DNA from: Candidatus Bipolaricaulota bacterium
Lineage (GTDB): Bacteria; Patescibacteriota; Patescibacteriia; UBA11705; DATKZF01
NCBI GenBank assembly: GCA_035528115.1
Contig: DATKZF010000002.1
Coordinates: forward strand, 5,751 to 69,750
Reading direction: 5' to 3'
Length of the DNA: 64,000 nucleotides
The notes beneath the pieces are model-generated. The model saw nothing but the letters and a program-made list of their open reading frames with translations. It ran no database searches and was not told the origin of the DNA. Every line of letters starts with the position of its first letter. Positions within the stretch are counted from its first letter, which is position 1. Of this stretch, positions 1 to 64,000 are shown one piece after another. A program made the translations under genes and the position numbers.

Positions 1-159
1 ACAAACAAAAAAGAACGGTGATAATCCGTTCGTTAAATCAATGAACCCGTCGGAACTGTCGCACAACACCGAGTATGCGGTTACGTGAAGAAGAAATTAT
101 TGACTTTTCTTTTCAATTTTAATTGGGCTCTTTTCAATTTTTTCTCTCAGAAATGAAGA

Positions 160-191
160 GGGGCAGGATTGCGAAGTTGCAATCCTGCCCC
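160..191 (-). terminator. hairpin ggggcaggattgc-gaagtt-gcaatcctgcccc downstream of small minus-strand ORF
   Basis: Perfect inverted repeat read directly. Downstream tract is only weakly U-rich. Confidence 0.3.
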
Positions 192-210
192 GATGTGGCA
201 CTGCGTCGTG

Positions 211-417
211 CTACGGCTTGAACTCGTCGCGCGTACCGATCTGACCCGGCTGCAGGTTGGAAGGCAGGGCGTCGGAATTCGTCGCCCATACGATCTTCCC
301 CGAACTCGAGGGGTACACCGGATCGCCACCGCTGCCGATGTGGACCGACTCACCCTGTCCCTTGCTGAAGCGGACGGGCTCACCCTGCCCACTCGTGAGA
401 TGCACACTTCTTGCCAT
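211..417 (-). CDS. small GC-rich hypothetical protein (68 aa, GQGEPV/GQGESV internal repeat) inside the split attC insertion
   Basis: ORF preceded by GGAGG 5 nt upstream of the ATG (minus strand). A perfect 13-bp-stem hairpin (160-191) follows its stop. Composition differs sharply from surroundings. Confidence 0.3.
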   Translation of the reverse strand: MARSVHLTSGQGEPVRFSKGQGESVHIGSGGDPVYPSSSGKIVWATNSDALPSNLQPGQIGTRDEFKP

Positions 418-796
418 GATGGCCTCCTATCTCCGTTACGGAGTATTTACTGAAGGTACAAGGATTTACCCAAAACGAGCTGTCCTCACCCTCAGGCAAA
501 GATACATTACACCACCCTATGTAATCTGTCAATGGTAGGGTGACCCACGACGAAAGAATTGAAAAGAGCCCTAAATTAAGGAAAAAAAATCAATAATTTC
601 TTCTTCACTCCACCCAAATCCCGCTCTTGAAATTGGAGGTTTGAAGTGATAAAATAGGTTTGTTGTTAAGTGAAAGTTTGTACTGTAAATGTAGGGCGGG
701 ACTTCGCATACTCGGGAACGTTAGCCGAAATTGGGCTGTTTTAATTCCTACATTTAAGATATAATTCACTTACTAATTAACCTAACCCAAATCATT

Positions 797-1411
797 ATGG
801 AATCAAAAAGCAATGTGTGGGCAATCGCCCTCGCCATCATCATCACCGCAGTTGTTGTCGGCGGTGGAATATACTGGTGGCAACAAGACAAAGTCGTTCA
901 GGAAACACCCTCAACGGTGACAACTGATACAACAGACACAACAACTGCGGACAAAGAGGAGCCAAAAGAACCTCTAACTTATTCAACAAGTGGCGTCTCC
1001 GCCTCTGTTTCAAAAACGACAGCACCATTTGGTTACACCTCTGATCAATTGGTTTCAATGGCAGAAGAATGCGGTAATAGTCAAACGGCAAGTTATTTCA
1101 GTAATTTGGTTTCTCAATTCAGCGGTGCAACCAAAACCGTCTACAACTTCAAATATACTGGTGCTAGCCAAGAATCTGACACTTTCGTCGTAACACTTTT
1201 ACCAAACGAAGCAGGCTACTCATCGCTTAATGATTTCAAAAAGGACTTTGATCAGTGTTACGCCGGCGGAGACGCTTATCCTAAAATGCTAAATAGTAAT
1301 TGGCTCCTCTTTGTCAACTCCTGCGGAACAGGTTTTGATGATGGCTCGGGCAAACCGATTGGATGCCAAGAAGTTCGTGATGTTGTAGAACCAACGCTTA
1401 AACTGAATTAA
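797..1411 (+). CDS. hypothetical membrane-anchored/secreted protein (cassette ORF)
   Basis: N-terminal hydrophobic helix AIALAIIITAVVVGGGIYWW, then Thr/Asp-rich linker. No recognisable catalytic motif. Confidence 0.5.
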   Translation: MESKSNVWAIALAIIITAVVVGGGIYWWQQDKVVQETPSTVTTDTTDTTTADKEEPKEPLTYSTSGVSASVSKTTAPFGYTSDQLVSMAEECGNSQTASYFSNLVSQFSGATKTVYNFKYTGASQESDTFVVTLLPNEAGYSSLNDFKKDFDQCYAGGDAYPKMLNSNWLLFVNSCGTGFDDGSGKPIGCQEVRDVVEPTLKLN

Positions 1412-1425
1412 AAAAACAGCCCAAC

Positions 1426-1554
1426 ATCGGCTAACACGCAGTATGCGGTTTCGCTCCCGTTGGTCGCTACACCCATATTTGGCAGTGGTAAGCTCCTCCG
1501 TCGCAAATTTTACCACTGCCAAACATCGCATACTGCGGAACGTTATGCGTAATC
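1426..1554 (+). repeat. attC-like structured repeat 1
   Basis: ggctaacacgcagtatgcgg ... ccgcatactgcggaacgttatgcgtaat. Inner hairpin tttggcagtggtaag/ttaccactgccaaa. Conserved cacccatattt module. Confidence 0.6.
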
Positions 1555-1969
1555 TCTTATTTTCCTTTGTTGTACCACCAAAGTAACCTGAGCACTTAAC
1601 GGGCTTTCCTTCGTTTAGCGAGGAAAAAACAAACTGAACAATTGCTTTGCAACTGTATATAACAAATACTAAACGGTTCGTTTCACTCTCCCAAATTTTT
1701 GCCAATGAACGGGGGATTTCTTTGCTAAATGTAACATCTAAGTAGTTACAATAAAAAGATTTAAATACTCTAGAGTACCTACCATTAACTATGAACTCAA
1801 AAACTACTATTAATGGAATTAAATCTTTAATCTTAGTAGTTATGGGTATGATGCTTTAAACGCATCACATTGTCTTTTCTCTTCTTAAAAATTTTTGAAG
1901 TTGGTTTCTCCTGTGGTGTTCATTTCTGATTAAAACCACCTATAAAAAAATAACTAGGAGGCATTAAAA

Positions 1970-3589
1970 ATGAAAACCGAAACAAGAATAATAACTGCAG
2001 CACTTCCCTTTGTAAATAATATCCCTCATCTGGGTAATATTATTGGTAGCCATCTTCCGGCAGACATATTTGCAAGATTTTGCAGATTGAAGAATTATAG
2101 AACCATTTTTGTTGGAGGTACTGATGAGCATGGCACAGCAATAGAGTTTGCTGCACAAATCCAAAAGAAAACACCAGAACAATTATGTACTGAACTATAC
2201 CAAGAACATAAAGAAATTTATGATTGGTTTAAGATTAGTTACGACAATTTCTCCAGAACTTCAAGAACAATCCATCATGAATTAGTCAAAGACTTTTTCC
2301 TTAAATTATACAAAAACGGATTTATAACAGAAAAAACCATCAAAATTCCATTTTGCCTAAAATGTAAAAAAGGATTAGCAGATAGATATATTACGGGAAT
2401 TTGCCCTCACTGTAGTTATGAGCAGGCAAATGGAGATCAATGTGAAAAATGTGCTACTTTAATTGATCCAATAGAATTAATTAATGCTCATTGTTCTGTC
2501 TGCAAATCAAAAGAAGTAGAATTTAGAGATACTAAACATTTATTTCTGGATTTAAGAAGTATTTCTGGAGATATTGAAAAATGGATTGATAATAATAAAA
2601 ACCTCCGACAACAAGTTAGGAATCTTGCAAAGGGATGGTTAAAACAGGGAATCCAAGAAAGATGTATTACTAGAGATTTAAAATGGGGTGTTCAAGTTCC
2701 TTTAGAAGAATATAAAGACAAAGTATTCTACGTTTGGTTTGATAATGTGATTGGATACATTTCTGCAACTTATGAACTTTTAGGTGAGGAAGCACTTGAA
2801 CTTTGGAAAGATAAAAATGTAAAGACATACTATTTTCTTGGAAAAGACAATATCCCTTTCCATACTATCTTTTGGCCTGGACAAATAATCGGACAAAAAG
2901 AATTTGTCTTGCCTTATAATGTAGTTGGCTACCAATATCTTAATTTTGAGGGACAAAAATTTTCAAAAAGTAAGAAAATAGGGATATTTTCAGATCAAGT
3001 AAAAAATAGTAATGTTCCTCTTGATTATTGGAGATTTTATTTAACAAACATTCTTCCAGAAACCAAAGACACTGATTTTTCAGTTGAAGATTTTCAAGAA
3101 AGAATCAATAAAGAACTTATTGGCAACTTTGGAAATTTTGTAAACAGAACCTTAAATTTCATCTGGAATAAGTTTGATGGTAAAGTACCCAAAATCTCTA
3201 ATATTGACGAAGAACTAGAAAAAGAAATCAATCAAAGAATAAAAAAGATTGAGGAATGTTACGAAAAATGTGATCTTCGGGAAGTGCTGCAGGAAATTCT
3301 AAAATTATCAGATTTGGGAAACCAGTATTTCAACAAAAAAGAACCTTGGAAAACAGGTGATAAAGATTGCTTAGCATACTGCTATGAACTTTGCAGAATA
3401 CTATCAGTATTGTTTTCTCCAATAATTCCAGACTCAACTGAGAAATTAAGAATTTTGTTGAATACTGAATATAAAGAGTTGAAAATAAACGGAAGGGAAA
3501 AGACAATTAACAAACCTGAAATCTTATTCAAGAAATTAGAGAATGAAGATTTGGACGAGTTTAAACTTAAAGCAAAGAAATCCCCTTGA
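1970..3589 (+). CDS. metG: methionyl-tRNA synthetase (no C-terminal tRNA-binding extension)
   Basis: Class I aaRS HIGH-type motif HLGN, KFSKS (KMSKS) motif, two Cys knuckles CPHC...CEKC and CSVC. AGGAGG RBS 7 nt upstream. Confidence 0.9.
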   Translation: MKTETRIITAALPFVNNIPHLGNIIGSHLPADIFARFCRLKNYRTIFVGGTDEHGTAIEFAAQIQKKTPEQLCTELYQEHKEIYDWFKISYDNFSRTSRTIHHELVKDFFLKLYKNGFITEKTIKIPFCLKCKKGLADRYITGICPHCSYEQANGDQCEKCATLIDPIELINAHCSVCKSKEVEFRDTKHLFLDLRSISGDIEKWIDNNKNLRQQVRNLAKGWLKQGIQERCITRDLKWGVQVPLEEYKDKVFYVWFDNVIGYISATYELLGEEALELWKDKNVKTYYFLGKDNIPFHTIFWPGQIIGQKEFVLPYNVVGYQYLNFEGQKFSKSKKIGIFSDQVKNSNVPLDYWRFYLTNILPETKDTDFSVEDFQERINKELIGNFGNFVNRTLNFIWNKFDGKVPKISNIDEELEKEINQRIKKIEECYEKCDLREVLQEILKLSDLGNQYFNKKEPWKTGDKDCLAYCYELCRILSVLFSPIIPDSTEKLRILLNTEYKELKINGREKTINKPEILFKKLENEDLDEFKLKAKKSP

Positions 3590-3693
3590 GATAGTCTCGC
3601 TTTGCTCGTGAAATAATAGGTTCATTGGCAAAAACTACGGAAAGCCCTGTGCTCAGGAAAATAAGAGACTTCTCCGTTCCCTTCGGTCACTAC

Positions 3694-3824
3694 GACCACG
3701 CTGCGCTCTCCTCCTTTGGTCGTCGGGACGCATAACAGCGATTATCCGAGAAATCCCTCGGCTCGGGATTTCTCCAAATTTTGGCTACGCCAAAACTTCG
3801 GATAATCGCGATGTTAGGTGAAAT
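3694..3824 (+). repeat. attC-like structured repeat 2 with upstream conserved module ccacgctgcgctctcctcctttggtcgtcggg
   Basis: gcataacagcgattatccgag ... cggataatcgcgatgttaggtgaaat. Inner hairpin ttttggctacgccaaaa. Confidence 0.6.
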
Positions 3825-3943
3825 GCCCTTATTGGCTACTATTAATATGATTTTCCAATGGTTGATTTAAGCACTTTTATTAGTAAATGGATTATTATGA
3901 TAAACTAAATTCACTTAATTTATAAATTTTTAAGTTACCAATT

Positions 3944-5149
3944 ATGTCTAATACCGACCACAGAATCAAAGCTTATAATCCATCGGGTTTTTTTTGGATG
4001 AGTTTACTTTTTAGCCCTATGTGCGTTTTGATTATGAAATATCAAAACAGCAAAACTTTACCTAATGGCAAACTAATTAGGAAGCAAACAAATAAGTATT
4101 TATGGATTTTTATTTTTATACTTCTTGTGATTTTTGCATCCATTTTTTGGGAATCTTACACTTTAGCAAAGTGGGCGTATGATCAAAATAATGCACTTCT
4201 TTTAATCGAAATTAATACTTGGGGTTTTGATTTACATTCTGTTAAAACAGCGCTAAATGAATCTGCAAAACAATCACCTATTTTAAATGCTGCTATAAAC
4301 ATGAGCGATTACAGATCAATTTTCAATTTTATTGCCTGGATAATTTTTGCTTATTTTCTTGGCACCTCAGCTAAAACAACAGAATTGCCTGAATTCAATA
4401 AACTTAAGGAAAGCAAGAAATTGTACTCAAAAGCTCCGCTCCTTCCTATTATTCTTGGTATTGTAATTTTAGTAGGCGTTAATTATGCAATGGTTTATAG
4501 TTCCGCCTACAGTGCAAGCTATACCGCCAAGTATTTTTCACCAAAAACCAATGATTTGTTTGCGGAAGAAGAAGTTCCTCCAACAGAAGAAGGTAATTTA
4601 AATGAAATCACACCTCCATCAATTACCGATGATTCAGATAATGATTTAGTTATAAAAGAAGACGTTACTCCAACAGAAGAAAGTAATGTTTCAGTTAATA
4701 ATATTCAATTAAGCAATAAAACATTTACACTAAAATATCCAAAAGATTATCAATTCGAGAAAATTGATGACAGAAACTATTTAATAAAAAAAGGAGGGAA
4801 TGAACTCTGGAAAATAAACTTCAGAACCCTTGCTGATGTTGAAGAGTTAGACAAAAAATGCCCGCCAGATGACTGCATGCGTAACGAAGTTCCTCTGATA
4901 CAAACTGATCGGTTTGAATATGAAATGAAATTATGGAAGGTTAAGGCAGATGCACAAAAGGATATTAATAAGGTAGATTTTGAATTTGATAGCTATCCAG
5001 TAGGCCACGATGTTGGTTATTTTCATTCATTTTCAAAATATTTCGATGATGTCAGAGTTGCATTTACAGGATATGACCCCAGTGATACTGGCTCAGCTTC
5101 ATTCGATTTTATGGCCGAATTTGGCTTGTTGATAGAATTCACTTACTGA
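3944..5149 (+). CDS. hypothetical integral membrane protein
   Basis: Several predicted TM helices in the N-terminal half, then an acidic Pro/Thr/Glu linker and a C-terminal globular region. Shares a cassette with the next ORF (no repeat between them). Confidence 0.45.
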   Translation: MSNTDHRIKAYNPSGFFWMSLLFSPMCVLIMKYQNSKTLPNGKLIRKQTNKYLWIFIFILLVIFASIFWESYTLAKWAYDQNNALLLIEINTWGFDLHSVKTALNESAKQSPILNAAINMSDYRSIFNFIAWIIFAYFLGTSAKTTELPEFNKLKESKKLYSKAPLLPIILGIVILVGVNYAMVYSSAYSASYTAKYFSPKTNDLFAEEEVPPTEEGNLNEITPPSITDDSDNDLVIKEDVTPTEESNVSVNNIQLSNKTFTLKYPKDYQFEKIDDRNYLIKKGGNELWKINFRTLADVEELDKKCPPDDCMRNEVPLIQTDRFEYEMKLWKVKADAQKDINKVDFEFDSYPVGHDVGYFHSFSKYFDDVRVAFTGYDPSDTGSASFDFMAEFGLLIEFTY

Positions 5150-5179
5150 AAGCTACAAAATTAACAACTTATAAGTAAA

Positions 5180-5899
5180 ATGAAATTAGAACATTACCTA
5201 CAGGAAAACTTTAAAGAACCAAATTTATCTGCGCTGCCCAGATATTTAAAGCTGTCTATTTTTTGGCCTAATTTTTTTAGAAAATTGATCAATAGCTCTG
5301 AATTTAAAGGCTACACTGGTAAATTGATAGGCATAGCTATTCTTTTGGTTGAATTTGGAGTTATTTATTATGTTGTGAATTTATTTTCCATTCTTTTTGT
5401 CTATGGATACTATTCTTTGATTTATTTTCTTGATGGAGAGTTGTTGAACTCTTATAAAAGCATTGAGCATTTAAAACATTATCAAAATTACGTATTTTAC
5501 TGGCTCAATTATTTATTTAGCTTACCGAGTAATATTATTTTACAAAGCCTGCTTTATACTGCGATTGTTTATGCAGAGACTGCCGTTGGTTCGTTCCTAG
5601 TTGCAATTTGGCTTAGGAATAATAAGGACATAAAATTTAAGAAAAAAATAGTTGCTAACTATCCGAATGTTGATTCTTTTAAAGCTTTTTATTCTAAAAA
5701 CGACTTTAAAGAGGCGGCTAAAATCCTCAAGGAATACAAAAGTGCGACGTATTCTCAATTAATCAAAAAGTATCCCAAAAAGATTATCGATTTATTAGTG
5801 CTCGGTGATCACATTTCTTTTGTTGGCGGTAAAAAATTAACCAGAATGGCGTGCATTAAATGTATTGAAGAGGACAAAGATGAGTGTAATTGTAAGTAA
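5180..5899 (+). CDS. hypothetical membrane protein with C-terminal Cys cluster (CIKCIEEDKDECNCK)
   Basis: Hydrophobic helices at residues ~45-140. 30 bp downstream of previous ORF. Confidence 0.4.
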   Translation: MKLEHYLQENFKEPNLSALPRYLKLSIFWPNFFRKLINSSEFKGYTGKLIGIAILLVEFGVIYYVVNLFSILFVYGYYSLIYFLDGELLNSYKSIEHLKHYQNYVFYWLNYLFSLPSNIILQSLLYTAIVYAETAVGSFLVAIWLRNNKDIKFKKKIVANYPNVDSFKAFYSKNDFKEAAKILKEYKSATYSQLIKKYPKKIIDLLVLGDHISFVGGKKLTRMACIKCIEEDKDECNCK

Positions 5900-5944
5900 A
5901 TACTAAAAGTGCTTAAATCTTTGCTTGAGAAACAATAAGGGCAC

Positions 5945-6100
5945 AACACCTAACAAAGTTTGTGGGGTTCATAAATTTCGCTAATTTGATGCTTAAATAG
6001 CGGTACCAAAATTTATTCTCCCAAATGCTTCGGCGGTGAGTCGCTCCGCTCCAAATTATACCGCCTCGCACTTCCCACAAACAGAAACGTTATACGACAT
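5945..6100 (+). repeat. attC-like structured repeat 3
   Basis: cacctaacaaagtttgtgggg ... cccacaaacagaaacgttatacgacat. Internal ctccaaatt and gcttcggcgg hairpin. Confidence 0.55.
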
Positions 6101-6147
6101 ATGACTTCGGGGGCACATTTATATATTACAAAGTTTATTTTTAAAAT

Positions 6148-6909
6148 ATGAAACCCATTTACATTAAAAAAGAGGTCGCACTCAAAAAAGTTTCAGCAAA
6201 ATACAAGCCAATTGTTAAAGATGTTAAATCTGAATTGCTGAAATTTTCTGATAAGATTCACAGCATTTATTTGTATGGAAGTGTTGCCACAGGAAAAGCA
6301 AAATCTCCAACCTCTGATTTAGATTTAGTTGTGGTTCTAAAAGCAAAACCAACATCAAAACTTAAAACTCAATTAAAAGAATTAGAAAATTCACTATCAC
6401 AAAAATATCAAAAAATATTCAGAGAAGTTGGTTTTGCAATCACTTACAAAAATGAAGTTTTAAGAGGCAAAGAAGCATTCGGTTGGAGATTTTTTCTCAC
6501 AATTTTAAGCGTGAAAATTTTTGGAGATAATCTTTTTCAAAAAGAAATGAAGTTTAGCCCGACAAATAAATTAGCAAGAAATCTGCATTCAGATGTTGAT
6601 GAAAATATTGAAGAAGCAAAGAAAAAAATCAAATCTTCAAACGATCAAGAGGCTAAACTTCAAATAAAATCAATAATGAAAAAGATTATCAGGACAGCCT
6701 TCTCTATTGTCATGCAGGATGAGAATTATTGGACTACTGATCTTGATGAAATGACAAAAATTTTCACTAAACATTATCCTGAAAAGAAACAACAAATAAA
6801 TGCTGTTTTGAAATTAGCAAAAAGCAAATCGCCAGATAAAAAGAGTGCGACCTCAATTCTTAATAATTTTGGTAAATGGGTTTCATCGGAATATTTTAAA
6901 AGAGTGTAA
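6148..6909 (+). CDS. nucleotidyltransferase, AadA/ANT(3'')(9)-like aminoglycoside adenylyltransferase fold
   Basis: N-terminal Pol-beta NTase motif LYGSVATGKAKSPTSDLDLVVVL (hG[GS]...DhDh) and ~150-aa helical C-terminal domain, as in AadA. Classic integron cassette gene class. Confidence 0.6.
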   Translation: MKPIYIKKEVALKKVSAKYKPIVKDVKSELLKFSDKIHSIYLYGSVATGKAKSPTSDLDLVVVLKAKPTSKLKTQLKELENSLSQKYQKIFREVGFAITYKNEVLRGKEAFGWRFFLTILSVKIFGDNLFQKEMKFSPTNKLARNLHSDVDENIEEAKKKIKSSNDQEAKLQIKSIMKKIIRTAFSIVMQDENYWTTDLDEMTKIFTKHYPEKKQQINAVLKLAKSKSPDKKSATSILNNFGKWVSSEYFKRV

Positions 6910-6911
6910 TG

Positions 6912-7093
6912 TGCCCCCTGCGTCATACGCTGCGCTCCACTTCGTTACGCTTGGGGACGCTGCGCTTTCGTCGCTACGCTCCTCACCCTCGTATAACAAG
7001 GATTATGAGGAAAATGGCTCGGCTCGCCATTTTCCCAAATTTGCTCCACTTCGTTCCGCAAACTTCTCATAATCCTGACGTTATACGCAATTC
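6912..7093 (+). repeat. attC-like structured repeat 4 with upstream GC-rich module
   Basis: cgtataacaaggattatgagg ... cctcataatcctgacgttatacgcaat. Upstream cgctgcgctc module shared with repeats 2 and 5. Confidence 0.55.
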
Positions 7094-7240
7094 AAAAAAT
7101 ATTTTTCTTAAGGTAAAATGATGATAGGCTTTCTAAAAGGAATAAATTTGATTTTTTCTTTATTATAGAGGGGGATAATATTGTGTTTTCTCCGCTACAA
7201 AAACGATTTATTTATAAATTTTAGATTCTAAACATAAAGT

Positions 7241-8046
7241 ATGGAAACAATAATTAGAAAAGATTCGGAAATTAAAGGGAAACACTCGCTGTTTTTTGTG
7301 GAGTTCATGGAAATGAGAAAGCTGGAGTATATGCGGTAAATAAAATTCTAAATAATATTGAAATCAAAACAGGAATTGTTTATTTTGTTTTTGCTAATCC
7401 TAAGGCTATTGAAGAAAACAAAAGATTTATTGATAAGAATTTAAACAGATGTTTTTTTGATAATCAAAATGGTGAGTCTTATGAAGAAAAAAGAGCAAAA
7501 GATTTAATTAAAATTTTAGAATTATCCGATGCCCTTCTTGATGTTCATGCAAACAATAGTCCAGAGACCATACCATTTGTAATTACCGACAATGGTTTTG
7601 ATGTAGTCAAAAATATGAATTTTGAAATTATTGCTACTGGTTTTGATAATCTTGAACCTGGGGCAACTGATGGATTCATGAAAAACAAAGGGAAAATAGG
7701 AGTTTGTATAGAGTGTGGATATTCTGGCAAAAGCGAAGAAAATATAGATATAGCATACAATTCGATTATTCAATTTTTACAACATTTTAATGCTATAGAC
7801 CACATAATCCCAAGCTATAATATCAAACAAAAAGTATTACATGTTGATAAAGTTCAAAAAGTAACATCAAAAGAGTTTAGTCTAATAAAGACATTTAAGG
7901 ATTTTGAAATAATTAAAAAAGGTTTTGTTATTGCTAAAGACGAAATGAATGAATATTCTGCTGACAAGGATAGAGTAATTTTATTTGGAACGCCTGGAAA
8001 GCCGATTGGAGCAGAAGCATATATTTTAGGTACTTGGATAGAATAA
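7241..8046 (+). pseudogene. succinylglutamate desuccinylase/aspartoacylase (AstE/AspA, M14-like) family gene, frameshifted
   Basis: ATG frame gives METIIRKDSEIKGKHSLFF then a stop. The +1 frame continues VFCGVHGNEKAGVYAVNKIL (HGNE zinc-ligand motif) through to DHIIPSYNIKQ...ILGTWIE. The break falls in a T6 homopolymer at 7292-7297. A T7 run would restore one ORF. Confidence 0.6.
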
Positions 8047-8173
8047 GGAGTTTTGAAAATGAAATTCACCCCCAACCCCTCTTTCATTTTTCAAAACGGA
8101 AAAAATCAAATTTATAAGAAATGAAGAAAGCATATCATAATGAATAAGAACGAAAAATATTTTTTGAACTCAA

Positions 8174-8315
8174 GCCACGCTGCGCTCTCCTCCTTTCAGT
8201 CGTCGGGGCGTATAACAAGGGATATACGGTTCAGCCCTCGGCTCGAGCATCACCCAAATTTTTCTTTCGCTTACGCTACAGAAAAACTTCGTATATCCCA
8301 AACGTTAGGCGAAAT
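8174..8315 (+). repeat. attC-like structured repeat 5 with upstream module ccacgctgcgctctcctcctttcagtcgtcgggg
   Basis: cgtataacaagggatatacgg ... cgtatatcccaaacgttaggcgaaat. Confidence 0.6.
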
Positions 8316-8396
8316 TGCTTTTTGCTTTTACAAAGAAGAAGGCCACCGACGATGTCGCCGATGGCCTTGTGGATCTGGGGTGCGGGCGGCTCCTCG

Positions 8397-8552
8397 CTAA
8401 CCCTTCTTTGACCAGGGAAAGTCCGAAGCGAACCAGATCAGGAGGATGATGGCCCAGAGTGGGCTCGCTGACTGTGTGATGTACATCCCATAGCCGATGA
8501 GTCCTGCGCCACTGACCAGAGCCACGGCGCCACCTACGTCCTTCGCGTTCAT
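8397..8552 (-). CDS. small hydrophobic peptide (51 aa, two predicted TM helices), GC-rich, reverse-oriented in cassette
   Basis: Minus-strand ORF MNAKDVGGAVALVSGAGLIGYGMYITQSASPLWAIILLIWFASDFPWSKKG with GAGGT 6 nt upstream. Below the 60-aa ORF-track cutoff. About 60 % GC versus about 30 % around it. Confidence 0.3.
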   Translation of the reverse strand: MNAKDVGGAVALVSGAGLIGYGMYITQSASPLWAIILLIWFASDFPWSKKG

Positions 8553-8754
8553 GAGGTACCTCGCTAGTTGCGAAAAAACAGATCCCCAACCATGAGGAGC
8601 CGCCCTTTCTGGTTGACAGAAAAACTACTCCAAACCACGTTTGGACAATGACTTTAACATATTACTACATCTAAGTCAACCCCTCACCGAGCAAAAAGCA
8701 ATTTGTTCGCTCCGCTCACATTTGCTCCCGCTGGTCGCAAATTAAAAAAGCAAC

Positions 8755-8891
8755 TACGCCTAACACTGCATAGCCGGCTCGTTCTTTTCCGAAAGAGCTC
8801 ACCCAAATTGCCTCCTCAACAAATATGGTGTAAAATTCTACCACACTTATCTCGTCGGCAACTTCGGCTATGCAGGAACGTTAGCTGAAAT
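8755..8891 (+). repeat. attC-like structured repeat 6
   Basis: cgcctaacactgcatagccgg ... ccggctatgcaggaacgttagctgaaat. Inner hairpin tggtgtaaaattctaccaca. Confidence 0.6.
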
Positions 8892-8939
8892 AGCCTCAAA
8901 TCCTTTCTTGTTTGTAGAAACTCACTAAATAGTAAATAT

Positions 8940-10133
8940 ATGCAAATTATCAAAAAAATATTCAACGGTAAAACCAGCAAATCAGTGTTAACTATGGGCA
9001 TTGTTGCAACATTTCTCCAAATATCAATAGCCGCTTATGCTGTAATTAAGCCAATAAGTCTGAAGAGTGATTTAACACTTTTTTATGGGATTGTAGTTTT
9101 AGAGCTAATATTTTTCCCAATAAGTCTTTCAATAATTTTTTCTTACCTCCTAAATAAAGTTAAGTGGCTTGATAAAAAATCATTTCTGATCACATTCCTT
9201 GTTACGTCTTTATTTATTGTAACCGCTGTAATTTTGGGACAAATGGCTTGGGAACATATCATTCCTTGGGAATTTTGGCTTTTTTATAAATATATAGAAA
9301 TACCTCTAGTCTTTACAGGACTAATTGGCATTCCCTTGATTTATCTTTTGGGATATTCCGGTTGGACAGTTTTCACCTTTGTAATGATAATTGGAATATT
9401 TGTTACCGCTTTTTTGGTTGCTGCTCTTTATTCCTACACAACCCATCTTGCAATCAATAAGAAAAAACAATCTTTTAGAATAATCCTTACAGTAGCCCTC
9501 ATTTTATCTATTGGATGGGGGATATTTCAGGGAGTAAATGAAGCATATGTAAAAAGATTATCTCTAAAAGGTGAGTGTGCTGCAGGACTTAACTTTTACC
9601 AGTGTGACAATTACAGTAACCTTGGAAATAGTTACCACAGATTAAATGATGACATCTATTACAACCTAGGCTATGTAAACGCTGTAAAAATCGACGATGT
9701 CGACATTAATTCCTTTCAAGTGATCAATATCGATTCACTGCGTGTGTCAATTGCCAAAGATAAATACAGAGCATATGCCAATGGGGAAATAATACCAATA
9801 AACAATATTGATTCATGGAAAATCATGGAAGGAGTAGATAATTGGGGCTACTCATCAGACGATAAAAATGTATTTTTCGGAACAAATATTCTAGACGGTG
9901 CCAATCCAGAAAGTACATTTCTCATTGAAAACAGATATGCATGCAATAATGATTTTGTTTACTTTGGAGATAAAATTATTGAGGACGCAGATCCAAGCTC
10001 CTTTGTAACACTGAATTGTGGCGGCTACACAAAAGACGATAAATCATACTATTTTTATGGAGAAAAAATTATTGAGGATGAAACTGGATGCAGAGGTCAA
10101 GATATAATTGACAGCAAATGTGAAATAAAATGA
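8940..10133 (+). CDS. hypothetical polytopic membrane protein with C-terminal extracytoplasmic domain
   Basis: About 6 hydrophobic helices in the first 200 aa. C-terminal 190 aa are hydrophilic and Asp/Asn/Tyr-rich. Confidence 0.45.
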   Translation: MQIIKKIFNGKTSKSVLTMGIVATFLQISIAAYAVIKPISLKSDLTLFYGIVVLELIFFPISLSIIFSYLLNKVKWLDKKSFLITFLVTSLFIVTAVILGQMAWEHIIPWEFWLFYKYIEIPLVFTGLIGIPLIYLLGYSGWTVFTFVMIIGIFVTAFLVAALYSYTTHLAINKKKQSFRIILTVALILSIGWGIFQGVNEAYVKRLSLKGECAAGLNFYQCDNYSNLGNSYHRLNDDIYYNLGYVNAVKIDDVDINSFQVINIDSLRVSIAKDKYRAYANGEIIPINNIDSWKIMEGVDNWGYSSDDKNVFFGTNILDGANPESTFLIENRYACNNDFVYFGDKIIEDADPSSFVTLNCGGYTKDDKSYYFYGEKIIEDETGCRGQDIIDSKCEIK

Positions 10134-10153
10134 CAAGAGATTCGAGGCTACAT

Positions 10154-10244
10154 CAGCTAACAGCGTATATCTGGCTACACTTCGTTTCGCCCATATTACT
10201 CCCTGCGGTCGCAACATCAGATATGCGCGAACGTTAGGTGAAAT
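10154..10244 (+). repeat. attC-like structured repeat 7
   Basis: cagctaacagcgtatatctggc ... cagatatgcgcgaacgttaggtgaaat. Confidence 0.6.
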
Positions 10245-10302
10245 ATTTTTTGAAAATTTTTTAGATTTTTAGTATTTTTAATAGGCTTTAAGTAATATTA
10301 CT

Positions 10303-10746
10303 ATGAAGAAGGAAACTATTCGCCAAATTCAAAGAAAAGTTATTAGATTGTTGCGTAAAAACAATAATAAACCTCTTTATCTGTCATCAACAGACAATTG
10401 TAGTGAAATTGCACGGTTGGTTGGTTGTTGGATTTTTGACAAATTACCTCAGGCTAAAATATATATTTTAAAAGGTAAAAATATACTAGGCACAAAAAAA
10501 TGCCATGACATTTTAGCAGTAGAATACGACAAGCGCATTTCCCTTATCGATCCAACAGTGTGGCAATTTTTCAAGAATAAAAAGAGTATTCTTATTAAAA
10601 CAACAGACAATTTGACGAATGGTTTATTTGAAGCCAGCAAAATATATCGCAGCAAATGGAAAGTCTCAGAAATATTTAAAAAGAATAATTATAAAAATGA
10701 TGAACTTAAGAAAATTGTAGCTTCAAATATTAAGGACTTAAAATAA
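10303..10746 (+). CDS. hypothetical protein (basic, Lys-rich)
   Basis: ORF only. No recognisable motif. Confidence 0.4.
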   Translation: MKKETIRQIQRKVIRLLRKNNNKPLYLSSTDNCSEIARLVGCWIFDKLPQAKIYILKGKNILGTKKCHDILAVEYDKRISLIDPTVWQFFKNKKSILIKTTDNLTNGLFEASKIYRSKWKVSEIFKKNNYKNDELKKIVASNIKDLK

Positions 10747-10817
10747 AAAACGTTATAACACCAGAGAGAAAGCCTATCAAAAATCAAAATTAAGGAACAA
10801 AAATTTTCAAAAAATAC

Positions 10818-10845
10818 AACACCTAACACGCACTTACCAATACAG
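10818..10845 (+). repeat. attC-like 5' remnant (cacctaacacgcacttacc) fused to truncated kinase fragment
   Basis: Only the R''/L''-like half is present. No matching 3' half. Confidence 0.35.
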
Positions 10846-10853
10846 TTGATATT

Positions 10854-11090
10854 TTGGATTTGTTTGATGCAGTTTTTTTGCTTCAAATTTCTGCCGATAC
10901 AATAAGAAAGAGATTGATTGAAAGAACAGAGGTAGGAGCATTCGGTAAATCGGATGATGAAATAGCTGATATCATGAGATGGAAAGATGAATTTGTCAAA
11001 ACAATGATAACGCGTGGCGCAATATCAATTGACGCAGAGAAGGGTGTAAACGAAGTTGTTGAGGAAATTTTATTAAGGAGATTAAAATAA
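10854..11090 (+). pseudogene. C-terminal fragment of a P-loop kinase paralogous to 11141-11695 (truncated)
   Basis: LLQISADTIRKRLIERTE...EVVEEILL parallels FLDASPEVIRQRLTGRY...QVAELILN of the downstream kinase. No Walker A region is present. Preceded by an attC remnant. Confidence 0.45.
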
Positions 11091-11140
11091 TTTAACATTA
11101 GGCTGACTTATAGCAAAGCAGTCTTAATGCAAAAAAAAAT

Positions 11141-11695
11141 ATGAATAAACTCTATTTTATCAGCGGAGTGAATGGGGTGGGAAAAACCTCAATTATGCCT
11201 TTCCTAAAGACATTGTTGCCAAGTAATCAATTTGAAATACATGATTTTGATGAAAGAGGGGTACCGGAAAAGGCTGATGGTAATTGGCGTATTTCTGAAA
11301 CTAAACACTGGGTAGATTTAGGAGTAGGATTGGGATCAAGAGATAAAAACGTTATCGTTTGTGGATTTGTAAAACCCGCAGACTTTCAGGAAATGCTATC
11401 GGATGATTCACTTGGCATCACTTTGATTTTTCTCGATGCAAGTCCGGAAGTTATTCGTCAGCGTTTAACTGGTCGATATACAAAAGACGGTTATTTTGAT
11501 GAATCCCAAATGGTAATTGGCAAGCCAATTGATGTTTTTATTGATGGGAATATTTATATTTCAGGGCAAATGAAAAAAATATTTGAAGAATTAAATTGCT
11601 CAATCGTTGATACATCAAATTTAAGTCCAGAAGCAGTTGCAAGGCAAGTGGCTGAATTAATCCTAAATAATTTTAAAGTTTATATGGCCCCATAA
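11141..11695 (+). CDS. P-loop NTPase, small nucleotide/nucleoside kinase-like (AAA_33-type)
   Basis: Walker A GVNGVGKTS at residues 9-17. Size and layout typical of small kinases. Exact substrate unknown. Confidence 0.6.
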   Translation: MNKLYFISGVNGVGKTSIMPFLKTLLPSNQFEIHDFDERGVPEKADGNWRISETKHWVDLGVGLGSRDKNVIVCGFVKPADFQEMLSDDSLGITLIFLDASPEVIRQRLTGRYTKDGYFDESQMVIGKPIDVFIDGNIYISGQMKKIFEELNCSIVDTSNLSPEAVARQVAELILNNFKVYMAP

Positions 11696-11821
11696 AGGTG
11701 TTTTGGGCTTCGGGCATTCACCCCTTTAATTCCCCTTTGCCTTTCGCCCAAAACAGAAAAAGAAATTTGAAAATTTTTTAAAACAATTCCGACTGCTGTC
11801 GGAAAAAAGAAAAGGAATACA

Positions 11822-11931
11822 TCAGCTAACAACGAGTATCCGGTTACGGCTTTTATCCAAAAGCCTCCACCCAAATTTTTCTTCCGCTACGCTACAGAAA
11901 AACTTCGGATACTCGTAACGTTAGGCGAAAT
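11822..11931 (+). repeat. attC-like structured repeat 8
   Basis: cagctaacaacgagtatccgg ... ccggatactcgtaacgttaggcgaaat. The 3' arm has an extra GT relative to the 5' arm (unpaired bases). Confidence 0.65.
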
Positions 11932-11950
11932 AACACAATAAACATCTCTT

Positions 11951-12268
11951 ATGAAAAAGTTGAAATTTATTCTAAGCATAATTTTTTTAGCTTTCATTGC
12001 AATTTCAATAATTTCTTACAATTATTATTCGTTAATAGATAATCAATCGAACCATACGGGGTTAGATTTAATGAAAGTTAAAATATTCTATCTAGGATTT
12101 TCATTAATTGCGATTGTTGTAGCGCTAATAATAAAATCAAATAAAAAAGCTAAAAAAAATTTCATTATTTCCAGTATATTAGGATTAGTTTTCATTTTTA
12201 ACATTTGGATATTCGAAAAAACAGAAATTATGTTGTATTACGAAGATTGGGTTACCTGCTGCATGTAA
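11951..12268 (+). CDS. small membrane protein (3 predicted TM helices)
   Basis: Hydrophobic 105-aa ORF. Single-ORF cassette. Confidence 0.4.
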   Translation: MKKLKFILSIIFLAFIAISIISYNYYSLIDNQSNHTGLDLMKVKIFYLGFSLIAIVVALIIKSNKKAKKNFIISSILGLVFIFNIWIFEKTEIMLYYEDWVTCCM

Positions 12269-12284
12269 AATTATTGTGTTTCAT

Positions 12285-12396
12285 CGCCTAACAGCGTATA
12301 AACGGTTCCATTCGTTCACCCAAATTGACCAGTGATAAGCCTTCGGCTAGTATATCACAGGCCAACTTCGTTTATGCGCCGGACGTTACGCAAAAT
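12285..12396 (+). repeat. attC-like structured repeat 9
   Basis: cgcctaacagcgtataaacgg ... gcgccggacgttacgcaaaat, with imperfect stem. Inner hairpin ccagtgata/tatcacagg. Confidence 0.55.
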
Positions 12397-12416
12397 TCAA
12401 ATAACCCAAAATTATT

Positions 12417-13088
12417 ATGAAAAAACCACATTACCTTTCACCAGTTAGTAAAATATTTTCAGCTATCGCTGGCAGGACGGAACCAATGAAAGTAAGGATT
12501 GAAAATTATAATTTCGTAGTATTACCAAAAGTATTTCCATCTCATGAATTTAGAGCAGCAAAATGTCTCCCAAAAAGTATTAAAGAAATAATAAAAAACA
12601 AAACAGTACTATATATGGGTTGTGGTTTTGGTATGGTGGGTATTTATTCATTACATCATGGTGCGACAAAAGTTATACTAGCAGACATTAACCCGTATGC
12701 TGTTGAAAATGCAGAAATAAATAAAAAGTCACACAAATTCAGTGATGATCAAATAATGATTTACGAGAGTGATTGTTTTGATAATATCCCAAAACAGACA
12801 TTTGATGTATTAATATTCAACCCACCGTTTAATACTAATGGTAAACCTACAAGCGACGTATTAAGAAAATCTCTATGGGATCCGGGTTTTACTTCATTAA
12901 AAAAGTTCCTGGGAAGTGCCAAGGACTATATGAATATTAGCAGTAAACTCCTGATATACTACTCAGACAGAGGTGATATTAAAACGTTGGAAAAATTATT
13001 TGGTCAATATTTGTATAGATGGAAGCTTTGGAAAGTGTTCAATAAAGACCAAAAATTTGACAATAGGATCTATGTTCTTATTAAATAA
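12417..13088 (+). CDS. class I SAM-dependent methyltransferase (NPPF motif; HemK/RsmC-like small MTase domain)
   Basis: Gly-rich SAM motif LYMGCGFGMVGI, acidic ILADIN, and catalytic DVLIFNPPF. Confidence 0.65.
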   Translation: MKKPHYLSPVSKIFSAIAGRTEPMKVRIENYNFVVLPKVFPSHEFRAAKCLPKSIKEIIKNKTVLYMGCGFGMVGIYSLHHGATKVILADINPYAVENAEINKKSHKFSDDQIMIYESDCFDNIPKQTFDVLIFNPPFNTNGKPTSDVLRKSLWDPGFTSLKKFLGSAKDYMNISSKLLIYYSDRGDIKTLEKLFGQYLYRWKLWKVFNKDQKFDNRIYVLIK

Positions 13089-13125
13089 AATTATATTGGT
13101 AAATCCTATTAGGTTTTTTGAACTT

Positions 13126-13255
13126 CGTCTAACACGGCGTACACGATATTCCCTCGTTCACTCCGGTGGCCACTCGCTAGTCAGTCTCTCCGGCCGCGAG
13201 TGTACCACCTCCGTTCGCTCGGGACATCGCGTGACGCCGGAACGTTGCACAAAAT
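13126..13255 (+). repeat. attC-like structured repeat 10 (last in array)
   Basis: cgtctaacacggcgtacacgatattccc ... gggacatcgcgtgacgccggaacgttgcacaaaat. Confidence 0.5.
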
Positions 13256-13263
13256 CGCTCGCT

Positions 13264-13299
13264 CCGCCTGCCGGCAGGCAGGCAGGCTCGTTTTTTTTT
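13264..13299 (+). terminator. GC-rich palindrome gcctgccggcaggcaggcagg + T9: rho-independent terminator at array boundary
   Basis: Hairpin followed by a 9-T run. The GCAGGCAGG motif recurs at 29.56, 32.52-32.6 and 33.85-33.9 kb. Confidence 0.5.
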
Positions 13300-13418
13300 A
13301 ATTGCCAAAAACCGCATATATTGATAAAATTCAATTGGAGTTTGATGCCGGTTGCGAATCATTTCAATAAAAATGCTTTTAGAGAGCGCACAAGCAAAAG
13401 CGCCAAAGGAGGACGATC

Positions 13419-13625
13419 ATGGGCTTTGGGACCAGACTGCCGACGAGCAACGACCCGCCGCCATCAGCTAAGGGCAAGAGTCCGTGGCTCGGGGCAAACG
13501 AAGAATTTGGCCTTGACGAATTCTGCCTTGTGATCAACCGCAAAACAAGGCAATGCGAGGGTTGCAAACGAATAACTCATGTTCGTCACCTGGACGCCAA
13601 TGGAAGATGCCCTGACTGCCGATGA
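13419..13625 (+). CDS. small zinc-ribbon protein (CEGC ... CPDC)
   Basis: AGGAGG RBS 6 nt upstream. Two CxxC pairs 17 residues apart. Confidence 0.5.
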   Translation: MGFGTRLPTSNDPPPSAKGKSPWLGANEEFGLDEFCLVINRKTRQCEGCKRITHVRHLDANGRCPDCR

Positions 13626-13639
13626 CAAGGAGGATTCTC

Positions 13640-13680
13640 CAGCAGGGATTTCGCAACGAAATCCCTGCTGTCTAAAAACA
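13640..13680 (+). terminator. hairpin agcagggatttcgcaacgaaatccctgct followed by an A/T-rich tract (few T)
   Basis: Perfect 12-bp stem directly after the stop of the zinc-ribbon ORF. Confidence 0.5.
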
Positions 13681-13716
13681 TTTTCATTAGAGATAAATTT
13701 CAATAATATGCGCTTC

Positions 13717-14127
13717 ATGATCTGCGGGAGCATGCATTTTGCCAAAGAAATGCTTGAGGCTCAAAAAAGTTTGCAGGGACTGGGACATGACGCCAAAATT
13801 CCTTCAGACACGCTTGAGTGTTTGGAAAATCCCGAGCTGAACATGGATTTTGATTATTGCGTCAGAACTCAAATCGATAAAAAGGATTTTCAGCAAGTGG
13901 CTGACAGCGACGCGATTTTGGTTTTGAATTATCCGAAAAACGGCATCAAAGGCTACATCGGTGGAGCAACCTTGATGGAAATCGGCCTGGCCAGGCACTT
14001 GGGCAAAAAAATCTTTTTACTGCATGACATCCCTTCGGAAGACGAACTAAGATACGCGCTTGAAGTGCGCCTCACCTCCCCCGTTGTCTTGGGAGGCGAT
14101 ATCAAAAAAATAAATCAATTTATCTAA
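13717..14127 (+). CDS. nucleoside 2-deoxyribosyltransferase-like / DNPH1 (Rcl)-family protein
   Basis: N-terminal MRFMICGSMHF resembles the FCGSIRGG nucleotide-binding motif of DNPH1/NDT-fold proteins. Start moved to the internal Met after the terminator hairpin (the track ORF began at 13579). Confidence 0.45.
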   Translation: MICGSMHFAKEMLEAQKSLQGLGHDAKIPSDTLECLENPELNMDFDYCVRTQIDKKDFQQVADSDAILVLNYPKNGIKGYIGGATLMEIGLARHLGKKIFLLHDIPSEDELRYALEVRLTSPVVLGGDIKKINQFI

Positions 14128-14134
14128 AAACAAT

Positions 14135-14548
14135 ATGACCGAAAGACCCAAAGTCGGAGTCGGAGTAATCATCATCAAAGACGACAAAGTTCTTCTCGGC
14201 AAAAGAAAAGGCGCGCTCGGCCAATGCACTTGGTGTTTCCCGGGCGGGCATTTGGAATACGGCGAATCTTGGCAGGAATGCGCCAAGCGCGAAACCATGG
14301 AGGAAACCGGCATTAACATAAAAAACATTCGCTTCGCTTCAACCACCAATGATATTTTTCAATCGGAAGGCAAGCATTACATTACCATTTTCATGGTGTC
14401 CGATTTTGATTCGGGGGAAGTTAAGGTGATGGAGCCCGAGAAATGCGAGGGATGGGAGTGGTTCGAATGGGATCAATTGCCCGAGCCGCTTTTTCTGGCC
14501 GTTAAAAATTTACTTGAAATCGGCTTTAATCCGTTCGATGAGAAATAA
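14135..14548 (+). CDS. NUDIX hydrolase
   Basis: Nudix box GGHLEYGESWQECAKRETMEETGI (Gx5Ex7REUxEExGU). Confidence 0.8.
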   Translation: MTERPKVGVGVIIIKDDKVLLGKRKGALGQCTWCFPGGHLEYGESWQECAKRETMEETGINIKNIRFASTTNDIFQSEGKHYITIFMVSDFDSGEVKVMEPEKCEGWEWFEWDQLPEPLFLAVKNLLEIGFNPFDEK

Positions 14549-14621
14549 AACAACGGCCAAAGCCTTCGTGACTGATAAAAACAAATTAAAATAAAAGCCA
14601 ACAATCCATAACAAAAAACTT

Positions 14622-15152
14622 ATGCGAACAAAAAAAATCTTTTTATCCACGCTTTTTTTATGCTTGATTATGTTAACCGGTTGCAACGCCTCGGACACCG
14701 ATGAATCCGAAACGACAAAAACCGACATGGGAGAATTTTTCAATGAGTATTGCGACATTTACGTCAATAAATTTCAAGCCAGGGACTTGGAAAGTTATGG
14801 CATAAAAATCACCGATAATATGGGCTATGGGTATTACAATACCATAGATGAGTGCGTCAAAGAGCTGCTGACAATAGACAACCAAGCCGCGGACGCTTGC
14901 TCTCTGTATGCCAAAACCAACGGACTGGATTGCGACAAGGCCGGACAAACGCGCCAAGAAAATTATAAAAAAAACATGACCAAAGATGGCTGCGTTCAAA
15001 ACGGCAAAAATAACCGTTGCGCTTTGTTCGACACCTCTCAACCTCAATGGAGCGGGGCCGACACCGCGCAAATATCGGACGCCAACGTCAAATACACGGA
15101 TTGCTTGCAAAAAGTAGACTATGCTTGCGGCGGACTGCCGGAATCCTGGTAA
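14622..15152 (+). CDS. secreted lipoprotein, Cys-rich (hypothetical)
   Basis: Signal peptide with lipobox LTGC. 10 further Cys. No enzymatic motif. Confidence 0.55.
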   Translation: MRTKKIFLSTLFLCLIMLTGCNASDTDESETTKTDMGEFFNEYCDIYVNKFQARDLESYGIKITDNMGYGYYNTIDECVKELLTIDNQAADACSLYAKTNGLDCDKAGQTRQENYKKNMTKDGCVQNGKNNRCALFDTSQPQWSGADTAQISDANVKYTDCLQKVDYACGGLPESW

Positions 15153-15217
15153 TTGCTTTTAGCGGCATCGTTTGCGAAAAAACGCCACCGGGGATAAAAT
15201 GAAAAGCATCAATATTT

Positions 15218-15764
15218 ATGAAAAAATTATTATATTTAATTATAATCTGCGTGTTTGTTTTGATTCCTTCAATTTCTTGGGCTCAAACCGATTCCGGCCA
15301 AGCGAGCGAACAAATCTTCAAAGCCCAGGTGACCGAAATTTTGGATCAGCAAACGTTCACCAGAGACGACGGCTCGGTTTCCGAGCGACAAAAAATCAAA
15401 CTGGTCGGACTTGAAGGCGAATGGAAAAACAAAACCATAATTTTTGACGGCACCTAATTTGATGTTTTATCCAATGCCAAATACGCGATCGGCGATAAAG
15501 TCTTGGTCAATTACAGCGTCGGACAGGGAGGCGAAGAAAATTTTTACGTGTTCGGGTTTTCCCGCACGGCCGCCATTTACTGGCTCGCTTTGTTATTCGC
15601 GATTATCGTCAATGTTGTTTACGATCAAACAACAGCCTTTTTTAACCTTTCAGCAAGTCTTGGACAGCGAAATGATCGCCGAAGAAGTGGTTAGAACTTT
15701 CACGGGTAGCATCGGTTTGGTGTTGGCCGTGCAATTCATTAAGGTTTTAAAAACCGATAAATAA
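15218..15764 (+). pseudogene. disrupted gene for a signal-peptide/membrane protein (in-frame TAA at 15455 plus a frameshift near 15650)
   Basis: Signal peptide MKKLLYLIIICVFVLIPSISWA in frame A. The same frame resumes after one TAA (FDVLSNAKY...NFYVFGFSRTAAIYWLALLFAIIV). The C-terminal segment ...SEMIAEEVVRTFTGSIGLVLAVQFIKVLK lies in another frame. Confidence 0.4.
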
Positions 15765-15852
15765 CTGAACCAGCAAGGCTTTAATATTGCCCTCTCCCCC
15801 ATTTTCTACTATACTGGAAGCAATGAACGCGAAAAATTCGCCTTAAAATCCT

Positions 15853-16557
15853 ATGCTTTCCATCATTATCCCCACCTTAAACGAAGAAGAACGCCTGCCC
15901 AGATTACTTGACTGCCTCAAATCTCAAAAGCCGGAAGACTGCGAAATCATAGTTTCTGACGGACAGTCGAAAGATCGTACCGTGGAAACAGCCAACCGAT
16001 TCGGCTGCCGCACAGTGGTCAATCCGCCGAAAAACCCGGCAAGGCAAAGAAATGAAGGCGCGAAAATAGCCCGCGGAAATTTGCTTTTATTCCTTGACGC
16101 GGACACGCTCTTGCCCGATCATTTCCTTGAAAACGTTTTAAAAGAATTCGAAGATCGGCGGCTTGACGTGGCCGGTTTTTATTTTAAATTTCATTCGGAC
16201 AAATTGAAATATAGAATCGCTTCCTCTTGGTGGAAATACAATTTCTGGATGTTTCACTTTTTTTACCCCATGTCAATCGGCGCGGCTATTTTGGCGGACA
16301 AGTCATTCCACGAAAAGACGGGCGGCTTCGACGAGTCGCTTTACATCGGAGAAGATCATTTTTATTCTAAAAAAATAAAAAAGGCCGGTGGTAAATACGG
16401 CTTGATAAAATCAGACACGATAATTTATTCGACTCGAAGATTTGAAAAAGAAGGATTTTTGAAGGTTAATCTGAAATGGTACATCGCGTCAATAAATTAT
16501 CTGATTTTCGGACACCGAATGAAAAAAATCGTCAAATACGAATTCAACAATAGGTAA
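15853..16557 (+). CDS. family 2 glycosyltransferase
   Basis: IIIPTLNEEERL start, DGQSKD ... DAD motifs typical of GT-A/GT2. Confidence 0.8.
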   Translation: MLSIIIPTLNEEERLPRLLDCLKSQKPEDCEIIVSDGQSKDRTVETANRFGCRTVVNPPKNPARQRNEGAKIARGNLLLFLDADTLLPDHFLENVLKEFEDRRLDVAGFYFKFHSDKLKYRIASSWWKYNFWMFHFFYPMSIGAAILADKSFHEKTGGFDESLYIGEDHFYSKKIKKAGGKYGLIKSDTIIYSTRRFEKEGFLKVNLKWYIASINYLIFGHRMKKIVKYEFNNR

Positions 16558-16627
16558 TCCCTGTTTTAAAATGAAAAAAGTCTGCCGGTGCAGCAGACGG
16601 GGTGAAAAGGTTGGAGTGTTGCTTGGT

Positions 16628-16831
16628 TCATGCCGCCCTCATCGTTGTGAGGTAGCGCAGACCTTCATCAGTAGCGAGAGCTCTGAGCCCGAGCCGCTTG
16701 AGCATGCCTAAAGTCACCTCCTTGGCTTCGTCTTTTCTCGTAATATCGAGAATTCGCTTGAAACCGGCAGGCCCGAAACGCCGTCTCAGGACTTCGATCT
16801 CGCGATCGAAATCATCGCAGTGAGCGCTCAT
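16628..16831 (-). CDS. hypothetical protein
   Basis: ORF only. Elevated GC (~55 %). Confidence 0.3.
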   Translation of the reverse strand: MSAHCDDFDREIEVLRRRFGPAGFKRILDITRKDEAKEVTLGMLKRLGLRALATDEGLRYLTTMRAA

Positions 16832-16864
16832 GACTCGGTCTCCTTTCCTCTGAAAATATGTAAA

Positions 16865-17197
16865 CTACTTATTGCTGGCGATGAAGTCATCGATCATCTT
16901 ACGGAATGAATCGTCTCCTTCCAAATCGAGGAACATTTTGTCTTTTTCTTCTCGAGGAAGAGTGCTGCCGATGGCCACGTGATACATCAAACATTCATTG
17001 AGTTTCGGCTGTCCGTGCTTGCTCCTCATCTTATTGACCTGCGCAACCATCGTATCGTAGAATTCCAGCACCAGATCGGAATCGTGATCATCCGTCAACT
17101 CCTGAAGTTTGCGCCGATAAATCCGCTCCTGCTCCAACATCTGCTCCGCCACGGCTCTGCCCTCCCCGCTTCCGCTTTGTCCTTCGATTATCGGCAT
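16865..17197 (-). CDS. hypothetical protein
   Basis: ORF only. Elevated GC. Confidence 0.35.
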   Translation of the reverse strand: MPIIEGQSGSGEGRAVAEQMLEQERIYRRKLQELTDDHDSDLVLEFYDTMVAQVNKMRSKHGQPKLNECLMYHVAIGSTLPREEKDKMFLDLEGDDSFRKMIDDFIASNK

Positions 17198-17287
17198 AAA
17201 ATAAATAGGTATCTTATTTCTCCTACCTTTATTTTACCGGACCTGGCATATTAAAGCAATATTCACCTTATTGTCAAATTTCCAAAT

Positions 17288-17884
17288 ATGTTCAAATGGA
17301 TACTCTTTGACCAAGCCAATGTCTTAACGCACCATGTTTTTACCACCAAACCGCTTTATTGCGCTGACAATCAGTGCTTTCCGGCCAAAGATTTGGAAAA
17401 AATTTATTACAGCCCCGAATTCTCCGCTTTCGAACTGGGTAAATTGGATTCGACCGCTCTGATCGATTCTTTTTTAAAACAACACAAAATCTGTCTGACC
17501 GTTCAAGGCTATAAAAAAATTTATCGGGAAAGCATTGAGCCGATCTTCGGCATGAAGGAAATAATCGAAAAATTAAAACAAAATTTCAGATTGGCGACTT
17601 TAATCAATGAAGGCGCCGAATGGGCGGAGCATAAATTCGAAGCCATGGGGTATAAACATTTTTTTGAACGAAATATCATCTCCGGCGATTTGGGAATGGT
17701 CAAGCCGGATGAAAGAATTTATAAAAAAGCTTTGGAGATAATCAATGCCGCGCCGGACGAATGCCTTTTCATCGACGATTTGGAGAAAAATTGCCGCGGC
17801 GCGGAAAACGTCGGCATAAAAGCCATTATGTTCATCAGTCCTGAGCAATTAACCAGGGAACTTGAAAAACTTTCAGTAATTTAA
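17288..17884 (+). CDS. HAD-superfamily hydrolase
   Basis: ILFDQANVL motif I-like start and C-terminal LFIDDLEKN (HAD motif IV DD). Confidence 0.6.
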   Translation: MFKWILFDQANVLTHHVFTTKPLYCADNQCFPAKDLEKIYYSPEFSAFELGKLDSTALIDSFLKQHKICLTVQGYKKIYRESIEPIFGMKEIIEKLKQNFRLATLINEGAEWAEHKFEAMGYKHFFERNIISGDLGMVKPDERIYKKALEIINAAPDECLFIDDLEKNCRGAENVGIKAIMFISPEQLTRELEKLSVI

Positions 17885-17892
17885 AAACAAAA

Positions 17893-17950
17893 ACGCCCAG
17901 CACCTTTTTGAAAGATAATTCATTTTTCAAAAAGGTGCTGGGCGTTTTTT
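17893..17950. terminator. bidirectional rho-independent terminator (16-bp stem cgcccagcaccttttt/aaaaaggtgctgggcg + T6)
   Basis: Lies between convergent genes. T/A runs on both sides. Confidence 0.6.
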
Positions 17951-17960
17951 ATCGTTGATT

Positions 17961-20153
17961 TTACGGATTGGTGATTTCAAGCTTTATCTGGCCATTATAA
18001 TTCGGAATGACCGACACCTGATAGTCAAAGGATGAAACCCGTTGATTTTGAAGACTTAAATAAAACGTTAAATTTCTTGGATTGGTATAAAACTGAAAAT
18101 ACCCGTTTGAATCCGTTGTTGCCAATAATTTATATGGCGATACGACATCATGAATTTCAACATATCCAATTCCTTCTTTTGTAACTTTATCCACGACCCA
18201 ACCGGAAATCATTCCCTGATTGCTGTCATTGGGACTGTATGAATAGGTTATTTGTGGAGATTCGTAAGAATCATTGATTATTTCAAGCGTCATCTGGCCA
18301 TTATAATTTGGGACGACAGACACCAGATATTCACCGCTGGGCGAAGCCCAATGATTGTGGATGCGTATCTTAAACTTTAATATCTTTGGGTCGGTAGAAA
18401 TCTGAAAATACCCGTTTGAGTCGGTCGTAGCCAATACAAGCGGACTCATATATGAAGCGGCGGTAATTTCTACATTGGCAATACCTTGTTTTGTGACATT
18501 ATCAATAACCCGACCGGAAATCATCCCATTGTTGCTATCATTCGGACTATAAGAATAAGTTACTTGCGGATATTTATAATTATTGTTATCCGGAGTAAGG
18601 CTGAAATCAGCCCTATACGAATTACCCAAAATTATTGACTTTTCAGCGGGATACAAGTTACCACTATACGCCTTAATTAAAAGGCTCTTGCCTCTAGTCC
18701 CGTAAAAATTAAATGAATACTCACCATTAATGTCTGTGCGGACATAAACGCGAGAGTTGCCCTGCAAAGCAGCTACTTCTACGGCCGGAATCGGCTGTCC
18801 GGTAACGCTGTTCGTCACTTTACCTCTAATTAAGAAGTATTCGAAATTCGGAATATTGCATGTCGGGCAAAGCGTTGGATTATTTATCTCGGGACGAATT
18901 TCAACTCTATAATCAGCAATGACTGAAACCTGATATCTAATTGATGTATCAGGAGAATAATCCAAATCCTTAGCGCTAAAATAAAGATTGATTACGCCGG
19001 GGACGTGATAAAAACTGAAATACCCATTAGAATCAGTAATCGGCTGATTTTTAAAACTAACCGGTTCACCGGCGACGCCCACCATAACATTGCCGATTCC
19101 TTTTTTAGTTGTTTTATCGATCAAAAATCCTGAGACTAACCCTTGCTTCACTTTATATCCATCAGGGGTTGGGCTATAGGAATAAGAAGCTGTAGGAATT
19201 TTTACTACCGTCTCTTCAACCGGATAATAAACAATGCTAAAATTCACCTGATTAGTATTACCCAATACAATGGATTTTTGATATGAATTGTAATTATCTT
19301 GCGACGCGGTTAAACGTATTGATTGCCCGTTTATTGCATATATCCGCAATGAATAATTACCGTTAACATCCGTTCTGTCTGAAGATGAATTTATTGAATT
19401 GGTTATCAAAATATTTGGTACCGGCTGACCATTCGCGCTATTTATCACCTTACCGCTGATCGTGAAGTATTGATAATTTTCGCTTACAGGAGTGGGCACT
19501 GTGCCTCCCGTCGGATAAACATAACCCGTATTCACCGAAATCTGCGACAAATCGGAATTGGTGATGCCAAGTCCTAATTTTCGCATCATGGTGTAAGCCG
19601 CGTCGGCACTACCCAAATAATATCTTCGTCCGTCCGAAGGATTAACATACCAAGCTTCGCCCGCGTGCTGAACCTGTAAAAATATTTTGCCTTTTTGATT
19701 ATTGGCGAAATTTAAATCAACGACTTTGTTGCCGAATCGAATGATCGGGCTGTAGCCGTTTAAAACTTCCGTTTTATCTTCATAACCATCGCCATCGCTG
19801 TCGCGAGAATTGGGATTGGAACCGAGTGATCTTTCGATCACATCAGCCAAACCGTCGCCGTCAGCGTCAATGCCATCGACATTCCAAGTGCCCAAAGGGA
19901 TTTTCATCAAATCCGCGTTGGTGATGCCGATCCCCAGGCTTCTCATTAAATTATAAGCGGCCGCGCCATCGGCCAAATAGATTCTTTTATTGTCGGCCGG
20001 ATTGACATACCAGGCTTCGCCATGATTTTGCACCTGCAATAAAATCTTGCCGGACAAACGCTCGGACATGGTCTGGGCAGAGCCGGAAACAGGTAAAATT
20101 AGCGAAAAAACTAACAGAAATAAACAACTTGAGATAATCAATGATTTTTTCAT
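17961..20153 (-). CDS. secreted surface protein with duplicated N-terminal modules, thrombospondin-type-3-like Ca-binding motifs and 5 carboxypeptidase-regulatory-like beta-sandwich repeats
   Basis: Signal peptide. Tandem LLQVQNHGEAWYVNPADNKRIYL / FLQVQHAGEAWYVNPSDGRRYYL modules. DADGDGLAD...DSDGDGYED. ISGKVINSANGQPV...TDVNGNYS-type repeats. C-terminal near-identical tandem duplication (MISGRVIDNVTKQGI / MISGWVVDKVTKEGI). Confidence 0.7.
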   Translation of the reverse strand: MKKSLIISSCLFLLVFSLILPVSGSAQTMSERLSGKILLQVQNHGEAWYVNPADNKRIYLADGAAAYNLMRSLGIGITNADLMKIPLGTWNVDGIDADGDGLADVIERSLGSNPNSRDSDGDGYEDKTEVLNGYSPIIRFGNKVVDLNFANNQKGKIFLQVQHAGEAWYVNPSDGRRYYLGSADAAYTMMRKLGLGITNSDLSQISVNTGYVYPTGGTVPTPVSENYQYFTISGKVINSANGQPVPNILITNSINSSSDRTDVNGNYSLRIYAINGQSIRLTASQDNYNSYQKSIVLGNTNQVNFSIVYYPVEETVVKIPTASYSYSPTPDGYKVKQGLVSGFLIDKTTKKGIGNVMVGVAGEPVSFKNQPITDSNGYFSFYHVPGVINLYFSAKDLDYSPDTSIRYQVSVIADYRVEIRPEINNPTLCPTCNIPNFEYFLIRGKVTNSVTGQPIPAVEVAALQGNSRVYVRTDINGEYSFNFYGTRGKSLLIKAYSGNLYPAEKSIILGNSYRADFSLTPDNNNYKYPQVTYSYSPNDSNNGMISGRVIDNVTKQGIANVEITAASYMSPLVLATTDSNGYFQISTDPKILKFKIRIHNHWASPSGEYLVSVVPNYNGQMTLEIINDSYESPQITYSYSPNDSNQGMISGWVVDKVTKEGIGYVEIHDVVSPYKLLATTDSNGYFQFYTNPRNLTFYLSLQNQRVSSFDYQVSVIPNYNGQIKLEITNP

Positions 20154-20396
20154 AACTCACTATTTATTATTAACTTGAAATTTTAGCATATTAAAGCTAT
20201 AAAGTCAAGCACTATTCCTAATTACAATTTAACATTTAAAATGGCTTTTCTTCAAACAAAAAACATCGAACAGATATCGATGCCGCTGAATGAATTTCAA
20301 TTTTCAGGAAAAGATTTCTCCACGCGCCCTTATGGGCTTGGTCGAAATGACAAAAAGATACTACTCCCTATTCCCTTTTGCCTATTGCCTCAATTG

Positions 20397-22055
20397 CTAC
20401 TGCCCCGCTTCCCTGATCGATTCTTCCGCAATATCGAGTTTTCCTTTCCTTCTCCACAACCGACGAGCCAAACCGTCTTTTAACCGCAACATCTCTTCGC
20501 TTTTCAATAAATATGAAATCAAAACAAAACAAGCCAAGCCCACTGAACCGGCCACCGCGCCCTGAATGAATATGCCCCAAAATTTTTGCATATCCACGAC
20601 GCGACCTAAAATTTCCTTTGACAATTGAATGGCAATGGCCATGCCTATGGCCGCCAAGGACATTTTGCCCAAAGACGCGGCGATTCTTTTGATTCCGAAA
20701 TCCCCGACTCTGGATCGCAAGAAAACGAACAGCAACGCGAAGTTAACCACATTGGAAACCGTAAAAGCGAAAGACAATCCCATCACCCCGTAATTTTCAA
20801 CCAACAGCAAGCTTAGCGCTATATTGATGGTCATGGAAATCAAACTGATGATAAATGGAACCATAGTGTTTTGCATGGCGTAATACGCTCTGGCCAAAAG
20901 CGGGATCAATGACTGCGCGAAAAGGCTCAGAGCGAAAACCCCAAGCACGTCCGCGGTCAAAATCGTCTCGGTCCAACCGAATTGTCCGGCGCCCAAAACT
21001 ATTCTGACGATTTGAATTCGCAATAAAATAAAAATAATGGTGAACGGCACGGTAAACAACAAAATTTGCCGCAAAGTCGTTTCCAGAGAATTTTTAAAAT
21101 CTCCCATGTTCTTTTTGGCGAAAGCAATCGACATGGCCGGAAAGGCCGCCAATGAAAACGCGATGCCGAAAAGGCCTATCGGGAAGCTTTGCAGGTTCGT
21201 GGCGAAGTTGTAAATGGTAATGCTGCCGGCCGTGAGGGTCGAACCCAGAATCGTCACCACGATCAGATTCAATTGAGCCGTGGCGAGTCCCATGGTGCGA
21301 GGAATCATCATCCGGCCGATCTTTCTGATGTTTTTATTTCTCAATTGAAAAACGGGACGATAGCGAAATCCCAGATCAATGGCCACGGGCAACTGCAAAA
21401 TCATGTGCAAAAAAGCTCCCAAAACCACGCCGATCGCCAATCCGTAAATGCCGACATAATCGACTATGAAAAAAGCTCCCAAAATAATGCCCAAATTGTA
21501 CATGATCGGCGCCAAGGAAAAAAGCAAAAATCTTTTGAATGACTGGAGCACGCCTCCGAAGATGCCGCTGATGCCCAAAAAGATCGGACTCAAAAACATT
21601 ATTCTGGTCAAATTCACGGTGACTTGCAGCTGTTCGCCGTTAAAACCCGGGGCGATGTATTTCATCAACCACGGCGTGGCGATAAATAATATACCGCAGG
21701 CCACGGTCAGAAAAATCAAAACCGTGTTCAAAACATTATTCACCAAATCCCATGCGTCTTTATTAGATTCATAACCTTCTTTGTCATGTTTTTTTAACAG
21801 CGAAGTGAATACGGGAATAAAACCGGCTGACAGCGCGCCCAAAATAACCAAATTATAAATCAAATCCGGCACGCGAAAAGCGGCATAATACATGTCCAGC
21901 TCGGCGCCGGCGCCAAATTGTGAGGCCAAGACTCTGTCTCGCACAACACCCAGAAGCCGACTGGCCAACGAAGCAATGCTTATAATGGCCGCGCCGGAAA
22001 TTATCGACGAGCTTTTTGAGTTTAAAAATTTTTTTATTTTGCTTAAAGCTATCAT
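20397..22055 (-). CDS. murJ: lipid II flippase MurJ (MviN family)
   Basis: About 14 TM helices. N-terminal LLGVVRDRVLASQFGAGAELDMYYAAFRVPD typical of MurJ. Confidence 0.85.
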   Translation of the reverse strand: MIALSKIKKFLNSKSSSIISGAAIISIASLASRLLGVVRDRVLASQFGAGAELDMYYAAFRVPDLIYNLVILGALSAGFIPVFTSLLKKHDKEGYESNKDAWDLVNNVLNTVLIFLTVACGILFIATPWLMKYIAPGFNGEQLQVTVNLTRIMFLSPIFLGISGIFGGVLQSFKRFLLFSLAPIMYNLGIILGAFFIVDYVGIYGLAIGVVLGAFLHMILQLPVAIDLGFRYRPVFQLRNKNIRKIGRMMIPRTMGLATAQLNLIVVTILGSTLTAGSITIYNFATNLQSFPIGLFGIAFSLAAFPAMSIAFAKKNMGDFKNSLETTLRQILLFTVPFTIIFILLRIQIVRIVLGAGQFGWTETILTADVLGVFALSLFAQSLIPLLARAYYAMQNTMVPFIISLISMTINIALSLLLVENYGVMGLSFAFTVSNVVNFALLFVFLRSRVGDFGIKRIAASLGKMSLAAIGMAIAIQLSKEILGRVVDMQKFWGIFIQGAVAGSVGLACFVLISYLLKSEEMLRLKDGLARRLWRRKGKLDIAEESIREAGQ

Positions 22056-22063
22056 TTACTTTA

Positions 22064-22168
22064 TTGTTACGAGATTTACAAGATTTTTGTACAAAATCTT
22101 ACAGATTATATAGTTCCATATCTTGTACTATCTGGTATGTAAATCTTGTAGATCTCGTAACTAACATA
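22064..22168. repeat. YGTAA short-repeat array (TCTTGTA / TCTCGTAA units)
   Basis: gttacgagatttacaagatttttgtacaaaatcttacag...atcttgtactatctggtatgtaaatcttgtagatctcgtaac. Confidence 0.5.
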
Positions 22169-23243
22169 TTAATTTAGCCATCATCAATTCCTCATTGGCC
22201 GGCACTACCAACACTTTTGCTTTGATCGGCAATCCCGATATTATCAATTTTCTGATTTGCCCGCTTCTTTCCCCGATTCCGGCGGTGAACGCAATGGCGT
22301 CAACTTTGCCCAAAACAGCGGCGTACGCGCCTATGTATTTTTTGATTCTGTAAACAAACATGTCCAAAGCGAGCTTGGCTGGCTTTTTTTCGGAAGCTAA
22401 AATTTCGCGCATGTCCTTGAAACCGGAGACGCCGTAAAACCCCGATTCGAAATTTAACATTTTTTCAATCGCGGGCAATTTATAACCTTTTTTATTCAAA
22501 TGAAAAACAATGGCCGGATCGATATCTCCGCTTCTGGTGGCCATCATCAAGCCTTCAAGCGGCGTAAAACCCATGGATGTATCTATTGGTTTGCCATTTT
22601 GAATGGCGGAAATACTGCATCCCGAACCCAAATGGCAGGTTATCAAATTCAGCCGACTTAATTTTTTATTCAGTCTTTTTGAGCTGTTTTCAGCCACAAA
22701 CTGATGAGATAATCCATGAAATCCGTAACGTCTGATGTTCATTTTTTCCGTCAGCTTCATCGGTAAAGGATAATACTTTGTCCGATCGGGCAAATCATGA
22801 AAAAAGGCGGTGTCAAAGCAGGCGTAGTTTTTAGCTTGTGGCAACAGCTTTATAACCGCCTTAATTCCTGCCAAATTATGCGGATTATGAAGCGGAGCCA
22901 AGTCGTTTAATTTTTCCAATTCCTTAATATTTTTTGAATTGACCAAAAGCGGTTTATAAAACTTTTCTCCGCCATGAACATAACGGTGTCCGACTTTTTT
23001 CATGGATGAAAGATCGATTTTTTTCGATGTCAAAAACAAAAAAACAGCGGTAATCGCCTCATGATGATTTTTTATTTTAACTATAGTCTTATGGCCGTCA
23101 AAGTCGCAAAACGATTGACCGCTAATTTGCTCCACTATCCCTGCATGAAGCTTCTTTAAATTTTGATCAAACAATTTGAATTTTACACTGGAGGAACCGG
23201 CATTGATTATTAATATCAAATTTCCCATACCAAAATTACTCAA
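22161..23243 (-). CDS. ackA: acetate (propionate) kinase family protein
   Basis: N-terminal ILIINAGSSSVKFKLF (acetate kinase signature 1). About 360 aa. Confidence 0.8.
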   Translation of the reverse strand: MSNFGMGNLILIINAGSSSVKFKLFDQNLKKLHAGIVEQISGQSFCDFDGHKTIVKIKNHHEAITAVFLFLTSKKIDLSSMKKVGHRYVHGGEKFYKPLLVNSKNIKELEKLNDLAPLHNPHNLAGIKAVIKLLPQAKNYACFDTAFFHDLPDRTKYYPLPMKLTEKMNIRRYGFHGLSHQFVAENSSKRLNKKLSRLNLITCHLGSGCSISAIQNGKPIDTSMGFTPLEGLMMATRSGDIDPAIVFHLNKKGYKLPAIEKMLNFESGFYGVSGFKDMREILASEKKPAKLALDMFVYRIKKYIGAYAAVLGKVDAIAFTAGIGERSGQIRKLIISGLPIKAKVLVVPANEELMMAKLIC

Positions 23244-23799
23244 TTATAAGCTCTCCCTCTCCAACCGGCGCCAAATCGGCCGCATTGCCTTCATCAGTGT
23301 CTATTTGAAACGATTGGTCGAAATTCCCTTTCACGCGAATAACAACTTGGTCAAAAACCAAAGCGCGGTCGCCGCCGACTTTTACCTTAACAATATCGCC
23401 GTTCTTTAAACCAAGCTCCGTAGCTTGCGACTCGGAAAGATGAACATGGCGCTTGGCCACTATCAAACCTTCCTTTAACTCCGCTTCTCCCGCCGGACCT
23501 ATGATTTTGATGGCTCCGGAACCGGCCACATCTCCGGAAACCCTGAGCGGGGCTTCGCTGCCGAGAAAAAAAGCGTCCGTTCTGGAAATTTCAACTTGCG
23601 TGTTCACTCTGACCGGACCGATCACGGTCACGTTTTCCAATTGCCTTTTCGGACCGACTAAAGTCACCTTGGCTGAACTGGCGAATTCGCCGTGCTGGGA
23701 TAATTCTTTTCCCGGCTCCAATTTATAACCCTTGCCGAATAATTTTTCCAAATCCTTTTGACATAAATGCAAGTGGCGGGCGGAGATTTCTATTTTCAT
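23236..23799 (-). CDS. pduL: PduL-type phosphate acyltransferase
   Basis: Duplicated PduL modules: ISARHLHLCQKDLEKLFG...VRVNTQVEISRTDAFFLG and IVAKRHVHLSESQATELG. Overlaps ackA by 8 nt. Confidence 0.75.
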   Translation of the reverse strand: MKIEISARHLHLCQKDLEKLFGKGYKLEPGKELSQHGEFASSAKVTLVGPKRQLENVTVIGPVRVNTQVEISRTDAFFLGSEAPLRVSGDVAGSGAIKIIGPAGEAELKEGLIVAKRHVHLSESQATELGLKNGDIVKVKVGGDRALVFDQVVIRVKGNFDQSFQIDTDEGNAADLAPVGEGELIIE

Positions 23800-23808
23800 A
23801 TTTTTTTG

Positions 23809-23866
23809 AATTTACAAGATTACAAGATCAGTGTACAAGATATACAAGATTCCTAATCTTGTGACT
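23809..23866. repeat. YGTAA short-repeat array (TACAAGA x4, inverse orientation)
   Basis: aatttacaagattacaagatcagtgtacaagatatacaagattcctaatcttgtgac. Confidence 0.5.
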
Positions 23867-24254
23867 TTTTCTGATGCTCAGGATCATTTACGACTCGACG
23901 AACCTGAACTTCTTCGCTATTAAATAAAATTATCAGGCCTAATCTCAAATCTGTTGCCACAAGATATTCATATAATTGATCAAAATGTTTTTTTATTATT
24001 TTTTTTCCGACTTTCAATTCAACTAGCATTTTATTTTCTATCAAGAAATCCGCTCTCCTTCTGACAGAGTATTTCCCCTTATGCAATAAATTTATCGCAT
24101 ATTGCCTTTGGACACGAATGCCCTTCTCCATTATCATTTGATAAGCTATATCCTCATAATATCTTTCCCTGAAGCCAAAATCATTTTCATTATAAACCTC
24201 AAAAAATATTCCAATTATCTTATCACTCAAATCTTTATAATAAAACTCTGGCAT
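23853..24254 (-). CDS. GxxExxY family protein (PD-(D/E)xK-like)
   Basis: IIGIFFEVYNENDFGFRERYYEDIAYQMIMEKGI and ADFLIENKMLVELK match the GxxExxY family. Paralog at 35371-35745. Confidence 0.6.
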   Translation of the reverse strand: MPEFYYKDLSDKIIGIFFEVYNENDFGFRERYYEDIAYQMIMEKGIRVQRQYAINLLHKGKYSVRRRADFLIENKMLVELKVGKKIIKKHFDQLYEYLVATDLRLGLIILFNSEEVQVRRVVNDPEHQKKSQD

Positions 24255-24262
24255 ATATTAAC

Positions 24263-24370
24263 AATCTACAAAATCACGAGATCAACGTACAAGATACCAA
24301 ATACGCTAATCTTGTACATCTTGTAATCCGTATAATCTTGTAACGCAATATCTTGTAATCTCGTAAATTA
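24263..24370. repeat. YGTAA short-repeat array incl. ~55-bp unit catcttgtaatccgtataatcttgtaacgcaatatcttgtaatctcgtaa
   Basis: Near-identical unit recurs inside the GT4 ORF at 31096-31160. Confidence 0.55.
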
Positions 24371-24371
24371 A

Positions 24372-25337
24372 TTATTTACTTAAAAGTCCGTTCTGCGCCC
24401 CGATCTTCGCCACCACTGCTCCGCTGTTTTTCAATCCCAAATCCAAAGCTTTTTTCGCGTCATGATCGTATTTTATCAATCCGGCCAAAAAACCCGAGCC
24501 GAAAGCATCGCCAGCGCCGACTGTGTCCACGACGTTTTTTCCCATGGCCGGCAGATGATAAAACTTGCCCGCCGCGTCCAAAAGATTGGCGCCGCCGGCG
24601 CCTTCGGTCACCACCACGGCGATCGGGCCGAGTTGCTTTAATTTATTCGTTAGAAATTTCACGTTGTTTAATTTCGAACTTTTTCCAAAAAAAGTCATGA
24701 CCAGTTGTATTGCTTCGTCTTTATTTACAATCAAAATTTCTGTCTGCGTTAAAAACGGCAACATCAAAGAAACCCGATTAATTTGCTTTTGTCCGGGGTT
24801 CCAAACGATAAGCGAAGCGTCCTTTCTGGCTTTGTTAAAAACTTTTTTTAATTCAACTTCCCAATTTTTCTGGCTTTGAGCGGCGACATAAAAATAATCG
24901 GCTTTGAATTCAGTGAGCAGGGTTTGAGAATAACTAAAATTTGCGCTCGCGCCTTTGTGAGTGAAAATGACGTGATCTTTAAATTTTTTCGAACCCAAAA
25001 TAAAAGAAAAGCCGGTCAGCTCTTTTTTATTTTTTAAAATCAAGGAAACATCAATTCCGTTTTTCTTGAAATTCTCAAGCATCTGATCGGAATCATCTCC
25101 CACGCAGCCCACCGGCGCGACTTTGATCCCCAGTTTATTCAAACCAAAGGAAACATTGCCCGCTCCCCCGCCGAAATTATAATAAACCTTATCAATCGGC
25201 AGTTTGGCGCCGTACTCGAAAGCGAACATTTTCTGGCGCGTCAAATCTTTTTTGTTTTCAATGACAAAAACCTCGTCGCTGAAAAACTCGATGTCTTTGA
25301 TCAAACTTCCAAAAACGGCGACCTGATATTTCTTCAT
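24372..25337 (-). CDS. PfkB-family carbohydrate/nucleoside kinase (ribokinase-like)
   Basis: PfkB signature DTVGAGDAFGSGFLAGL near the C-terminus. GG motif NFGGGAGN near the N-terminus. Confidence 0.8.
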   Translation of the reverse strand: MKKYQVAVFGSLIKDIEFFSDEVFVIENKKDLTRQKMFAFEYGAKLPIDKVYYNFGGGAGNVSFGLNKLGIKVAPVGCVGDDSDQMLENFKKNGIDVSLILKNKKELTGFSFILGSKKFKDHVIFTHKGASANFSYSQTLLTEFKADYFYVAAQSQKNWEVELKKVFNKARKDASLIVWNPGQKQINRVSLMLPFLTQTEILIVNKDEAIQLVMTFFGKSSKLNNVKFLTNKLKQLGPIAVVVTEGAGGANLLDAAGKFYHLPAMGKNVVDTVGAGDAFGSGFLAGLIKYDHDAKKALDLGLKNSGAVVAKIGAQNGLLSK

Positions 25338-25341
25338 AAAT

Positions 25342-26715
25342 TTATTTTAACTTTTCGCTTAAATAATCTTTCAACTCTCCAACCTTCACTCTCTCCTGCT
25401 TCATCGAATCCCGATCTCTGACCGTCACCGAATCATCTTTTTCAATGGTGTCAAAATCAATGGTCACGCAATACGGCGTGCCGATTTCGTCTTGTCGTCG
25501 GTAACGTTTGCCGATATTGCCGTTGTCGTCAAATTCAACCAGCCAATTTTTTCTCAAGGAATCATAAACTTCTCTGGCTTTTTCAACCAGCTTGGGTTTG
25601 TTTTTAAGCAACGGAAACACGGCCACTTTGATCGGCGCCAGCGATATTGGAAATTTCATCACCACTCGTTCGCCATCATCAAGTTTTTCTTCATTGTACG
25701 CTGACAGCAACGCAAGCAAAATACTTCTTTCCAAACCGAAAGTGGGCTCAATCACGTGCGGAATATATTTTTCTCCGGTTCCCGGATCCGTATATTCCAA
25801 TTTTTGACCGGTGGCTTTGGCGTGACTGGTCAAATCAAAATCGGTTCGATTAGCCAAACCGAAAAGCTCGTTGAAACCAAACGGATAATTATATTCAATA
25901 TCAACCGTCTTTTTGGAATAATGACACAATTTTTCCTTCGGATGTTCGCGACGACGCAAATCTTTTTTATCCGCTCCCAGACTCAAAGCGAAAGATTCCT
26001 GATCGTCCAGCCAAGTATCAAACATCTTTTTCCATTTGTCTTTGGGAGAAATGAAGTATTCGATCTCCATTATTTCAAATTCCCTTAACCTAAATATAAA
26101 ATTGCCGGCTACGATCTCATTGCGAAAAGATTTACCGATCTGGGCGATGCCGAAAGGAATTTTAACCCTGGACGAATCCAAAACATTTTTAAAATCAATA
26201 AAAATAGCGCCGGCTGTTTCCGGGCGCAAATAAACAACACTTTCAGCTTCGTCGCTGACATTGTTCATTTCCGTTTTGAACATCATGTTAAACCCGCGCG
26301 CTTCCGTCCAATCAATTGACCCGCACACCGGACACTTTATCTTTCCTTTTTTCAAAACTTCGTTCATTTTCTTCAAATCGCCTTCCAAATCAAGCCCGGT
26401 CGCGTCTTCGACCAAATGATCCGCGCGAAATCTATGTTTGCATTTTTTGCAATCCACCAAAGCGTCGTTGAAGCCTTTGGTATGCCCGGAAGCTTCCCAT
26501 AATTTGGGATGCAATAAAATGGGACCGTCAATTCCCACGATGTCGGGTCTATTGTGAACAAACGTTTTCCACCACAAATTTTTAATGTTTTTTTTCAGCT
26601 CAACGCCGTAAGGCCCGTAGCTATAAGTTCCGGCCAAACCTCCATAAATTTCCGAACCGGGATAGACGAAGCCTCGACGTTTGCACAAGCTGACTAATTT
26701 TTCCATTGTATCCAT
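25342..26715 (-). CDS. glyQS: glycyl-tRNA synthetase, alpha2 (archaeal/eukaryal-like) type
   Basis: MEKLVSLCKRRGFVYPGSEIYGGLAGTYSYGPYGVELKKNIKNLWW N-terminus. Class II motifs. C-terminal anticodon-binding domain. Confidence 0.9.
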   Translation of the reverse strand: MDTMEKLVSLCKRRGFVYPGSEIYGGLAGTYSYGPYGVELKKNIKNLWWKTFVHNRPDIVGIDGPILLHPKLWEASGHTKGFNDALVDCKKCKHRFRADHLVEDATGLDLEGDLKKMNEVLKKGKIKCPVCGSIDWTEARGFNMMFKTEMNNVSDEAESVVYLRPETAGAIFIDFKNVLDSSRVKIPFGIAQIGKSFRNEIVAGNFIFRLREFEIMEIEYFISPKDKWKKMFDTWLDDQESFALSLGADKKDLRRREHPKEKLCHYSKKTVDIEYNYPFGFNELFGLANRTDFDLTSHAKATGQKLEYTDPGTGEKYIPHVIEPTFGLERSILLALLSAYNEEKLDDGERVVMKFPISLAPIKVAVFPLLKNKPKLVEKAREVYDSLRKNWLVEFDDNGNIGKRYRRQDEIGTPYCVTIDFDTIEKDDSVTVRDRDSMKQERVKVGELKDYLSEKLK

Positions 26716-26777
26716 ATTTTTTCATCGATCACGTATCATGGATCACATATCATTTCGAAATGCCCCATGTTCCATGA

Positions 26778-27332
26778 CTATATAGTCATTATTTCCTTCC
26801 TCTTCTTCTCCGCCATTTCTTCCAGGTTTTTGTTTAACGCTTCCACGTGTTTATCCAGTTCCTCGCGATAAGCGTAGCGATTGTCTTCGGTGAGTTCAGA
26901 AGCTTTAAACGCTTTTTCAATTTCTTCTTTCACCTTGTCTCTCAATTGCCTGACGCTGATTTTGGCGGTTTCCAATTTCTCGCCCAAAAGTTTAACGAGA
27001 TTTTTCCTTGACTCCTCGGTCATTTGCGGAAAGACGACGCGCACCACCGTATCGTCTATTGAAGTGCTAACGCCCAAATTCGCCTCAGAAATGGCCTTTT
27101 CAATGCTTTTGAGCAATGTTTTATCCCAGGGCTCGATTCTAAGCGACCGAGCTTCGGGCACGGAAATGCTGGCCAATTGCTTCAATGGCGTGGGCGCGCC
27201 ATAGGCGTCCGCGAAAAGCCCCTCGACCATGGCCGGATTGGCTCGACCGGTTCTGATTTTCGATAATTCCTCTCGAAAAAAATCCATGGAATTTTCAAAA
27301 GCCTCTTTAAATTTGCTTATAAATTCATTCAT
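26778..27332 (-). CDS. frr: ribosome recycling factor
   Basis: 184 aa. EELSKIRTGRANPAMVEGL and VRQLRDKVKEE motifs. Confidence 0.9.
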   Translation of the reverse strand: MNEFISKFKEAFENSMDFFREELSKIRTGRANPAMVEGLFADAYGAPTPLKQLASISVPEARSLRIEPWDKTLLKSIEKAISEANLGVSTSIDDTVVRVVFPQMTEESRKNLVKLLGEKLETAKISVRQLRDKVKEEIEKAFKASELTEDNRYAYREELDKHVEALNKNLEEMAEKKRKEIMTI

Positions 27333-27389
27333 ACGTTTAATTAATAACTAATTTAACTTTTCAAACCACTCTAACTATGAACTTTTAAA

Positions 27390-28448
27390 TTATTGCTCGT
27401 ACGATCTTACCCCCAAATAAATGACATTACCGTCCTCCGGATGCACGGTCAAGGCTCTGCCCGCTCTCGTGGTCGGCAATTTGGACGCGCTCCAGGTCTC
27501 GCCGCCATCCGCGCTGCGATAATAATTGGTATCGGTCGCGTAGTATATCTCATTGCCGTTTTTGGGGTTGATGGCCATGGAAAATATTTTGGTAGCATCG
27601 GGTTCTGTCAATAATTTCACTTCCTGCCAAGTCGCGCCGCTATCGACCGATTTCAAAATTCCGTAACCGGTGGCGTACAAAAGTGCGCCCGTTTGCCGAG
27701 ACTGGGCAATTTCAATCGATCTGCCAGCGTTGCTGAATTCTCTCAATTGATCTCGCAAACTCTGCCAATTTTGACCGCTGTCCGAGCTTTTATAAAGATA
27801 ATTTTTTTCCGTGCCCACGTAAAGCTTGCGAGAATCATCTTTATCCAAAACGATTTGATTGACTCTTGAAGGAAAATTATAAAGTCTTTCCCAATTTTTT
27901 CCGGCGTCCTGGCTTTTATAGAAATCCCCGGAATCAAGTCCGATATAAACCATGTCGGAATTGTAATAATCCACCGTCACCGCGGTCACCAATTGTCCGG
28001 CCGCCACCTTGAATACGTCTTCCCATTCTCTGGCGCAAGTCGAAGATTTGACCAATCTGGTATTGATGGCTACATAAATGGCGCAAGGATTTTTCGAATC
28101 CACATCCACTCCTCTGACAAAACCGGAATTCAAATCATCCACGGGCATCCAGCCATTGCCGTTATTGATCGAATAAAACAAACCATTTTCCGCGGTGGAC
28201 AAATACAGCACGTTCGAATCGCTCGGATCAAAAGTAAAATCCACCACATTGACGTCGCCGATCGTTCCCGGTGTCGCGCCCGGAGTCATCAAGTCCACTT
28301 TTCTTCCCCAATTTTCTCCGTTATCCGCGGAAATGAACACACCGCCCAAGTTTTGATCCGTCTGTTTATCGCCGCCCAATTTGATGCATCCCGACAGCGA
28401 AATCATCAATAAAATCGCCGCGCAGACAACTGATATTTTTTTTGGCAT
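27390..28448 (-). CDS. lipoprotein with BNR/Asp-box (SxDxGxTW) beta-propeller repeats (Ycf48-like)
   Basis: Lipobox LSGC. Asp-boxes SADNGENWG, SINNGNGW, SQDAGKNWE, SSDSGQNWQ, SVDSGATWQ, SADGGETWS. Confidence 0.6.
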   Translation of the reverse strand: MPKKISVVCAAILLMISLSGCIKLGGDKQTDQNLGGVFISADNGENWGRKVDLMTPGATPGTIGDVNVVDFTFDPSDSNVLYLSTAENGLFYSINNGNGWMPVDDLNSGFVRGVDVDSKNPCAIYVAINTRLVKSSTCAREWEDVFKVAAGQLVTAVTVDYYNSDMVYIGLDSGDFYKSQDAGKNWERLYNFPSRVNQIVLDKDDSRKLYVGTEKNYLYKSSDSGQNWQSLRDQLREFSNAGRSIEIAQSRQTGALLYATGYGILKSVDSGATWQEVKLLTEPDATKIFSMAINPKNGNEIYYATDTNYYRSADGGETWSASKLPTTRAGRALTVHPEDGNVIYLGVRSYEQ

Positions 28449-28452
28449 AAAT

Positions 28453-29490
28453 TCATGCTTTTAGAAAAAAGTTTTCTAAACTTAATTTTATATTTATATT
28501 TTTAATAATATCTTGCCTTAAAGATTCCACTCCGAATAGCAGCGCCGTCAAATGATCGCAAGAAAACCTGCCGCGCAACTTGAGCAAATCATCGGCCAAA
28601 TGAATGTTGGAAATTTTTTCCGCCGCGCCCATTTCCGTCAAGAGCAAATCCCTGAGCACAATCGACCATTCATTGGCGTCGCTTAGCAAATCATCTTTTT
28701 TCTTTTGGCTGAATTCATCCGCGAAAAAAAACTTTTCCTTGACGCCACCGCAAAGCGCGCGCAAAAAACCGGCCTGATTGTCTTGGAGCGCCGAATATTG
28801 GTCGCCGTTCGACAAAAGTCTCATCGCCCTGGTCGGCCGGCCGAGCGCCAACCTCGAAAATATTTTCGCCTGATCTCTCGACGCGCTTTGTCCGAGCAAA
28901 TAATCGTATATGTCCGCTTTGGACACGGCCGAGAAAGAAAACGATTGGCATCTGGACACGATCGTGTCCAAAAGATTGTTCTTTGATCGGGCGATTAAAA
29001 TAATCACCGTCTTTTGCGCCGGTTCCTCCAGCGTCTTTAACAAGCTGTTGCTCGCCTTTTCATTCAAAGAATCCGCCTGCGGAACCAGCACGATTTTATA
29101 TGAATTTAGAAACGCTCTTTTACTTATTTTATCCTGCAAACCTTGCACTTGCTTGATCGAAATCTGCGTTTTCGAATCATCGCCCTCGCTGTTCAATTCC
29201 CTTTCCAAAAAATTTACGTCCGGATGAATGTTTTTCTCGAATTGCCGGCAATGGGAACATTGATTGCAAGGAACCTTCAATTTAGAATCCGAAGCTCCTT
29301 CTCTGAATTTCTTATAATTTTCGCAAAGTAATGTTTTGGCGAAAAGCTTGGCGGTCAAGGTTTTGCCCACATTATTGGGACCGTAAAACAAATACGCGTG
29401 AGTAAAAGACTCATTTTTCACGCTCTTTTGCAAAAACTTTTTGATTTTCTCCTGACCCAAAATCGGCCAGTCGAATTCCAAGTCTTTCAT
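28453..29490 (-). CDS. holB: DNA polymerase III delta' subunit
   Basis: Walker A GPNNVGKT. Zn module CNQCSHCRQF. LVPQADSLN (SRC/sensor-like). Clamp-loader size. Confidence 0.75.
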   Translation of the reverse strand: MKDLEFDWPILGQEKIKKFLQKSVKNESFTHAYLFYGPNNVGKTLTAKLFAKTLLCENYKKFREGASDSKLKVPCNQCSHCRQFEKNIHPDVNFLERELNSEGDDSKTQISIKQVQGLQDKISKRAFLNSYKIVLVPQADSLNEKASNSLLKTLEEPAQKTVIILIARSKNNLLDTIVSRCQSFSFSAVSKADIYDYLLGQSASRDQAKIFSRLALGRPTRAMRLLSNGDQYSALQDNQAGFLRALCGGVKEKFFFADEFSQKKKDDLLSDANEWSIVLRDLLLTEMGAAEKISNIHLADDLLKLRGRFSCDHLTALLFGVESLRQDIIKNINIKLSLENFFLKA

Positions 29491-29552
29491 AGATTATTAT
29501 AGCATAATATTCATGAAGCATGAATAATGAAACATCAAACCCTCAAAGGACG

Positions 29553-29640
29553 GGGGGGCAGGCAGGTTGTCCACTTTTTGGCGTCAAAAAGTGGGTCGGC
29601 GCCGCCCCAAATGGGCAAGCCGAAACCCATTCTAATTTTA
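29553..29640 (+). repeat. GCAGGCAGG structured element, copy A
   Basis: ggcaggcaggttgtccactttttggcgtcaaaaagtgggtcggcgccgccccaaatgggcaagccgaaac. Hairpin stem covaries with copy B. Confidence 0.5.
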
Positions 29641-29652
29641 TAAAAGCAAGGT

Positions 29653-30258
29653 TTATAAAAAATTTTTGGACTCTTTTAATATTGTCAAATCTCTCTGTAA
29701 GATCATCTTTCCGATTTGATCGTCTGTTGTATCATTTTCAAATAATTCAATAGCTTGCTCAAAATTAACCCAGAGCAATTTAAAACCGAATGCTATTTCT
29801 TTATCTGTAAAGGATGTTTTTCCTTTATTTCCATCAACAACGGCCACATAACAATAAGAAGTGGAGATTTCTTTAACATTGTCACGGTACTCCTTAATAA
29901 TTCCCAACTCTTTAATATTCTTTATTTCACATCCGACTTCTTCCAGGCATTCTCTCTTTAAGGTTTCAATAGGTGTTTCATTTCCCTCAATTCCGCCACC
30001 CGGCAATTTATGATAATCATATTTCCCCACATAAAGCAAAGCCACCTTGAATTCTTCATCAAAAATTACGGTTCTGGAAGCTTTTATTACTTTATAATCG
30101 TCCCTTGGCAAGGCCTCCCTTTCCCTAGCTCTTTGATAAATTGTTTTCAGCATTTTCATAATCGCTCCTTGTTTTCGTAATTTTTGTAGCCGATTAGTAG
30201 ATTCGTAGCTTAATCGCCCAAAATCACTTCCAACGTCTCGCGAGCGCATTTTTCCCAT
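29653..30258 (-). CDS. NUDIX hydrolase
   Basis: Nudix box GGGIEGNETPIETLKRECLEEVG. Confidence 0.75.
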   Translation of the reverse strand: MGKMRSRDVGSDFGRLSYESTNRLQKLRKQGAIMKMLKTIYQRAREREALPRDDYKVIKASRTVIFDEEFKVALLYVGKYDYHKLPGGGIEGNETPIETLKRECLEEVGCEIKNIKELGIIKEYRDNVKEISTSYCYVAVVDGNKGKTSFTDKEIAFGFKLLWVNFEQAIELFENDTTDDQIGKMILQRDLTILKESKNFL

Positions 30259-31400
30259 GAAAATCTCTTTATATTTTCAAAACCTTTGGCGATCAATTCT
30301 TTTCTTAAATTTTCATCAGCGTCAATTTTGTTCATGGCTCGGACAATTTCTTCTTTGCTTTTCGGATCGATCAATAAAGCCGCGTCTCCCGCCACTTCGG
30401 GCAAACTGGTCGTATTGGAACAAATCACCGGGCAGCCGCAGGCCATGGCTTCCAGCGGCGGAATGCCGAATCCTTCATACAAACTCGGAAAAACCAAGGC
30501 TCTCGCGCCGGCCGTTAATTTTGACAAGTCCTCGACGCCCACCCAGCCCGGCGTGATAACGTCTTTTTGCAAGCCGAACTTTTCAATGTTTTCTTTGACG
30601 CGCTCAAAACCGTGCGTCACGAACCCGGAACCGGTTTTTGTATTGCCAACTAAAACCAACTTGCACTCCGGTCGCGATTTTTTGAATTCAGCGAAACATT
30701 CCACCAAAAACGGCGTGTTCTTTTTTTCTTCCAGTCTGCCCGTAAAAATGAAATAAGGTGAATTCAAACCGTATTTTAATTTGATTGATTCGATTTCTTC
30801 AGCCGGATAAATTTTATAATTGCCGGCGTCAAATCCGTTATAAACCACTTTTATTTTTTCAGCCGGAATTTTAAAAACATCCATTATTTCTTTTTTGGAA
30901 AATTCGGAAATGGTGATTATTTTCCAAGCAGAAAATTTGGCGAAACGAAGAGCGTATTTATGATAGACAATATCGTACCAAGGATAAATTTTCGGAAAGC
31001 GCTCAAAGCCTATATCATGCATGGTCACCACGGTTTTCTTCGGATGAAAAAGAGGAATGACATGCGCGGACACGAACAGCCTATCAGGCTCCTTTCCTGT
31101 TTTATCTCGTACATCTTGTAATCTGTATAATCTTGTACAAAAATCTCGTAATCTCGTAACCAACATTTCATAAGACAACCGAAACTGCGTCCACAATCTG
31201 CCCGGCGGCCAATTCAAAATTTTCTCCTCAAAATTTTCAGGACAGTTTTCCAGCCCATCTTTTAGCGGAACATTGGTATATAAAAAATAGCGGTTTTCTT
31301 TATCCAATTTTTTAAACCACTGAATCAAATGATATGAATACCACTCGGTACCCGTTTTATTGGGCTTATTGGCCCGAGAAGCGTCGATGCCAATTAACAT
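30210..31400 (-). CDS. family 4 (GT-B) glycosyltransferase carrying an in-frame 66-nt repeat-derived insertion
   Basis: C-terminal EGFGIPPLEAMACGCPVICS (GT4 E-x7-E region). Residues VTRLRDFCTRLYRLQDVRDKTG are encoded by a copy of the TCTTGTAA repeat unit (31096-31160). Confidence 0.8.
   Translation of the reverse strand: MLIGIDASRANKPNKTGTEWYSYHLIQWFKKLDKENRYFLYTNVPLKDGLENCPENFEEKILNWPPGRLWTQFRLSYEMLVTRLRDFCTRLYRLQDVRDKTGKEPDRLFVSAHVIPLFHPKKTVVTMHDIGFERFPKIYPWYDIVYHKYALRFAKFSAWKIITISEFSKKEIMDVFKIPAEKIKVVYNGFDAGNYKIYPAEEIESIKLKYGLNSPYFIFTGRLEEKKNTPFLVECFAEFKKSRPECKLVLVGNTKTGSGFVTHGFERVKENIEKFGLQKDVITPGWVGVEDLSKLTAGARALVFPSLYEGFGIPPLEAMACGCPVICSNTTSLPEVAGDAALLIDPKSKEEIVRAMNKIDADENLRKELIAKGFENIKRFSWEKCARETLEVILGD
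31096..31160. repeat. YGTAA repeat unit inside GT4 coding sequence
   Basis: cctgttttatctcgtacatcttgtaatctgtataatcttgtacaaaaatctcgtaatctcgtaac is near-identical to the intergenic copy at 24318-24370. Confidence 0.6.
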
Positions 31401-31479
31401 ATTAGGTTATTAGGTAATTAGGTTATTAGGCAAAAACCACTATCCTGTGAATCTAAGAACCTAATAACCTACAAGCTCG

Positions 31480-32487
31480 TTACCTGGTCGCAAGTATTGA
31501 TCTTTTATACAAATCCAAATTATCCAAAGCCACGCCCGTGCCTTTGGCCACGCAAAGTAGCGCGTCGTCGGCGATATAGACCGGCACGCCGATGGCTTTG
31601 GAAATCAAGCGATCTATATTTCGGAGCAAGCTGCTGCCGCCGGACATGATGATGCCTTTATCGATCACGTCAGCCGATAATTCCGGCGGCGTGATGTGCA
31701 AAACTTCCTTGGTGGAATTGATAATGCCGTCCAGTTCTTTTTGCAAAGCTTCGGTCACGTCATTGGAATTCATTATAATGGTCTTCGGCAGCCCCGTGAT
31801 CATGTCCCGGCCGCGAACATCCATGGTCGGCGGACCTTCTTGATACATGGCCGAACCGATTTCTATCTTTATCGCCTCCGCAGTCCGTTCACCGATGGCC
31901 AGATTGTATTTTTTCCGAGTGTAGTCGGCAATGGCTTGATCGAATTTATTTCCGCCGATTCTAACTGATTTTGAAGTGACAATGCCTCCCAAAGAAATAA
32001 CGGCGACTTCGGAAGTGCCGCCGCCGATATCGATAATCATGTGTCCGGAAGCGCTGCCTATCGGGATATTGGCGCCGATGGCGGCCGCGATCGGTTCTTT
32101 GATAATGTAAGCGGCTCGCGCGCCCGCCGTGATGGTGGCGTCGATCACCGCTCTTCTTTCAGTCGAAGTGATACCGGCCGGCACGGCCACCATGACCTCG
32201 GGCCTGAAAATTTTAATACCGCCCAACGCTTTATTTATGAAGTATCTGAGCATGGCTTCGGTTATTTTGTAATCGGCTATTACTCCGTCTTTTAACGGCC
32301 GGCAGGCGACAATGGTGTCGGGCGTGCGACCGAGCATTTCCTTGGCCTCATCGCCGACAGCCAATATTTTTTTATCGGTCACTGAAATCGCCACAACAGA
32401 GGGCTCGTTGATCACGATCCCTTTTTTGGGCAAATGCACCAGCGTGTAAGTTGTCCCCAAATCAATGCCGATTTTTTTTATAAACAT
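31480..32487 (-). CDS. mreB: rod-shape determining actin homolog MreB
   Basis: IGIDLGTTYTLV phosphate-1 motif, DIGGGTSEVAV phosphate-2 motif. 335 aa. Confidence 0.9.
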   Translation of the reverse strand: MFIKKIGIDLGTTYTLVHLPKKGIVINEPSVVAISVTDKKILAVGDEAKEMLGRTPDTIVACRPLKDGVIADYKITEAMLRYFINKALGGIKIFRPEVMVAVPAGITSTERRAVIDATITAGARAAYIIKEPIAAAIGANIPIGSASGHMIIDIGGGTSEVAVISLGGIVTSKSVRIGGNKFDQAIADYTRKKYNLAIGERTAEAIKIEIGSAMYQEGPPTMDVRGRDMITGLPKTIIMNSNDVTEALQKELDGIINSTKEVLHITPPELSADVIDKGIIMSGGSSLLRNIDRLISKAIGVPVYIADDALLCVAKGTGVALDNLDLYKRSILATR

Positions 32488-32518
32488 ATTTAAGCGTATT
32501 CTTGAGTATCTTGTAATT

Positions 32519-32606
32519 CCTGCCTACCGGTCTTCGACTCCCGTTCGGCCACGAGCTCACGGCCGAGTGGCGAGCTCAGACTCGAGGAGCAGGCAGGCGT
32601 AACAAA
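32519..32606. repeat. GC-rich palindromic element cctgcct...gagcaggcagg
   Basis: Terminal inverted CCTGCC/GGCAGG motifs enclose an 75-bp GC-rich core in an otherwise AT-rich spacer. Confidence 0.4.
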
Positions 32607-32650
32607 TAACATAAAAGATTGATAGCCGATTGTAATTCGTAACACGCGCT

Positions 32651-33334
32651 TCATGCTCCATCCTCCCTTTTTTTCATCTCCAGCAATTTATCCAATTTTA
32701 TCTTGGTCTCCTGTTCCAAAAAATATTTGTTTATACCGGGCAAAAAAGAAAGCCACCGTCTGAGCAAGTCTATTATTTTACTCACGTTGACTTTAACCTT
32801 GTTCAATAAAATTTGAATTTTTCCGGCCGTGATTTTTCCTTCGGCAGCGAATTTTTTCTGCTCGGAAGCGGACAATTGAACATACAGTTCATAAATGTCT
32901 TCTTGCATCACATCTTGAATGGATTTCAGCTGAATATTCGCCGGCGCGGCCGTTTGCGAGGCCAAATGACTCGCCGATTCCAAATCCAAAGCTCCGCGAA
33001 CATCTTCCTTGGCTGAAGCTTCAAATTCTTTTTTTGCCGCGGCCAGCTTTTCGTGAGTTAACCTTTCTTGCTCTTTGACTTCTTGCTCTGCTTTTTCTTC
33101 CGAAACCTTTTCCAAAGCCGGCTCGGCCGGCGTTAACTTTTCCAATTGCGCGTCCTTTTTTAATGGGTCCATTGGGGTCATATGAGTTTGATTAAGTGTA
33201 ATATTTTTTTGATTTTTTTGCAAATTTTGCCAAATATCATTATAAATTGTATCATATAAATGCCCCCCTTGACAAATCTCTTGTTTTTTTGTAAGGTATA
33301 ACAAATATGAAAAAAGCAAGATTAATCTATACAA
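32651..33334 (-). CDS. hypothetical coiled-coil protein
   Basis: Glu/Lys/Ala/Gln-rich heptad-like sequence. Confidence 0.4.
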   Translation of the reverse strand: MYRLILLFSYLLYLTKKQEICQGGHLYDTIYNDIWQNLQKNQKNITLNQTHMTPMDPLKKDAQLEKLTPAEPALEKVSEEKAEQEVKEQERLTHEKLAAAKKEFEASAKEDVRGALDLESASHLASQTAAPANIQLKSIQDVMQEDIYELYVQLSASEQKKFAAEGKITAGKIQILLNKVKVNVSKIIDLLRRWLSFLPGINKYFLEQETKIKLDKLLEMKKREDGA

Positions 33335-33699
33335 TTTACGCCATAATCGCCCTGTTTATCGTGGCTTTGCCGGCCATGACCGCTTCGGGTGCGTTTTCCG
33401 ATATGCAAAACGGCCTGGAAGTATTTAATCAGCACGCGGGCTTGCCGCAGGCAGGGTTGAACCAGTTGGTAGGCAGCATTATTAAACAAGCGCTGTCATT
33501 GCTGGGCATTTTTACCCTGATTATAGTCATGTATGGCGGCTTCTTGTGGATGATTTCAGGCGCCAACGAAGACAAAAAGAAAGAAGCCAAAGGAGTCTTC
33601 GTCAATGGCCTGATCGGCCTGGCCATCATTTTAATGGCTTATTCGGCCGTAAATTATATCTTTGACGTTTTTCAGAGCGCTACCATGAGTATTGAATAA
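33307..33699 (+). CDS. small membrane protein, possibly TrbC/VirB2-like pilin
   Basis: Signal peptide-like N-terminus (…ALPAMTASG) then two hydrophobic helices separated by a short charged loop (ANEDKKKEAKG). Weak architecture match only. Confidence 0.35.
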   Translation: MKKARLIYTIYAIIALFIVALPAMTASGAFSDMQNGLEVFNQHAGLPQAGLNQLVGSIIKQALSLLGIFTLIIVMYGGFLWMISGANEDKKKEAKGVFVNGLIGLAIILMAYSAVNYIFDVFQSATMSIE

Positions 33700-33715
33700 A
33701 ATTACATAATAATAA

Positions 33716-33742
33716 AAGACAGCCTAATCGGCTGTTTTTTTG
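33716..33742 (+). terminator. rho-independent terminator gacagcctaatcggctg + T7
   Basis: Hairpin followed by a T-run directly after the stop. Duplicated at 33983-34008. Confidence 0.7.
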
Positions 33743-33759
33743 TTTAATATCATCGATCC

Positions 33760-33960
33760 TTCACATTTCCAGCACCAGGGGTCTGGGGGAAAAGCTGAGC
33801 CATAGCGCGATCCTGGTAATTTAATCGTCGCATCGCGAATCTTTTTCCCCCAGAACTTTCCTGCCTGCCGCCTGCCTGCCGGCAGGCAGGGCAGGCAGGT
33901 TGCCTACTTTTTGGTTACAAAAAGTAGGTCGACGCTGCCCCAAATGGGCAAGTCGAAACA
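33760..33960 (+). repeat. GCAGGCAGG structured element, copy B, with upstream 12-bp-stem palindrome ctgggggaaaag/ctttttcccccag
   Basis: cctgcctgccgcctgcctgccggcaggcagggcaggcaggttgcctactttttggttacaaaaagtaggtcgacgctgccccaaatgggcaagtcgaaac. Confidence 0.5.
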
Positions 33961-33982
33961 AGCCTGCTTAATCTATTTTAAA

Positions 33983-34008
33983 AGACAGCCAAAACGGCTG
34001 TTTTTTTG
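33983..34008 (+). terminator. second copy of terminator hairpin gacagccaaaacggctg + T7
   Basis: Near-duplicate of 33716-33742. Flanks the structured element (possible target duplication). Confidence 0.55.
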
Positions 34009-34078
34009 TATTCGCCAAGTATTGACTTTTTTAATAAAATATGATATAATTAAATATCCGAAACGGAAAGGAACGACC

Positions 34079-34288
34079 ATGCAATGGGAGTACTTGCTGG
34101 GATCCCTGCTGACGCTGTTCATTATGGCGTACGGCATGGCCAAGATCCTCGGAGTCCAGAAAAAGTTTGTTTCCGTCTCCAAAAAAGGCGGCCGCAAGCT
34201 CACCCGGGGAATCGTCAACCTTGTCCGAGAAGTCATCGCTCTGCCGTTTCGAATGATTCGGTGGGGCTGGCGCCGCCTGTCGAGGTGA
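34079..34288 (+). CDS. small membrane protein (69 aa)
   Basis: GGAAAGGAA RBS region. One TM helix then an Arg-rich tail. The track ORF (33911-34288) was trimmed to the RBS-supported Met. Confidence 0.3.
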   Translation: MQWEYLLGSLLTLFIMAYGMAKILGVQKKFVSVSKKGGRKLTRGIVNLVREVIALPFRMIRWGWRRLSR

Positions 34289-34368
34289 CGCCATGGTTTC
34301 ACGGATTTTGCACAGCCACTCGCCTCGCGGGTGGCTGAAATCTTTTTAAAATGTTATAATAAAATCAG

Positions 34369-35322
34369 TTGAAACAAAAATACAAAGATCGTATGGCGAA
34401 CAAATATCCCACGCTTAAAAATTCCGCGGGACTGACCTGGCTCAAAATAAAAAAACCGAGAAAAAAAGAAATCGAGTATTTGCAAAACAACTACCATTTT
34501 TCAATGGTGCATTTAAACGATTGCCTGCCTCCGCTGCAACGGCCGAGACTGATCGAACACGACGATTATCTGTTCATGATTTTGACTTTCCCCGTCTATC
34601 AAGCCAAGTCAAGAAAGATAGTGCCTCTAGAAGTGGATTTTTTTATCAGTCAAAATTATTTGATCACCTGCCAGGAAACCGATTTTTTACCGCTTGATCG
34701 ATTGTTCGAGCAATATCGAAAAGACAAAAAATTACCCTCGGCTTTGGGGTCGTCCCCAGGATCTCTTTTATATGAAATACTTAACGATTCCATCGACAAC
34801 GCTTTCCCCATGCTCAATCATATCAGCAATGACATTGAAACGCTTGAGGACAAAATATTTTTAACTAAAAAATTCAAAGAAAACGTCATTCACGATATTT
34901 TGATTGCCAGAAGAAATATCGTCAGTTTCAAAAAATCGATTCAAGCTCACAAGGCGGTCATCAGAAAAATGGTGGATAAATCGACCAAATTTTTTCCGAC
35001 CAAACGGCTGGAGACGTACTTCACCAACGTGGTTGACGATCTGAAAGAAATTTGGGACACGCTGGACAATTACGGTGGCACCATTTCCGCCATTTTCGAA
35101 AGCAATGAATCCATTTATTCCGACAGATTGAATTCAATCATCAAAACTTTGACCATTTTCTCGGTAATCGTCTTCCCGCTGACCCTTTTGGCCGCGATTT
35201 TCGGCATGAACACGACCATGCCCCTGGTAGACACGCCCTACGGCTTTTATAAAATTGTGGGCTTGATGGCGTCAGGAACACTTATCATGCTGACCATTTT
35301 TAAAAAGAAGCACTGGCTCTAA
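34369..35322 (+). CDS. corA: CorA-family magnesium/cobalt transporter
   Basis: Two C-terminal TM helices with GMN signature (IFGMNTTMP). Confidence 0.8.
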   Translation: MKQKYKDRMANKYPTLKNSAGLTWLKIKKPRKKEIEYLQNNYHFSMVHLNDCLPPLQRPRLIEHDDYLFMILTFPVYQAKSRKIVPLEVDFFISQNYLITCQETDFLPLDRLFEQYRKDKKLPSALGSSPGSLLYEILNDSIDNAFPMLNHISNDIETLEDKIFLTKKFKENVIHDILIARRNIVSFKKSIQAHKAVIRKMVDKSTKFFPTKRLETYFTNVVDDLKEIWDTLDNYGGTISAIFESNESIYSDRLNSIIKTLTIFSVIVFPLTLLAAIFGMNTTMPLVDTPYGFYKIVGLMASGTLIMLTIFKKKHWL

Positions 35323-35370
35323 ACGACTACGAATCTACGAACATTCTACCTATACTACCAAAACAATAAT

Positions 35371-35745
35371 ATGACGGAGATCCTGTATAAAGATTTAAGT
35401 TATGTATTAAATGGCATCTTCTTTGACGTCTATAACACAATCGGTTACGGAAAACGGGAAAAGGCCTATTGCCAAGCGATCATAAAAGCTTTATACAATA
35501 ATAAAATAAAGTTCCTCTATCAATTCAAAGTCCCTTTAATTTATCATGAACATAAAATCGGCAATAGATATGCGGATTTTTTTATTGATGATAAAATTAT
35601 TGTCGAAATCAAAGTTGGAAAAACAACTTCATCTGATTTCAATCAAATAAAAGAATACCTGAACGTATCCGGATTAAAATTAGGATTATTAGTTGCATTC
35701 AAAAAAGAAGAAGTGAAAATATATAGAGTCCTCAATTTATATTAA
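35371..35745 (+). CDS. GxxExxY family protein
   Basis: LNGIFFDVYNTIGYGKREKAYCQAI ... YADFFIDDKIIVEIK. Paralog of 23853-24254. Confidence 0.6.
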   Translation: MTEILYKDLSYVLNGIFFDVYNTIGYGKREKAYCQAIIKALYNNKIKFLYQFKVPLIYHEHKIGNRYADFFIDDKIIVEIKVGKTTSSDFNQIKEYLNVSGLKLGLLVAFKKEEVKIYRVLNLY

Positions 35746-35756
35746 TCATCCTTTCC

Positions 35757-35803
35757 TAGTCTCCATGTTTTCGTAGGATTCGTAACCTTCCGTAGTTTCG
35801 TAG
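35757..35803. repeat. 45-bp TTCGTAA/TTTCGTAG repeat unit (copy 1)
   Basis: ctccatgttttcgtaggattcgtaaccttccgtagtttcgtagtc is near-identical to 39943-39987. Confidence 0.55.
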
Positions 35804-35805
35804 TC

Positions 35806-36759
35806 TTAAATTTCCTTCAAGACTTTCTCCACGTCTTTTAACGTCTCCACCTTCACCAGCCTCTGCCTCGCTTCGCTCGCGTTGGGGAAACCTTTGAAAT
35901 AAAAAAGTAAAAATTTTCGCATTTCCATTATTCCTTTGTTGCCTTTCGTCTCAAACATCAATTTGGCGTGCTCAATAGCCATTTTTTTTATTTTTCTCAA
36001 ATCCCAATTTTTATAATCCCCTTTTTTCAAATACTCTTTTATCAATTTACCCAAATAAGGTTTTTTCCACAGCCCTCTGGCCAGACCGACGCCATCAACT
36101 CCGGTCTTATCAATCATTTTCTTGGTCGCTTCGGGCGAGTCTATTCCCCCATTGCCCAAAACAATTCCCTTAAAAGTTTCCTTAACTTTTTTAATCATTT
36201 CAAAATCAACAGGGCCGCTGAATCCTCCCTCATAACTTCGACCATGGATCATGACCGCGGCCACGGGCAAATCTTTTATTTTTTCAATCAAATCAGTGGC
36301 GTAAATGATTTGCTCGCCTTTTTTTATGGAAGCGCGAATTTTAATGGAAACCGGCACCTTGGCCGCTTCGCAGACGATTTTAATTATTTCATAACAATTA
36401 TCCAAATCTCTCATTAAAGTGACTCCCCCGCCATGCGCCACCACTTTTCTGGCCGGACAGCCGAAATTTATATCGATACCGTCATAGCCGAAACTTTCAA
36501 CGATTTTCACGGCCTTGGCGAACATTTCCGGACGTTTACCAAAAAGCTGGCAGACAACCGGTTTTTCTTTTTTATTAAATTTAAGCATTTCCAAAGTCTT
36601 TTTGGCATCATAATGCAGCGCGTCAGCGGAAATCATTTCCGTGTAGACAACGTCAGCGCCGTATTTTCGACAAATCAAACGAAAGGCGGAGTCAGTGTAT
36701 CCGGCCATGGGCGCCACGGCGATGATCGGCTTTTTCAATTTTTGCCAAAAATTCTTCAT
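35806..36759 (-). CDS. dus: tRNA-dihydrouridine synthase
   Basis: N-terminal IAVAPMAGYTDSAFRLICRKYGADVVYTEM. TIM-barrel FMN-site residues. C-terminal helical domain. Confidence 0.85.
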   Translation of the reverse strand: MKNFWQKLKKPIIAVAPMAGYTDSAFRLICRKYGADVVYTEMISADALHYDAKKTLEMLKFNKKEKPVVCQLFGKRPEMFAKAVKIVESFGYDGIDINFGCPARKVVAHGGGVTLMRDLDNCYEIIKIVCEAAKVPVSIKIRASIKKGEQIIYATDLIEKIKDLPVAAVMIHGRSYEGGFSGPVDFEMIKKVKETFKGIVLGNGGIDSPEATKKMIDKTGVDGVGLARGLWKKPYLGKLIKEYLKKGDYKNWDLRKIKKMAIEHAKLMFETKGNKGIMEMRKFLLFYFKGFPNASEARQRLVKVETLKDVEKVLKEI

Positions 36760-37355
36760 CTGAAATTTCTATATTTTAATTCAAAACCATAAATCTTCTC
36801 AAAATTCTTTTTAAAATCAGCTTTGCTTTTTATTTTTTTCAAACTTTCAATCAATGAAAGCAGTTTTTTCGCTCCATATTTTTTTACCAAAAACGAAACC
36901 GCATTGCCGGATTCCTTAAAAACGCCCGGACCGGTTTTTTTATAATATCTTAAAAAACTTTTGTATTCATTCATTTTTTTATCCAATTGACCCGATAAAA
37001 ACAATGAAGTCCCTTCCCACAGCCAATCGGGTTCCGCCTTTCCATTTGATAATTTCAAAAAAAACAAATGCGCCAATTCATGTTTGATCAATTGATAATA
37101 ATCTTTGTCCGAATATTTATGAATGCTTTCCGCGTTATAATTCTCGGGTCGCAATATGTAAATCTTGCCTTTATGAGCCCAACCGACAAGCCAACGAGGG
37201 GTCTTGTAACCCAAAAACTTGTCAATCTCTTTTCGGTCATTGACGAATCGAACCTGCGGTTTTAATTTCAAGTCAAAAAAAGCTTCAAGCTCTTTTAAAG
37301 CTTGCTCGTAGAACTTTTTTATTTTCATTGGCATGATAAATTTTTCTTTGGGCAT
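36756..37355 (-). CDS. hypothetical HExxH zinc-metallopeptidase-like protein
   Basis: IKHELAHLFF motif followed by WLWEG. Family not determinable. Confidence 0.4.
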   Translation of the reverse strand: MPKEKFIMPMKIKKFYEQALKELEAFFDLKLKPQVRFVNDRKEIDKFLGYKTPRWLVGWAHKGKIYILRPENYNAESIHKYSDKDYYQLIKHELAHLFFLKLSNGKAEPDWLWEGTSLFLSGQLDKKMNEYKSFLRYYKKTGPGVFKESGNAVSFLVKKYGAKKLLSLIESLKKIKSKADFKKNFEKIYGFELKYRNFR

Positions 37356-37389
37356 ATGATCACAAACTATAAGTCACAAGACTGGACAA

Positions 37390-38241
37390 TTATTTTAAAC
37401 GGTTATTATCCCCGCGTCCAAGCTGTCGCGAGTTCCGCTTGTCAATCACGCTTTTTCCTGTTTTACTCTCAATCTCTTTTCTGGCGTTGCCGGCCACGTT
37501 CCCTCCTTGTCGCGCCACGACTTTATTTTGATCAAGATTTTTAGGCTCATGCTTTCGTGAAATTTCAGTTGTGGCGGTTTCAGCCAACATATTCAAAACC
37601 AACTCCATATTAGTCATATTGTCCCGCAAATTTTCTTTTTGAAGTTTCTTTAATCTTTTATATTCTTTGGTGGTCATTCCCGCCCAGGCTTCGGTAATTT
37701 CATCGGTTAAAATAGCGAATTCCCGTCCATCGCTAACCCCTCGATGTTCCCATTCATCAGTTAAAGCTTTACGTATCTCAATGCTTTTTAATCTTTGATT
37801 TATCCATTCCGGGCCATAGCCTTTTTGCAGATAGGTTTTTAACGCGCGATTGATAGCCAGCTCTGGATCAGCGGTTTCTTCCAATCTTTCATATCCAACC
37901 CTTGCCAACCATAACTTGAAAGGCTCCGCGTTGGGAGAAGGTATGGACTGAATAAGTCGAAGCATGGTTTCCGTATCAGCGGCGTCAGCAAGGCGCATTT
38001 TGCCGTCAGCGGCAATCATTTTCAAAGCGTGACATTTTGTCACGGTTTCATTTCCGCCCTCTTTAAGCAGTCTTTCCTTAAATTTCCGCCAATATGCCTG
38101 CGGGTCAACGCTCTTGGTCAAAACCGCAATTACATCTGATACGGCAAAATACCACAGCTCTTTATCCTCGTCCCAATGGCGACGGATTTGCTGGCCATCA
38201 AAGATAGCGATTGTCTTATGCTTTAATTGTTTTTTAGCCAT
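37390..38241 (-). CDS. Bro-N domain protein (DinD/antirepressor-like), likely mobile-element derived
   Basis: N-terminal IAIFDGQQIRRHWDEDKELWYFAVSDVIAVL resembles the Bro-N/DinD N-domain. GC (~50 %) is above the local background. Confidence 0.45.
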   Translation of the reverse strand: MAKKQLKHKTIAIFDGQQIRRHWDEDKELWYFAVSDVIAVLTKSVDPQAYWRKFKERLLKEGGNETVTKCHALKMIAADGKMRLADAADTETMLRLIQSIPSPNAEPFKLWLARVGYERLEETADPELAINRALKTYLQKGYGPEWINQRLKSIEIRKALTDEWEHRGVSDGREFAILTDEITEAWAGMTTKEYKRLKKLQKENLRDNMTNMELVLNMLAETATTEISRKHEPKNLDQNKVVARQGGNVAGNARKEIESKTGKSVIDKRNSRQLGRGDNNRLK

Positions 38242-38337
38242 ATTTTTTCTTGTAAAAACAAATTGTAGGCCGGCGCATCACCCGGATTCCTGCATCTCAA
38301 TTATTTCGAGCCTCGATACCCCTACCGCAACCGCGGA

Positions 38338-39735
38338 TCATTTTTTAAATACCTCATATCCTCCGGCCGTATCCTCCACCTCCCAGCCCAAAACCTCAAT
38401 CTCTTTGCGAAACGAATCAGCCAGCTCAAAATCTTTTTTCTTTCTGGCCGCCAATCTGTCTTCGGCCAATTTTTTGATTGCCGCCGGAATCGCTTCAGGA
38501 TTTAGATTTTCCAAGCCCAGCCCCAATATCGAATCAAATCGAAGCAGCGTCTCTCTCTTGTTAGCTTCTTTTTCTTTTGACTTGATCAAGTCCCAAACGA
38601 TCGCCAAGGCCTGCGGAGTACTAAGATCGTCATTAATCGCTTGATGAAATTTTTCTTCCCAGGCCGGCAAAACCTCGCCCGGATTTTCACCCCAGCTTAA
38701 AAAATCCCGTTTTAATTTGCATAGAGCGCTTTGGGCCGCGGCAATGGCCTCGAGAGAAAAATTCAATTCCTTTCGGTAATGAGTATTCAAAAGCAAATAG
38801 CGGTAATCAAGCGGCTCGAATCCTTTCAAATGCAAATCTTTGAGCGTGGTTATATTGCCCACTGACTTGGCCATTTTTTCATTGTTCATCAAAATAAAAT
38901 TGTTGTGCAGCCAAAATCGAACGAACTGTCGGCCGGTCGCCGCTTCGCTTTGGGCGATTTCATTCGAATGATGCACGGGAATATGATCAATGCCGCCCGT
39001 GTGAACATCAATCGTCTTGCCCAAATATTTCATGGACATGGCCGAGCATTCGATATGCCAGCCCGGAAAGCCGACGCCCCACGGAGAATCCCACTCCATG
39101 TCGCGCTTTTTGTCCTTTGGCGAGAATTTCCACAAAGCGAAATCGGTCGGCTTTTTTTTCTCGCCGATTTCAATTCTCTTGCCCGCTTCAAGTCCGGCAA
39201 TATCGAGCCGCGCCAGTTTGCCATAATCTTTTAATTTGGAAGTGTCGAAATAAACCCCATCCGAAGTTTTATAAGTAAAGCCTTTGGCTTCAAGTTTTTT
39301 CACCAAATCAATCATCGCTTTGATATGGTCGGTCGCCTTGGCCCAGACCATGGGCTCAAGATTGTTGAGCTTAATAAAATCGCTTTTGAAAGCTTCAGTG
39401 TAATACTCGGCGATTTGCCAGGCGGTTTTTCGCTCAGCCGCCGCCTTTTTGGCGATTTTGTCCTCGCCGGAGTCTTCATCTCCGGTCAGGTGGCCGACAT
39501 CAGTGATATTGATTACCTGCCAAACTCGGAATTTATTATAGCGCAAAACTCTTTTTATAATATCGGCAAAAACATAACTTCTGAAATTGCCGATATGCGC
39601 GTAGTCGTAAACGGTCGGACCGCAAGTGTACATTGAAACTGTTTTACGCCACCAACGAATCGGCCTGAATTTTTCCTTTTTTCGAGATAACGTGTTGAAT
39701 AAATGTAAATCCATAATTTTTAAATAAAAAATCAA
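38338..39735 (-). CDS. cysS: cysteinyl-tRNA synthetase
   Basis: YTCGPTVYDYAHIGNFRSYV (HIGH region) and KMAKSVGN (KMSKS). The start may be the second Met at 39714 (MDLHLFNTLSRKKEKF). Confidence 0.9.
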   Translation of the reverse strand: MIFYLKIMDLHLFNTLSRKKEKFRPIRWWRKTVSMYTCGPTVYDYAHIGNFRSYVFADIIKRVLRYNKFRVWQVINITDVGHLTGDEDSGEDKIAKKAAAERKTAWQIAEYYTEAFKSDFIKLNNLEPMVWAKATDHIKAMIDLVKKLEAKGFTYKTSDGVYFDTSKLKDYGKLARLDIAGLEAGKRIEIGEKKKPTDFALWKFSPKDKKRDMEWDSPWGVGFPGWHIECSAMSMKYLGKTIDVHTGGIDHIPVHHSNEIAQSEAATGRQFVRFWLHNNFILMNNEKMAKSVGNITTLKDLHLKGFEPLDYRYLLLNTHYRKELNFSLEAIAAAQSALCKLKRDFLSWGENPGEVLPAWEEKFHQAINDDLSTPQALAIVWDLIKSKEKEANKRETLLRFDSILGLGLENLNPEAIPAAIKKLAEDRLAARKKKDFELADSFRKEIEVLGWEVEDTAGGYEVFKK

Positions 39736-39814
39736 ATATAAAATATAAAAAACAAATATTAAAAATAAAAAAAATTGAATGCCTCATTCGTCCCAAAGGG
39801 ATCCCATTGGGATA

Positions 39815-39987
39815 AATTTGTAACTATTTGTAAAATTCGTACAAAATTCGTAATTTGTAACCTTTTCTCAATTTTAGCAAATTTGGCCAAAAAATCAAAA
39901 AAACATCCCCTTTCCCGGAATGCTTCATTCGTAATCTCCCAAATCCATGTTTTCGTAGTATTCGTAAAGATTCGTAGTTTCGTAGCC
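39815..39987. repeat. TTTGTAA/TTCGTAA short-repeat array incl. 45-bp unit copy 2
   Basis: atttgtaactatttgtaaaattcgtacaaaattcgtaatttgtaacc ... ccatgttttcgtagtattcgtaaagattcgtagtttcgtagcc. Confidence 0.55.
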
Positions 39988-39989
39988 CA

Positions 39990-40508
39990 TCACTCTTCTT
40001 TTTCCTTCACCAGCATCATGGCCAAAATCGGCAACCCCAGCCAAACCAATCTGCCAATATCGCTAACAAAAACTTCCCTGGTTACAAAACTGAAATTATT
40101 CAAAAAACTTGATGGCAAAAAAGTGAAAATCACGCTGATCAAAAGCCCGATTTGCAAAAAGCTGAACACGATCACCTGCCACCACGCCCCGGAGCTGTCG
40201 CCGATCACCCGGCCCACGGCCGACCGCGAAATCAAGAAAAAACAAACCACCAGTAAAATGATAAACACCGTGGCCTGCAAAACAAAGGCGTTATTGATGC
40301 TGATCGAGCCTTTCAAATACTTTGACCATGGAATGGTGTAAGCGATGGCCAAAGTGATATACAAAGACAATAAAACCACGATGATTCTGCTTCTGCCCAT
40401 GGCAATGCCGTAAAGCAAAGCGCCGACGGTAAAAAAAAGCAAAACGATCAAATCCCAGCTGGGATTCACCCAATCGATTGTTGTAAACCAATCTATGACT
40501 GCGGACAT
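39990..40508 (-). CDS. hypothetical membrane protein (5 predicted TM helices)
   Basis: Hydrophobic ORF. Confidence 0.45.
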   Translation of the reverse strand: MSAVIDWFTTIDWVNPSWDLIVLLFFTVGALLYGIAMGRSRIIVVLLSLYITLAIAYTIPWSKYLKGSISINNAFVLQATVFIILLVVCFFLISRSAVGRVIGDSSGAWWQVIVFSFLQIGLLISVIFTFLPSSFLNNFSFVTREVFVSDIGRLVWLGLPILAMMLVKEKEE

Positions 40509-40604
40509 AAATTTCTGTTTTTATTTTATGAAGTTTAAAACAATTGTTTCATGATTCATGATCCATGTTTCATGATAAGAATATTATAACACAAACCGAT
40601 TCAT

Positions 40605-41195
40605 TTAGGCTACCTTTTTCATCATTTGAGATTTAATCTCAAGAGGTAATTTCCTTTCCCAGCGAACTAAACTCTCTTCAAGATCCGCTTTTTCCGCCTT
40701 ATTCGGCCAAACTGACACGGCATCCGCGACTAATTCTATTGAGCTGATTACCCTGTTTACAAATTCAGGATCGTCCATATAAGCATTTTTACCGACCATT
40801 TGTCTTAAAGCTCCCATAAAACCGATTAATTCATCAGGATCCTCGTTCATTTTTTCAAAATCTTTTTTTGCCTTTAAAAGCTCATCCAAACCTTCGCTTA
40901 TTTTCAAAGCGGGCATTTCTCTGACCTTATCATTATCCTCATCGACCTTCGCTCCTTTCAGCTCCTGCATGCCTTGCAATACTTCTTTTACGCCCAGAGC
41001 GTTAACCCCCCGCAAAGCGTTAATCACTTTATCCTCCGAACCGTCAAACATGGTGGCGTCTTGATTAAAAAGCCGGACGATTTCGCCAACCGCAAAATTT
41101 CTCTCGCGCTCGTCTTCGGAATTCAAATCTTCCAAAACCGCGTCAGTGGCCGAGCCGCCTCCCTGTTCTACTCCTTTAAATGGATTCCAACCCAT
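40605..41195 (-). CDS. hypothetical acidic protein
   Basis: ORF only. Confidence 0.4.
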   Translation of the reverse strand: MGWNPFKGVEQGGGSATDAVLEDLNSEDERERNFAVGEIVRLFNQDATMFDGSEDKVINALRGVNALGVKEVLQGMQELKGAKVDEDNDKVREMPALKISEGLDELLKAKKDFEKMNEDPDELIGFMGALRQMVGKNAYMDDPEFVNRVISSIELVADAVSVWPNKAEKADLEESLVRWERKLPLEIKSQMMKKVA

Positions 41196-41199
41196 ATTT

Positions 41200-42270
41200 T
41201 TATAAATCCAATTTATTTAATAAATCTTTTTGTTCTCTGGTCAAATTTTTCGGCACATTGACATCAATTATCACCCAATGATCTCCTCTTCCATAGCCGC
41301 GCAGCTTGGGAATACCTTTGCCTTTTAACCTAAACTTCGTACCCGGCTGAGTGCCGGCCGGAATTTTCAAACTTACTTCGCCGTCAATCGTATTTATTTC
41401 CATTTTATCACCCAATGCCGCTCGCGCAAAGCTTATCTGTTGATTACTTAAAATATCATAACCGCGGCGTTCGAACTGATCGCTGGGTCTGACGCGAATA
41501 TGGAGGTACAAATCACCGGCCTCGCCCGAGGAAGCCGCTTCGCCGCGGCCGCTCAATTTGAGAGATTCGCCGTTGTCTATGCCGGCCGGAACGCTGACTT
41601 TAATTTCCTCATTTTCATTAACAATACCCATTCCTTTGCAACGAGAACATTTTTTCTCTATTTTTCGCCCTTTGCCTCCGCAGTCCGGACAAGCTACCTG
41701 AGTTTGAATCGCTCCCAAAATTGTTTGTTGAACCCTGCTTTGCCGACCGGAACCTTTGCAAGCCGGACATTCGTAAATTTTCGATCCCGGCTCAGCTCCG
41801 TTTCCCGAACAATTAGGGCAAACAATATTTTTGTTCAGGGAAATTACCTTTTCCGCGCCAAAAACCGCTTCCATGAAATCGACTGTCAAATCCATTTCAA
41901 TATCAGCTCCTCTGGCTTGGCGACGACTTCTAGAGCCGAAGCCGAAGACATCGCCAAAGATATCTCCCAAGTCGCCCATGTCGAAATTAGCGGATGAAAA
42001 ACCGCCCCCGAAAGGATTTTGGCCGGAAAACCCGCCGAATCCTCCGGCTCCGGCCTGGTCGAATGTCGAGCCGAATTGATCATATTGCTGACGCTTCTTT
42101 TCATCTCCCAAGGCCTGATAAGCCTCATTGACTTCCTTGAATTTCTGCTCATTGCCATCCGGTTTATCCGGGTGGTATTGATGCGCGAGTTTTCTAAAAG
42201 CGCGCTTTATTTCGTCTTGCGAAGCGTTTTTTTCAACTCCCAATGTTTTATAGTAATCCTTTGAAGCCAT
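41200..42270 (-). CDS. dnaJ: chaperone DnaJ
   Basis: J domain with HPD (YHPDKP). G/F-rich linker. Four CxxCxGxG repeats. C-terminal domains. Confidence 0.9.
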   Translation of the reverse strand: MASKDYYKTLGVEKNASQDEIKRAFRKLAHQYHPDKPDGNEQKFKEVNEAYQALGDEKKRQQYDQFGSTFDQAGAGGFGGFSGQNPFGGGFSSANFDMGDLGDIFGDVFGFGSRSRRQARGADIEMDLTVDFMEAVFGAEKVISLNKNIVCPNCSGNGAEPGSKIYECPACKGSGRQSRVQQTILGAIQTQVACPDCGGKGRKIEKKCSRCKGMGIVNENEEIKVSVPAGIDNGESLKLSGRGEAASSGEAGDLYLHIRVRPSDQFERRGYDILSNQQISFARAALGDKMEINTIDGEVSLKIPAGTQPGTKFRLKGKGIPKLRGYGRGDHWVIIDVNVPKNLTREQKDLLNKLDL

Positions 42271-42275
42271 AATTT

Positions 42276-42587
42276 TTACGCTCTCTCCCCGAAGCCCACT
42301 TCGTTTTTGGGCATATCCGCGATTTCGATTTCGCCAAAAGTATTTTCATACTTTTTCAAATTGTCCTGCAGCGCCAAGACGATTCTTTTCAAATGTCCGG
42401 GCGTGGTGATGATTCTGGCATTAAGCGTGCCTTGCGGCGGAAAAATGTTGAGAAAGTCCAAAACAAACTCTTCTCTGGTGTGAGTAATCTGCATGGCATT
42501 GGCGAAAATGCCCTTCAAATCCGCGTCTTGAGCTTTGATTTGAATCTGTTTGGGTGGCTGTTGATTCTGGAAATTTTGATCATTCAT
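42276..42587 (-). CDS. hypothetical protein (co-transcribed upstream of dnaJ)
   Basis: ORF 4 nt upstream of dnaJ start. Confidence 0.4.
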   Translation of the reverse strand: MNDQNFQNQQPPKQIQIKAQDADLKGIFANAMQITHTREEFVLDFLNIFPPQGTLNARIITTPGHLKRIVLALQDNLKKYENTFGEIEIADMPKNEVGFGERA

Positions 42588-42657
42588 ATTGACAAATAAT
42601 TAAAAATCGGTTAGATTATATTGAACCGCCGAAAAGGCGCTGACAAGGAGGATCGAG

Positions 42658-43146
42658 ATGTACGCGATCATCTTTCGTCCCGGCGCCAATCTGTTTTGGC
42701 GCGGGACATACGGAAAGTTCGTCAACCGGGTGAAAATGGGAGAAATCAGCGTTTCATCCATAGCCATGCCGACTCCATCGCCAAGCGCGAAAAAACTTCG
42801 CGTGCGATGCGGCTCCGGCAAAGACAAGGAGGTCTTCATCCCTCTCGTTTTGCTGATGGCGGTCGTCATCGGCATACGAAAAGGCGTGCTCTTTCGCGGC
42901 CAAGTGGTGCGGCACCTGTTCATCAGCGAACGCTGGGTGACCGTGCAAATAAATGAACAAGCGCTGTTGAATCTCCTGCCCGGAGAGAGAGGCCAACGAT
43001 TGGCCAAATCTCTGCGCGGCAAGTTGAGGATCCCCAGAGAAATGATCAAGATCTGCCTTGACGTCAGACCCGTAGCCGAAGGCGGCACCCAGATCATCTG
43101 GGACGCCAACGGCTCTCAGAATCCATTCATCAAGAAGGAGTCATAG
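42658..43146 (+). CDS. hypothetical protein in a GC-rich islet
   Basis: AAGGAGG 7 nt upstream of the ATG. About 55 % GC. An antisense ORF of similar size exists (rejected). Confidence 0.35.
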   Translation: MYAIIFRPGANLFWRGTYGKFVNRVKMGEISVSSIAMPTPSPSAKKLRVRCGSGKDKEVFIPLVLLMAVVIGIRKGVLFRGQVVRHLFISERWVTVQINEQALLNLLPGERGQRLAKSLRGKLRIPREMIKICLDVRPVAEGGTQIIWDANGSQNPFIKKES

Positions 43147-43168
43147 ACCAAAGCCCTCGAGCCGCGGT

Positions 43169-45082
43169 CTATTTTTTTTCTTTAAAATCCCCTTCTTGCG
43201 TCTTTTCTTTTTCGTCTTTGGGTTGCTCAGCGTCCGGTTTGGTTTCAGCGCCCGCCTGTTGATTGGCCGCGGCTTGGTTTGAGGCCGCGTACATTTCAGC
43301 GCCTATCTTTTGCGCGGCTTGACCCAAGTCATCGGTCGCTTTTTTAATCGCCTCGAAATCATCGCCGTCTTTTATTTTCTTTAAAGCTTCCAATTTTTCT
43401 TCGAGCGACTTTTTGTCCTCGTCTTTTATTTTGTCAGCTTGTTCTTTAATCAATTTTTCCGTGGTGTAAATCAAACTTTCCGCGATGTTTTTAGCTTCAA
43501 TCGATTCTTTTTTCTTTTTATCTTCCTCGGCGTGAGCTTCGGCGTCTTTTTTCATTTTCTCGATTTCGTCTTTGGACAAACCCGAAGAAGCGGTGATGGT
43601 GATATTTTGCTTTTTGCCCGTGGCCTTATCGGTCGCGGAAACATTCAAAATGCCGTTGGCGTCAATATCGAAAGTCACTTCAACTTGCGGAATGCCTCGC
43701 GGAGCCGGCGGTATGCCGTCCAAAATGAATCGACCCAAAGCTTTATTGTCCCCGGCCATTTCGCGCTCGCCCTGCAAAACATGAATTTCAACCGAAGGCT
43801 GATTGTCCCCGGCCGTGGAAAAAATTTGAGATTTGGAAGTCGGCACCGTGGTGTTTCGCTCTATCAATTTGGTCATCACCCCGCCCAAAGTTTCCAGTCC
43901 CAAAGAAAGCGGAGTCACGTCAAGCAATAATACGTCTTTGACATCGCCCTGCAAAACGCCGGCCTGAACGGCCGCGCCAATGGCCACGACTTCATCCGGA
44001 TTGACTTCCATATTGAGTTTTTTGCCGAAAAACTCTTCGACTTTTTTCTGAACCAGCGGCATTCTGGTCATGCCGCCGACCAAAACGACTTCGTCTATTT
44101 TCGATTTGTCGAGCTTGGCGTCGTCCAGCGCTTTCTTGCATGGCTCAATCGTTTTCTCCACCAAATCCATGACCAGCTCTTCAAGTTTGGCGCGAGACAA
44201 TCTCAAATCAAGATGCAAAGGACTGCCGTCTTTATCCTGAGTGATATAAGGTTGATTGATCAAAGCTTCTTGGCTGGAGCTCAATTCGTGCTTGGCTTTT
44301 TCCGCGGATTCTTTAATTCTTTGCAAAGCCATTTGATCCTTTTTCAAATCAATGCCATTTTGCTTTTTAAACTCTTCGACTATCCAATCAATAATCTTTT
44401 TATCGAAATCATCTCCGCCAAGATGCGTGTCCCCGTTGGTGGACAAAACCTCAATGGTATCGTCGCCGATATCCAAAATGGAAATATCAAAAGTGCCGCC
44501 GCCAAGATCATAAACCGCGATTTTCTGATTTTTCTTTTTATCAAAACCGTAGGCGAGGGCCGCGGCCGTCGGCTCATTGATGATTCTTTTCACCTTCATG
44601 CCCGCGATCTCGCCCGCGTCTTTGGTCGCTTGTCTTTGAGAGTCGTCGAAATAAGCGGGCACGGTGATGATCACCTCTTCGATTTTTTCGCCCAATTTGC
44701 TCTCCGCGTCAGCTTTCAGTTTTTGCAAAATCATGGCGGAAATTTCCTGCGGCGAAAACTCCTTGCCATCCATAGCCACTTTTATACCGGAACCGGACTG
44801 TTTTATTTCGTATGACATGTTCTCCATATCCTCTTTCACTTCCGCGTCATCGGCTCGGCGGCCAATCAATCTTTTCACGGAATAAACAGTGTTCTTCGGA
44901 TTGGTCACGGCCTGGTGTTTGGCTGTCTGCCCGACCAGTCTCTCCCCTGTTTTTGAAATCGCCACAATGGACGGAGTGGTTCTGTTGCCCTCCGAATTTT
45001 CCAAAACCTTGGGCTTGCCGCCCTCGACAATGGCCATGCAGCTGTTGGTTGTTCCCAAGTCAATGCCTAGAATTTTACTCAT
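43169..45082 (-). CDS. dnaK: chaperone DnaK (Hsp70)
   Basis: [26 protein letters not shown], and EEVD-less bacterial C-terminus. 637 aa. Confidence 0.95.
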
Positions 45083-45086
45083 ATGT

Positions 45087-45162
45087 GTTTTACAAATTTA
45101 CGAATGCGTTACAAAATTTGTAATTATTTGTATCATTTGTAATCGATTTGTAATTTGTAACT
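45087..45162. repeat. inverted+direct TTACRAA / TTTGTAA array immediately upstream of dnaK
   Basis: tttacaaatttacgaatgcgttacaaaa then tttgtaa units at 45117, 45127, 45136, 45147, 45154 (7-11 bp spacing). Confidence 0.6.
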
Positions 45163-45373
45163 CTTTAATATTTACTCACCCGAAGCGAAGAAACTTTCCT
45201 CGCCTCGAAAAGCAAACATTTAATTAGAGGGCTATAGAAGCCTTAAGAAGGCTAAAGAAGTAAATGGGACAAGAAGATTAGAGATTTATAAGGTATAAGA
45301 CAATCTCCAAAAAACTCATAAAAGCCCTCTTTTCATCTTGACTCCCATACCTTTCAAGCCTTATCAAGCCCCC

Positions 45374-45811
45374 TTAAGCCTTCTTCCCGTTTTTATTTTT
45401 AGCGATCACTTTGACTTTTTTCGCGGACGGCGCTTTTTCTTTCGGAATCACGACTTTTAAAACTCCGTCTTCGAATTCGGCCGCGGCCTTATCGCCCTGC
45501 ACGTGCGCGGGCAGAGCCAGCGAGCGGTAGAAACCGCCGGCGTGAATTTCCTTTCGATAATAATTTTTCTCTTCCACTTCAGACTTTTTCTCGGTCTTTC
45601 CTTTAATGGTCAGAATATCGTTTTCAACCGAAATATCCAATTTATCAGGATCAATGCCCGGGAGTTGAGCTTCCACAATGACATTGTTTCCTTTTTCATA
45701 CATGTCGATGGCCGGCAAAAACCCGGCGATCGCGCCGCGTTTCATGTCGTCGAAGATTTTATCGAAATCCCCGAACGGCTCCATGAACGGACTCCATTTG
45801 ATTAATGGCAT
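45374..45811 (-). CDS. Hsp20/alpha-crystallin small heat-shock protein
   Basis: Alpha-crystallin core (…GVLKVVIPK…). Start placed at MPLIKW with AAGGGGGAA RBS. Confidence 0.8.
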   Translation of the reverse strand: MPLIKWSPFMEPFGDFDKIFDDMKRGAIAGFLPAIDMYEKGNNVIVEAQLPGIDPDKLDISVENDILTIKGKTEKKSEVEEKNYYRKEIHAGGFYRSLALPAHVQGDKAAAEFEDGVLKVVIPKEKAPSAKKVKVIAKNKNGKKA

Positions 45812-45963
45812 ATTATTTTCCCCCTTTGTTAGCCCATTGAAGACTAACATTATTTATTTTTTTAGATGCTGGAAGATAGATTATGGGTTTGGATGCTGGA
45901 ATTTTTTCTGTTTCTAGCCTCTAAACCCACGCCCAGCCTCTAGCATCCCAAATTATTAATTTT

Positions 45964-46449
45964 TTACTTAGAAACAATTACTTTTGCAAAAACAACGGTC
46001 TCTTTATTCAATTCATATCCCGGCATTACCTCTTTAACAATCACTCCTTCTTTTTCATCGGACGTTTCCTCCCCCACCGCTTCGTGCAAAGTCGGATCGA
46101 ATTTTTCGCCGACGGTCTTTATTTGCTCCACTCCCCAATTTTTCAAAATCTCATCCAATTGCCGCTTAATGCACATAAACCCTTTCACCCAATTATCGTC
46201 TTTTTTATTTTCGGGCACGCTTTTTTCAGCCTGGCAAAACGAATTTAAGACCGGCAAAATCCCGACAATCAAATCTTTTTTTATGAATTTGCCCAGCTCC
46301 GCTTGCCTGGCTGACGATTCTTTCAACAAATTTTCATAATCCGCTTTGGCGCGTTGCCAGCCGGCCAAATTTTCCGCGGCTCTGTCCGTTAATTCCTGAA
46401 TCTTCTTCGGCCAATTTTTATCGTCTTTTTTTCTTTCTTCTTTGCTCAT
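45964..46449 (-). CDS. grpE: nucleotide exchange factor GrpE
   Basis: C-terminal VGEKFDPTLHEAVG...VVFAKVIV beta-domain signature. Coiled-coil N-terminus. Confidence 0.8.
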   Translation of the reverse strand: MSKEERKKDDKNWPKKIQELTDRAAENLAGWQRAKADYENLLKESSARQAELGKFIKKDLIVGILPVLNSFCQAEKSVPENKKDDNWVKGFMCIKRQLDEILKNWGVEQIKTVGEKFDPTLHEAVGEETSDEKEGVIVKEVMPGYELNKETVVFAKVIVSK

Positions 46450-46450
46450 A

Positions 46451-47137
46451 TTAATTCAATTCTTCTGTTAAAAATTTTAACAATGATAAATTATTCTCAT
46501 AATCCATTCTGGTCGCGCCCAAAATGACTATTAAATGATTTTTAACCGGAATCATGGCCGAACCGCAAGCCTCGCTGAATCGATTTTCTTTGCCGATTTC
46601 TATTTTTATGTCTTTTGATTCAATCCGTTCTTTGAAAATATTGAAGATCACCTTATCCAATTCATCCAACACCGAGCTCAATTCAAAAATCAAATTTCTC
46701 TCTTCAAATTCCGGCTTGGAAAAAAGATTGCTCAAGCCGGTATAATAAACATCATTTTCCGCGAACGCCACGATCACCGCGTCCCCGGACGCTTCAGCCA
46801 CTATTTTGGCGATTTCTTTCAAACCCTGCCGAACATCTTTGCCCATGATTTTCTTTTGCTTTTTTATTTTCTCGGCGATGGCCGATTGAAGCTTTTTTCC
46901 TTTGATGAAATTTTCCAAATAAAATTTGTAACCTAGCTCGGTCGGGATCCTGCCCGCTGACGTATGCGGCTGATAAATAAAGCCCGCTTTTTCCAATTCG
47001 GCCATTTCATTTCTGACCGTGGCCGAGCTGACTTCGTCTTTTAATTTTCCGACCAGAAACCCGGAAGCCACGGGCTCGGCCGTCTTTATATAGTGATTGG
47101 TTAAATTTTTGAGCAATTCCTTCTGCCTTTCTTTCAT
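46451..47137 (-). CDS. hrcA: heat-inducible transcription repressor HrcA (short form, 228 aa)
   Basis: N-terminal winged-helix EPVASGFLVGK...VSSATVRNEMAELEKAGFIYQPHTSAGRIPTELGYKFY. CIRCE abuts its start. Confidence 0.7.
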   Translation of the reverse strand: MKERQKELLKNLTNHYIKTAEPVASGFLVGKLKDEVSSATVRNEMAELEKAGFIYQPHTSAGRIPTELGYKFYLENFIKGKKLQSAIAEKIKKQKKIMGKDVRQGLKEIAKIVAEASGDAVIVAFAENDVYYTGLSNLFSKPEFEERNLIFELSSVLDELDKVIFNIFKERIESKDIKIEIGKENRFSEACGSAMIPVKNHLIVILGATRMDYENNLSLLKFLTEELN

Positions 47138-47138
47138 A

Positions 47139-47165
47139 TTAGCAGTCTTATTATGTGAGTGCCAA
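47139..47165. promoter_or_regulatory. CIRCE operator (TTAGCAGTC-N9-GAGTGCCAA)
   Basis: Matches CIRCE consensus TTAGCACTC-N9-GAGTGCTAA at 16/18 positions. Lies 2 bp upstream of the hrcA start codon. Confidence 0.7.
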
Positions 47166-47204
47166 TTTCATTATAGCAATATAAAAAAAGGTGTCAAGGA
47201 TTAT

Positions 47205-47565
47205 GACTACGAACCTACAAAATACTACAAATACTACGAAAACAAAGCCATATTAATAATATTCGTAATTATTTGTATTAAATTCAAAACCTTTTATTTG
47301 TAAATTCGTAACCATTGGTAACCACTTAAATAAATATTCGTAACATTTGTAACCATTCGTAACAAAACAAAAAAAACTACAGCCAAGTCTAGCTTATTAG
47401 ATGTAGTAATTTGTAATCCACCCAAATACCTGTCCCATTTGTAATTATTCGTAATAAAACCCAAATAATTTTTATTTTTAATAATTTGTAACCACTCAAT
47501 TGCCAATTCAATTTGTAACTATTTGTAATAAAACTTCAAAAACAAAAACTAAGGCTATCTTAATA
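47205..47565. repeat. long array of TACGAA/TTCGTAA/TTTGTAA units and composite AGCTTATTAG-N8-10-TTTGTAA repeats
   Basis: For example atttgtaattattcgtaataaaac, atttgtaactatttgtaataaaac, tagcttattagatgtagtaatttgtaa, ctatcttaatagcggcagtcatttgtaa. Confidence 0.55.
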
Positions 47566-47610
47566 GCGGCAGTCATTTGTAATAAATTTAAAACCGCCGA
47601 TTTCATGCAA

Positions 47611-48072
47611 TCAGCGGCTGTCTTCACTGAAATAGAAGTCCCTGTCCGGCCGCAGACTGTGCGGCAGGTTCTGCGCCGCCCAGCTCATCAGCCTAGCCAC
47701 GGCCACCACGACCAAAATGTCGCCGCACTCAGCCGCTTTCATCCAGTGGATGAAAACCGCGTTCATGAAGAGCTCGGCCTTCTTTGTCATCGGCTTGATC
47801 TTGATCTCGCCAACGAAACTCAACTGATCTTCGTAGAACCGCATGGCCAGAAACGCCCGGCCGTCGATCGACACTCCTTCAAGCAAGTGAACATCCGGAA
47901 AGGGAAGACCATCGGGCTTCAAGGAAAACATCCTGGCCGCGCCCGGGTTTCCGATGCGCGTCTGAATCAACCCTCCCTGTTGCGAGAACAAGGCCACGAA
48001 AAGCCTCCTCCCAACTATTGAATACGGCACCAGCGCCACCTCTTGATCTTGTTGCACCTGAACCTCCTTCAT
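47611..48072 (-). CDS. hypothetical protein in a GC-rich islet
   Basis: AAGGAGGAG RBS directly upstream. About 58 % GC. Bounded by repeat arrays on both sides. Confidence 0.4.
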   Translation of the reverse strand: MKEVQVQQDQEVALVPYSIVGRRLFVALFSQQGGLIQTRIGNPGAARMFSLKPDGLPFPDVHLLEGVSIDGRAFLAMRFYEDQLSFVGEIKIKPMTKKAELFMNAVFIHWMKAAECGDILVVVAVARLMSWAAQNLPHSLRPDRDFYFSEDSR

Positions 48073-48159
48073 AGTCTCCTCCTTGCGTGATAGTGGTTGG
48101 CAGTCGAGAACACGTTATCGAAAAAGGCGGTCATTGTCAAACAATGCGCGAGCTTTTAG

Positions 48160-48330
48160 GTAGTAGCTTATTAGCTTTTCAGGTAGCTCCCAACCAGCCA
48201 ATAAGCTGATTTGTAATTATTCGTAATTTCTAGGCAAAGGCAAGCTTAATAGCTTCAGTAATTCGTAATAAAACAGGTAAACCTAAACCTAGCTTGTCCT
48301 ATTAGATTCTACTATTCGTAATTTTAAAAA
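48160..48330. repeat. composite AGCTTATTAG ... TTCGTAA repeat array
   Basis: tagcttattagcttttcaggtagc..ccaataagctgatttgtaattattcgtaa, aagcttaatagcttcagtaattcgtaa, ctagcttgtcctattagattctactattcgtaa. Confidence 0.5.
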
Positions 48331-48356
48331 CGCTACCCAGTGTGGTAGCGTTCCTC

Positions 48357-49004
48357 CTAAATCTTGATTCCCTCCTTGACGAAACCGTTCCGAATTCCCA
48401 CCATGGCCGCTGCCAAGACGATGATATCGTCGAGGATGGTCCTGGCTCCGGGCCGGAGAATGTATGAGTTCGACGCTTTCTCGAACAACTCGTCGTGCGT
48501 CGCCAACACCCCGGGATATCGTTTCCACTCTCCCAGATCGCCGGGCAACGGGACCTCAAAGGCCGTGGACTTATGCTGATTCGCGAGCAACCGCTTGACC
48601 TCGGTCAGCGCATATTCCGCCGGCTCGTGGAGTTCAACGATGCGCATGCGCAGATCCTGCGCCGCCAAATGCGCTACCTCACGCGCGCAGTAAGTGGCGC
48701 TGCCCTTGCCTACCTTGAGTGAAGCCAACAAATTGCTTCGTTCACTTTGCAAATCCCTCTTTTTGGGATTCGCCCCCTTGCCTTTTACGTTGCCGTTCGG
48801 CTGTTCGGCAAACAGCTTGGGACGTTCTCTGAGCGGGCAGTCCTCATAGTGCTCGCATCGCTCGCCTTTCATCGGATCGCTCGGTCCGGCAACCCTTTCC
48901 TTGCCGAACCAAAACCCTAGACTCGCGAGGCACGGCTTTCTTCTCGATTCCCAAATCCCCCGTAGCTCTCCCTCCACGGCATACCTCCTCTTTCGCTGCG
49001 TCAC
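48357..49004 (-). CDS. hypothetical protein in a GC-rich islet (4 Cys; CEHYEDCPLRERPKLF motif)
   Basis: ORF with about 55 % GC. The C-x5-C-P-L-R-x-R-P-x-L-F segment resembles the Fe-S loop of family 4 UDGs, but the GEAPG motif is absent. Confidence 0.35.
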   Translation of the reverse strand: MTQRKRRYAVEGELRGIWESRRKPCLASLGFWFGKERVAGPSDPMKGERCEHYEDCPLRERPKLFAEQPNGNVKGKGANPKKRDLQSERSNLLASLKVGKGSATYCAREVAHLAAQDLRMRIVELHEPAEYALTEVKRLLANQHKSTAFEVPLPGDLGEWKRYPGVLATHDELFEKASNSYILRPGARTILDDIIVLAAAMVGIRNGFVKEGIKI

Positions 49005-49133
49005 GGTTGATTACTGTCGAAATTTTATTAAATTTAGAAAATAATGTCAATTTTTTAAATTCAAAAAAGCGTCTTTTCAAAAACAAGACGCCTTAATCGC
49101 CCCGAACAAAAAAATTGTTCTCACAATAACTTT

Positions 49134-50414
49134 TTACCCCATTTCGCCTCCCCTTGCCACCAAAGAATTGTATGCATCCATCAATTTCAAATAATATTCA
49201 CCTGAATTATACTCTTTTTCCGCCTTTTCCCTAGCCTCATTTCCCATTTTTATCAACTTCTCCTTATCATTATACGAAGACTCAATAATTTTTTTCAGCG
49301 ACTCAATATCGCCGACTTTAACCTGATAACCGGTCTTTTCTTCATCAATCAATTCCTGCATGGCTCCGCGTTGATTGGCCACAATGACTTTGCCCAAAGC
49401 CATGCCTTCGAGAATGGTCAAGCCGAAAGTTTCATAATATTTGGACAAATTGAGCACCAAACGAGCGCCGCTGACCTCTTTAATCAAAGCCGACCAGCCG
49501 AGGTGAGGAATAAACTCGATATTTTTCAAATCTTTCGCCAAATCTTTTATTTTCGCTTCATCCGGACCCGAGCCGATTATTTTCAAATGAATATTCGGCA
49601 ACCCTCTCATGACCTTGATCAAAGTGTCATATCCCTTGGCCATTTCCAATCTGCTGTATGAAATGATGTAATCTTTTAATTCGCTGGTCGCGTGAAATCT
49701 GTCCAAATCAATAAAATGAGGCAAGACCCTGATTTTCCCCTCGGGCCAACCCCATTCCACAAACTTGTTTTTGGTGAAATTACTCGGCGTCAAAAACAAA
49801 TCAATGTTTTTTTGATAAACATTCATTAATCGATGAATGGTCGATTCAACGGCAATGGCCAGTCCGGCCAACCGGGAATTCTTGAAACATTTCTGAAACA
49901 CCGGTTGATAGTATTTATAGCGTTTGCATTTTTCGCACACATCCGTTTTATTGAACAGCGTGTAATTGGGACAAATCAATTTATAATCATGGACGGTCAT
50001 CACCGATGGAATATTTCTTTCTTTGGCCGCGGATAAAATCGACGGCGATATTTGATGATAAATATTATGATAATGAATGACATCCGGCTTGAATTCATCC
50101 AGCATTTTTGCGAATTTTCTTTTGGCGTCCAATGAATAAATCATTCGACCGATCATCTTTAAACCGGTCAAACTGTAAATAGGCTTTGACATATCCACAT
50201 AGCTGACGAAATATTTATCAAAATCGCTCTGCTGATTTTGCGGGTGATGCATGGAAAAAAACGCGACCTGATGCCCCTCTTCCGATAATAACCTGGCCTG
50301 CTCGAACATGGAAATTTCAGCGCCGCCTTTCGGGTAAAAAAACTTATTGACCAGCAATATTTTCATATTTTTCAAACTTTTAATTTTTCTTTTTGCGCCA
50401 AGGAAACCACGCAA
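49134..50414 (-). CDS. family 4 (GT-B) glycosyltransferase
   Basis: ETFGLTILEGMALGKVIVANQRGAMQELIDEEKTGYQV (E-x7-E region). Confidence 0.8.
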   Translation of the reverse strand: MRGFLGAKRKIKSLKNMKILLVNKFFYPKGGAEISMFEQARLLSEEGHQVAFFSMHHPQNQQSDFDKYFVSYVDMSKPIYSLTGLKMIGRMIYSLDAKRKFAKMLDEFKPDVIHYHNIYHQISPSILSAAKERNIPSVMTVHDYKLICPNYTLFNKTDVCEKCKRYKYYQPVFQKCFKNSRLAGLAIAVESTIHRLMNVYQKNIDLFLTPSNFTKNKFVEWGWPEGKIRVLPHFIDLDRFHATSELKDYIISYSRLEMAKGYDTLIKVMRGLPNIHLKIIGSGPDEAKIKDLAKDLKNIEFIPHLGWSALIKEVSGARLVLNLSKYYETFGLTILEGMALGKVIVANQRGAMQELIDEEKTGYQVKVGDIESLKKIIESSYNDKEKLIKMGNEAREKAEKEYNSGEYYLKLMDAYNSLVARGGEMG

Positions 50415-51913
50415 GCCAGCGTCAACCAGAAATAAAACGCCAACGTGCGCACTTCAAGGTAAGTGCCGAGCAAGGCTTGAAAACCGACGGCCAAAACAAT
50501 GCCCACGCAAGCGAACGACAATGCCCGCAAAAACTTATCCTTGGTCGATTTATATACTTTTAAATTATAAACCAACAACAGCACAAAAGCCACCACATAA
50601 GCGCAAAATCCCACAATGCCGGTCTCTCCGAGTAATGAGAACCAATTGTTATCGATATAACCTTCAGTGCCGTAAACGCCGAAAGGCAAGCTCAATTTGT
50701 CGTAAACGGTCGTATTATGCAGAGCCGCCACCGCTCCCCCGCCGTATTGACCGGGTCCGGCCCCGAAAACCGGATACGCGGGCAAAACCGTGGTTAACGT
50801 ATTTACGAAAAAATACAACCGGCCGAAATAATAATATTCTCCCCGCCATCTGGCCAATGAAAACGCTTCGAAAAATCTCTCCGAGATGGTTTGACCGGGC
50901 ACGTCCGTCAAATATTTCACGGCAATGCCGGAGTACAATAAATACGAAGACAGCAACGCGACCAAAATCACGAAAACGATAAGCACTCTTCTGTCTTTTC
51001 GTAAAAAAATCGCAATGAATAAAAAAGCTCCCAAAAAACCGAACCAAGACGCGCGCGAATAGGTCAAAATCAAAGCGGGAAAACCCAAGATAAAAATCAG
51101 CCATTTAACATATTTCTTTCTGATAAATTCCGGGTTGTAATACATCAGACCGACCGCGATCAGCAAAACCAAACATAAAAATGTTCCCAGCTGATCATAT
51201 CTGCCCATAAAGGCGCTGACTCTCTGACCCGGCTCCCAAAATTGATCAGTGCCTGAAGTCAGCTGAATGTCGCCGTAAAACTTCCTGTCTTCGGGAATCA
51301 AAATACTGTCCGCCGGCGCTCCGATAGCCGCCTGCAATACGCCCACTCCACTTTGAAAAACCAAAATTATCAACAACACTTTGATAATTTGTTTAATAAA
51401 ATTTTTGTCGAGATTCAAATATACTATGGTGTAAAAAAGCAAAATAAATCGGATTATTTGCCTGATGCCCAAAACTGAAATCTTCAGTGGCACGAAATTA
51501 ACCACAGCTGAAATTATCATGACAATAAAAAAAATCAGCATGGGAATGTCAATCGGCGTTTTCTTATATTTTCTGGTGTACAAAATTTTCAAAAAAGCGA
51601 CCAGCGTCAATAAATACAACAAGCCTTCGCTGAAATATCTGGCAAAGATATATATCGAGTCCGGGACATATTTTAAAACAAACGGTTCAAAAGCTATATA
51701 GGCGATCAAAAAAAGCAAGATTAATTTAGGTCGAAGAAACGTCAACACAACGAAAATCGCGCCGACGAAAAAACTTATGGCGAGCAGCGGCGAATAAAAA
51801 ACTATCATCGCGCTGGCGAATACAATCACGATTGATAAAAAAACAATCTTTTTTAAATTAAGTCCTGAAAATTCGTCGTCCGAAAACGACTCCATTTTTT
51901 TTAACAAAGACAT
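50372..51913 (-). CDS. O-antigen ligase/polymerase (Wzy_C)-like polytopic membrane protein
   Basis: About 12 TM helices. Periplasmic loop with LTYSRASWFGFLGAF, typical of the WaaL/Wzy_C family. Confidence 0.6.
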   Translation of the reverse strand: MSLLKKMESFSDDEFSGLNLKKIVFLSIVIVFASAMIVFYSPLLAISFFVGAIFVVLTFLRPKLILLFLIAYIAFEPFVLKYVPDSIYIFARYFSEGLLYLLTLVAFLKILYTRKYKKTPIDIPMLIFFIVMIISAVVNFVPLKISVLGIRQIIRFILLFYTIVYLNLDKNFIKQIIKVLLIILVFQSGVGVLQAAIGAPADSILIPEDRKFYGDIQLTSGTDQFWEPGQRVSAFMGRYDQLGTFLCLVLLIAVGLMYYNPEFIRKKYVKWLIFILGFPALILTYSRASWFGFLGAFLFIAIFLRKDRRVLIVFVILVALLSSYLLYSGIAVKYLTDVPGQTISERFFEAFSLARWRGEYYYFGRLYFFVNTLTTVLPAYPVFGAGPGQYGGGAVAALHNTTVYDKLSLPFGVYGTEGYIDNNWFSLLGETGIVGFCAYVVAFVLLLVYNLKVYKSTKDKFLRALSFACVGIVLAVGFQALLGTYLEVRTLAFYFWLTLACVVSLAQKEKLKV

Positions 51914-51973
51914 ATTTACAAATATTATAACATAAATATGACAATCCGATAAATATCATTTTAAAATTATAAA

Positions 51974-52038
51974 AGGGATAGATAAATCTATCCCTTTAGG
52001 CTGACTTTGTCAGCCGGTTAGGTGGCGCTATGGCGCCA
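51974..52038 (-). terminator. three consecutive hairpins (gggatagataaatctatccc; ggctgactttgtcagcc; gtggcgctatggcgccac) downstream of giant gene, at the 33->65 % GC junction
   Basis: Perfect short palindromes read directly. T-rich tract after the first hairpin on the minus strand. Confidence 0.45.
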
Positions 52039-55000
52039 CGCCGCAGTCAAGAGGACACGAGTCCGGGGTCTCGTTCTGGGAGCAGAACAGATCCCCGCAC
52101 ACTTCCCCGCAGTCGGCCGGGCACGAGTTCGTGGTCTCGCTCGCCCGACAGACGGAATCTCCGCAAACGACGCCGCAGTCGGCTCGGCAAGAAACAGTAT
52201 CTTCACCGAGGCCGCAGAAGCCGTCGCCGCAGGACGAGCCACAGTCGCTCGCGCAAGTGACCGGCGTTTCAGGCGCCACGCACGCGCCGTCTCCGCAAAT
52301 CACCCCGCAATCGGCCGGGCAGTTGATGGTGTCCTCGCCGACTCCGCAGAAGCCGTTGCCACACGGTTCTCCGCAATCAGCCGGACACGTTCTGGTGTTT
52401 TCGTTCGCGCTGCAGAGTGTGTCGCCACACTCCCAGCCGCAATCGGCTTCGCAGTTCACGGAACTCTCGAAGCCGTTGCAAATGCCGTCTCCGCAGAGCG
52501 ACCCGCAATCCGCGGCGCAGTTGATCGAGGTTTCGACCGCCGCGTCACAGAAAGCGTCGCCGCAATTTTGGCCGCAATCGCCGGCGCAGTTCGCCGACGT
52601 CTCGCCTCCATTGCAGACATGGTCGCCACATCGGGTACCGCAGTCTGCTGGGCAATTCAGCGTGGTTTCGCCGGGAGTGCAGTCGCCGTTGCCGCAGACG
52701 CTTCCGCAATCTGCCGGACAAGTGGCGCTGTTTTCGTTCTGCGAGCAGTAGGCGTCGCCGCATTCCTGTCCGCAGTCCTCCTCGCAGATGGACGAATCCT
52801 CGCTCGCCCCGCAGGTCGTATCGCCGCAAGCGTCGCCGCAGTCGGCGGGACAGCTGGTCGTCGTTTCCGACTCCCCGCATGTACCGTCGCCGCAAGCATT
52901 GCCGCAGTCAGCCGGGCATGTCACCTGCGTTTCCGCGCCGTTGCAGGCATCATCACCGCAAACATATCCGCAATCGCTCGGACACGTCACCGTGTCTTCG
53001 CCGACACCGCAGATCTTGTTGCCGCAATTCTCGCCGCAATCGGCCGGGCACGTCCGGGTGTCTTCGTTCGGCGAGCAGTATGCGTCTCCGCATACCGCGC
53101 CGCAATCGCTTTCGCAGCTCACCGAGTTTTCCGACTCGCCACATACCATGTCACCGCAGGAATCCCCGCAGTCCACGGCGCAGCTTGCCGAAGTCTCGCC
53201 GGCCGCGCAGAAACCATCGCCGCATTCCAGGCCGCAGTCGGCCGGGCAATTCAGCGTGGTCTCGGTCCAGTTGCAGGCACCATCCCCGCAGGACGAGCCG
53301 CAGTCAAGTGGACAAATCCACGTGCCTTCGCTCATCGAGCAGTAGCCGTCACCACAGGATTCCCCGCAGTCCGGCAGGCAGGTGGCGCTGCTTTCGTTCT
53401 GCGAACAGTAGGCGTCGCCGCACTCCTGTCCGCAATCCGGTTCGCACGAGGACGAATCCTCGTTCCTGCCGCACGCGCCGTCCCCGCAGATATCGCCGCA
53501 GTCATCGGGGCAGCTCGTCGAGCTCTCGCTCGATCCGCATGTCCCGTCGCCACAGCTGTCTCCGCAGTCCGCCGGACACGTCGCGGAATTCTCGGCGCCG
53601 TTGCACGACGTATCGCCGCAGGTCGAGCCACAGTCCGCCGGACAAGAGGACGTATCCTCTCCGTTGCCGCAAACGCCGTTTCCACAACGCTCACCGCAAT
53701 CGTCCGGACACCTGACCGTGTTCTCTCCGCTACCGCAGAAGCCGTCACCGCAGTTCACGCCGCAATCGCTTTCGCAGCTCGCCGGAGTCTCCGACGATCC
53801 GCACACCGTATCACCGCAGGCATCCCCGCAATCCACGGCGCAGTTCGTCGAAGTCTCGCCGGCCGCGCAATAGGCGTCGCCACACTGCGCCCCACAGTCC
53901 GTGAGGCAACTCCAGGTGGTCTCGCCCCAGTTGCACACGCCGTCTCCGCAGCTCGGCCCACAGTCGGCCGGGCAGTTCATCGAGCCTTCGCTCGAAGAAC
54001 ACCACCCGTCGCCGCAGGATTCCCCGCAGTCCGTCATGCACGTAACCGTGGTTTCGGTCCCGTTGCAGGTTCCGTCACCACACTCAGTGCCGCAATCCAG
54101 CGCGCACGTCACCGTGTCCTCGCTGGTATCGCATGCCCCGTCTCCGCAGTACGGCCCGCAGTCCGCGGGACAGCTCGACGTCGTCTCCGACGCTCCGCAC
54201 GTCCCGTCGCCACAGGCGTCGCCACAGTCGCTCGGGCAGCTCGCCGGAGTCTCGGCTCCGTTGCATGCGGCGTCCCCGCAGTTCGTCCCGCAGTCATCCG
54301 GGCACGTCACCGAGCTTTCACTCGATCCGCACGCCGAATCTCCGCAGAAGTCACCGCAGTCCGCCGGGCAACTTCCCTCGTCCTCCGTAGCCGTATCGCA
54401 CTGACCATCGCCACACTGCGTGCCGCAATCGGTCGCGCAGGTCACGCTGGTCTCGCTTCCGTTGCACCTGCCGTCTCCGCAGGTGACCCCACAGTCAAAC
54501 GGGCAGCTCCACGTGCTTTCGCTCGTCGAGCAGTAGCCGTCGCCGCAGTAGTCCCCGCAGTCCGCCGGACAGGTCGCGCTCGTCTCCGAGTCCGGCGAGC
54601 AATACGCATCGCCGCACTCCACTCCGCAGTCCGCCTCGCAGCTTGCGCTGTCCTCGGTCGAACCGCAGGTGCTGTCTCCGCAGACGTCGCCGCAGTCCGC
54701 CGGGCACGTGGTCGAACTCTCGCTCGATCCGCATGTCCCGTCGCCGCAGGCGTCGCCGCAGTCCGCCGGACACGTCACGGACGTTTCCGAACCGTTGCAG
54801 GCGCTGTCGCCGCAAACAAATCCACAGTCCATCGGGCACGTAATCGTGTCCTCCTCAGGACCGCAGACCAGGTTGCCGCACGGCTCGCCGCAATCTGCCG
54901 GGCAAGTCAGCGTCGTTTCGTTCGGGGAGCAGTAGTTGTCCCCGCACTCAACGCCGCAGTCCGCCTCGCAACTCGCCGAGGTCTCCGACGATCCGCATGT

Positions 55001-58000
55001 CCCGTCGCCGCAGCTGTCGCCACAGTCATCGGGACACGTCGCCGAGCTCTCGCCGTTGTCGCAGAAACCATCGCCGCACTGCGTGCCGCAATCGGCCGCG
55101 CAGCTGATGGTGGTCTCCGCTCCGTCGCACCGGTCGTCGCCGCAGCTGGTGCCGCAGTCAGCCGGGCAGCTCGCCGTACTCTCGTTCGCCGAGCAATAGG
55201 TATCACCGCATGCCTCGCCGCAATCGGCGGGGCAAGTCAACGTCGTTTCGGAGCTCGACGAGCAATACGCATCGCCGCACTCCACTCCGCAGTCCGCCTC
55301 GCAGCTTGCGCTGTCCTCGGTCGAACCGCAGGTGTTGTCTCCGCAGACGTCGCCGCAGTCCACCGGGCACGTGGTCGAACTCTCGCTCGATCCGCATGTC
55401 CCGTCGCCGCAGGCGTCTCCGCAGTCGGCCGCACACGTCGCCGGGGTTTCCGCCGTCGGGTCACAGTACGTGTCCCCGCAGACGAATCCGCAGTCGCTCG
55501 GACACGTCACCGTGTCCTCGCCCACTCCGCAGACCCCATTGCCGCACGGCTCCCCACAGTCAGCAGGGCAGCTCACGTCGCTCTCCGTCGGGGAACAGTA
55601 GTTGTCCCCGCACTCAACGCCGCAATCCGCCTCGCAACTCGCCGAATTCTCAGACTCGCCGCACAGGCCGTCACCGCAGGCATCCCCGCAGTCGGCCGGG
55701 CAGCTGATCGTGGTCTCGGATGCGCCGCAGTAACCGTCGCCACAACCGTCCCCGCAATCGCCGGGGCAGCTGGCGAACGTTTCGAGACCGTTGCAGGTCC
55801 CGTCACCGCATTGCTGACCGCAGTCAGCCGGGCAGTTGATGGTGTCTTCGCCGACGCCGCACACCGTGTTTCCACACGGCTCGCCGCAATCGGTCGGACA
55901 CCTCACCGAGTTTTCGCTCGGGCTACAGTAGTTGTCGCCACAGACTTCGCCGCAGTCCGCCTCGCAGCTCACGCTGGTTTCGGAAGCGCCGCAGGCGCCG
56001 TCAGCGCACACATCGCCGCAGTCCGCGGGACAGGTGACCGTCGTTTCCGACGCGCCACAAGTACCATCGCCGCACGTGTCGCCGCAATCGGCCGGACACG
56101 TCGCGGGAGTCTCGGTATCGTTACAGGCGCCGTCGCCGCAGAAATGGCCACAGTCCACAAAGCACGAAACCGTGTCCTCGTCCGGACCGCAATAGCCATC
56201 GCCACAGGAGTCGCCGCAATCCTCGGGGCAGTTCGAGAAACTCTCGCCGCCGTTGCACGCGCCGTCGCCACAGCTCTGTCCGCAGTCAGCGGGACAGGAA
56301 ACCGTGGTCTCGGCGCCATCGCACCGGCCATCACCGCAGGAAGTCCCGCAGTCGGCCGGACAGCCCGACGTTGTTTCCATGGTCGAGCAGAAGGTGTCTC
56401 CGCAGGCCGTGCCGCAGTCAGCCTCGCAGCTGACCGTGTCTTCGGACAGGCCGCAGATGCCGTCGCCGCAGTCATCGCCGCAGTCGAGCGGGCAGTCCGT
56501 GCTGTCCTCGTTGGTCGCGCAGAAGCCATCACCGCAGAGCTCGCCGCAATCTGCCGGGCAGGTCACGGAGCTCTCGGTGCCGTTACAGGTCCCGTCGCCG
56601 CACTGCATGCCGCAGTCGGCCGGACAGTTGATGCTGGTCTCGCCGACGCCGCAAACCGTGTTTCCACACGGCTCACCGCAGTCGATGGGACACCTAATAG
56701 TGTTCTCGTCCGACCCGCAGTACCCGTCGCCGCAGGAATCCCCGCAGTCCTCCGGGCAAGTGGCCGAGGTCTCGGTGCCATTGCAGGCGGTATCGCCGCA
56801 GGCAGCGCCGCAGTCGGCAGGGCAAGTGACCGAATTCTCATCCGGCCCGCAGTACCCGTCGCCACAGGCGTCGCCGCAGTCCTCTGGACAGCTGGCGGGA
56901 TTCTCAGCGCCGCTGCACGCGTTGTCGCCGCAGTCGTCGCCGCAATCCGCGGGACATTTCGCCGCGGTTTCATCGAAACCGCAGTAACCGTCGCCGCAGG
57001 AGTCCCCGCAGTCTTCGGGACAACTGGAGTAGGTCTCCGCGCCGTTGCACGTGCCGTCGGGGCAGAATTCCCCGCAGTCCGCGAAACACGACGAAGAGCT
57101 TTCCTCAGGCCCGCAGTACCCGTCTCCGCAAGCGGAGCCGCAGTCCTCCGGGCAATTCGCAGTGGTCTCGGCGCCGCTGCAAGCGTTGTCGCCGCAGTCG
57201 TCGCCGCAATCCGCGGGACAGCTGGCCGCGGTTTCGTCGAAACCACAGTAACCGTCGCCGCAGGTATCCCCACAATCCTCCGGACACGTCGCCGGCGTTT
57301 CACCGCCATTGCACGCGCCGTCGGGACACAGCTCTCCGCAGTCCGAAAGGCACGTCACCGTGCTTTCGTCCGGACCGCAGACGCCGTTACCGCAAACCTC
57401 GCCGCAATCGCTCGGACACTTGACCGTGTCCTCGAGACTCGGCGAACAGAATGCGTCACCGCAGGTCGCCCCGCAGTCGATTTCGCAGCTGGTCGTGGTT
57501 TCCGACGCGCCGCAAACTCCGTCACCGCAGTCGTCCCCACAGTCGGCCGGACAGACACCGGAATTCTCACCGGGTCCGCACGTGCCGTCGCCGCAGTTCT
57601 CCCCGCAGTCGGCCGGGCAGCTGGCCGTCGTCTCGAGCCCGTTGCACGAGCCGTCGCCGCAGCTGTTGCCGCAATCGGCAACGCACGAAGCGGTGGTCTC
57701 AGTCAGGGCGCACACCGTGTTGCCGCAGTACTCGCCGCAATCGGCGGCGCACTTGACCGAATCCTCGTCCGCGGAGCAATGGCCGTCTCCGCAGGACTGA
57801 CCGCAGTCAGCCTCGCAGATGGCCGAGCTCTCCAAGGCGCCGCACGAAGCGTCGCCGCAGACGTTGCCGCAGTCGGCCGGACACGAGATCGTGTCTTCGT
57901 CCGGGCCGCAGAAAACGTCGCCGCATTCGTCCCCACAGTCCTCAGGGCAGGCCGCGTTGGTTTCCGTGCCGTTGCAGGCGCGGTCGCCACACTGCATGCC

Positions 58001-59245
58001 GCAGTCCTGGGGACAGGACACGGTGGTTTCGCCATCTCCGCACACGGTGTTGCCGCAAGGCTCGCCGCAGTCGGCCGGACAACTGACCGTGCCCTCGTCG
58101 GGAGAGCAGAAGTCATCGCCACATACCACTCCGCAGTCCTGCTGGCAGTTCCAGGTACGCTCGGTGAGGCCGCAGAGGCCGTCACCGCAGTCATCGCCGC
58201 AGTCGAGAGGACAATTCGTCGTCCCCTCGCCCGGGCCACAATCGCCGTCACCGCAGTACGTGCCGCAATCGGCAACACAGTCCAGAGAGGACTCCGTGCC
58301 GTTGCAAACTCCGTCGCCGCAGAGACTGGCGCAGTCTGCCGGACAACTCATGGTCGTCTCGGCATTGTTGCACGTCCCATCGCCGCAGGCCGTGCCGCAA
58401 TCGTACGGACAGCTGGCCGTGTTCTCGACTCCGTTGCAGGAGCCGTCGCCGCAGGCCGTGCCGCAGTCGTGCGGACAGTTCTGCGATGTCTCGTGCGCCG
58501 GGTCACAGAACCCGTCGCCGCAGTAGCTCTGGATCGGGGGCGCGCAGCCCTCGTCCACGAAGCCGTCGCAGTCGTTGTCCAGTCCGTCGCTGCAGACCTC
58601 GGGCGCGCCGGGGTAAACCGACGCGTTCAGGGGCGCGCAGTCGACGTTGTCGGGAGAGCCGTCGCCGTCCTGATCGGGCGGAGGCGGCTGACCGCAGTCG
58701 GCCGGACAGGTCACGGTCGTCTCGCCGTTGTTGCACGTGCCGTCGCCACACCACATGGTGGGCTGGCCGCCGCAGTCGGCCGGACAGCTCATTGCCGTCT
58801 CGCCGTTGTTACAGCTGCCATCGCCACACCACACGGTGGGCTGGCCGCCGCAATCGGCCGGACAGCTCATTGCCGTTTCCGTGCCATTGCAGCTGCCGTC
58901 GCCACACCACACGGTGGGCTGGCCGCCGCAATCGGTCGGACAGCTCTGCTGGGTCTCGCCGTTGTTGCAGCTGCCGTCGCCACACCACATGGTGGGAGAC
59001 TGGTTGCAGTCGGCGGGACAGTTGACGGGGGTCTCGATGGCGCTACAAACGCCATCACCGCAGACCGCCGGATTCGAACCTTGGGAGTTGTCGTACTCCC
59101 AATCGTTCGGCACGCACCGATGATCATCGGTGCAGTAGTGCCCTTCCGGGCAATCCACTCCGCCATTGCACTGCTTGTTGTCATCGCCACAACCGGCGAG
59201 AAGCAGCGCGACCAAGGCCACCAGGAACCAGAAACGTGCCTTCAT
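52028..59245 (-). CDS. giant secreted lipoprotein (2,405 aa) composed almost entirely of ~100 tandem Cys-rich CGDGxC-x4-5-E[TS]-x3-CPxDCG repeats
   Basis: Start chosen at [20 protein letters not shown] (lipobox) with GGGAGGA RBS. N-terminal MopE-like motif [33 protein letters not shown]. About 18 % Cys. Third-position GC strongly elevated. Confidence 0.8.
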
Positions 59246-59559
59246 GGTTTTCCTCCCGTGTTCGGCACTGTAAAGAAACGCGAAACTCAACTCTTGAGTT
59301 TTCGGTTGTCAAAGGTCAGCCAATTTGGCTGGAAGCAATGAAAAAGCAAAAAATTTTTCACTATTTCCAGCCAAATTTCATTCCCAAAGACGCAATTTTT
59401 GCACCTTATTAGGACAGCTAAACTTAACAAAAAAACATAGTTTTGTCAAGTTTTTTGGGCTATTTTTTAAATACACAATTTTTTGCCAATTTGTCAAGTT
59501 TATTTTTTAATAAATTTAGCCAAAACTTCCACTTATGAAGTCGATTTTAAACGGATTAA

Positions 59560-59625
59560 CTTACAATCAGAAAAGCGGCTCCAAACATGTTGGAACCGCT
59601 TCCTTTCCACCCGCATTGCGGGTAA
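59560..59625 (-). terminator. tandem hairpins (gcggctccaaacatgttggaaccgc; acccgcattgcgggt) downstream of 59638-61350 gene
   Basis: Read on minus strand: hairpins followed by TTTTCTGATT. Confidence 0.45.
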
Positions 59626-59637
59626 ATAAGTTAACGA

Positions 59638-61350
59638 TTACTGATTTCCTCCGGCGGCCGTGGCCCCGGGGAGGTACATTTTCAAGGCCGCCCCGGTGCC
59701 GGTGCACCAGAGGTAGCCGCCGGCGACGGCCTGAGGATCGGACTCGTCGCAAATTGCGCCGTAGTCCGCCCAGTCGATCGGGTGGCCGGAGTTTGACGAG
59801 TCGTACTGGACGTACGTAAACTCGCAGACTCCGGAGTAAAGGATGTCGCTCGGCTGGAATCGAAATTCGATCCAGCCATCCATGTCACCGTCGTAGAACG
59901 GCCCCATCCTGCCGTCCCAGACATACGTGATGCCCAGCTGGGGACAATCCCCCAGGATCCAGACCTCCGTGTCGTTGCTCACGTATTTACGATTGAGCTT
60001 GACACAGTTGGCCTCGTACGGGCAGGGCTCGGCCACGACGTCGTCGCCGGTCTCAGTGGGAGCAGACGACCCGCTGCATGCCTCCCAGTGGAAGGTGCAG
60101 TCGGCGTTGCACCACAGCGTCCCGGTCCAGCCGTGCTTGGCGCACGACTCGCCGTTCAGCTTGGTGTAGTCGCACTCCTCGCCGGCGTCGATGACATCGT
60201 TGCCGCAGGTCGGCGACGAGTCTCCCCCGCTGCATGCCTCCCAATGGAAGGTGCAATCGGCGTTGCACCACAGCGTCCCGGACCATCCGTGCTTGGCGCA
60301 CGACTCGCCGTCCAGCTGGGTATAGTCACATTCCTCGCCCGCGTCGAGTACGCCGTTGCCGCAGGTCGGCGACACCTCCCCGCCGCTGCATGCCTCCCAA
60401 TGGAAGGTGCAGTCGGCGTTGCACCACAGCGTCCCGATCCAGCCGTGCTTGACGCACGACTCGCCGTCCAGCTGGGTATAGTCACATTCCTCGCCTGCGT
60501 CGAGTACGCCGTTGCCGCAGGTCTGCGACACGTCTCCACCGCTGCACGCCTCCCAGTGGAAGGTGCAGTCAGTGTTGCACCATAGCTCTCCCGACCAGCC
60601 GTGCTTCGCGCACGACTCGCCGTTCAGCTTGGTGTAGTCACATTCCTCGCCCGCATCCAGGATATCGTTTCCGCAAACCCCGGAAGGGTCAGGATCGGGG
60701 TCGGGCATGGGATTTGGCGAACACGACTCGTCGGTCAAGCCGTCGCAGTCGTTGTCCACTCCGTCCCCGCACTCCTCGTTGTAGTACTGGCACGCCCCCC
60801 ACTGCCTGTTCTGGCAATGGGTGATGCCGATCTTGCAACCGGTCGGGGTGTAGCACCAATCGACTTGATTGGTCTGGCACTCGACCGTCGACAACGGCCG
60901 CTCGTTGACGTTGACGTCCACGTCGTTGTTGTTGTCGACATTGACGTTGTCAACGGCCTCGCACACGCAGGCGTTGACCGTGACGTCAACGTGCGTGCCG
61001 TCCGGACAAGTGACGGTCGCTTGCCCGTCTCTCGCGGGCGCGCTGGTCTGCTCAGCGAAGCAGAACTGCTCCGCCTCGCTCCAGCTCGCGCCGGTCGGAC
61101 AGAAAGCGCACTTGCCCGTCGCGGTCAGGTGAGCCCCGACCGGACAGGTCTTGCCCGCGCCGCTCTCGTATGGCGGCGCGTACGCATTCTGGCCGGTGAC
61201 TGCCGGCTGGTACTCGTAGCCAGCTTCCACACAAGCGCCGTCTTCGGCGCAGAAGTGCCCCGAAGGGCAACTGTTTTCGAAACACCCCCCCGCGTCTCCG
61301 CAGGAGGCAACCAGGAAACAGACGAAACCAAGAAAAATCAACCGTTTCAT
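59638..61350 (-). CDS. secreted Cys-rich repeat protein with four near-identical 50-aa Myxococcus-type Cys repeats and a MopE-like metal-binding motif
   Basis: Signal/lipobox MKRLIFLGFVCFLVASCG. Four tandem repeats of CGNGVLDAGEECDYTQLDGESCAKHGWSGTLWCNADCTFHWEACSGG. GDGVDNDCDGLTDESC. C-terminal domain shared with 61641-63194. Confidence 0.75.
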   Translation of the reverse strand: MKRLIFLGFVCFLVASCGDAGGCFENSCPSGHFCAEDGACVEAGYEYQPAVTGQNAYAPPYESGAGKTCPVGAHLTATGKCAFCPTGASWSEAEQFCFAEQTSAPARDGQATVTCPDGTHVDVTVNACVCEAVDNVNVDNNNDVDVNVNERPLSTVECQTNQVDWCYTPTGCKIGITHCQNRQWGACQYYNEECGDGVDNDCDGLTDESCSPNPMPDPDPDPSGVCGNDILDAGEECDYTKLNGESCAKHGWSGELWCNTDCTFHWEACSGGDVSQTCGNGVLDAGEECDYTQLDGESCVKHGWIGTLWCNADCTFHWEACSGGEVSPTCGNGVLDAGEECDYTQLDGESCAKHGWSGTLWCNADCTFHWEACSGGDSSPTCGNDVIDAGEECDYTKLNGESCAKHGWTGTLWCNADCTFHWEACSGSSAPTETGDDVVAEPCPYEANCVKLNRKYVSNDTEVWILGDCPQLGITYVWDGRMGPFYDGDMDGWIEFRFQPSDILYSGVCEFTYVQYDSSNSGHPIDWADYGAICDESDPQAVAGGYLWCTGTGAALKMYLPGATAAGGNQ

Positions 61351-61570
61351 GAAACCTTCTCCTTGCCGCGATTGCGGCTCCGTCTTGAACTTTTAGGCAA
61401 CTTGCCTATGGCTGAAAAGTAAACAAAAAGCCTCTCAAATCTACCTTTCAATCACAGGCAAATTCCGCTAAATTAACATATAAGTATATCATATTTAATC
61501 AAAAAAGTCAATAGTAAATAGAAAAAAACTCCAATTTTAACTTATTTTAGACAAATTTTTAAAATTAGAA

Positions 61571-61636
61571 GACGCTCTCGGTAAAGACCAAGAGCGTCAG
61601 TTGTGCATCCCCTCGTTGAGGGGGGTTGTTTTGATT
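61571..61636 (-). terminator. tandem hairpins (gacgctct..agagcgtc; cccctcgttgagggggg) downstream of 61641-63194 gene
   Basis: Two perfect stems between convergently ending and starting minus-strand genes. Confidence 0.45.
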
Positions 61637-61640
61637 CTTG

Positions 61641-63194
61641 CTAGAAGTGCAACTCGCCGTCGAGCCAGCAGCTGGTGGCGTCGCACTCCACCTGGAGCCC
61701 GCACTTGAAGACGGTGCAGTATAGCCCCTGGCCGCAGCACGCCAGAGGATTCGCGTAGTTCGCGCAGTCTCCGTACTGCGCGAAGTCGAACGGATCCCCG
61801 TCCATGCTGTTGTCCGGCTGGACGTAGGTGAACCGCAGGGTTCCCACGCCGGCCGGGACGATGAATTCGTAGTACCCGTCACCATCGGTATCCGTGAACG
61901 GACCGAGGCGATCGTCCCAATCGTAGCTAGGGCCACCGAACTTGGTCGAGCCCTCGACCACATGTCCGGCTTCGTCGATCTCATCGCCCAAGACGTAGAT
62001 CTCGGGCGAGTTGCTCGTCGGGAATCCCTTGTACAGACCGATGACTCGGCCTCCCAGGGACTTCACGATCTCCGTGCACTCGAAGTTGACCGGGCCCGGA
62101 CAGGCGCCGCAGTCAACCGCGCAGGTGGAGCATGTCTCCGTGCCCGCGCAGAACCCGTCTCCGCAGATGACGGGATCCTCGGAACCGCACGCTTCCAGGT
62201 GGAAGGTGCAGTCCGGGTTGCACCAGAGCTCACCGGTGTCAAACCCCAGTGACTGGCAGGTCTTGCCGTTGAGCTGGTAGTTGTCGCACTGCTCCGTGCC
62301 CTCGAGCACGTTGTTGCCGCAGATCTGAGTCGGCGTGGGCGGCGTGTTGGAACAGCCGCTCACGTCGAAGTGACACGACTCCAGGCACCCGAGGGCGCCA
62401 CCACCGTTGTAGCCGAGCGTCAGGCAGGTCGCCCCGCCGAACGCCAGGCCGTCGCATTGCTCGCCGCTGTCGAGGAACCCGTCCCCGCAGTGGCTGACCG
62501 GCGGCTGCGCGCACCCGTCGTCGGGCACACCGTCGCAGTCCTCGTCGATGCCGTTGCCGCAGACCTCAACCGCGCCCGGGTGGACGCTGGCGTTGAGGTC
62601 GTTGCAGTCCTGCGACGCCGGCGACCCGTCGTGGTCGCGGTCCGGGTCGCAGTCGGCCGGACAGTTGTCGAAGCTCTCGCCGAGCTCGCACTGCCCGTTG
62701 CCGCAGATCGGTCCGCCCGACGGCGGGCAGTCCTGCGGACAGTTGGCATTGTTCTCGCCATTGCCGCAGGTTCCGTTGCCACAGATCTCTGTGGCCGACA
62801 GCGGCGGGATGATGTTGTTGACGATGACGGTACTTCCGCCCTCAGGCTTGTCCGCGCAAACGCCGTTGTTGTTCGCGGACACGCCGTCCTCGTCGCAGTG
62901 ACCGACCTCGGCGCGCGCGTCGTCGAAGACGCAGCGCGTGCCGGGCAGGCACTCGTCGTTCGTGATGCACCCGGGAACGCACTTGAACGCGTTCTCCGGA
63001 CACGCCAGCTCCTTGACCTCTCGACAGACAGTGCCGCAGGAGCATTGCCCCTGATCGGCTCCGCTGACGTTGGTCCCGCAATCGGGGTAGTTCACAGCCT
63101 CACAGCTGGGGACTACGGTGTAGTTTTCGTCCGTGCCGCAACCGCTCAGCGCGGCCGCGACGACCAGAGCCACCAGACACAACATGCTCTTCAT
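61641..63194 (-). CDS. secreted Cys-rich lipoprotein, paralog of 59638-61350 (MopE-like motif + Myxo-type Cys repeats + shared C-terminal domain)
   Basis: Start at MKSMLCLVALVVAAALSGCG with AGGAGAG RBS. DCNDLNASVHPGAVEVCGNGIDEDCDGVPDDGC. CGNNVLEGTEQCDNYQLNGKTCQSLGFDTGELWCNPDCTFHLEAC. Confidence 0.75.
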   Translation of the reverse strand: MKSMLCLVALVVAAALSGCGTDENYTVVPSCEAVNYPDCGTNVSGADQGQCSCGTVCREVKELACPENAFKCVPGCITNDECLPGTRCVFDDARAEVGHCDEDGVSANNNGVCADKPEGGSTVIVNNIIPPLSATEICGNGTCGNGENNANCPQDCPPSGGPICGNGQCELGESFDNCPADCDPDRDHDGSPASQDCNDLNASVHPGAVEVCGNGIDEDCDGVPDDGCAQPPVSHCGDGFLDSGEQCDGLAFGGATCLTLGYNGGGALGCLESCHFDVSGCSNTPPTPTQICGNNVLEGTEQCDNYQLNGKTCQSLGFDTGELWCNPDCTFHLEACGSEDPVICGDGFCAGTETCSTCAVDCGACPGPVNFECTEIVKSLGGRVIGLYKGFPTSNSPEIYVLGDEIDEAGHVVEGSTKFGGPSYDWDDRLGPFTDTDGDGYYEFIVPAGVGTLRFTYVQPDNSMDGDPFDFAQYGDCANYANPLACCGQGLYCTVFKCGLQVECDATSCWLDGELHF

Positions 63195-63505
63195 GTCTCT
63201 CTCCTGTTGGGTTGCAATTTCGCGTGTTGTCAAGGTTCGTGCTGCCTCACTCGAGGCATTTTAATGACTCGCATTGATGCGGGGCATGAAAATGATTCAA
63301 GTGAAAGGAAAAGATTTCTCCACTCCGTCGTCCTTCGCCAAAGCTTCGGACGACTTCGGTCGAAATGACAAGAGTGTAAATCCTGAACTGCGCCTGCTTC
63401 TTTTCAGAAACAAACGCGGTTCAGGAGACCAACGAATAAGTGATTCGCTGGCTCCACTCCACTCCTTTCCGCCTTCAGTTGAAGGCCACGATTACGGCTA
63501 GTCGC

Positions 63506-63925
63506 CTAGTCGCCGTAGCCGTAGTAGGACTTTTTTGTCCCAGCGACGTGATGGCAGTGGCCAGTGCCGCAGACGATTGCGGTAATCAGTAGCCCAAGGC
63601 CGGCAGCGCTCCCAGCGGTGATACCGAAGATCTCCCAGCCCGTGAGCTTGCGCCCCTCCACGATAAACGTTGTGTCGTCGTGGTACTCGAGCGTCTGGTT
63701 CTGGTCGCTCTGCCCCTTGACCGCTCCGCTCTGCCGTCGCAGAAGCTTCTGCGGATCGGGCGGGACCAAGATGTTCTTGCCGTCCGAGCAGGTTACGCTC
63801 AGACTCTGGTTTTCTGCGGCGACGACCTTCGCCGCCGGGCACACAAGAGTGCTCCCGTCTTTGCAGGAGAACACCAGGCCTCCATCGGAGGTCGGCGTCG
63901 GCTCCTTGACGATCGGGCAGACCAT
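63506..63925 (-). CDS. hypothetical Cys-containing protein with C-terminal TM anchor. N-terminus may lie beyond the window end.
   Basis: ORF with about 60 % GC. Hydrophobic C-terminal segment ITAGSAAGLGLLITAIVC. The frame stays open towards position 64000. Confidence 0.35.
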   Translation of the reverse strand: MVCPIVKEPTPTSDGGLVFSCKDGSTLVCPAAKVVAAENQSLSVTCSDGKNILVPPDPQKLLRRQSGAVKGQSDQNQTLEYHDDTTFIVEGRKLTGWEIFGITAGSAAGLGLLITAIVCGTGHCHHVAGTKKSYYGYGD

Positions 63926-64000
63926 CTGCCCGCTGTCCGGCTGGGGCGACGCGGCCGTCGCCTCGTTCGAGGAACGGCGCGTCGTCGTTCTCGTCGAGGT

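Follow-up and report, generated by a model that had tools for sequence, protein, structure and literature searches.

A probable integron-type cassette array in a Patescibacteria-like genome and the short tyrosine recombinase of related arrays

Closest described systems

The closest described systems are the sedentary chromosomal integrons and CALINs (attC clusters without integrase), such as the Vibrio cholerae superintegron with its VCR sites (definitions in Cury et al. 2016, IntegronFinder). The locus described here resembles them in its long co-oriented array of mostly single-gene cassettes, in attCs that are similar within the array, in R'' and R' core sites of the YTAAC and GTTA types with a G|TT crossover, and in covarying palindromic arms with a bottom-strand folding bias. 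Small reverse genes with their own promoters, pseudogenes and decayed sites are also shared features, as are, in relatives of the array, a divergent integrase and an attI at the array head. In contrast to these systems, the present attC class has no L-box extrahelical bases, its spacer is 1 nt on one side and 3-4 nt on the other with the surplus on the L'-R' arm, and instead of a free variable loop it has a conserved branched core (CACCCAAATT ... AACTTCG). Across phyla and domains, one core of this class is almost unchanged, and the class is found in Patescibacteria, DPANN archaea, Halanaerobiales and other hosts. The integrase of the relatives lacks the additional domain, which is the current basis for defining and computationally detecting integron integrases.

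The class 1 site attC_aadA2 (pFBAOT6), taken as a control, has the same pair of R'' CTAAC and R' GTTAG boxes and is likewise an imperfect palindrome that follows the gene on its 3' side and has the cassette boundary in R'. It differs in its unpaired spacer of 5 nt versus 6 nt and in that the L box of its 5' arm contains two surplus bases, which are C and A when read on the top strand. Under the covariance model of the present family it scored 5 bits (E ~8-10). The integrons of archaea (Ghaly et al. 2022, PMC9668308) also comprise attC arrays in Nanoarchaeota/DPANN and other archaeal MAGs, mostly reported as CALINs, with attCs and cassettes shared across domains. Only six IntIs were reported there in 75 genomes, and each of them had the additional domain, whereas the recombinase adjoining a Woesearchaeota array of the present class (L066) has 266 aa and no such domain. 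Finally, archaeal XerA and the XerC/D dimer resolvases are similar to the relatives' integrase in size (~270-290 aa), in having no additional domain and in their NF040815 scores. The latter differs from them in being encoded at the head of a cassette array beside an attI-like site, in its N-terminal PF13495 domain and C-terminal KSPL motif, the counterpart of RSPL in IntI1, and in its equal similarity to IntI4.

Sites and cassettes of the array

The window, i.e., the whole stretch of 64,000 nucleotides analysed, contained 11 co-oriented imperfect palindromes of 90-155 nt between positions 60 and 13255, at the places where the initial annotation had reported repeats in the first 13 kb. Three further co-oriented sites of the same class were present in the 5.75 kb of the contig left of the window, and all 14 were confined to the intergenic gaps of the array. 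A covariance model built from the copies recovered all intact copies on the plus strand, with no match on the minus strand and none in the 50-kb flank (13256-64000). Copies dispersed in both orientations regardless of gene direction, which had been named beforehand as a sign of another kind of repeat, were looked for in the window as well: the sites occupied a single strand and a single block. Rfam gave no match to the window at gathering thresholds. The features are as follows, attC r2 to r11 being located with the covariance model.

60-731, plus strand: attC r1, split by a 522-bp insert (sequence reading); R'' CGCACAAC at 60-67, L'' at 69-79, L' plus R' at 701-727, crossover G at 720
86-607, minus strand: GC-rich insert in attC r1; its ends form imperfect inverted repeats of ~50 bp (read by eye)
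532-504, minus strand: promoter-like site of the insert, TTGACA-17-TAATGT (read by eye)
417-211, minus strand: insert ORF of 68 aa with a GGAGG ribosome-binding site
191-160, minus strand: terminator of the insert
721-1542, plus strand: cassette with a 204-aa protein of unknown function (797-1411) and attC r2 (1428-1553)
1543-3813, plus strand: cassette with a decayed attC (1656-1756), methionyl-tRNA synthetase (1970-3589) and attC r3 (3729-3824)
3814-6089, plus strand: two-gene cassette with ORFs of 401 aa (3944-5149) and 239 aa (5180-5899) and attC r4 (5947-6100)
6090-7080, plus strand: cassette with a Pol-beta-fold nucleotidyltransferase (6148-6909; Pfam Polbeta, NTP_transf_2) and attC r5 (6990-7091)
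7081-8304, plus strand: cassette with a conserved 5' leader (7081-~7240), an AstE/AspA-family pseudogene (7242-8046), a conserved 3' tail (8042-8208) and attC r6 (8209-8315)
8305-8880, minus strand: cassette with a GC-rich reverse ORF for a 51-aa hydrophobic protein (8552-8397) and a terminator (8368-8339), followed by attC r7 on the plus strand (8757-8891)
8881-10233, plus strand: cassette with a DKNYY-family protein (8940-10133) and attC r8 (10154-10244)
10234-11095, plus strand: two decayed cassettes (sequence reading)
First decayed cassette: 147-aa ORF (10303-10746), R'-like half-site (~10749, AACGTTA) and R'' CACCTAAC (10810-10817), the remainder of the attC being deleted
Second decayed cassette: truncated 78-aa ORF (10854-11090) and degenerate R' AACATTAGGCTG at ~11092
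11096-11920, plus strand: cassette with a P-loop kinase-like protein (11141-11695), a conserved 3' tail (11694-11822) and attC r9 (11823-11931)
11921-12385, plus strand: cassette with a 105-aa hydrophobic protein (11951-12268) and attC r10 (12285-12396)
12386-13244, plus strand: last cassette, with a HemK/MTS-type methyltransferase (12417-13088) and attC r11 (13126-13255)
13266-13287, plus strand: GC-rich hairpin with a T run behind it, immediately 3' of the last attC

The insert in r1 took up the position of hairpin 1. The R'' of r1 matched the R' of the preceding site a3 at 7 of 8 positions, including a rare GTTG/CAAC variant, and its R' matched the next R'' at all eight. The decayed attC at 1656-1756 scored 13.8 bits with the covariance model. 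The methionyl-tRNA synthetase reached 600.7 bits against NF001100 (cut-off 587); the 401-aa and 239-aa ORFs of the two-gene cassette matched no family, and the 68-aa ORF of the r1 insert matched none in Pfam. The nucleotidyltransferase had been described as AadA-like, but it is only a generic Pol-beta-fold enzyme, with 36 bits against the ANT(3'')-II cut-off of 400. Nor are all the ORFs co-oriented, as had been stated: two small GC-rich genes, at 211-417 and 8397-8552, are located on the minus strand, each with its own terminator. The frameshifted pseudogene noted earlier was recovered and assigned to the AstE/AspA family; the frame 7279-8046 matched AstE_AspA_cat (4.7e-22) and the ATG at 7242 lies in a different frame. 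The tail and attC of this cassette were found with 82-94% identity in more than 15 other genomes, and the tail preceding r9, together with r9, with 88-92% identity in about 10. A truncated gene fused to a half-repeat, another early observation, agrees with our reading of 10810-11095; the R'' at 10810 and the R' of r8 are exactly complementary.

The hairpin at 13266-13287 marks the distal end of the array, with housekeeping genes beyond. At the opposite end, an intI gene had been expected left of position 1, but the contig there continues across the three additional attCs and ends inside one of them (a1), 5.75 kb from the window. Neither integrase nor attI was found in the window or in these 5.75 kb, and none of the 20 flank ORFs tested was a tyrosine recombinase. 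No contig on record extends the array further upstream; all assemblies break inside it at this point, so the array head was not seen. As assembled, the array is a CALIN.

Cassette boundaries and structure of the attC sites

Intact sites start with NNNN(T/C)AAC and end with GTT(A/G)NNNN, the inverse core sites R'' and R' being both present. The fit to GTTRRRY, initially described as exact, was so in four of the 11 R' boxes, the remainder being off at one position; the R' consensus of the family is GTTA[T/G][A/G][C/T]. At 11 of 13 junctions the 8-nt R' of one site, when reverse-complemented, was identical to the R'' of the following site, compared to 1 of 14 within the same site (permutation for this array, p < 5e-6). 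The same complementarity was observed at 44 of 86 junctions in 47 other loci, with 5.2 expected, and same-site pairing of the R extension failed in 20-49 of 105 sites. Such a linkage between successive sites is the classical footprint of cassette insertion at G|TT; it is a test that the initial annotation had not proposed, and it upholds the integron or CALIN reading given there. One attC core was common to more than 25 genomes, and the R'' and upstream sequence stayed constant while the R' extension varied, which places the crossover on the R' side. Each unit starts at the TT of an R' box (G|TTANNCGAAAT), comprises one to four genes followed by its own attC, and finishes at the G of the next R'. 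It follows that the cassettes originally were circles, closed on the R''/R' box, which entered by site-specific recombination at G|TT.

Three cassettes recurred with differing neighbours (window 701-1544 in locus L127, window 1659-3726 in L025, and L001 233-3975 in L119), and this presence of the same cassette in different arrays is evidence of independent cassette mobility. The 721-1542 cassette had 84% identity over 859 bp with positions 9909-10759 of L127, a different array in another genome, and the homology stopped at the G|TT of r2. The segment 1659-3726 had 93.6% identity over 2071 bp with L025, a contig binned as Woesearchaeota.

The bottom-strand fold consists of the R box (CGNNTAAC/GTTANNCG), an asymmetric internal loop of 1 nt by 3-4 nt, a perfect L stem of 10-12 bp and a conserved three-way junction. 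AAGTT/AATTT closes the second of the junction's hairpins, where a conserved G.T is possible on the bottom strand only. On the top strand AAATT/ACTTC covaries with ATATT/ACATC around an invariant A.C, which is the G.T of the bottom strand. The bottom strand was the more stable one in 176 of 187 sites (mean 3.1 kcal/mol; p = 4e-30). In a 105-site alignment fitted to the model, the L stem was 97.4% paired with compensatory changes in 10 of 11 pairs, and 0 of 500 shuffles reached the observed covariation score. Among sites selected by motif only, where pairing was not imposed, 62 of 123 (50%) had an L' 11-mer able to pair with the upstream arm at 10 or more of its 11 positions, against 3.7% when L' was swapped between sites; this set included 59 distinct L' sequences. 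The early remark that the arms differ yet stay complementary is thus borne out.

The L'-R' arm carried the surplus bases between the R and L boxes (3-4 nt versus 1 nt) in 187 of 204 sites. The R-L spacer is an asymmetric internal loop; with the L box taken as the conserved TAT-CGG it measures 5 nt versus 7 nt and is partly paired. No L-box extrahelical bases (G and T on the bottom strand) were found on the R''-L'' arm, the L stems being perfect helices. The unpaired 3'-arm bases of the initial annotation lie in the spacer, on the L'-R' arm, and are not equivalent to canonical extrahelical bases such as those of attC_aadA2. The site class is not canonical.

The junction linkage, the stem covariation, the bottom-strand folding and the recurrence of cassettes therefore argue for an integron-type array. 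Positions 60-13255 and the 5.75 kb to their left very probably represent the distal part of a sedentary chromosomal array of this type in a Patescibacteria-like genome.

Relatives, their integrase and competing explanations

The same attC class was found in more than 120 genome stretches, mainly from Patescibacteria and DPANN archaea and also from Halanaerobiales isolates; loci binned as Woesearchaeota and Methanosarcinales bear it, the labels of some short MAG contigs being possibly binning errors. Among about 120 loci selected by their attCs, 15 carried an IntI-like recombinase, divergent from the array in 12 and co-oriented with it in two. When loci were chosen by the integrase alone, attCs lay directly upstream in 4 of 4 evaluable cases. 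A conserved attI-like site (TTCGTATA-N7-G|TTANNNGAAAT) is located upstream of these integrases and mirrors the attC 3' arm (TTCGNATA-N8-GTTA). In the relatives, the attI-like site and the divergent tyrosine recombinase thus lie on the side on which they had been predicted.

The integrase, of ~270 aa, gave 161 bits to IntI4 (2a3v, in two stretches), 159 bits to XerA and 78 bits to XerD; judged by these scores, it is as close to IntI4 as to XerA and far from XerD. Its best NCBIfam model was the archaeal XerA family NF040815 (202-244 bits), and it is conserved at 70-75% identity across many Patescibacteria. Against TIGR02249 the scores were 186-227 bits (cut-off 265), with profile positions ~178-236 skipped (two stretches), and the alignment with IntI1, whose reference sequence was verified (100% identity), showed a gap of ~45 aa. 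The IntI-specific insertion anticipated in the initial annotation is therefore missing in the relatives' integrase, by the TIGR02249, IntI1 and IntI4 (2a3v) alignments alike. No description of this attC class with a short integrase was found in the searchable literature.

By analogy with these same-class arrays, the present array would be served by an IntI/XerA-like tyrosine recombinase of ~270 aa, whose divergent gene would adjoin an attI-like site at the cassette-5' end, and this enzyme may recombine the folded bottom strand. The additional domain of canonical IntI reportedly contacts the extrahelical bases (MacDonald et al. 2006); correspondingly, an integrase without this domain is found here with an attC class without such bases. 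It is quite possible, and we propose tentatively, that the array belongs to a very widespread, unrecognised integron class present in Patescibacteria, DPANN, Halanaerobiales and other anaerobic Bacillota. In this class, a ~270-aa integrase without additional domain would act on co-evolved attCs having, instead of extrahelical bases, an asymmetric spacer and a three-way junction with the bottom-only G.T. If this is true, many of the CALINs reported for MAGs of the candidate phyla radiation (CPR, the Patescibacteria), of DPANN and of other archaea would be complete integrons, and the class would be either an ancestral-like Xer-IntI intermediate or a parallel solution to single-strand site recognition.

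Several observations count against the integron-type reading. The relatives' integrases are below the TIGR02249 cut-off and are devoid of a domain on which the activity of IntI is reported to depend (Messier and Roy 2001, as cited in PMC9668308). The contig is without integrase or attI, no cassette change was seen in the same strain, and the canonical L-box extrahelical bases and approximately symmetric unpaired spacer are missing.

The array shows decay (one frameshifted pseudogene, three decayed or truncated sites and the attC with the 522-bp insert), and this would suit a fossil, i.e., a true CALIN after integrase loss, no longer recombining here and persisting as accessory genes only. The comparison of cassette presence and absence proposed at the outset revealed, within the strain, no gain or loss among eight contigs, the gene order being identical in all eight that carry the flanking gene. 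Moreover, the L127 array, in another genome, has at least 12 sites, is interspersed with IS110 and rve transposase genes, and lacks an integrase up to 6.5 kb away from the first of its sites. However, 10 of the 11 window sites are intact: their L stems are perfect and their R boxes match. The array head is unseen, and the eight contigs may correspond to one clonal population. We consider a fossil rather unlikely.

The sites of pdif modules are short duplexes (about 28 bp) that alternate in orientation and need no hairpin. Units of this Xer/dif type, as on Acinetobacter plasmids, would be served by a housekeeping Xer-like recombinase and would not be single-stranded attCs. The highly conserved recombinase without IntI additional domain, its best match to archaeal XerA and the resemblance of the attC 3' arm to a two-arm core site, mirrored in the attI-like site, are in keeping with such a system. 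It is nevertheless very improbable here: the palindromes measure 90-155 nt with covarying arms, they share one orientation without the pdif alternation, and selection on a duplex would not yield the bottom-strand bias brought about by the strand-specific G.T. In addition, the recombinase gene is always at the array head and its product is equally close to IntI4 and XerA. As a third alternative, the repeats would be terminator hairpins or REP/MITE-like palindromes that transposition or copying had spread without cassette logic. This reading has a negligible probability: it would account for their intergenic location, palindromic and partly conserved sequence and the one core near-identical in many genomes, but it is already contradicted. 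The copies form a single block with a single orientation, the 50-kb flank being free of them, and they are likewise co-oriented in relatives' arrays, whose heads bear an integrase and an attI-like site; whole cassettes recur with boundaries at G|TT, and the R'(n)-R''(n+1) linkage is left unexplained.

As for the host, the early assumption of a member of the Patescibacteria is supported: the nearest named homologues of DnaK were all from this group, with 73-77% identity. The NCBI label of the MAG is Bipolaricaulota, at variance with these DnaK homologues.

The attachment-site array and its junctions

Eleven imperfect palindromes of 90–155 nt each were found between positions 60 and 13255 of the window, and three more sites were located on the same contig to the left of it.

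attC sites of the array (window coordinates, except for L001, the part of the same contig left of the window)
60–731, + strand: r1, interrupted by a 522-bp insert
1428–1553, + strand: r2
3729–3824, + strand: r3
5947–6100, + strand: r4
6990–7091, + strand: r5
8209–8315, + strand: r6
8757–8891, + strand: r7
10154–10244, + strand: r8
11823–11931, + strand: r9
12285–12396, + strand: r10
13126–13255, + strand: r11
1656–1756, ~10749, 10810–10817, ~11092: decayed copies or half-sites
L001 23–147, 4122–4289 and 5610–5716: three further attC sites

All intact copies in the window were recovered on the + strand with a covariance model made from the copies themselves, which gave no hit on the minus strand or in the other 50.7 kb, so that the repeat array described in the initial annotation proved real. 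A hairpin followed by a T run (13266–13287) was present directly past the last site. The housekeeping genes in the 50.7-kb flank, whose products included DnaK, DnaJ, MreB, CysRS, a class II aminoacyl-tRNA synthetase, MurJ, the DNA polymerase III delta' subunit, acetate kinase, Dus and CorA, indicate that the array is chromosomal. Rfam gave no match in the whole window at gathering thresholds, the tRNA/tmRNA scan found none, and a promoter scan of the array was uninformative (48 sites versus 46.2 expected).

The boxes at the two ends of each site were 8 nt long, R'' (NNNN-TAAC) at the start and R' (GTTA-NNNN) at the end, with GAAAT after the latter. In a single site, the four variable positions of the two boxes were mostly mismatched, with a perfect match in 1 of 14 sites. 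The R' box of one site was the exact reverse complement of the R'' box of the next in 11 of 13 junctions, and one more junction matched at 7 of 8 positions with the rare variant GTTG/CAAC in both boxes; such matching was reached in none of 200,000 permutations. The rule extends to the whole family: of the 86 consecutive pairs at 47 other loci, 44 were perfect, as compared to 5.2 expected and to a maximum of 13 in 2,000 shuffles. We propose that the units originated as circles, each closed on a perfect R box, which were opened at G|TT upon insertion; such an origin would be expected to leave this complementarity between neighbors. The contrast between junctions and single sites settles the interpretation as an integron or a CALIN (a cluster of attC sites without integrase), which the initial annotation had put forward correctly. 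Junction pairing is silent on which attC core accompanies which gene, and therefore a near-identical attC core shared by more than 25 genomes was examined. In this core, R'' and the upstream sequence were constant, whereas the R' extension varied between genomes. Judged from these sequences, the crossover is on the R' side, like in known integrons.

The window lies within the ENA contig k141_3262450 (138,008 bp), its position 1 being 5,750 bp from the contig end. The left stretch carries a four-gene cassette (APH-like kinase, PHP, nucleotidyltransferase and GT4 glycosyltransferase) and a two-gene bPH_2 cassette. The contig terminates within an attC, and a second assembly (Logan SRR8554643) breaks at the identical place, so that neither an integrase nor an attI was recoverable from this genome. 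Scanning metagenomes with the APH-like protein encoded in the leftmost cassette returned no relatives. Including L001, four contigs (the others being L123, L129 and L131) stop 0.3–1.6 kb upstream of a short integrase or within an attC. Such arrays appear to break short-read assemblies, and the linkage of integrase and array would thus stay hidden in MAG surveys.

A non-canonical and very widespread attC class

The attC class was shown to be structurally non-canonical and very widespread. Of 123 sites chosen solely by conserved motifs, 62 had an L' arm complementary to the upstream arm at 10 or more of its 11 positions, as against 3.7% with swapped partners; the arms comprised 59 distinct sequences. 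In an alignment of 105 sites, which was fitted to the model, the L stem was 97.4% paired with compensatory changes in 10 of the 11 pairs; this covariation score was reached by none of 500 shuffles, and slid controls were only 31–41% paired. The conserved top-strand modules CCCAAATT and AACTTCG pair together, and AAATT/ACTTC covaries with ATATT/ACATC. The middle position is A·C on the top strand in 99 of the 105 sites, that is, a G·T wobble on the bottom strand only. Of 187 distinct sites folded with DNA parameters, 176 were more stable as bottom than as top strand (mean difference of 3.1 kcal/mol, Wilcoxon p = 4e-30), a bias traced to this conserved pairing. Activity of the top strand was considered, given that the surplus bases occupy the opposite arm, but was not supported: the crossover is placed on the R' side, and the more stable fold is that of the bottom strand.

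Unlike in canonical attC sites, the 10–12 bp of the L stem form a perfect helix without bulged bases. The sole surplus bases are between the R and L boxes, where the spacer measures 1 nt on the 5' arm and 3–4 nt, usually (G)AAC, on the 3' arm; the 3' spacer exceeded the 5' spacer in 187 of 204 sites. In the canonical control, attC_aadA2 from the class 1 integron of pFBAOT6, the unpaired spacers are of 5 and 6 nt and two surplus bases lie in the L box of the 5' (R''–L'') arm; this site scored just 5 bits with the model of the present family. The two or three unpaired bases pointed out in the initial annotation are therefore present but, being confined to the R–L spacer whereas the canonical ones are in the L box, they are not positional equivalents of the extrahelical bases.

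An exact pattern derived from the conserved modules matched more than 120 stretches, counting the matches listed, in a set of species-representative genomes, as compared to about 3 expected by chance (estimated from pattern length and database size). Among the matches listed, the hosts were mostly Patescibacteria (Kerfeld-, Uhr-, Magasanik-, Falkow-, Peregrini-, Moran-, Woese- and Saccharibacteria, and others). The class was also found on contigs binned as Woesearchaeota, Methanosarcinales and Methanobacteriota, in scattered other MAGs, and in Halanaerobiales and Clostridia, with the isolates Halanaerobium kushneri ATCC 700103 and Paramaledivibacter caminithermalis DSM 15212 among them. Short MAG contigs may be mislabelled through binning errors. 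According to the covariance model, the majority of the matched loci hold co-oriented arrays. More than 25 loci (L003, L031, L032, L063, L066 and others) share, nearly unchanged, the core of r6 (8209–8315), which measures approximately 98 nt (TAACAAGGGATATACGGTTCAGCCCTCGGCTCGGGCTTCACCCAAATT...AACTTCGTATATCCCTAACGTTA); the labels of their genomes span many CPR (Patescibacteria) classes, Woesearchaeota, Methanosarcinales, Gammaproteobacteria and Bacillota, and the R-box extensions of the core vary between genomes. In L127, a 698-kb contig with an array of at least 12 sites of the same class, genes for IS110-family and rve-type transposases are situated within the array (13180–15802 and 18288–18842).

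The MAG is labelled "Candidatus Bipolaricaulota" at NCBI, whereas the nearest named DnaK homologues are all from Patescibacteria (73–77% identity), in agreement with the Patescibacteria-like host first guessed. At 52 kb the GC content rises from ~0.40 to ~0.65, and on the minus strand of the segment 52000–64000 lie genes for very long Cys-rich repeat proteins, with tandem repeats of 66, 132 and 156 nt and a MopE-type metal-binding motif. Given this GC jump and the discordance between label and DnaK, the contig may be chimeric or the GC-rich block foreign. The + strand ORF of 2439 aa (52022–59341) was rejected as a shadow of the minus-strand coding sequence. Proteins with a BRO-N domain are typical of phages and mobile elements; one of 283 aa is encoded amid the housekeeping genes (37390–38241).

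A short integrase in the relatives

Starting from an IntI1 query (100% identical to the annotated IntI1 of more than 5,000 plasmids) and continuing with a family HMM, a tyrosine recombinase of ~270 aa was found in 15 loci selected by their attC sites. In 12 of them it was divergent and at the 5' end of the cassettes, which is the layout of classical integrons; in two Bacillota loci it was co-oriented. When loci were picked by the integrase alone, attC sites were directly upstream, with the integrase divergent, in all four evaluable cases (L124, L125, L130 and L131), and in two more the contig stopped less than 520 bp upstream of the integrase. Between the integrase and the first cassette there was a conserved attI-like site, TTCGTATA-N7-G|TTANNNGAAAT, often accompanied by one or two extra copies of TTCG(T/C)ATAA; the TTCGNATA motif constitutes the conserved part of the attC 3' arm too. 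In L130, labelled Wolfebacteria, attC arrays of the same orientation stand on both sides of the integrase (3863–9046 and 12079–16890), and a block of three genes (semialdehyde dehydrogenase, 2-hydroxyacid dehydrogenase and DUF7736) with its attC sites is duplicated either side.

The additional domain is the defining and detection criterion for integron integrases. The short integrases scored near-equally with two NCBIfam models, 202–244 bits with NF040815 ("site-specific tyrosine recombinase/integron integrase", the XerA model) and 186–227 bits with TIGR02249 (integron integrase, cut-off 265); the TIGR02249 match came in two stretches, skipping profile positions ~178–236. In the alignment with IntI1, a gap of ~45 residues fell precisely at the additional domain, and the C-terminal KSPL corresponded to RSPL of IntI1. 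The IntI-specific insertion that the initial annotation had expected is thus missing from the integrases of the relatives. The closest solved chains were V. cholerae IntI4 (2a3v; 161 bits, in two stretches) and P. abyssi XerA (4a8e; 159 bits), whereas E. coli XerD reached just 78 bits. More than 7,500 homologues, a lower bound, were found at E ≤ 1e-20; the best 120 of these were mostly 70–75% identical, almost all of their named organisms were Patescibacteria, and they were annotated as generic recombinase, XerC/XerD or "integron integrase". These data show that the attC class is served in relatives by an IntI/XerA-like integrase without the defining domain. The short integrase probably performs bottom-strand recombination, and the array in the window may still be active.

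MacDonald et al. are said to have explained attC strand choice, in 2006, by extrahelical bases that are contacted by the additional domain. Here a large natural family shows the full cassette logic, with G|TT junctions, covarying bottom-strand hairpins, an attI-like site and a divergent integrase, and does so in the absence of the additional domain as well as of the extrahelical bases. If functional, it would represent a second mode of recognizing a folded single-stranded recombination site and would bear on the origin of integrons from Xer-type recombinases. Integrons would then be common in ultra-small symbionts, both bacterial and archaeal, where current tools see only integrase-less clusters. 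The two cultured hosts, H. kushneri and P. caminithermalis, put the question within experimental reach. A study of archaeal integrons in 75 genomes reported mostly CALINs and only six IntIs, all with the additional domain (PMC9668308), and the IntegronFinder 2.0 paper makes no mention of candidate phyla radiation (CPR) lineages. In the full-text literature outside subscription journals, no account was found of Patescibacteria integrons or of an IntI without the additional domain, an absence which is no proof of novelty.

Cassette mobility and content

The cassette-level variation anticipated for such an array was not observed within the strain, where eight contigs with the NUDIX gene share identical neighbors, but it was clear between genomes. 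The 204-aa cassette (701–1544) is 84% identical to a cassette in the different array of L127, the homology stopping at G|TT of r2. The MetRS cassette is 93.6% identical over 2,071 bp (1659–3726) to the Woesearchaeota-binned L025 (3909–5979), where its attC has shrunk to ~25 nt, and L119 matches the four-gene cassette left of the window at 84% identity over 3.7 kb. The near-identical attC core and the 94%-identical MetRS cassette, both on bacteria- and archaea-binned contigs, point to cassette exchange between co-occurring bacterial and archaeal lineages, subject to binning errors.

The MetRS cassette (1543–3813) encodes a full-length methionyl-tRNA synthetase scoring above the equivalog cut-off, whose 90% protein cluster has members labelled Woesearchaeota and one from a Tara dataset. 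It is possibly an extra copy (an inhibitor-resistance paralogue) or else the only MetRS. The AadA-like gene, labelled as such from the start, was rejected as a resistance cassette.

The 522-bp GC-rich insert (86–607) is placed exactly at the hairpin-1 position of r1 and has imperfect terminal inverted repeats of ~50 bp. It carries a self-contained minus-strand gene with a promoter-like site (TTGACA-17-TAATGT), a GGAGG ribosome-binding site, a 68-aa ORF (417–211) that matched no family and a terminator (191–160). Possible readings of the insert are a MITE-like element and a gene whose presence in the variable arm is tolerated. In the cassette 8305–8880, the sole plausible gene encodes a GC-rich hydrophobic peptide of 51 aa in reverse orientation (8552–8397), with its own terminator and an 11-bp inverted repeat (TTGCTTTTTGC / GCAAAAAGCAA) on either side; the cassette is reminiscent of the reverse-oriented toxin-type cassettes known from sedentary integrons. 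The minus-strand ORFs 147–407 and 8305–8589 were discarded, since they read GC-rich DNA in the wrong frame; 211–417 and 8397–8552 are the plausible genes.

Two conserved non-coding 3' tails (8042–8208 and 11694–11822) extend from the stop codon into the attC and are 82–94% identical in 10–15 other genomes, possibly behind different genes. Each tail opens with a long hairpin with a C-rich loop (TTCACCCC..CCCCT) and is possibly a terminator, an insulator or a protein-binding element. A conserved 5' leader, GTTATACGCAATTCAAAAAATATTTTTCT...GATAGGCTTTC...GAGGGGG, precedes two different cassettes (window 7081–7240; L001 136–235), is also present in L061, L071, L075 and L100, and could be a shared promoter or translation-initiation module. 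Finally, a module of ~35 nt (CCACGCTGCGCTCTCCTCCTTT..GTCGTCGGG) stands immediately upstream of three attC sites (3698–3731, 6927–6960 and 8177–8210), and many genomes have it ahead of this attC type as well. Degenerate CGCT(A/T)CGCT-like repeats, similar to the hairpin-2 loop, come before the module.

Follow-up and report, generated by a model that had tools for sequence, protein, structure and literature searches.

A putative giant attC site carrying a small antisense gene within its predicted fold, from a cassette family of Patescibacteria-like groundwater bacteria

Results

Features of the locus

At its left end, the window (the whole 64-kb stretch of DNA that was analyzed) contains the 3′ part of an ORF-less cassette body, which is followed by the two arms of an attC site; between these lie a nested pair of inverted repeats, termed IR-a and IR-b, a small minus-strand gene and a second hairpin (Table 1). 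The initial annotation had described this arrangement as an attC-like site split by a palindromic insertion of about 620 bp. A palindrome-closed, gene-bearing segment between the arms of one attC was indeed found: the 5′ and 3′ halves are complementary and form a single site (61-726, with slightly refined coordinates), the terminal inverted repeats are present (refined to 85-103/590-608 and 121-139/557-578), and so is the minus-strand ORF (417..211) with its GGAGG (427..423) and terminator hairpin (191..160). The size of the element had, however, been overestimated. As 609-700 comprises the conserved motif of the attC itself and hairpin 2, the added domain extends from 85 to 608 (524 bp).

Table 1. 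Coordinates of the features in and around the attC site (window positions).
Feature	Position	Strand	Details
Cassette body, 3′ part, ORF-less	1..60	+	includes GTCGGAACTGTC, pairing with the cassette start
attC 5′ arm	61..84	+	R″ GCACAAC 61-67; A68; L″ CCGAGTATGCG 69-79; G-TTAC junction 80-84
IR-a, left arm	85..103	+	GTGAAGAAGAAATTATTGA; base of expanded hairpin 1
IR-b, left arm	121..142	+	AATTGGGCTCTTTTCAATTTTTT; module boundary box common to copies outside the attC frame
Predicted intrinsic terminator of the 68-aa gene	160..191	-	13-bp stem, then T-rich tail
68-aa ORF, orphan family	211..417	-	Shine-Dalgarno sequence GGAGG 427..423
Predicted promoter and structured 5′ UTR hairpin	428..532	-	-35 TTGACA 532..527; 17-nt spacer; -10 TAATGT 509..504
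IR-b, right arm	557..578	+	AATTGAAAAGAGCCCTAAATT
IR-a, right arm	590..608	+	TCAATAATTTCTTCTTCAC
Single-stranded motif	609..619	+	TCCACCCAAAT; between hairpin 1 and hairpin 2; family-conserved
Hairpin 2	619..701	+	stem TCCCGC 619-624 / GCGGGA 696-701; stem 100% paired
Promoter-like site in hairpin 2	627-632, 650-655	+	TTGAAA, 17 nt, TAAAAT; faces the next cassette
attC 3′ arm	702..726	+	CTT; L′ CGCATACTCGG 705-715; GAAC 716-719; R′ GTTAGCC 720-726

The attC site and its enlarged hairpin

The two L arms of the site are a perfect 11-nt complement, and they pair specifically over a distance of 625 bp. The neighboring site (1429-1548) has the L arms CGCAGTATGCG/CGCATACTGCG, and as its differences from the site under study are compensatory, the complementarity is site-specific and the two halves in the window belong together. 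The whole site measures 666 bp (approximately 550-820 bp in its relatives), and its terminal structure holds a gene-bearing hairpin of 524 nt. Ordinary sites of the same array measure 76-161 bp. In these, TTAC is followed by a hairpin of 6-12 bp and then by TCCACCCAAAT, while in the window the same two motifs enclose IR-a...IR-a′. IR-a is thereby placed directly against the conserved motifs TTAC and TCCACCC, exactly like the native hairpin 1. The predicted single-strand fold (z = -7.6) has the same three-way architecture as the uninterrupted neighboring site. Judged from this placement in the sequence, the added domain is an enlarged hairpin 1 of this attC family and not an extra insertion. 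Three assembly records, which stem from two samples (L001/L012 and L002), agree fully over positions 1-1600, and an assembly artifact can thus be dismissed.

The 68-aa gene and its expression unit

The core of the added domain is GC-rich, as had been claimed: the GC content is 0.63 for the ORF and 0.57 for 147-540, compared to 0.26 for 85-146. A foreign origin of this high-GC cargo in an AT-rich host was considered and rejected as stated, since the backbone of the window has a GC content of 40-46% and includes genes of 60-67% GC; only the cassette array is AT-rich. For the 68-aa gene, the promoter was assigned solely by its match to the consensus, and a strict promoter scan omitted TTGACA/TAATGT because the -10 hexamer has a G at position 5. 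The hairpin in the 5′ UTR is kept in homologous modules. Five homologues of the ORF differ predominantly in the third position of codons (e.g., 7/5/19), and we regard the ORF as a real, orphan coding gene. In a search of 1.84 billion representatives, the protein matched a single cluster (clustering at 50% identity). An exhaustive search with a profile of four homologues likewise returned only this cluster, all other matches being repeat or low-complexity false positives. Neither the 68-aa protein nor nine other cargo ORFs had a match in Pfam, and a tblastn search of phage and plasmid collections yielded no match. The AlphaFold model based on a 4-sequence alignment reached a pLDDT of 42, which is too low for use.

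The gene is not confined to this site. The IR-b-bounded 68-aa module was also found outside the giant-attC frame (L003/L011, L008 and L010), and to this extent the earlier suggestion of an embedded cassette came close. The module was not found in another giant attC, no attC was detectable at the L003/L011 module locus, and a second attC half was looked for in L010 but not found.

Inverted repeats

IR-a, the outer repeat, is a perfect repeat of 19 bp. Its pattern has two exact copies in the window, compared to 0.11 matches (with up to three mismatches) expected by chance, and no further copies were found within the 64 kb. IR-b, the inner repeat, has a perfect core of 15 bp (125-139/557-571); its box has no match in viral contigs. 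In 14 family members, IR-a is 97.7% paired with 14 of 19 pairs changed on both sides; the corresponding values for IR-b are 92.8% and 7 of 19. In 500 shuffles, the observed values were never reached. IR-a occurs as four unrelated sequence types and its sequence is free to change, whereas IR-b keeps the common core GRGCYYTTTT across variants. Alternatively, the covariation of both repeats could reflect binding of the same protein by both arms. The ORF of the next cassette, too, has IR-b-like sequence on both sides (729-742/1413-1426).

Array, cassette boundaries and hairpin 2

At least 14 same-strand sites were detected in the array. A covariance model retrieved 10 further sites on the plus strand between 1425 and 13258, plus three upstream in L001. 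The array is co-oriented with one site per gene unit. The AAC/GTT boxes are invariant in 12 aligned sites, and compensatory changes occur in 10 of the 16 pairs of the family's R/L stem. No extrahelical bases were seen in the L stem of the array's sites, where the stem is continuous. The only asymmetry is that of the top-strand spacer, with 1-2 nt in the 5′ arm and 4-5 nt (GAAC) in the 3′ arm, and it sits on the opposite arm from that of the canonical attC. In this genome, attC sites are places at which contigs break.

The cassette begins outside the window, to its left (L001 5716, G|TTGTACGAAAT), and spans from approximately 35 nt before the window start to G720, with the boundary lying between G720 and T721. 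Its body comprises only about 94 nt without an ORF, includes a minus-strand terminator-like hairpin (31..13), and, starting with G|TTGTACGAAATTCCGAC, recurs in conserved form in about 20 metagenome loci. At cassette starts, the R′ remainder pairs with the R″ of the same cassette (GTTAGCC/GGCTAAC, GTTATCG/CGATAAC, GTTATAC/GTATAAC, GTTATGC/GCATAAC); accordingly, TTAGCC of the R′ in the window pairs with GGCTAA of the next cassette's R″ (1429-1435). Regarding the promoter-like site in hairpin 2, the -35 hexamer is invariant in an alignment of 14 members and the -10 hexamer is TAAAAT in 13 of these (TAGAAT in L025), with a spacer that varies across the 14.

The giant-attC cassette family

A scan for window positions 609-629 matched 27 loci, of which 24 carry the same frame: the ORF-less body of about 94 nt, the same attC arms, nested IR-a and IR-b, and the conserved second hairpin. 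The possibility that the repeat-bounded core is unique, which the initial annotation had named as refuting its proposal, is thereby disproved, as the frame occurs in 24 metagenome contigs. Each member contains a different small antisense ORF with its own predicted promoter, Shine-Dalgarno sequence and terminator, and the 14 cargo ORFs are mutually unrelated and without a match in Pfam. Between members the flanks are 75-95% identical, whereas the ORF segment is unrelated. In the majority type promoter and terminator are also conserved, so that the variable part is essentially the ORF; the promoter and terminator of the copy in the window differ from those of this type. The copy in the window combines a frame like that of L034 with a module like those of L008, L003 and L010, and the sequence shared between the two is the IR-b box.

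Homology between copies stops at G|TT on both sides in 24 related cassettes. The cassette with a 92-aa cargo follows an attI-like site in L030/L043 and an attC in L036/L040, and its downstream neighbors differ among loci, too. These homology ends together with the varied array contexts argue that the giant site is recombination-competent.

A linked IntI-like recombinase

The search for an integrase in the window and along its own contig, which is broken at an attC (L001 24-142), was negative. In the related loci L043, L022 and L044, however, a gene for an IntI-like protein lies divergent and adjacent to the array, together with an attI-like junction (...AACGA|GTT). The best family match of this protein is the integron integrase family TIGR02249 with 233 bits, which is below the curated cut-off of 265 bits; among solved structures, VchIntIA (PDB 2A3V) is its best relative. 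The IntI-specific domain is absent, with about 43 residues missing in comparison to VchIntIA (chain residues 180-242), and the protein scores almost equally against the archaeal XerA.

Discussion

A proposed structure-preserving giant attC

The locus is probably best explained as an integron-type cassette with a structure-preserving "giant attC," which belongs to a conserved family of Patescibacteria-like groundwater bacteria. Going by its occurrences in metagenomes, we regard this family as widespread among uncultured groundwater bacteria and as carrying a small, self-expressed gene inside the cassette's folded recombination site. When the strand becomes single-stranded, IR-a and IR-b would zip up and bring the two arms together, and with the arms joined by this pairing the site would fold like an ordinary attC. 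An IntI-like tyrosine recombinase might then cut the folded site at G|TT, and the gene would travel as part of the recombination site. The junction of the excised circle would in this case read ...GGGAAC-G|TTGTACGAAAT, i.e., ...CTCGGGAAC-G|TTGTACGAAATTCC. In duplex DNA, the 68-aa gene would be expressed from its own predicted promoter, against the direction of the array and independent of its position therein, while the next cassette probably depends on the predicted, conserved sense promoter of hairpin 2. Cargo units may be exchanged at the IR-b boxes.

How cargo enters the site can be read in more than one way. It appears rather unlikely, though worth considering, that the IR-b-bounded units form a second, nested layer of mobile cassettes for which the giant attC is a preferred docking site, the units being swapped at the IR-b boxes either through a site-specific mechanism dedicated to this or through activity of the same recombinase at secondary sites. 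This idea overlaps with the explanation given above, as it concerns the route of cargo entry. It fits with the IR-b box plus about 8 nt being the only sequence common to the element in the window, the family chassis and the free-standing modules of L008, L003 and L010, with cargo that varies between fixed boxes, with the IR-b core being kept while IR-a changes freely, and with the IR-b-like sequence around the ORF of the next cassette. Yet, the modules have no associated recombinase and IR-b lacks an obvious core-site architecture, and homologous recombination between shared boxes of 25-35 bp would give the same pattern. Moreover, what varies in the majority type is the ORF and not the whole IR-b-bounded unit, since promoter and terminator are conserved there.

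It is similarly doubtful, but conceivable, that the giant attC represents a natural "ORF-capture vector" and thereby a visible intermediate of cassette genesis. The attC arms with their closing stems, together with promoter, Shine-Dalgarno sequence and terminator, would then be a fixed frame that receives unrelated coding sequences by insertion or swapping with near start-to-stop precision, and an integron-type system with an integrase lacking the canonical extra domain would mobilize the products.

Insertion, unrelated repeats or chimera

The initial annotation had suggested that the segment may be a novel miniature element or an embedded cassette that targets attC. A one-off MITE-like insertion (repeats 85-139/557-608) would have targeted and split an ordinary site. 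The perfect terminal inverted repeats, the occurrence of the IR-b-bounded 68-aa module in different contexts in other genomes, and a promoter and terminator unlike those of the majority type would all be compatible with such an event. Nevertheless, we consider it very unlikely. Across 24 loci, IR-a, IR-b and the attC recur as one conserved set around an interior that differs, whereas a transposon family would show the reverse. The outer repeat is located where this attC family has its native hairpin 1 and abuts TTAC and TCCACCC as that hairpin does, no target-site duplication was observed at any junction, no transposase was found, and the 64-kb window contains no extra copies. In addition, giant-site cassettes occur in several array contexts, including the first position after attI. 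Of the earlier interpretation, the embedded cassette comes close insofar as the module exists outside the frame, whereas the splitting of an attC by an inserted element finds no support. The exclusion of a group IIC-attC intron and of an IS1111-type element was correct, as no Rfam match (whole window at gathering threshold, 1-800 at E ≤ 1), no Pfam match and no transposase were found.

It is even slightly less probable that the repeats are not integron-type attC sites at all but REP-like sequences, structured RNA genes or Xer-type binding sites, with the inverted repeats serving as protein-binding sites. A recombinase without the integron-specific domain that scores almost as well against the archaeal XerA, as well as sites without extrahelical bases, would agree with this notion. 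It is at odds with the invariant AAC/GTT boxes, with stems that covary in otherwise free sequence, with one site per gene unit in a single orientation, with a complementarity between cassette start and cassette end that is exact at G|TT, and with an attI-like junction beside a divergent recombinase that has its best solved relative in VchIntIA. A chimeric assembly, in which a GC-rich fragment was wrongly joined into AT-rich repeat DNA, might be suspected from the sharp GC step (0.26 to 0.63) and from contigs that break at attC sites, but is practically out of the question given the identity of positions 1-1600 in three assembly records from two samples and of an architecture that recurs with other cargos on 24 contigs drawn from many metagenomes.

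Comparison with known systems

An attC site has a total size of a few tens to about 150 bp and is usually thought of as a short hairpin after a gene. The giant attC shares with integron attC sites, and especially with Vibrio cholerae repeats (VCRs) as long, species-conserved sites with a branched terminal structure, the R″/L″...L′/R′ arms, AAC/GTT, the stem conserved in structure but not in sequence, and the (predicted) G|TT crossover; each cassette likewise has one site, all sites of an array point the same way, and near-identical sites accompany unrelated ORFs. The definition of attC (PMC5027507) includes an unpaired central spacer as well as a terminal structure that varies from a loop to a branched form, and both are present here. 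Unlike in VCR-type sites, however, the ORF lies inside the terminal structure and not in the body of the cassette, with a loop of 0.4-0.7 kb that is closed by long covarying stems. In canonical attC sites, the recombined bottom strand has extrahelical bases close to L″ (PMC5027507), whereas here the L stem has none and complementarity runs beyond the R boxes. The linked integrase also differs from that of VCR-type integrons by the lack of the IntI-specific domain.

Group IIC-attC introns and IS1111-attC elements are comparable in that they place DNA inside an attC, and the introns also bear outward promoters (PMC3001079). In contrast to both, the domain described here contains no ribozyme, reverse transcriptase or transposase, is much smaller (524 bp), has a varying interior with conserved boundaries and host attC, and is located in the terminal hairpin with the fold preserved. 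Gene-less cassettes that bear promoters have been described from Vibrionaceae superintegrons and oral Treponema integrons (PMC11014356, PMC6557892). They resemble the present cassette in its ORF-less body and in a conserved sigma-70-like promoter, predicted here, toward the downstream cassette; here, however, this promoter is inside the attC (hairpin 2) and is accompanied by an antisense protein-coding unit. MITEs and integron mobilization units are likewise short, non-autonomous and bounded by terminal inverted repeats. Compared to MITEs, the present element has no target-site duplication, and it has conserved flanks, a variable interior and repeats which covary as a stem. Toxin-antitoxin and other self-promoted reverse cassettes of sedentary chromosomal integrons have their own promoter, are oriented opposite to the array and are Pc-independent. 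The 68-aa gene resembles them in its (predicted) own promoter, its orientation against the array and, presumably, its independence of Pc, but is a single small ORF without a recognizable toxin or antitoxin domain and lies in the attC instead of the cassette body.

A whole gene with its own predicted promoter inside the site would thus extend what an attC can be: fold-preserving stems, found in many groundwater metagenomes, would accommodate at least 14 unrelated cargos. A giant attC of this kind would escape current detectors that limit the length of sites or depend on the IntI-specific domain. The data further suggest a co-variation of enzyme and site, in which an integrase without the extra domain goes together with sites without extrahelical bases. 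The pattern of a fixed frame with a variable ORF bears on the formation of gene cassettes, and cassette genesis was named as an outstanding question in a 2021 review (PMC8618304). If true, ORF capture would offer a concrete, testable route for attaching genes to attC sites.

Patescibacteria are absent from the phylum list in the same review (PMC8618304), and our literature search for integrons, attC or CALIN in Patescibacteria/CPR retrieved nothing relevant. The present analysis documents integron-type arrays in Patescibacteria-like genomes. Among the other cargos, that of L019 has one homologue cluster, likewise from a Patescibacteria MAG.

An attC site with a gene in its first hairpin

Positions 61-726 of the window form a single site whose arms are demonstrably those of an attC. 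The L arms (69-79 and 705-715) are perfectly complementary over 11 nt, and as their differences from a neighbouring site (1429-1548; CGCAGTATGCG/CGCATACTGCG) are mutually compensating, the two halves belong together, as the initial annotation had proposed; the feature positions it had given were also borne out on inspection of the sequence. The site belongs to at least 14 attC-type sites on the same strand of the window and its surrounding contig (L001). Aligning the 12 uninterrupted ones revealed invariant AAC and GTT triplets and compensatory changes in 10 of 16 stem pairs. The first bases of each cassette are complementary to its own R'' box, a hallmark of cutting and joining of cassettes at G|TT. 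The internal layout of the family is fixed: R''-A-L''-G, hairpin 1 (a perfect 6-12-bp stem in ordinary sites), TC(C/A)NCCCAWRT, hairpin 2 and L'-(G)RAAC-R'-GAAAT. The L stem contains an asymmetric spacer only, without bulged bases.

Cassette starts and ends are moreover complementary for 20-60 nt past the R boxes, and therefore in a circular cassette the stem would continue outward beyond the attC, which is not known as a trait of classical attC sites. One such pair (720-742/1413-1435) also resembles the IR-b box (AATTGGGCTSTTTT). Two independent assemblies of the same genome (L001 1-145 and, in contig L002, 1-10) break within one and the same attC, which points to repeats or a heterogeneous population at this place in the array, and because of these breaks the integrase of this genome was not located.

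The upstream neighbour (L001 5611-5711) reads ...CGGTTAC-GGCTTTTCCGAAAGCC-TCCACCCAAAT... and the site in question ...CGGTTAC-GTGAAGAAG...(524 nt)...CTTCTTCAC-TCCACCCAAAT..., and this alignment assigns 609-700 to the motif and hairpin 2 native to the site, and 85-608 to the added domain. The ~620-bp element described initially thus does lie between the arms but was drawn too large. The added domain is positioned in hairpin 1, whose place is taken exactly by the outer inverted repeat, IR-a. This repeat is 19 bp long and perfect, with two exact copies against 0.11 chance matches (up to three mismatches), and together with the nested inner repeat, IR-b, it accounts for the long terminal inverted repeats noted before. 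GC content rises from 0.26 (85-146) to 0.57 (147-540) and is 0.63 within the ORF. In the predicted bottom-strand DNA fold, IR-a and IR-b close a large domain within the same three-way architecture as in the uninterrupted neighbour (z = -7.6). The body of the owning cassette (L001 5716 to window 60) comprises only ~94 nt without an ORF. An assembly artefact is ruled out, since three assembly records, drawn from two samples, agree exactly over window 1-1600.

Features of the gene-bearing attC site and its surroundings (window positions unless a contig or locus, L, is named; L001 5751 = window position 1)
Feature	Position	Strand	Detail
attC 5' half	61-67; 68; 69-79	+	R'' GCACAAC; A; L'' CCGAGTATGCG
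attC 3' half	705-715; 720-726	+	L' CGCATACTCGG, GAAC; R' GTTAGCC
IR-a	85-103/590-608
IR-b	121-139/557-578
68-aa ORF	417..211	-	GGAGG 427..423
Promoter of ORF	532..504	-	consensus match, TTGACA-17-TAATGT
Terminator of ORF	191..160	-	13-bp stem
5' UTR nested hairpin	431-505	-	also L003 9925-9990; L008 1150-1215; L009 495-560; L010 9925-9985
Promoter-like site, hairpin 2	627-655	sense	TTGAAA-17-TAAAAT; TG before -10 in window
Terminator-like hairpin, cassette body	31..13	-
Motif GAAAGTTTG(T)	672-683; L001 5750-5762		also attI-like sites in L029, L022, L032
attC-type sites	1425-13258		10 sites; plus 3 upstream in L001 and the site in question
Start/R'' pairing	720/1429		GTTAGCC/GGCTAAC
Start/R'' pairing	1542/3730		GTTATGC/GCATAAC
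Start/R'' pairings	L001		GTTATCG/CGATAAC; GTTATAC/GTATAAC
Extended start/end complementarity	720-742/1413-1435; L001 4268-4330/5550-5619; L022 1670-1695/2062-2087
Cys-rich repeat proteins	52028-59290; 59638-61350; 61641-63233	-	first, 2420 aa

A conserved frame with unrelated cargos

An exact-match scan of metagenome contigs with window 609-629 yielded 27 loci, of which three were unrelated coding sequence. The remaining 24 carry the same frame around a variable interior, so that the novel miniature element suggested initially gives way to a family of such frames. The frame consists of G|TTGTACGAAATTCCGAC... (~94-nt body), GTACAAC-A-CCGAGTATGCGG-TT(G/A)C, then IR-a, IR-b, a variable segment, IR-b' and IR-a', followed by TCCACCCAAATCCCGCTCTTG, hairpin 2 and CTTCGCATACTCGG-GAAC-G|TT. 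Between frame loci, homology reaches no further than G|TT at either side, and the sequence upstream is another attC or a non-attC sequence ending in ...AACGA|GTT. The interval from TTAC to TCCACCC measures 408-680 nt and in every case holds a short antisense ORF of 53-133 aa whose Shine-Dalgarno motif is AGGAGG or closely similar. Conservation in the majority type extends to the promoter (TTGACAGGCGGGGTGCGATCATGGTATAAA...) and to the region 3' of the stop codon (CGCCCCGCCGCCCCGCTCATCACGCCCTG...terminator), leaving essentially the ORF as the variable part. Flanks of members are 75-95% identical around unrelated ORF segments: 14 cargo ORFs lack mutual similarity, and a Pfam search with the 68-aa protein and nine other cargo ORFs gave no match. 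The frame is clearly conserved with unrelated cargos, which would be expressed autonomously in antisense.

The stems covary. When 14 frames were aligned with Ns in place of the cargo, 97.7% of IR-a cells were paired and 14 of 19 pairs had changed on both sides (IR-b: 92.8%, 7/19, with a common core kept). IR-a occurs in four unrelated sequence types, with additional single compensatory changes (e.g., in locus L032), and none of 500 shuffles or of the slid controls reached the value of the whole structure. The constraint on IR-a is therefore to pair and not to keep a particular sequence, although concerted change of both arms could also reflect a protein binding both. Paired stems would let the arms fold into a recombination-competent site.

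The promoter-like site in hairpin 2 is directed at the next cassette, which it may drive. Among 14 members its -35 hexamer is invariant, the -10 hexamer is TAAAAT in 13 (TAGAAT in locus L025) and the spacer varies, the pattern expected of a real promoter for this predicted site. The hairpin in the cassette body would stop antisense read-through. The motif GAAAGTTTG(T), not significant within the window alone, recurs in hairpin 2 of the site, in the ~94-nt body and, at a distance of 15-20 nt, upstream of the crossover in attI-like sites, and may be an accessory binding site.

Mobility and a linked recombinase

A cassette with a 92-aa cargo occurs, identical, in three arrangements: after an attI-like sequence (loci L030, L043), after another attC (L036, L040), and next to two differing neighbours on its downstream side. 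Just past the attI-like junction in L043, L022 and L044 lies a divergent tyrosine recombinase gene, which adjoins parAB in L044. G|TT boundaries, varied contexts and integrase linkage are all established. The best family match of the recombinase is TIGR02249 'integron integrase' (233 bits, below the cut-off of 265, over two separate stretches) and its best solved relative VchIntIA (PDB 2A3V). Residues 10-182 align to 4-179 of the VchIntIA chain and 203-277 to 243-317, and ~43 VchIntIA residues are absent. The absent region is that of the IntI-specific domain, which touches extrahelical bases in the VchIntIA-VCR structure. The lack of bulged L-stem bases is consistent with a recombinase without it. 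The system works like an integron, yet departs from two canonical criteria of membership.

The module of the 68-aa gene

The minus-strand ORF with its GGAGG and terminator hairpin was correctly recognized in the initial annotation and is a genuine gene. Five homologues differ mainly at third codon positions (e.g., 7/5/19 and 7/3/19), and the ORF is under purifying selection. Homologues come from a Candidatus Magasanikiibacteriota MAG and from other contigs. The family is an orphan with three clusters at 90% identity and a single one at 50% (among 1.84 billion representatives). Homologous modules have in common the promoter, the IR-b boxes, a 5' UTR hairpin (weak covariation) and the style of terminator; IR-a and the giant attC are absent from them. 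In contig L008 the module opens a DUF1653 cassette directly behind an ordinary attC, and in L010 it adjoins a degenerate attC; no attC is detectable in L003/L011. DUF1653 genes adjoin the module in L010 and L008 in differing orientations. In L010, direct repeats (9751-9781, 10301-10333) of a 31-bp terminator-like hairpin (AAAAACGAGC..GCTCGTTTTTTTGTT) bracket the module and the degenerate attC half.

The window copy combines a frame like that of locus L034 with a module like that of L008. As the IR-b box plus ~8 nt is the sequence shared by frame and module, IR-b is the likely point at which cargo would be exchanged, by homologous or site-specific recombination. The nested 5' UTR hairpin is conserved, with compensatory changes in 4 of 17 pairs and a CTCATTTCGAG-like loop at its apex that does not vary; it had no match in Rfam and may be a cis-regulatory RNA.

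Comparison with known systems and other cassettes

The defining features of group IIC-attC introns, IS1111-attC elements and MITEs were tested for and not found, in agreement with the initial exclusion of the first two. In its workings the site is comparable to an integron cassette that has a VCR-like, species-conserved attC, but the ORF lies in the terminal structure instead of the body. Gene-less promoter cassettes (PMC11014356, PMC6557892) and self-promoted cassettes in reverse orientation are similar too, except that here both types are combined inside the attC. A 2021 review does not include Patescibacteria among the phyla with integrons and considers cassette formation an open question (PMC8618304). 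A literature search of incomplete coverage found nothing on such gene-bearing attC sites, and an earlier description may exist.

A methionyl-tRNA synthetase gene (1970-3589, 539 aa; Pfam tRNA-synt_1g) lies in full between two attC sites (window 1549-3819), and as the boxes match (GTTATGC 1542-1548, GCATAAC 3730-3736) this normally essential housekeeping gene is part of a cassette. L001 136-4127 is one cassette (bounds GTTATAC/GTATAAC) with four genes for an APH-like kinase, a PHP phosphoesterase, a nucleotidyltransferase and a glycosyltransferase; this operon also occurs in a different array of a related genome (L013-L015). In window 52000-64000, GC content rises from ~0.40-0.46 to 0.60-0.67, so that the genome itself holds GC-rich genes, and this region encodes very large, secreted-looking proteins of Cys-rich repeats (CGDGxC...ETxxxCPxDCG).

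What the first reader, a model, noticed from the sequence alone, without database searches (positions are those of the whole stretch)
22064..48330. Arrays of short YGTAA direct repeats (TCTTGTAA / TTCGTAA / TTTGTAA) throughout the housekeeping region
At least nine intergenic regions (22.06, 23.81, 24.26, 35.32, 35.76, 39.8-40.0, 45.09, 47.2-47.6, 48.16-48.33 kb) are built from 7-8-mer units TCTTGTAA/TCTCGTAA (22-32 kb) or TTCGTAA/TTTGTAA (35-48 kb) in both orientations. Units are often spaced 7-11 bp apart. Upstream of dnaK, three TTACRAA units face five TTTGTAA units across a centre at ~45113. Longer composite units recur: a 45-bp unit at 35757-35803 and 39943-39987, and AGCTTATTAG-N8-10-TTTGTAA at 47.4-48.3 kb. 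These are too short and irregular for CRISPR. They may be operator or iteron arrays for an unknown DNA-binding protein, or a family of miniature mobile sequences. They are concentrated in front of minus-strand operons.
Basis: seen in the sequence. Interest (0 to 1): 0.6.

Follow-up and report, generated by a model that had tools for sequence, protein, structure and literature searches.

The report
Repeat arrays tied to GxxExxY nuclease genes
The short YGTAA repeats are real, and they are the characteristic flanking repeats of small GxxExxY nuclease genes, two of which lie in this window; together they look like a previously undescribed, REPIN-like family of selfish palindromic elements in Patescibacteria (CPR) genomes.

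Summary
ATTYGTA occurs 52 times against 19.8±4.6 in shuffles, and ATCTYGTA 21 times against 2.7±1.7. Units are 15-20 times denser in intergenic than coding DNA and sit 8-10 bp apart.

The arrays have polarity. Reversed units (TACRAAT) lie on the left and forward units (ATTYGTA) on the right, so each array is an imperfect palindrome.

Two GxxExxY genes (PF13366/TIGR04256, a PD-(D/E)XK nuclease) each sit between such arms. The two proteins are 40% identical, and each has its own unit type (ATCTYGTA or TTCGTAG/ATTYGTA).

In 72 independent metagenome loci with GxxExxY homologues, ATTCGT occurs 57 times reversed upstream and 51 times forward downstream, against 2.5 expected. Two other contigs carry two paralogues, each with its own units.

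Multi-unit blocks are copied between loci. One block is also shared with another organism, where it lies next to a 78%-identical gene in a different genomic context. Arrays are gained or lost at orthologous spacers in relatives, and one lies in frame inside a glycosyltransferase gene.

Best reading: these are palindromic, MITE/REPIN-like elements whose units are binding sites for the cognate nuclease. Binding and mobility are inferred, not shown. I found no description in the searchable literature.

The parts
22066..22161 (.). Gene-less palindromic array of type 1 (ATCTYGTA units), in the spacer between ackA (stop) and murJ (start). Arms are 22066-22103 and 22124-22161.
   Evidence: Inverted repeat with 38-nt arms, 79% complementary. 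RNA fold gives -33.7 and -36.4 kcal/mol on the two strands, z = -7.4 and -7.9. Units listed.
23809..23851 (.). Type-1 arm on the 3' side of GxxExxY gene 1, with four ATCTTGTA units.
   Evidence: Pairs with 24350-24369 (20 nt, 95%) and with 24308-24325 (18 nt, 94%). Units listed.
23853..24254 (-). GxxExxY gene 1 (133 aa), a PD-(D/E)XK nuclease.
   Evidence: PF13366, E = 1.3e-24. TIGR04256, 91.4 bits against a cut-off of 35. Catalytic D/E/K columns are invariant in a 50-sequence alignment that includes this protein.
24267..24369 (.). Type-1 array on the 5' side of GxxExxY gene 1. In plus-strand coordinates, reversed units are followed by forward units.
   Evidence: RNA fold of the minus strand gives -33.1 kcal/mol, z = -4.5.
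31104..31160 (.). Six-unit type-1 array (five exact ATCTYGTA matches) lying in frame inside the N-terminal domain of a GT4 glycosyltransferase gene (30210-31400, minus strand).
   Evidence: Two homologues are 12-15 residues shorter in this segment.
32505..32645 (.). Small sites upstream of mreB: one ATCTTGTAA unit (32508-32516) and one ATTGTAATTCGTAAC di-unit (32628-32645).
35325..35345 (.). Type-2 arm (two reversed CTACGAA units) on the 5' side of GxxExxY gene 2.
   Evidence: Pairs with 35791-35805 (15 nt, 93%).
35371..35745 (+). GxxExxY gene 2 (124 aa), a PD-(D/E)XK nuclease, 40% identical to gene 1.
   Evidence: PF13366, E = 9.4e-25. TIGR04256, 84.3 bits. AlphaFold2 model pLDDT 95.7. Foldseek best hits are Cas4 SSO0001, lambda-exonuclease-like proteins, I-Bth0305I and Hjc. 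Identity to gene 1.
35762..35805 (+). Four-unit composite arm (TCCATGTTTTCGTAG-ATTCGTAA-TTCCGTAG-TTTCGTAG) on the 3' side of gene 2, lying between convergent genes.
   Evidence: family D9. One search shows the same composite at 39.9 kb and twice next to the 78%-identical gene in L083.
39814..39866 (+). Five-unit forward arm (type 2) upstream of cysS.
   Evidence: 79% identical over 53 nt to the forward arm upstream of dnaK (45114-45166) (family D2).
39927..39985 (+). One unit plus a gene-less copy of the four-unit composite, directly after the stop of ORF 39990-40508.
   Evidence: 88% identical to 35762-35803. Alignment.
45089..45162 (.). Gene-less palindromic array of type 2, with 3 reversed and 5 forward units. 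It ends 7 nt before the dnaK ATG.
   Evidence: RNA fold z = -2.7 on both strands. Orthologous arrays in relatives align unit by unit, with the core base changed in concert.
47205..47582 (.). Largest type-2 field, directly upstream of the hrcA -35 box: four reversed units (47205-47243) followed by about 14 forward units, including AGCTTAWTAG-N-ATTYGTAA composites.
   Evidence: The orthologous spacer in relatives is 99-139 bp and has no arrays.
48160..48325 (+). Four forward type-2 units. They include a di-unit ATTTGTAATTATTCGTAAT identical to 47437-47455, and composites.
   Evidence: families D1, D5.

Best explanation
The YGTAA arrays are the cognate repeats of a family of small elements built around GxxExxY genes (PF13366/TIGR04256), which encode a minimal PD-(D/E)XK nuclease of about 125 aa.

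A full element has three parts: an arm of reversed 7-9-bp units (core ACNRAT), the gene, and an arm of forward units (core ATYNGT). The two arms act as long terminal inverted repeats.

Gene-less copies also exist. They are either whole palindromes (for example 22066-22161 and the array upstream of dnaK) or single arms. These are non-autonomous derivatives, comparable to MITEs or REPINs.

Each nuclease paralogue has its own unit variant. The window holds two paralogues and two unit types.

Proposed mechanism (inferred, not shown):
- The nuclease binds the units cooperatively. The spacing of 8-10 bp, about one helical turn, would suit this.
- By cutting at or near the arms, or at the hairpin or cruciform they can form, it promotes copying of arms, with or without the gene, into nearby intergenic DNA. 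Repair or recombination would do the copying.
- Gene conversion from master copies keeps the units of one genome alike.
- Some copies, notably the one directly upstream of dnaK, are retained over long periods and may have been co-opted, for example as a hairpin in the leader of a gene that has no Shine-Dalgarno sequence.

Shown: the repeat anatomy, the gene-repeat association, the orientation rule, the paralogue specificity, block copying, and gain or loss among relatives.

Inferred: protein-unit binding, nuclease activity on these sites, and the route of spread.
For: In the window:
- Both GxxExxY genes are bracketed by inverted arms: 20 nt at 95% plus 18 nt at 94% for gene 1, and 15 nt at 93% for gene 2 (gene identification).
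- The two proteins are 40% identical and carry different units.
- Type-1 arrays lie within about 9 kb of gene 1 and type-2 arrays within about 13 kb of gene 2. There are none in the other roughly 55 kb examined.

Across the family (72 independent metagenome loci chosen by protein pattern only):
- ATYNGT: 150 reversed versus 13 forward upstream; 136 forward versus 24 reversed downstream; 19.5 expected.
- ATTCGT: 57 and 51 versus 2.5 expected. ATTYGTA: 47 and 38 versus 1.5 expected. Two scrambled control motifs are flat.
- Inverted 6-mer sharing between the two flanks has a median of 10 against 3 in controls, and 34 of 72 loci exceed the control 99th percentile.
- ATTCGT density is 7.3/kb in the flanks, 1.5/kb in other ORF-free DNA of the same contigs, and 0.5/kb in ORF-covered DNA.

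Paralogue-specific units on a single contig:
- L092: ATTCGCA versus ATTCGT.
- L134: ATCTGTGG/ATCAGTGT versus ATTCGTGG.
- Pairs of loci with the same unit have more similar proteins (41.6% versus 38.3%; 0 of 1000 permutations reach this).

A clean example: L167, a Falkowbacteria contig, has the gene between murD and ftsW with a near-perfect TIR of about 31 bp made of four units.

Co-travel of gene and repeats: a 78%-identical gene in a different context (hyp genes, L083) carries the same four-unit composite on both sides (all four copies share 34 invariant columns of 47, mean column identity 86%). It also has 4.9 tandem copies of a 45-bp block of reversed units.

Dynamics:
- Arms are copied as blocks (53 nt at 79%; 42 nt at 88%).
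- The hrcA-upstream spacer is 473 bp with about 18 units here, but 99-139 bp without arrays in relatives whose DnaK is 81-85% identical.
- A type-1 array is present upstream of Wzy_C in L180 but absent from the window.
- One array lies in frame inside a GT4 gene.

The enzyme:
- D69, E79, K81, E30 and Y33 are invariant in 50 sequences.
- The AlphaFold2 model is confident (pLDDT 95.7) and is a PD-(D/E)XK core.
- No other transposase or HUH (RAYT-type) gene was found among the window proteins scanned (Pfam tables).
Against: - No target-site duplications are visible at the element ends examined (read from the sequences).
- No strict empty-versus-filled pair for a gene-carrying element was obtained, so movement of the gene itself is not shown.
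- The two assemblies compared over the array region are identical over 15.6 kb, so there is no evidence of ongoing instability.
- No binding or cleavage data exist.
- The array upstream of dnaK is retained at the same position in three relatives. Short-unit palindromes also occur upstream of dnaK or dnaJ in distant CPR lineages that have no GxxExxY gene within 10 kb. Both points fit a host function at least as well as selfish spread.
- In two distant non-CPR members (a Fusobacteria plasmid and Persicobacter), the flanking repeats are direct rather than inverted.
- In most metagenome loci, few gene-less arrays are seen within ±4 kb of the gene, so dense spread as in this window may be unusual.
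- Strand asymmetry of fold energies is mixed, so it does not settle whether DNA or RNA is the functional form.
Confidence: 0.6

Rival explanations
1. The arrays are host regulatory operators. A trans-acting DNA-binding protein binds the phased units to control adjacent housekeeping and heat-shock genes. That protein could be a domesticated GxxExxY protein or an unrelated factor. On this reading, GxxExxY genes merely autoregulate through the same sites.
For: - Unit spacing of 8-10 bp, about one helical turn.
- Arrays abut start codons (dnaK, murJ, pduL-like gene) or sit just upstream of the hrcA -35 box.
- The dnaK-upstream array is kept at the same place in three relatives, with units changed in concert on both arms.
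- Distant CPR lineages also have short-unit palindromes upstream of dnaK or dnaJ.
Against: - Arrays also lie between convergent genes (35746-35805) and inside a coding sequence (31104-31160).
- They are gained or lost at orthologous spacers.
- The same composite travels with the gene into an unrelated genomic context.
- The catalytic residues of the nuclease are invariant, which pure repressor duty would not require.
- The genes next to arrays share no functional theme: murJ, ackA, pfkB, mreB, cysS, dus, dnaK, hrcA.
Confidence: 0.17
2. The function lies in RNA or DNA secondary structure alone. The palindromic arrays would be hairpins acting as leader structures (for example thermosensors for dnaK), transcript-end or stabilising hairpins, or RNase III sites that excise the GxxExxY mRNA. 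This would be comparable to rRNA intervening sequences or Correia elements. The sequence of the units would be irrelevant.
For: - Predicted hairpins are much more stable than shuffles: z = -7.4/-7.9 (22.06 kb), -4.5 (24.3 kb), -6.5 (L180 dnaK), -7.2 (L005 dnaK), -4.7 (L017 dnaJ).
- Both arms change together in orthologous arrays.
- Most genes lack a Shine-Dalgarno sequence, so structure near the start codon could matter.
- L167 has a TIR of about 31 nt enclosing the ORF inside an operon.
Against: - The unit core ATYNGT is conserved across loci whose proteins are only 33-46% identical. Complementarity alone would not require that.
- Many arrays are single arms that cannot pair locally (39814-39866; 47261-47582; 48209-48320; z = +0.6 for 39810-39870).
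- Distant family members have direct rather than inverted flanks.
- There are no U-tracts after the hairpins.
- It is unclear which strand would be functional.
Confidence: 0.15
3. The arrays are neutral products of local replication slippage in AT-rich spacers (microsatellite-like), with no trans factor and no link to any gene.
For: - Tandem periods of 8-11 bp.
- A higher-order 45-bp block is repeated 4.9 times at 97% in L083, so slippage or unequal exchange does expand arrays.
- The variable position is a CpG-to-TpG transition (read from the unit lists).
Against: - The same units recur at more than 10 separate loci, and multi-unit arms match over 42-53 nt.
- There is a strict orientation rule around 72 unrelated GxxExxY genes.
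- Units are paralogue-specific.
- Slippage does not create inverted arms.
Confidence: 0.03
4. The arrays are CRISPR or TIGR guide arrays, plasmid or origin iterons, or DNA uptake sequences.
For: - Superficially they are arrays of short conserved units in non-coding DNA.
- TIGR arrays are reported from Patescibacteria (PMC12045711, found).
- Uptake sequences often occur as inverted pairs; this point is from my own knowledge, not tested here.
Against: - Units are 7-9 bp with gaps of 1-4 bp, which leaves no room for spacers.
- No cas or Tas-like gene, replication gene or origin skew switch is present.
- There is no Rfam match.
- The units are confined to 26 kb of about 80 kb, rather than spread evenly as uptake sequences are.
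Confidence: 0.02

Closest known systems
REP/REPIN sequences and their RAYT transposases (Bertels & Rainey 2011, PMC3116915; PMC3337134; bioRxiv 10.1101/2021.07.10.451892)
   Same: - Short palindromic intergenic repeats form hairpins.
- A cognate single-copy gene is itself flanked by the repeats in inverted orientation.
- Different gene paralogues in one genome each have their own repeat family.
- Gene-less copies outnumber the gene.
- Copies persist at orthologous positions.
   Different: - The associated enzyme is a PD-(D/E)XK nuclease of about 125 aa, not an HUH/Y1 (IS200-like) transposase.
- The repeat is not one 20-40-bp REP. It is an array of 2-18 units of 7-9 bp.
- The host range is CPR/Patescibacteria (and other phyla for the gene family) rather than Proteobacteria.
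- In this window the copies cluster near the gene, and one gene-plus-repeat module occurs in an unrelated context. REPIN-RAYT systems are described as vertically inherited.
Transposon ends with arrays of subterminal protein-binding motifs (maize En/Spm-CACTA 12-bp TnpA motifs, Ac/Ds AAACGG repeats; Tn7 and Mu multiple end-binding sites). Recalled from established knowledge, not tested here.
   Same: - Several short copies of one motif are clustered at both ends in opposite orientation.
- They are bound by an element-encoded protein.
- Non-autonomous derivatives keep only the ends.
   Different: - Those elements encode DDE-type transposases and make target-site duplications.
- Here the only encoded protein is a minimal PD-(D/E)XK nuclease, and no duplications are seen.
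- These elements are only 0.1-0.6 kb long.
MITE-like bacterial repeats that insert into spacers and even genes: Correia/NEMIS elements of Neisseria and Rickettsia palindromic elements (RPE). Recalled from established knowledge.
   Same: - Small palindromic elements in intergenic DNA are co-transcribed with neighbouring genes.
- They are hairpin-forming.
- RPEs occur in frame within coding sequences, like the array at 31104-31160.
   Different: - Those elements have a defined sequence of 100-150 bp, TA duplications (Correia), and no associated gene.
- They are not built from reiterated 7-9-bp units.
Free-standing homing endonuclease genes, including PD-(D/E)XK ones (I-Bth0305I, PDB 3r3p; I-Ssp6803I)
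   Same: - A small nuclease gene is lodged between conserved housekeeping genes, for example murD-[gene]-ftsW in L167.
- The fold is related: 3r3p appears among the Foldseek hits (E = 1.1e-2).
- Spread by break repair would explain the absence of target-site duplications.
   Different: - Homing endonuclease genes are not flanked by arrays of short inverted units.
- They do not leave numerous gene-less palindromes.
- Cleavage of an 'empty' array has not been shown.
23S rRNA intervening sequences carrying a small ORF (four-helix-bundle 'S23p' proteins, PF05635/TIGR02436). Recalled from memory; a lead only.
   Same: A small ORF of unknown role is enclosed by inverted repeats that can form a long stem in the transcript.
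   Different: - Those are located within rRNA genes and excised by RNase III.
- The protein fold is unrelated.
- There are no reiterated short units.

Membership tests
GxxExxY protein family (TIGR04256 / Pfam PF13366 PDDEXK_3), for the two genes | Score above the curated cut-off of the family model. | tested here: met
   TIGR04256 gives 91.4 and 84.3 bits against a cut-off of 35. PF13366 gives 87.3 and 87.7 bits against 22.
GxxExxY protein family (TIGR04256 / Pfam PF13366 PDDEXK_3), for the two genes | PD-(D/E)XK catalytic motif and fold. | tested here: met
   D69, E79, K81, and E30/Y33 of the GxxExxY motif, are invariant in 50 sequences. The AlphaFold2 model has pLDDT 95.7. Foldseek hits are Cas4, lambda exonuclease, Hjc and restriction-endonuclease-like proteins.
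REPIN-RAYT system | The cognate gene is flanked by the repeats in inverted orientation, and each paralogue has its own repeat family. | tested here: met
REPIN-RAYT system | The associated gene is a REP-associated tyrosine (HUH/Y1, IS200-like) transposase. | tested here: not met
   The flanked genes are PD-(D/E)XK nucleases. No Y1 transposase was found among the window proteins scanned.
REPIN-RAYT system | The repeat is a single imperfect palindrome (REP) of 20-40 bp, doubled in a REPIN. | tested here: not met
   The repeats are arrays of 7-9-bp units at 8-10-bp spacing.
MITE (miniature inverted-repeat transposable element) | Terminal inverted repeats, small size, no coding capacity. | tested here: met
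   22066-22161 has 38-nt arms and a total length of 96 bp. The dnaK-upstream palindrome spans 45089-45162.
MITE (miniature inverted-repeat transposable element) | Target-site duplication flanking the element. | tested here: not met
   No direct duplication was seen next to the outer ends of 22066-22161, 23809-24369, 35325-35805 or the L167 element (sequences). These were inspected by eye only.
CRISPR array | Direct repeats of about 23-50 bp separated by unique spacers of similar length, usually with cas genes nearby. | tested here: not met
   Units are 7-9 bp with gaps of 1-4 bp and occur in both orientations. No cas domains were found in the scanned proteins.
TIGR-Tas array (PMC12045711) | Tandem units of about 36 nt with two spacers each, and an adjacent Tas (Nop-domain) gene. 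These features are recalled from the paper's abstract and my own memory. | tested here: not met
   The periods found are 8-11 nt. No such gene was found among the scanned proteins. The paper's full array definition was not read.
Iterons of a replication origin | Direct repeats of 17-22 bp next to a rep gene or DnaA boxes at a single origin. | tested here: not met
   There are more than 10 loci, the units are 7-9 bp with inverted polarity, there is no rep gene, and cumulative GC skew falls monotonically through the region.
Operator array of a phased direct-repeat regulator (OmpR/PhoB-type or CtsR-type heptad repeats) | A cognate regulator binds the repeats and controls the adjacent promoter. 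| not testable with these tools
   Only the spacing (8-10 bp) and the position next to promoters and start codons are compatible.

The most novel reading that the evidence does not exclude
GxxExxY proteins are a large family of unknown function (2,792 relatives at E <= 1e-8 in one capped search; listed as 'unknown' in PMC3424549). They may be the engines of a previously unrecognised class of intragenomic replicators. Each would be a minimal PD-(D/E)XK nuclease that recognises arrays of its own 7-9-bp ATYNGT-type units and spreads or homogenises palindromic arrays, with or without the gene, through the compact genomes of CPR bacteria. This would be a nuclease-based counterpart of the REPIN-RAYT system. 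Some copies would have been co-opted as leader hairpins of chaperone genes.
Probability: 0.4. Interest if true: 0.8.

Novelty: new variant of a known kind. Interest (0 to 1): 0.7.

Why it matters
- It would assign a role to GxxExxY/PDDEXK_3, a widespread small-protein family with no known function.
- It would explain what much of the scarce intergenic DNA in some CPR genomes is made of.
- It would add a second, mechanistically different example (nuclease instead of HUH transposase) of repeat populations tied to a cognate gene. That bears on how selfish or symbiotic DNA persists in streamlined genomes.
- Paralogue-specific 7-9-bp recognition by a 125-aa protein would be an attractive system for studying DNA-recognition codes.
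- In practice, these arrays are a source of assembly breaks and of mis-called ORFs.
- The gene-flank rule (reversed units upstream, forward units downstream) is an easy annotation signature.

Tried and rejected
- Known RNAs: Rfam at gathering threshold and ARAGORN on the whole window found nothing.
- Sequence relatives in GTDB species representatives, found through HrcA: the closest are only 35-50% identical. They lack the same units in numbers, and their over-represented 7-mers are dispersed, not arrayed. A window-based detector did find analogous palindromic arrays with other units.
- Copy-number variation between assemblies: L001 and L002 are 100% identical, so this was uninformative.
- A GxxExxY gene near the arrays of the distant CPR loci or of the close relatives L179, L180 and L182: none within the DNA held.
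- P0112 (Chloroflexi) contexts: no DNA was available.
- P0031: all places are the same locus, so there is no evidence of multiple insertion sites.
- PDB sequence search with the family profile: only a marginal hit (E = 0.67, 3cae 'Endonuclease I'). The fold search gave generic PD-(D/E)XK neighbours with no specific subfamily.
- Promoter and terminator consensus scans: counts were not above shuffles. The only convincing site is the hrcA promoter.
- Strand inference from fold energies (G-U versus A-C): mixed results.
- ORFs lying between arrays (47611-48072, 39990-40508 and others): no family hits.
- Literature: searches for GxxExxY, PF13366 and TIGR04256, and for CPR repeats or mobile elements, found no description of this association. 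One query was rejected for syntax. The library omits most subscription-journal papers, and I could not read the curated TIGR04256 description, so prior knowledge cannot be excluded.

Full report
**Source and setting**

The window comes from a Patescibacteria (CPR) genome.
- DnaK is encoded identically on a 138-kb ENA metagenome contig and on a Logan contig. The same proteins also occur on a 762,837-bp contig.
- The nearest HrcA relatives among GTDB species are Patescibacteria at 35-50% identity.
- The 20-52 kb part carries minus-strand housekeeping genes: murJ, ackA, a pduL-like gene, pfkB, a class II tRNA synthetase, frr, holB, mreB, corA, dus, cysS, dnaJ, dnaK, hsp20, grpE and hrcA.
- Most genes have no Shine-Dalgarno sequence.

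Yes.
- ATTYGTA occurs 52 times against 19.8±4.6 in dinucleotide shuffles. ATCTYGTA occurs 21 times against 2.7±1.7. No shuffle reaches either count.
- The corresponding 7-mers are 15-21 times more frequent in intergenic than coding DNA.
- Successive units are 7-11 bp apart, mostly 8-10. Tandem Repeats Finder reports periods of 8-11.
- The dnaK-upstream layout, the 42-nt composite (88% identity) and the AGCTTAWTAG-ATTYGTAA composites are all present.

I add four things:
- Another array lies inside a GT4 coding sequence (31104-31160).
- Arrays have polarity. Reversed units lie to the left and forward units to the right (strings such as --+++++, ---+++++, ----++++++++++++++). They are therefore imperfect palindromes, and several fold far better than shuffles (z down to -7.9).
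- The arrays are confined to 22-48.4 kb. None is found at 1-20 kb, at 52-64 kb, in the next 10 kb, or in the preceding 5.7 kb.
- Whole multi-unit arms are copies of one another: 39814-39866 versus 45114-45166 at 79% over 53 nt, and a 19-nt di-unit identical at 47437 and 48209.

Two small genes in the region are GxxExxY proteins (PF13366 PDDEXK_3; TIGR04256 at 91 and 84 bits against a cut-off of 35).
- Gene 1 (23853-24254, minus strand) is enclosed by nested inverted repeats: 23809-23828/24350-24369 (20 nt, 95%) and 23834-23851/24308-24325 (18 nt, 94%).
- Gene 2 (35371-35745, plus strand) is enclosed by 35325-35339/35791-35805 (15 nt, 93%).
- The two proteins are 40% identical.
- Gene 1 carries ATCTYGTA units and gene 2 carries TTCGTAG/ATTYGTA units. 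Type-1 arrays lie within about 9 kb of gene 1 and type-2 arrays within about 13 kb of gene 2.

**Does the link generalise?**

A 78%-identical homologue (P0002) lies in a quite different context, between hydrogenase-maturation genes.
- It carries the same four-unit composite on both sides. All four copies (two here, two there) share 34 invariant columns of 47.
- It also has 4.9 tandem copies of a 45-bp block of reversed units.

A 52% homologue is flanked by ATTACGGAT on one side and ATCCGTAAT on the other.

A 55% homologue in Falkowbacteria sits between murD and ftsW, with a near-perfect terminal inverted repeat of about 31 bp made of four units.

I then fetched 80 metagenome loci using protein patterns only. 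Of these, 72 have both flanks.
- The generalised core ATYNGT occurs 150 times reversed against 13 forward in the 120 bp upstream. Downstream it occurs 136 times forward against 24 reversed. The expectation is 19.5.
- ATTCGT gives 57 and 51 against 2.5 expected. Two scrambled control motifs are flat.
- Inverted 6-mer sharing between the two flanks has a median of 10 against 3 for shifted controls. 34 of 72 loci exceed the control 99th percentile.
- ATTCGT density is 7.3/kb in the flanks, 1.5/kb in other ORF-free DNA of the same contigs, and 0.5/kb in ORF-covered DNA.
- Two further contigs carry two paralogues, each with its own matching units: L092 (ATTCGCA versus ATTCGT) and L134 (ATCTGTGG/ATCAGTGT versus ATTCGTGG).
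- Loci sharing a unit have more similar proteins (41.6% versus 38.3%; 0 of 1000 permutations reach this).

In two distant non-CPR members (a Fusobacteria plasmid and Persicobacter), the gene is again embedded in short repeats of the ATC(A/C)GT or AATCC kind. There the repeats are in direct orientation.

**Dynamics**

Close relatives (DnaK 81-85% identical) are syntenic around hrcA-grpE-hsp20-dnaK.
- Their hrcA-upstream spacers are 99-139 bp and hold only the promoter and CIRCE. The window's spacer is 473 bp and holds about 18 units.
- L180 has a type-1 palindromic array upstream of Wzy_C where the window has none.
- All three genomes have a palindromic array directly upstream of dnaK. It aligns unit by unit, but the variable core base differs in concert on both arms: ACAAA in the window, ACGAA in L180, and ACTAA/ACGAA in L179.
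- Distant CPR lineages also show short-unit palindromes just upstream of dnaK or dnaJ, and these fold well (z -4.7 to -7.2).
- The array inside the GT4 gene is in frame, in a segment where two homologues are 12-15 residues shorter.

**The protein**

- D69, E79, K81 and the GxxExxY residues E30/Y33 are invariant across 50 sequences.
- The AlphaFold2 model is confident (pLDDT 95.7).
- Its nearest solved folds are Cas4 (4ic1, E = 3.5e-5), lambda-type exonucleases, a restriction-endonuclease-like protein, the I-Bth0305I homing endonuclease domain and Hjc resolvases. That is a generic minimal PD-(D/E)XK nuclease.
- No other transposase-like gene was found in the window (Pfam tables).

**Interpretation**

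The best-supported account is that the arrays are the cognate repeats of GxxExxY elements. The arms of reiterated units act as long inverted termini around the gene. Gene-less palindromes or single arms are non-autonomous copies.

I infer, but cannot show, three further points:
- The nuclease recognises its own units. The spacing of about one helical turn suits cooperative binding.
- Cutting followed by repair or recombination copies arms into nearby spacers and homogenises units within a genome. This would explain the absence of target-site duplications, the block-wise similarity of arms, the local clustering and the concerted change of orthologous arrays.
- The long retention of the dnaK-upstream copy suggests co-option, perhaps as a leader hairpin.

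Rivals:
- A purely regulatory operator array. For: phasing, position and the retention upstream of dnaK. Against: arrays in convergent and coding DNA, gain and loss among relatives, and invariant catalytic residues.
- A sequence-agnostic RNA or DNA hairpin. For: strong fold z-scores and compensatory arms. Against: the conserved ATYNGT core, the many unpaired single arms, and the direct flanks in distant members.
- Slippage alone, and CRISPR, TIGR, iteron or uptake-sequence readings, are not supported.

**Comparison with known systems**

The logic is closest to REPIN-RAYT systems (PMC3116915, PMC3337134). In both, a cognate gene is flanked by inverted repeats, repeat families are paralogue-specific, and gene-less copies are more numerous than the gene. 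Two defining features fail, however. The enzyme is not an HUH/Y1 transposase, and the repeat is an array of 7-9-bp units rather than a single REP. It therefore works like that system without being a member.

The end architecture recalls transposons with subterminal arrays of binding motifs. The in-frame copy recalls Rickettsia palindromic elements. The lodging between housekeeping genes recalls free-standing homing endonuclease genes.

**Novelty and limits**

- Steczkiewicz et al. 2012 list PDDEXK_3 as of unknown function (PMC3424549).
- My literature searches found no description of the gene-repeat association.
- The searchable library is incomplete, and I could not read the curated family description.
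- I rate this a new variant of a known kind.

**Verdict**

- The candidate protein is identified but untested.
- Confidence in the gene-repeat association is about 0.95.
- Confidence in the full mechanistic account is about 0.6.

Noticed in passing
window 52022-59341 (+), within the 52-64 kb block: A 2439-aa ORF with 60-67% GC sits in a genome of about 40% GC. It has internal repeats of about 600 bp at 71-83% identity and no Pfam family on record. The same gene is present in three independent assemblies, so the composition jump is not a chimera.
   Followed up: partly
window 29556-29625 and 33888-33958: Two copies of an element of about 66 nt, 85% identical. Each is preceded by GGCAGG repeats and contains a hairpin (CCACTTTTTGG...CAAAAAGTGG versus CTACTTTTTGG...CAAAAAGTAG) with a compensatory change. 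There is no Rfam match. It could be a small RNA or another repeat family.
   Followed up: partly
window 33860-33899 and 13266-13300: GC-rich palindromes built from CCTG/CCTGCC repeats (CCTGCCTGCC...GGCAGGCAGG). The copy at 13.3 kb is followed by a run of T, which makes it look like an intrinsic terminator assembled from short repeats.
   Followed up: no
window 31400-31471; 26716-26760; 40546-40576; 29510-29530: Other short-unit arrays with different units. ATTAGGT x4 faces CCTAATAACCTA just upstream of the GT4 gene. TGATM units lie upstream of the class II tRNA synthetase gene. TTCATGA x4 lies upstream of ORF 39990-40508 and near holB. Their relation to the GxxExxY-type units is not established.
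   Followed up: no
window 47136-47197 (-): hrcA has a perfect TTGACA-16-TATAAT promoter with a TG extension, followed by a CIRCE operator (47139-47165) that abuts the ATG. The repeat field starts immediately upstream of the -35 box.
   Followed up: yes
whole window (upstream 40 nt of all called genes): Most genes have A/T-rich leaders without a Shine-Dalgarno sequence. Only a few (1970, 47611, 59638) have AGGAGG-like sites.
   Followed up: partly
window 47611-48072 (-), or the overlapping 47605-48021 (+): An extra ORF with no family match lies between two fields of forward units, in a spacer that is 99-139 bp in relatives. It is possibly cargo or a spurious ORF, and the strand is uncertain because the public gene call uses the plus strand.
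   Followed up: partly
window 32528-32597 and 13130-13265: GC-rich stretches that look structured lie in otherwise AT-rich spacers, next to GGCAGG repeats. No Rfam family matches.
   Followed up: no
window 1-20000: A block of plus-strand genes with 32-39% GC and long spacers (250-700 bp) has no YGTAA arrays. It is compositionally distinct from the housekeeping block and may be an island.
   Followed up: no
L016 11237-11272; L008 3955-3985; L006 460-540: Distant CPR genomes have other tandem short units just upstream of dnaK: TGTTCAY x5 preceded by TGAGCA x3, which could pair through G-U in L016, and ACAATT x3 in L008. L006 has MraZ-box-like AAGTGG repeats upstream of mraZ, followed by ACGAAT/ATTTGTAA units.
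   Followed up: partly
L083 9717-9940: Next to the 78%-identical GxxExxY gene, a 45-bp block of four reversed units is tandemly repeated 4.9 times at 97% identity. Arrays can therefore expand by higher-order duplication.
   Followed up: yes
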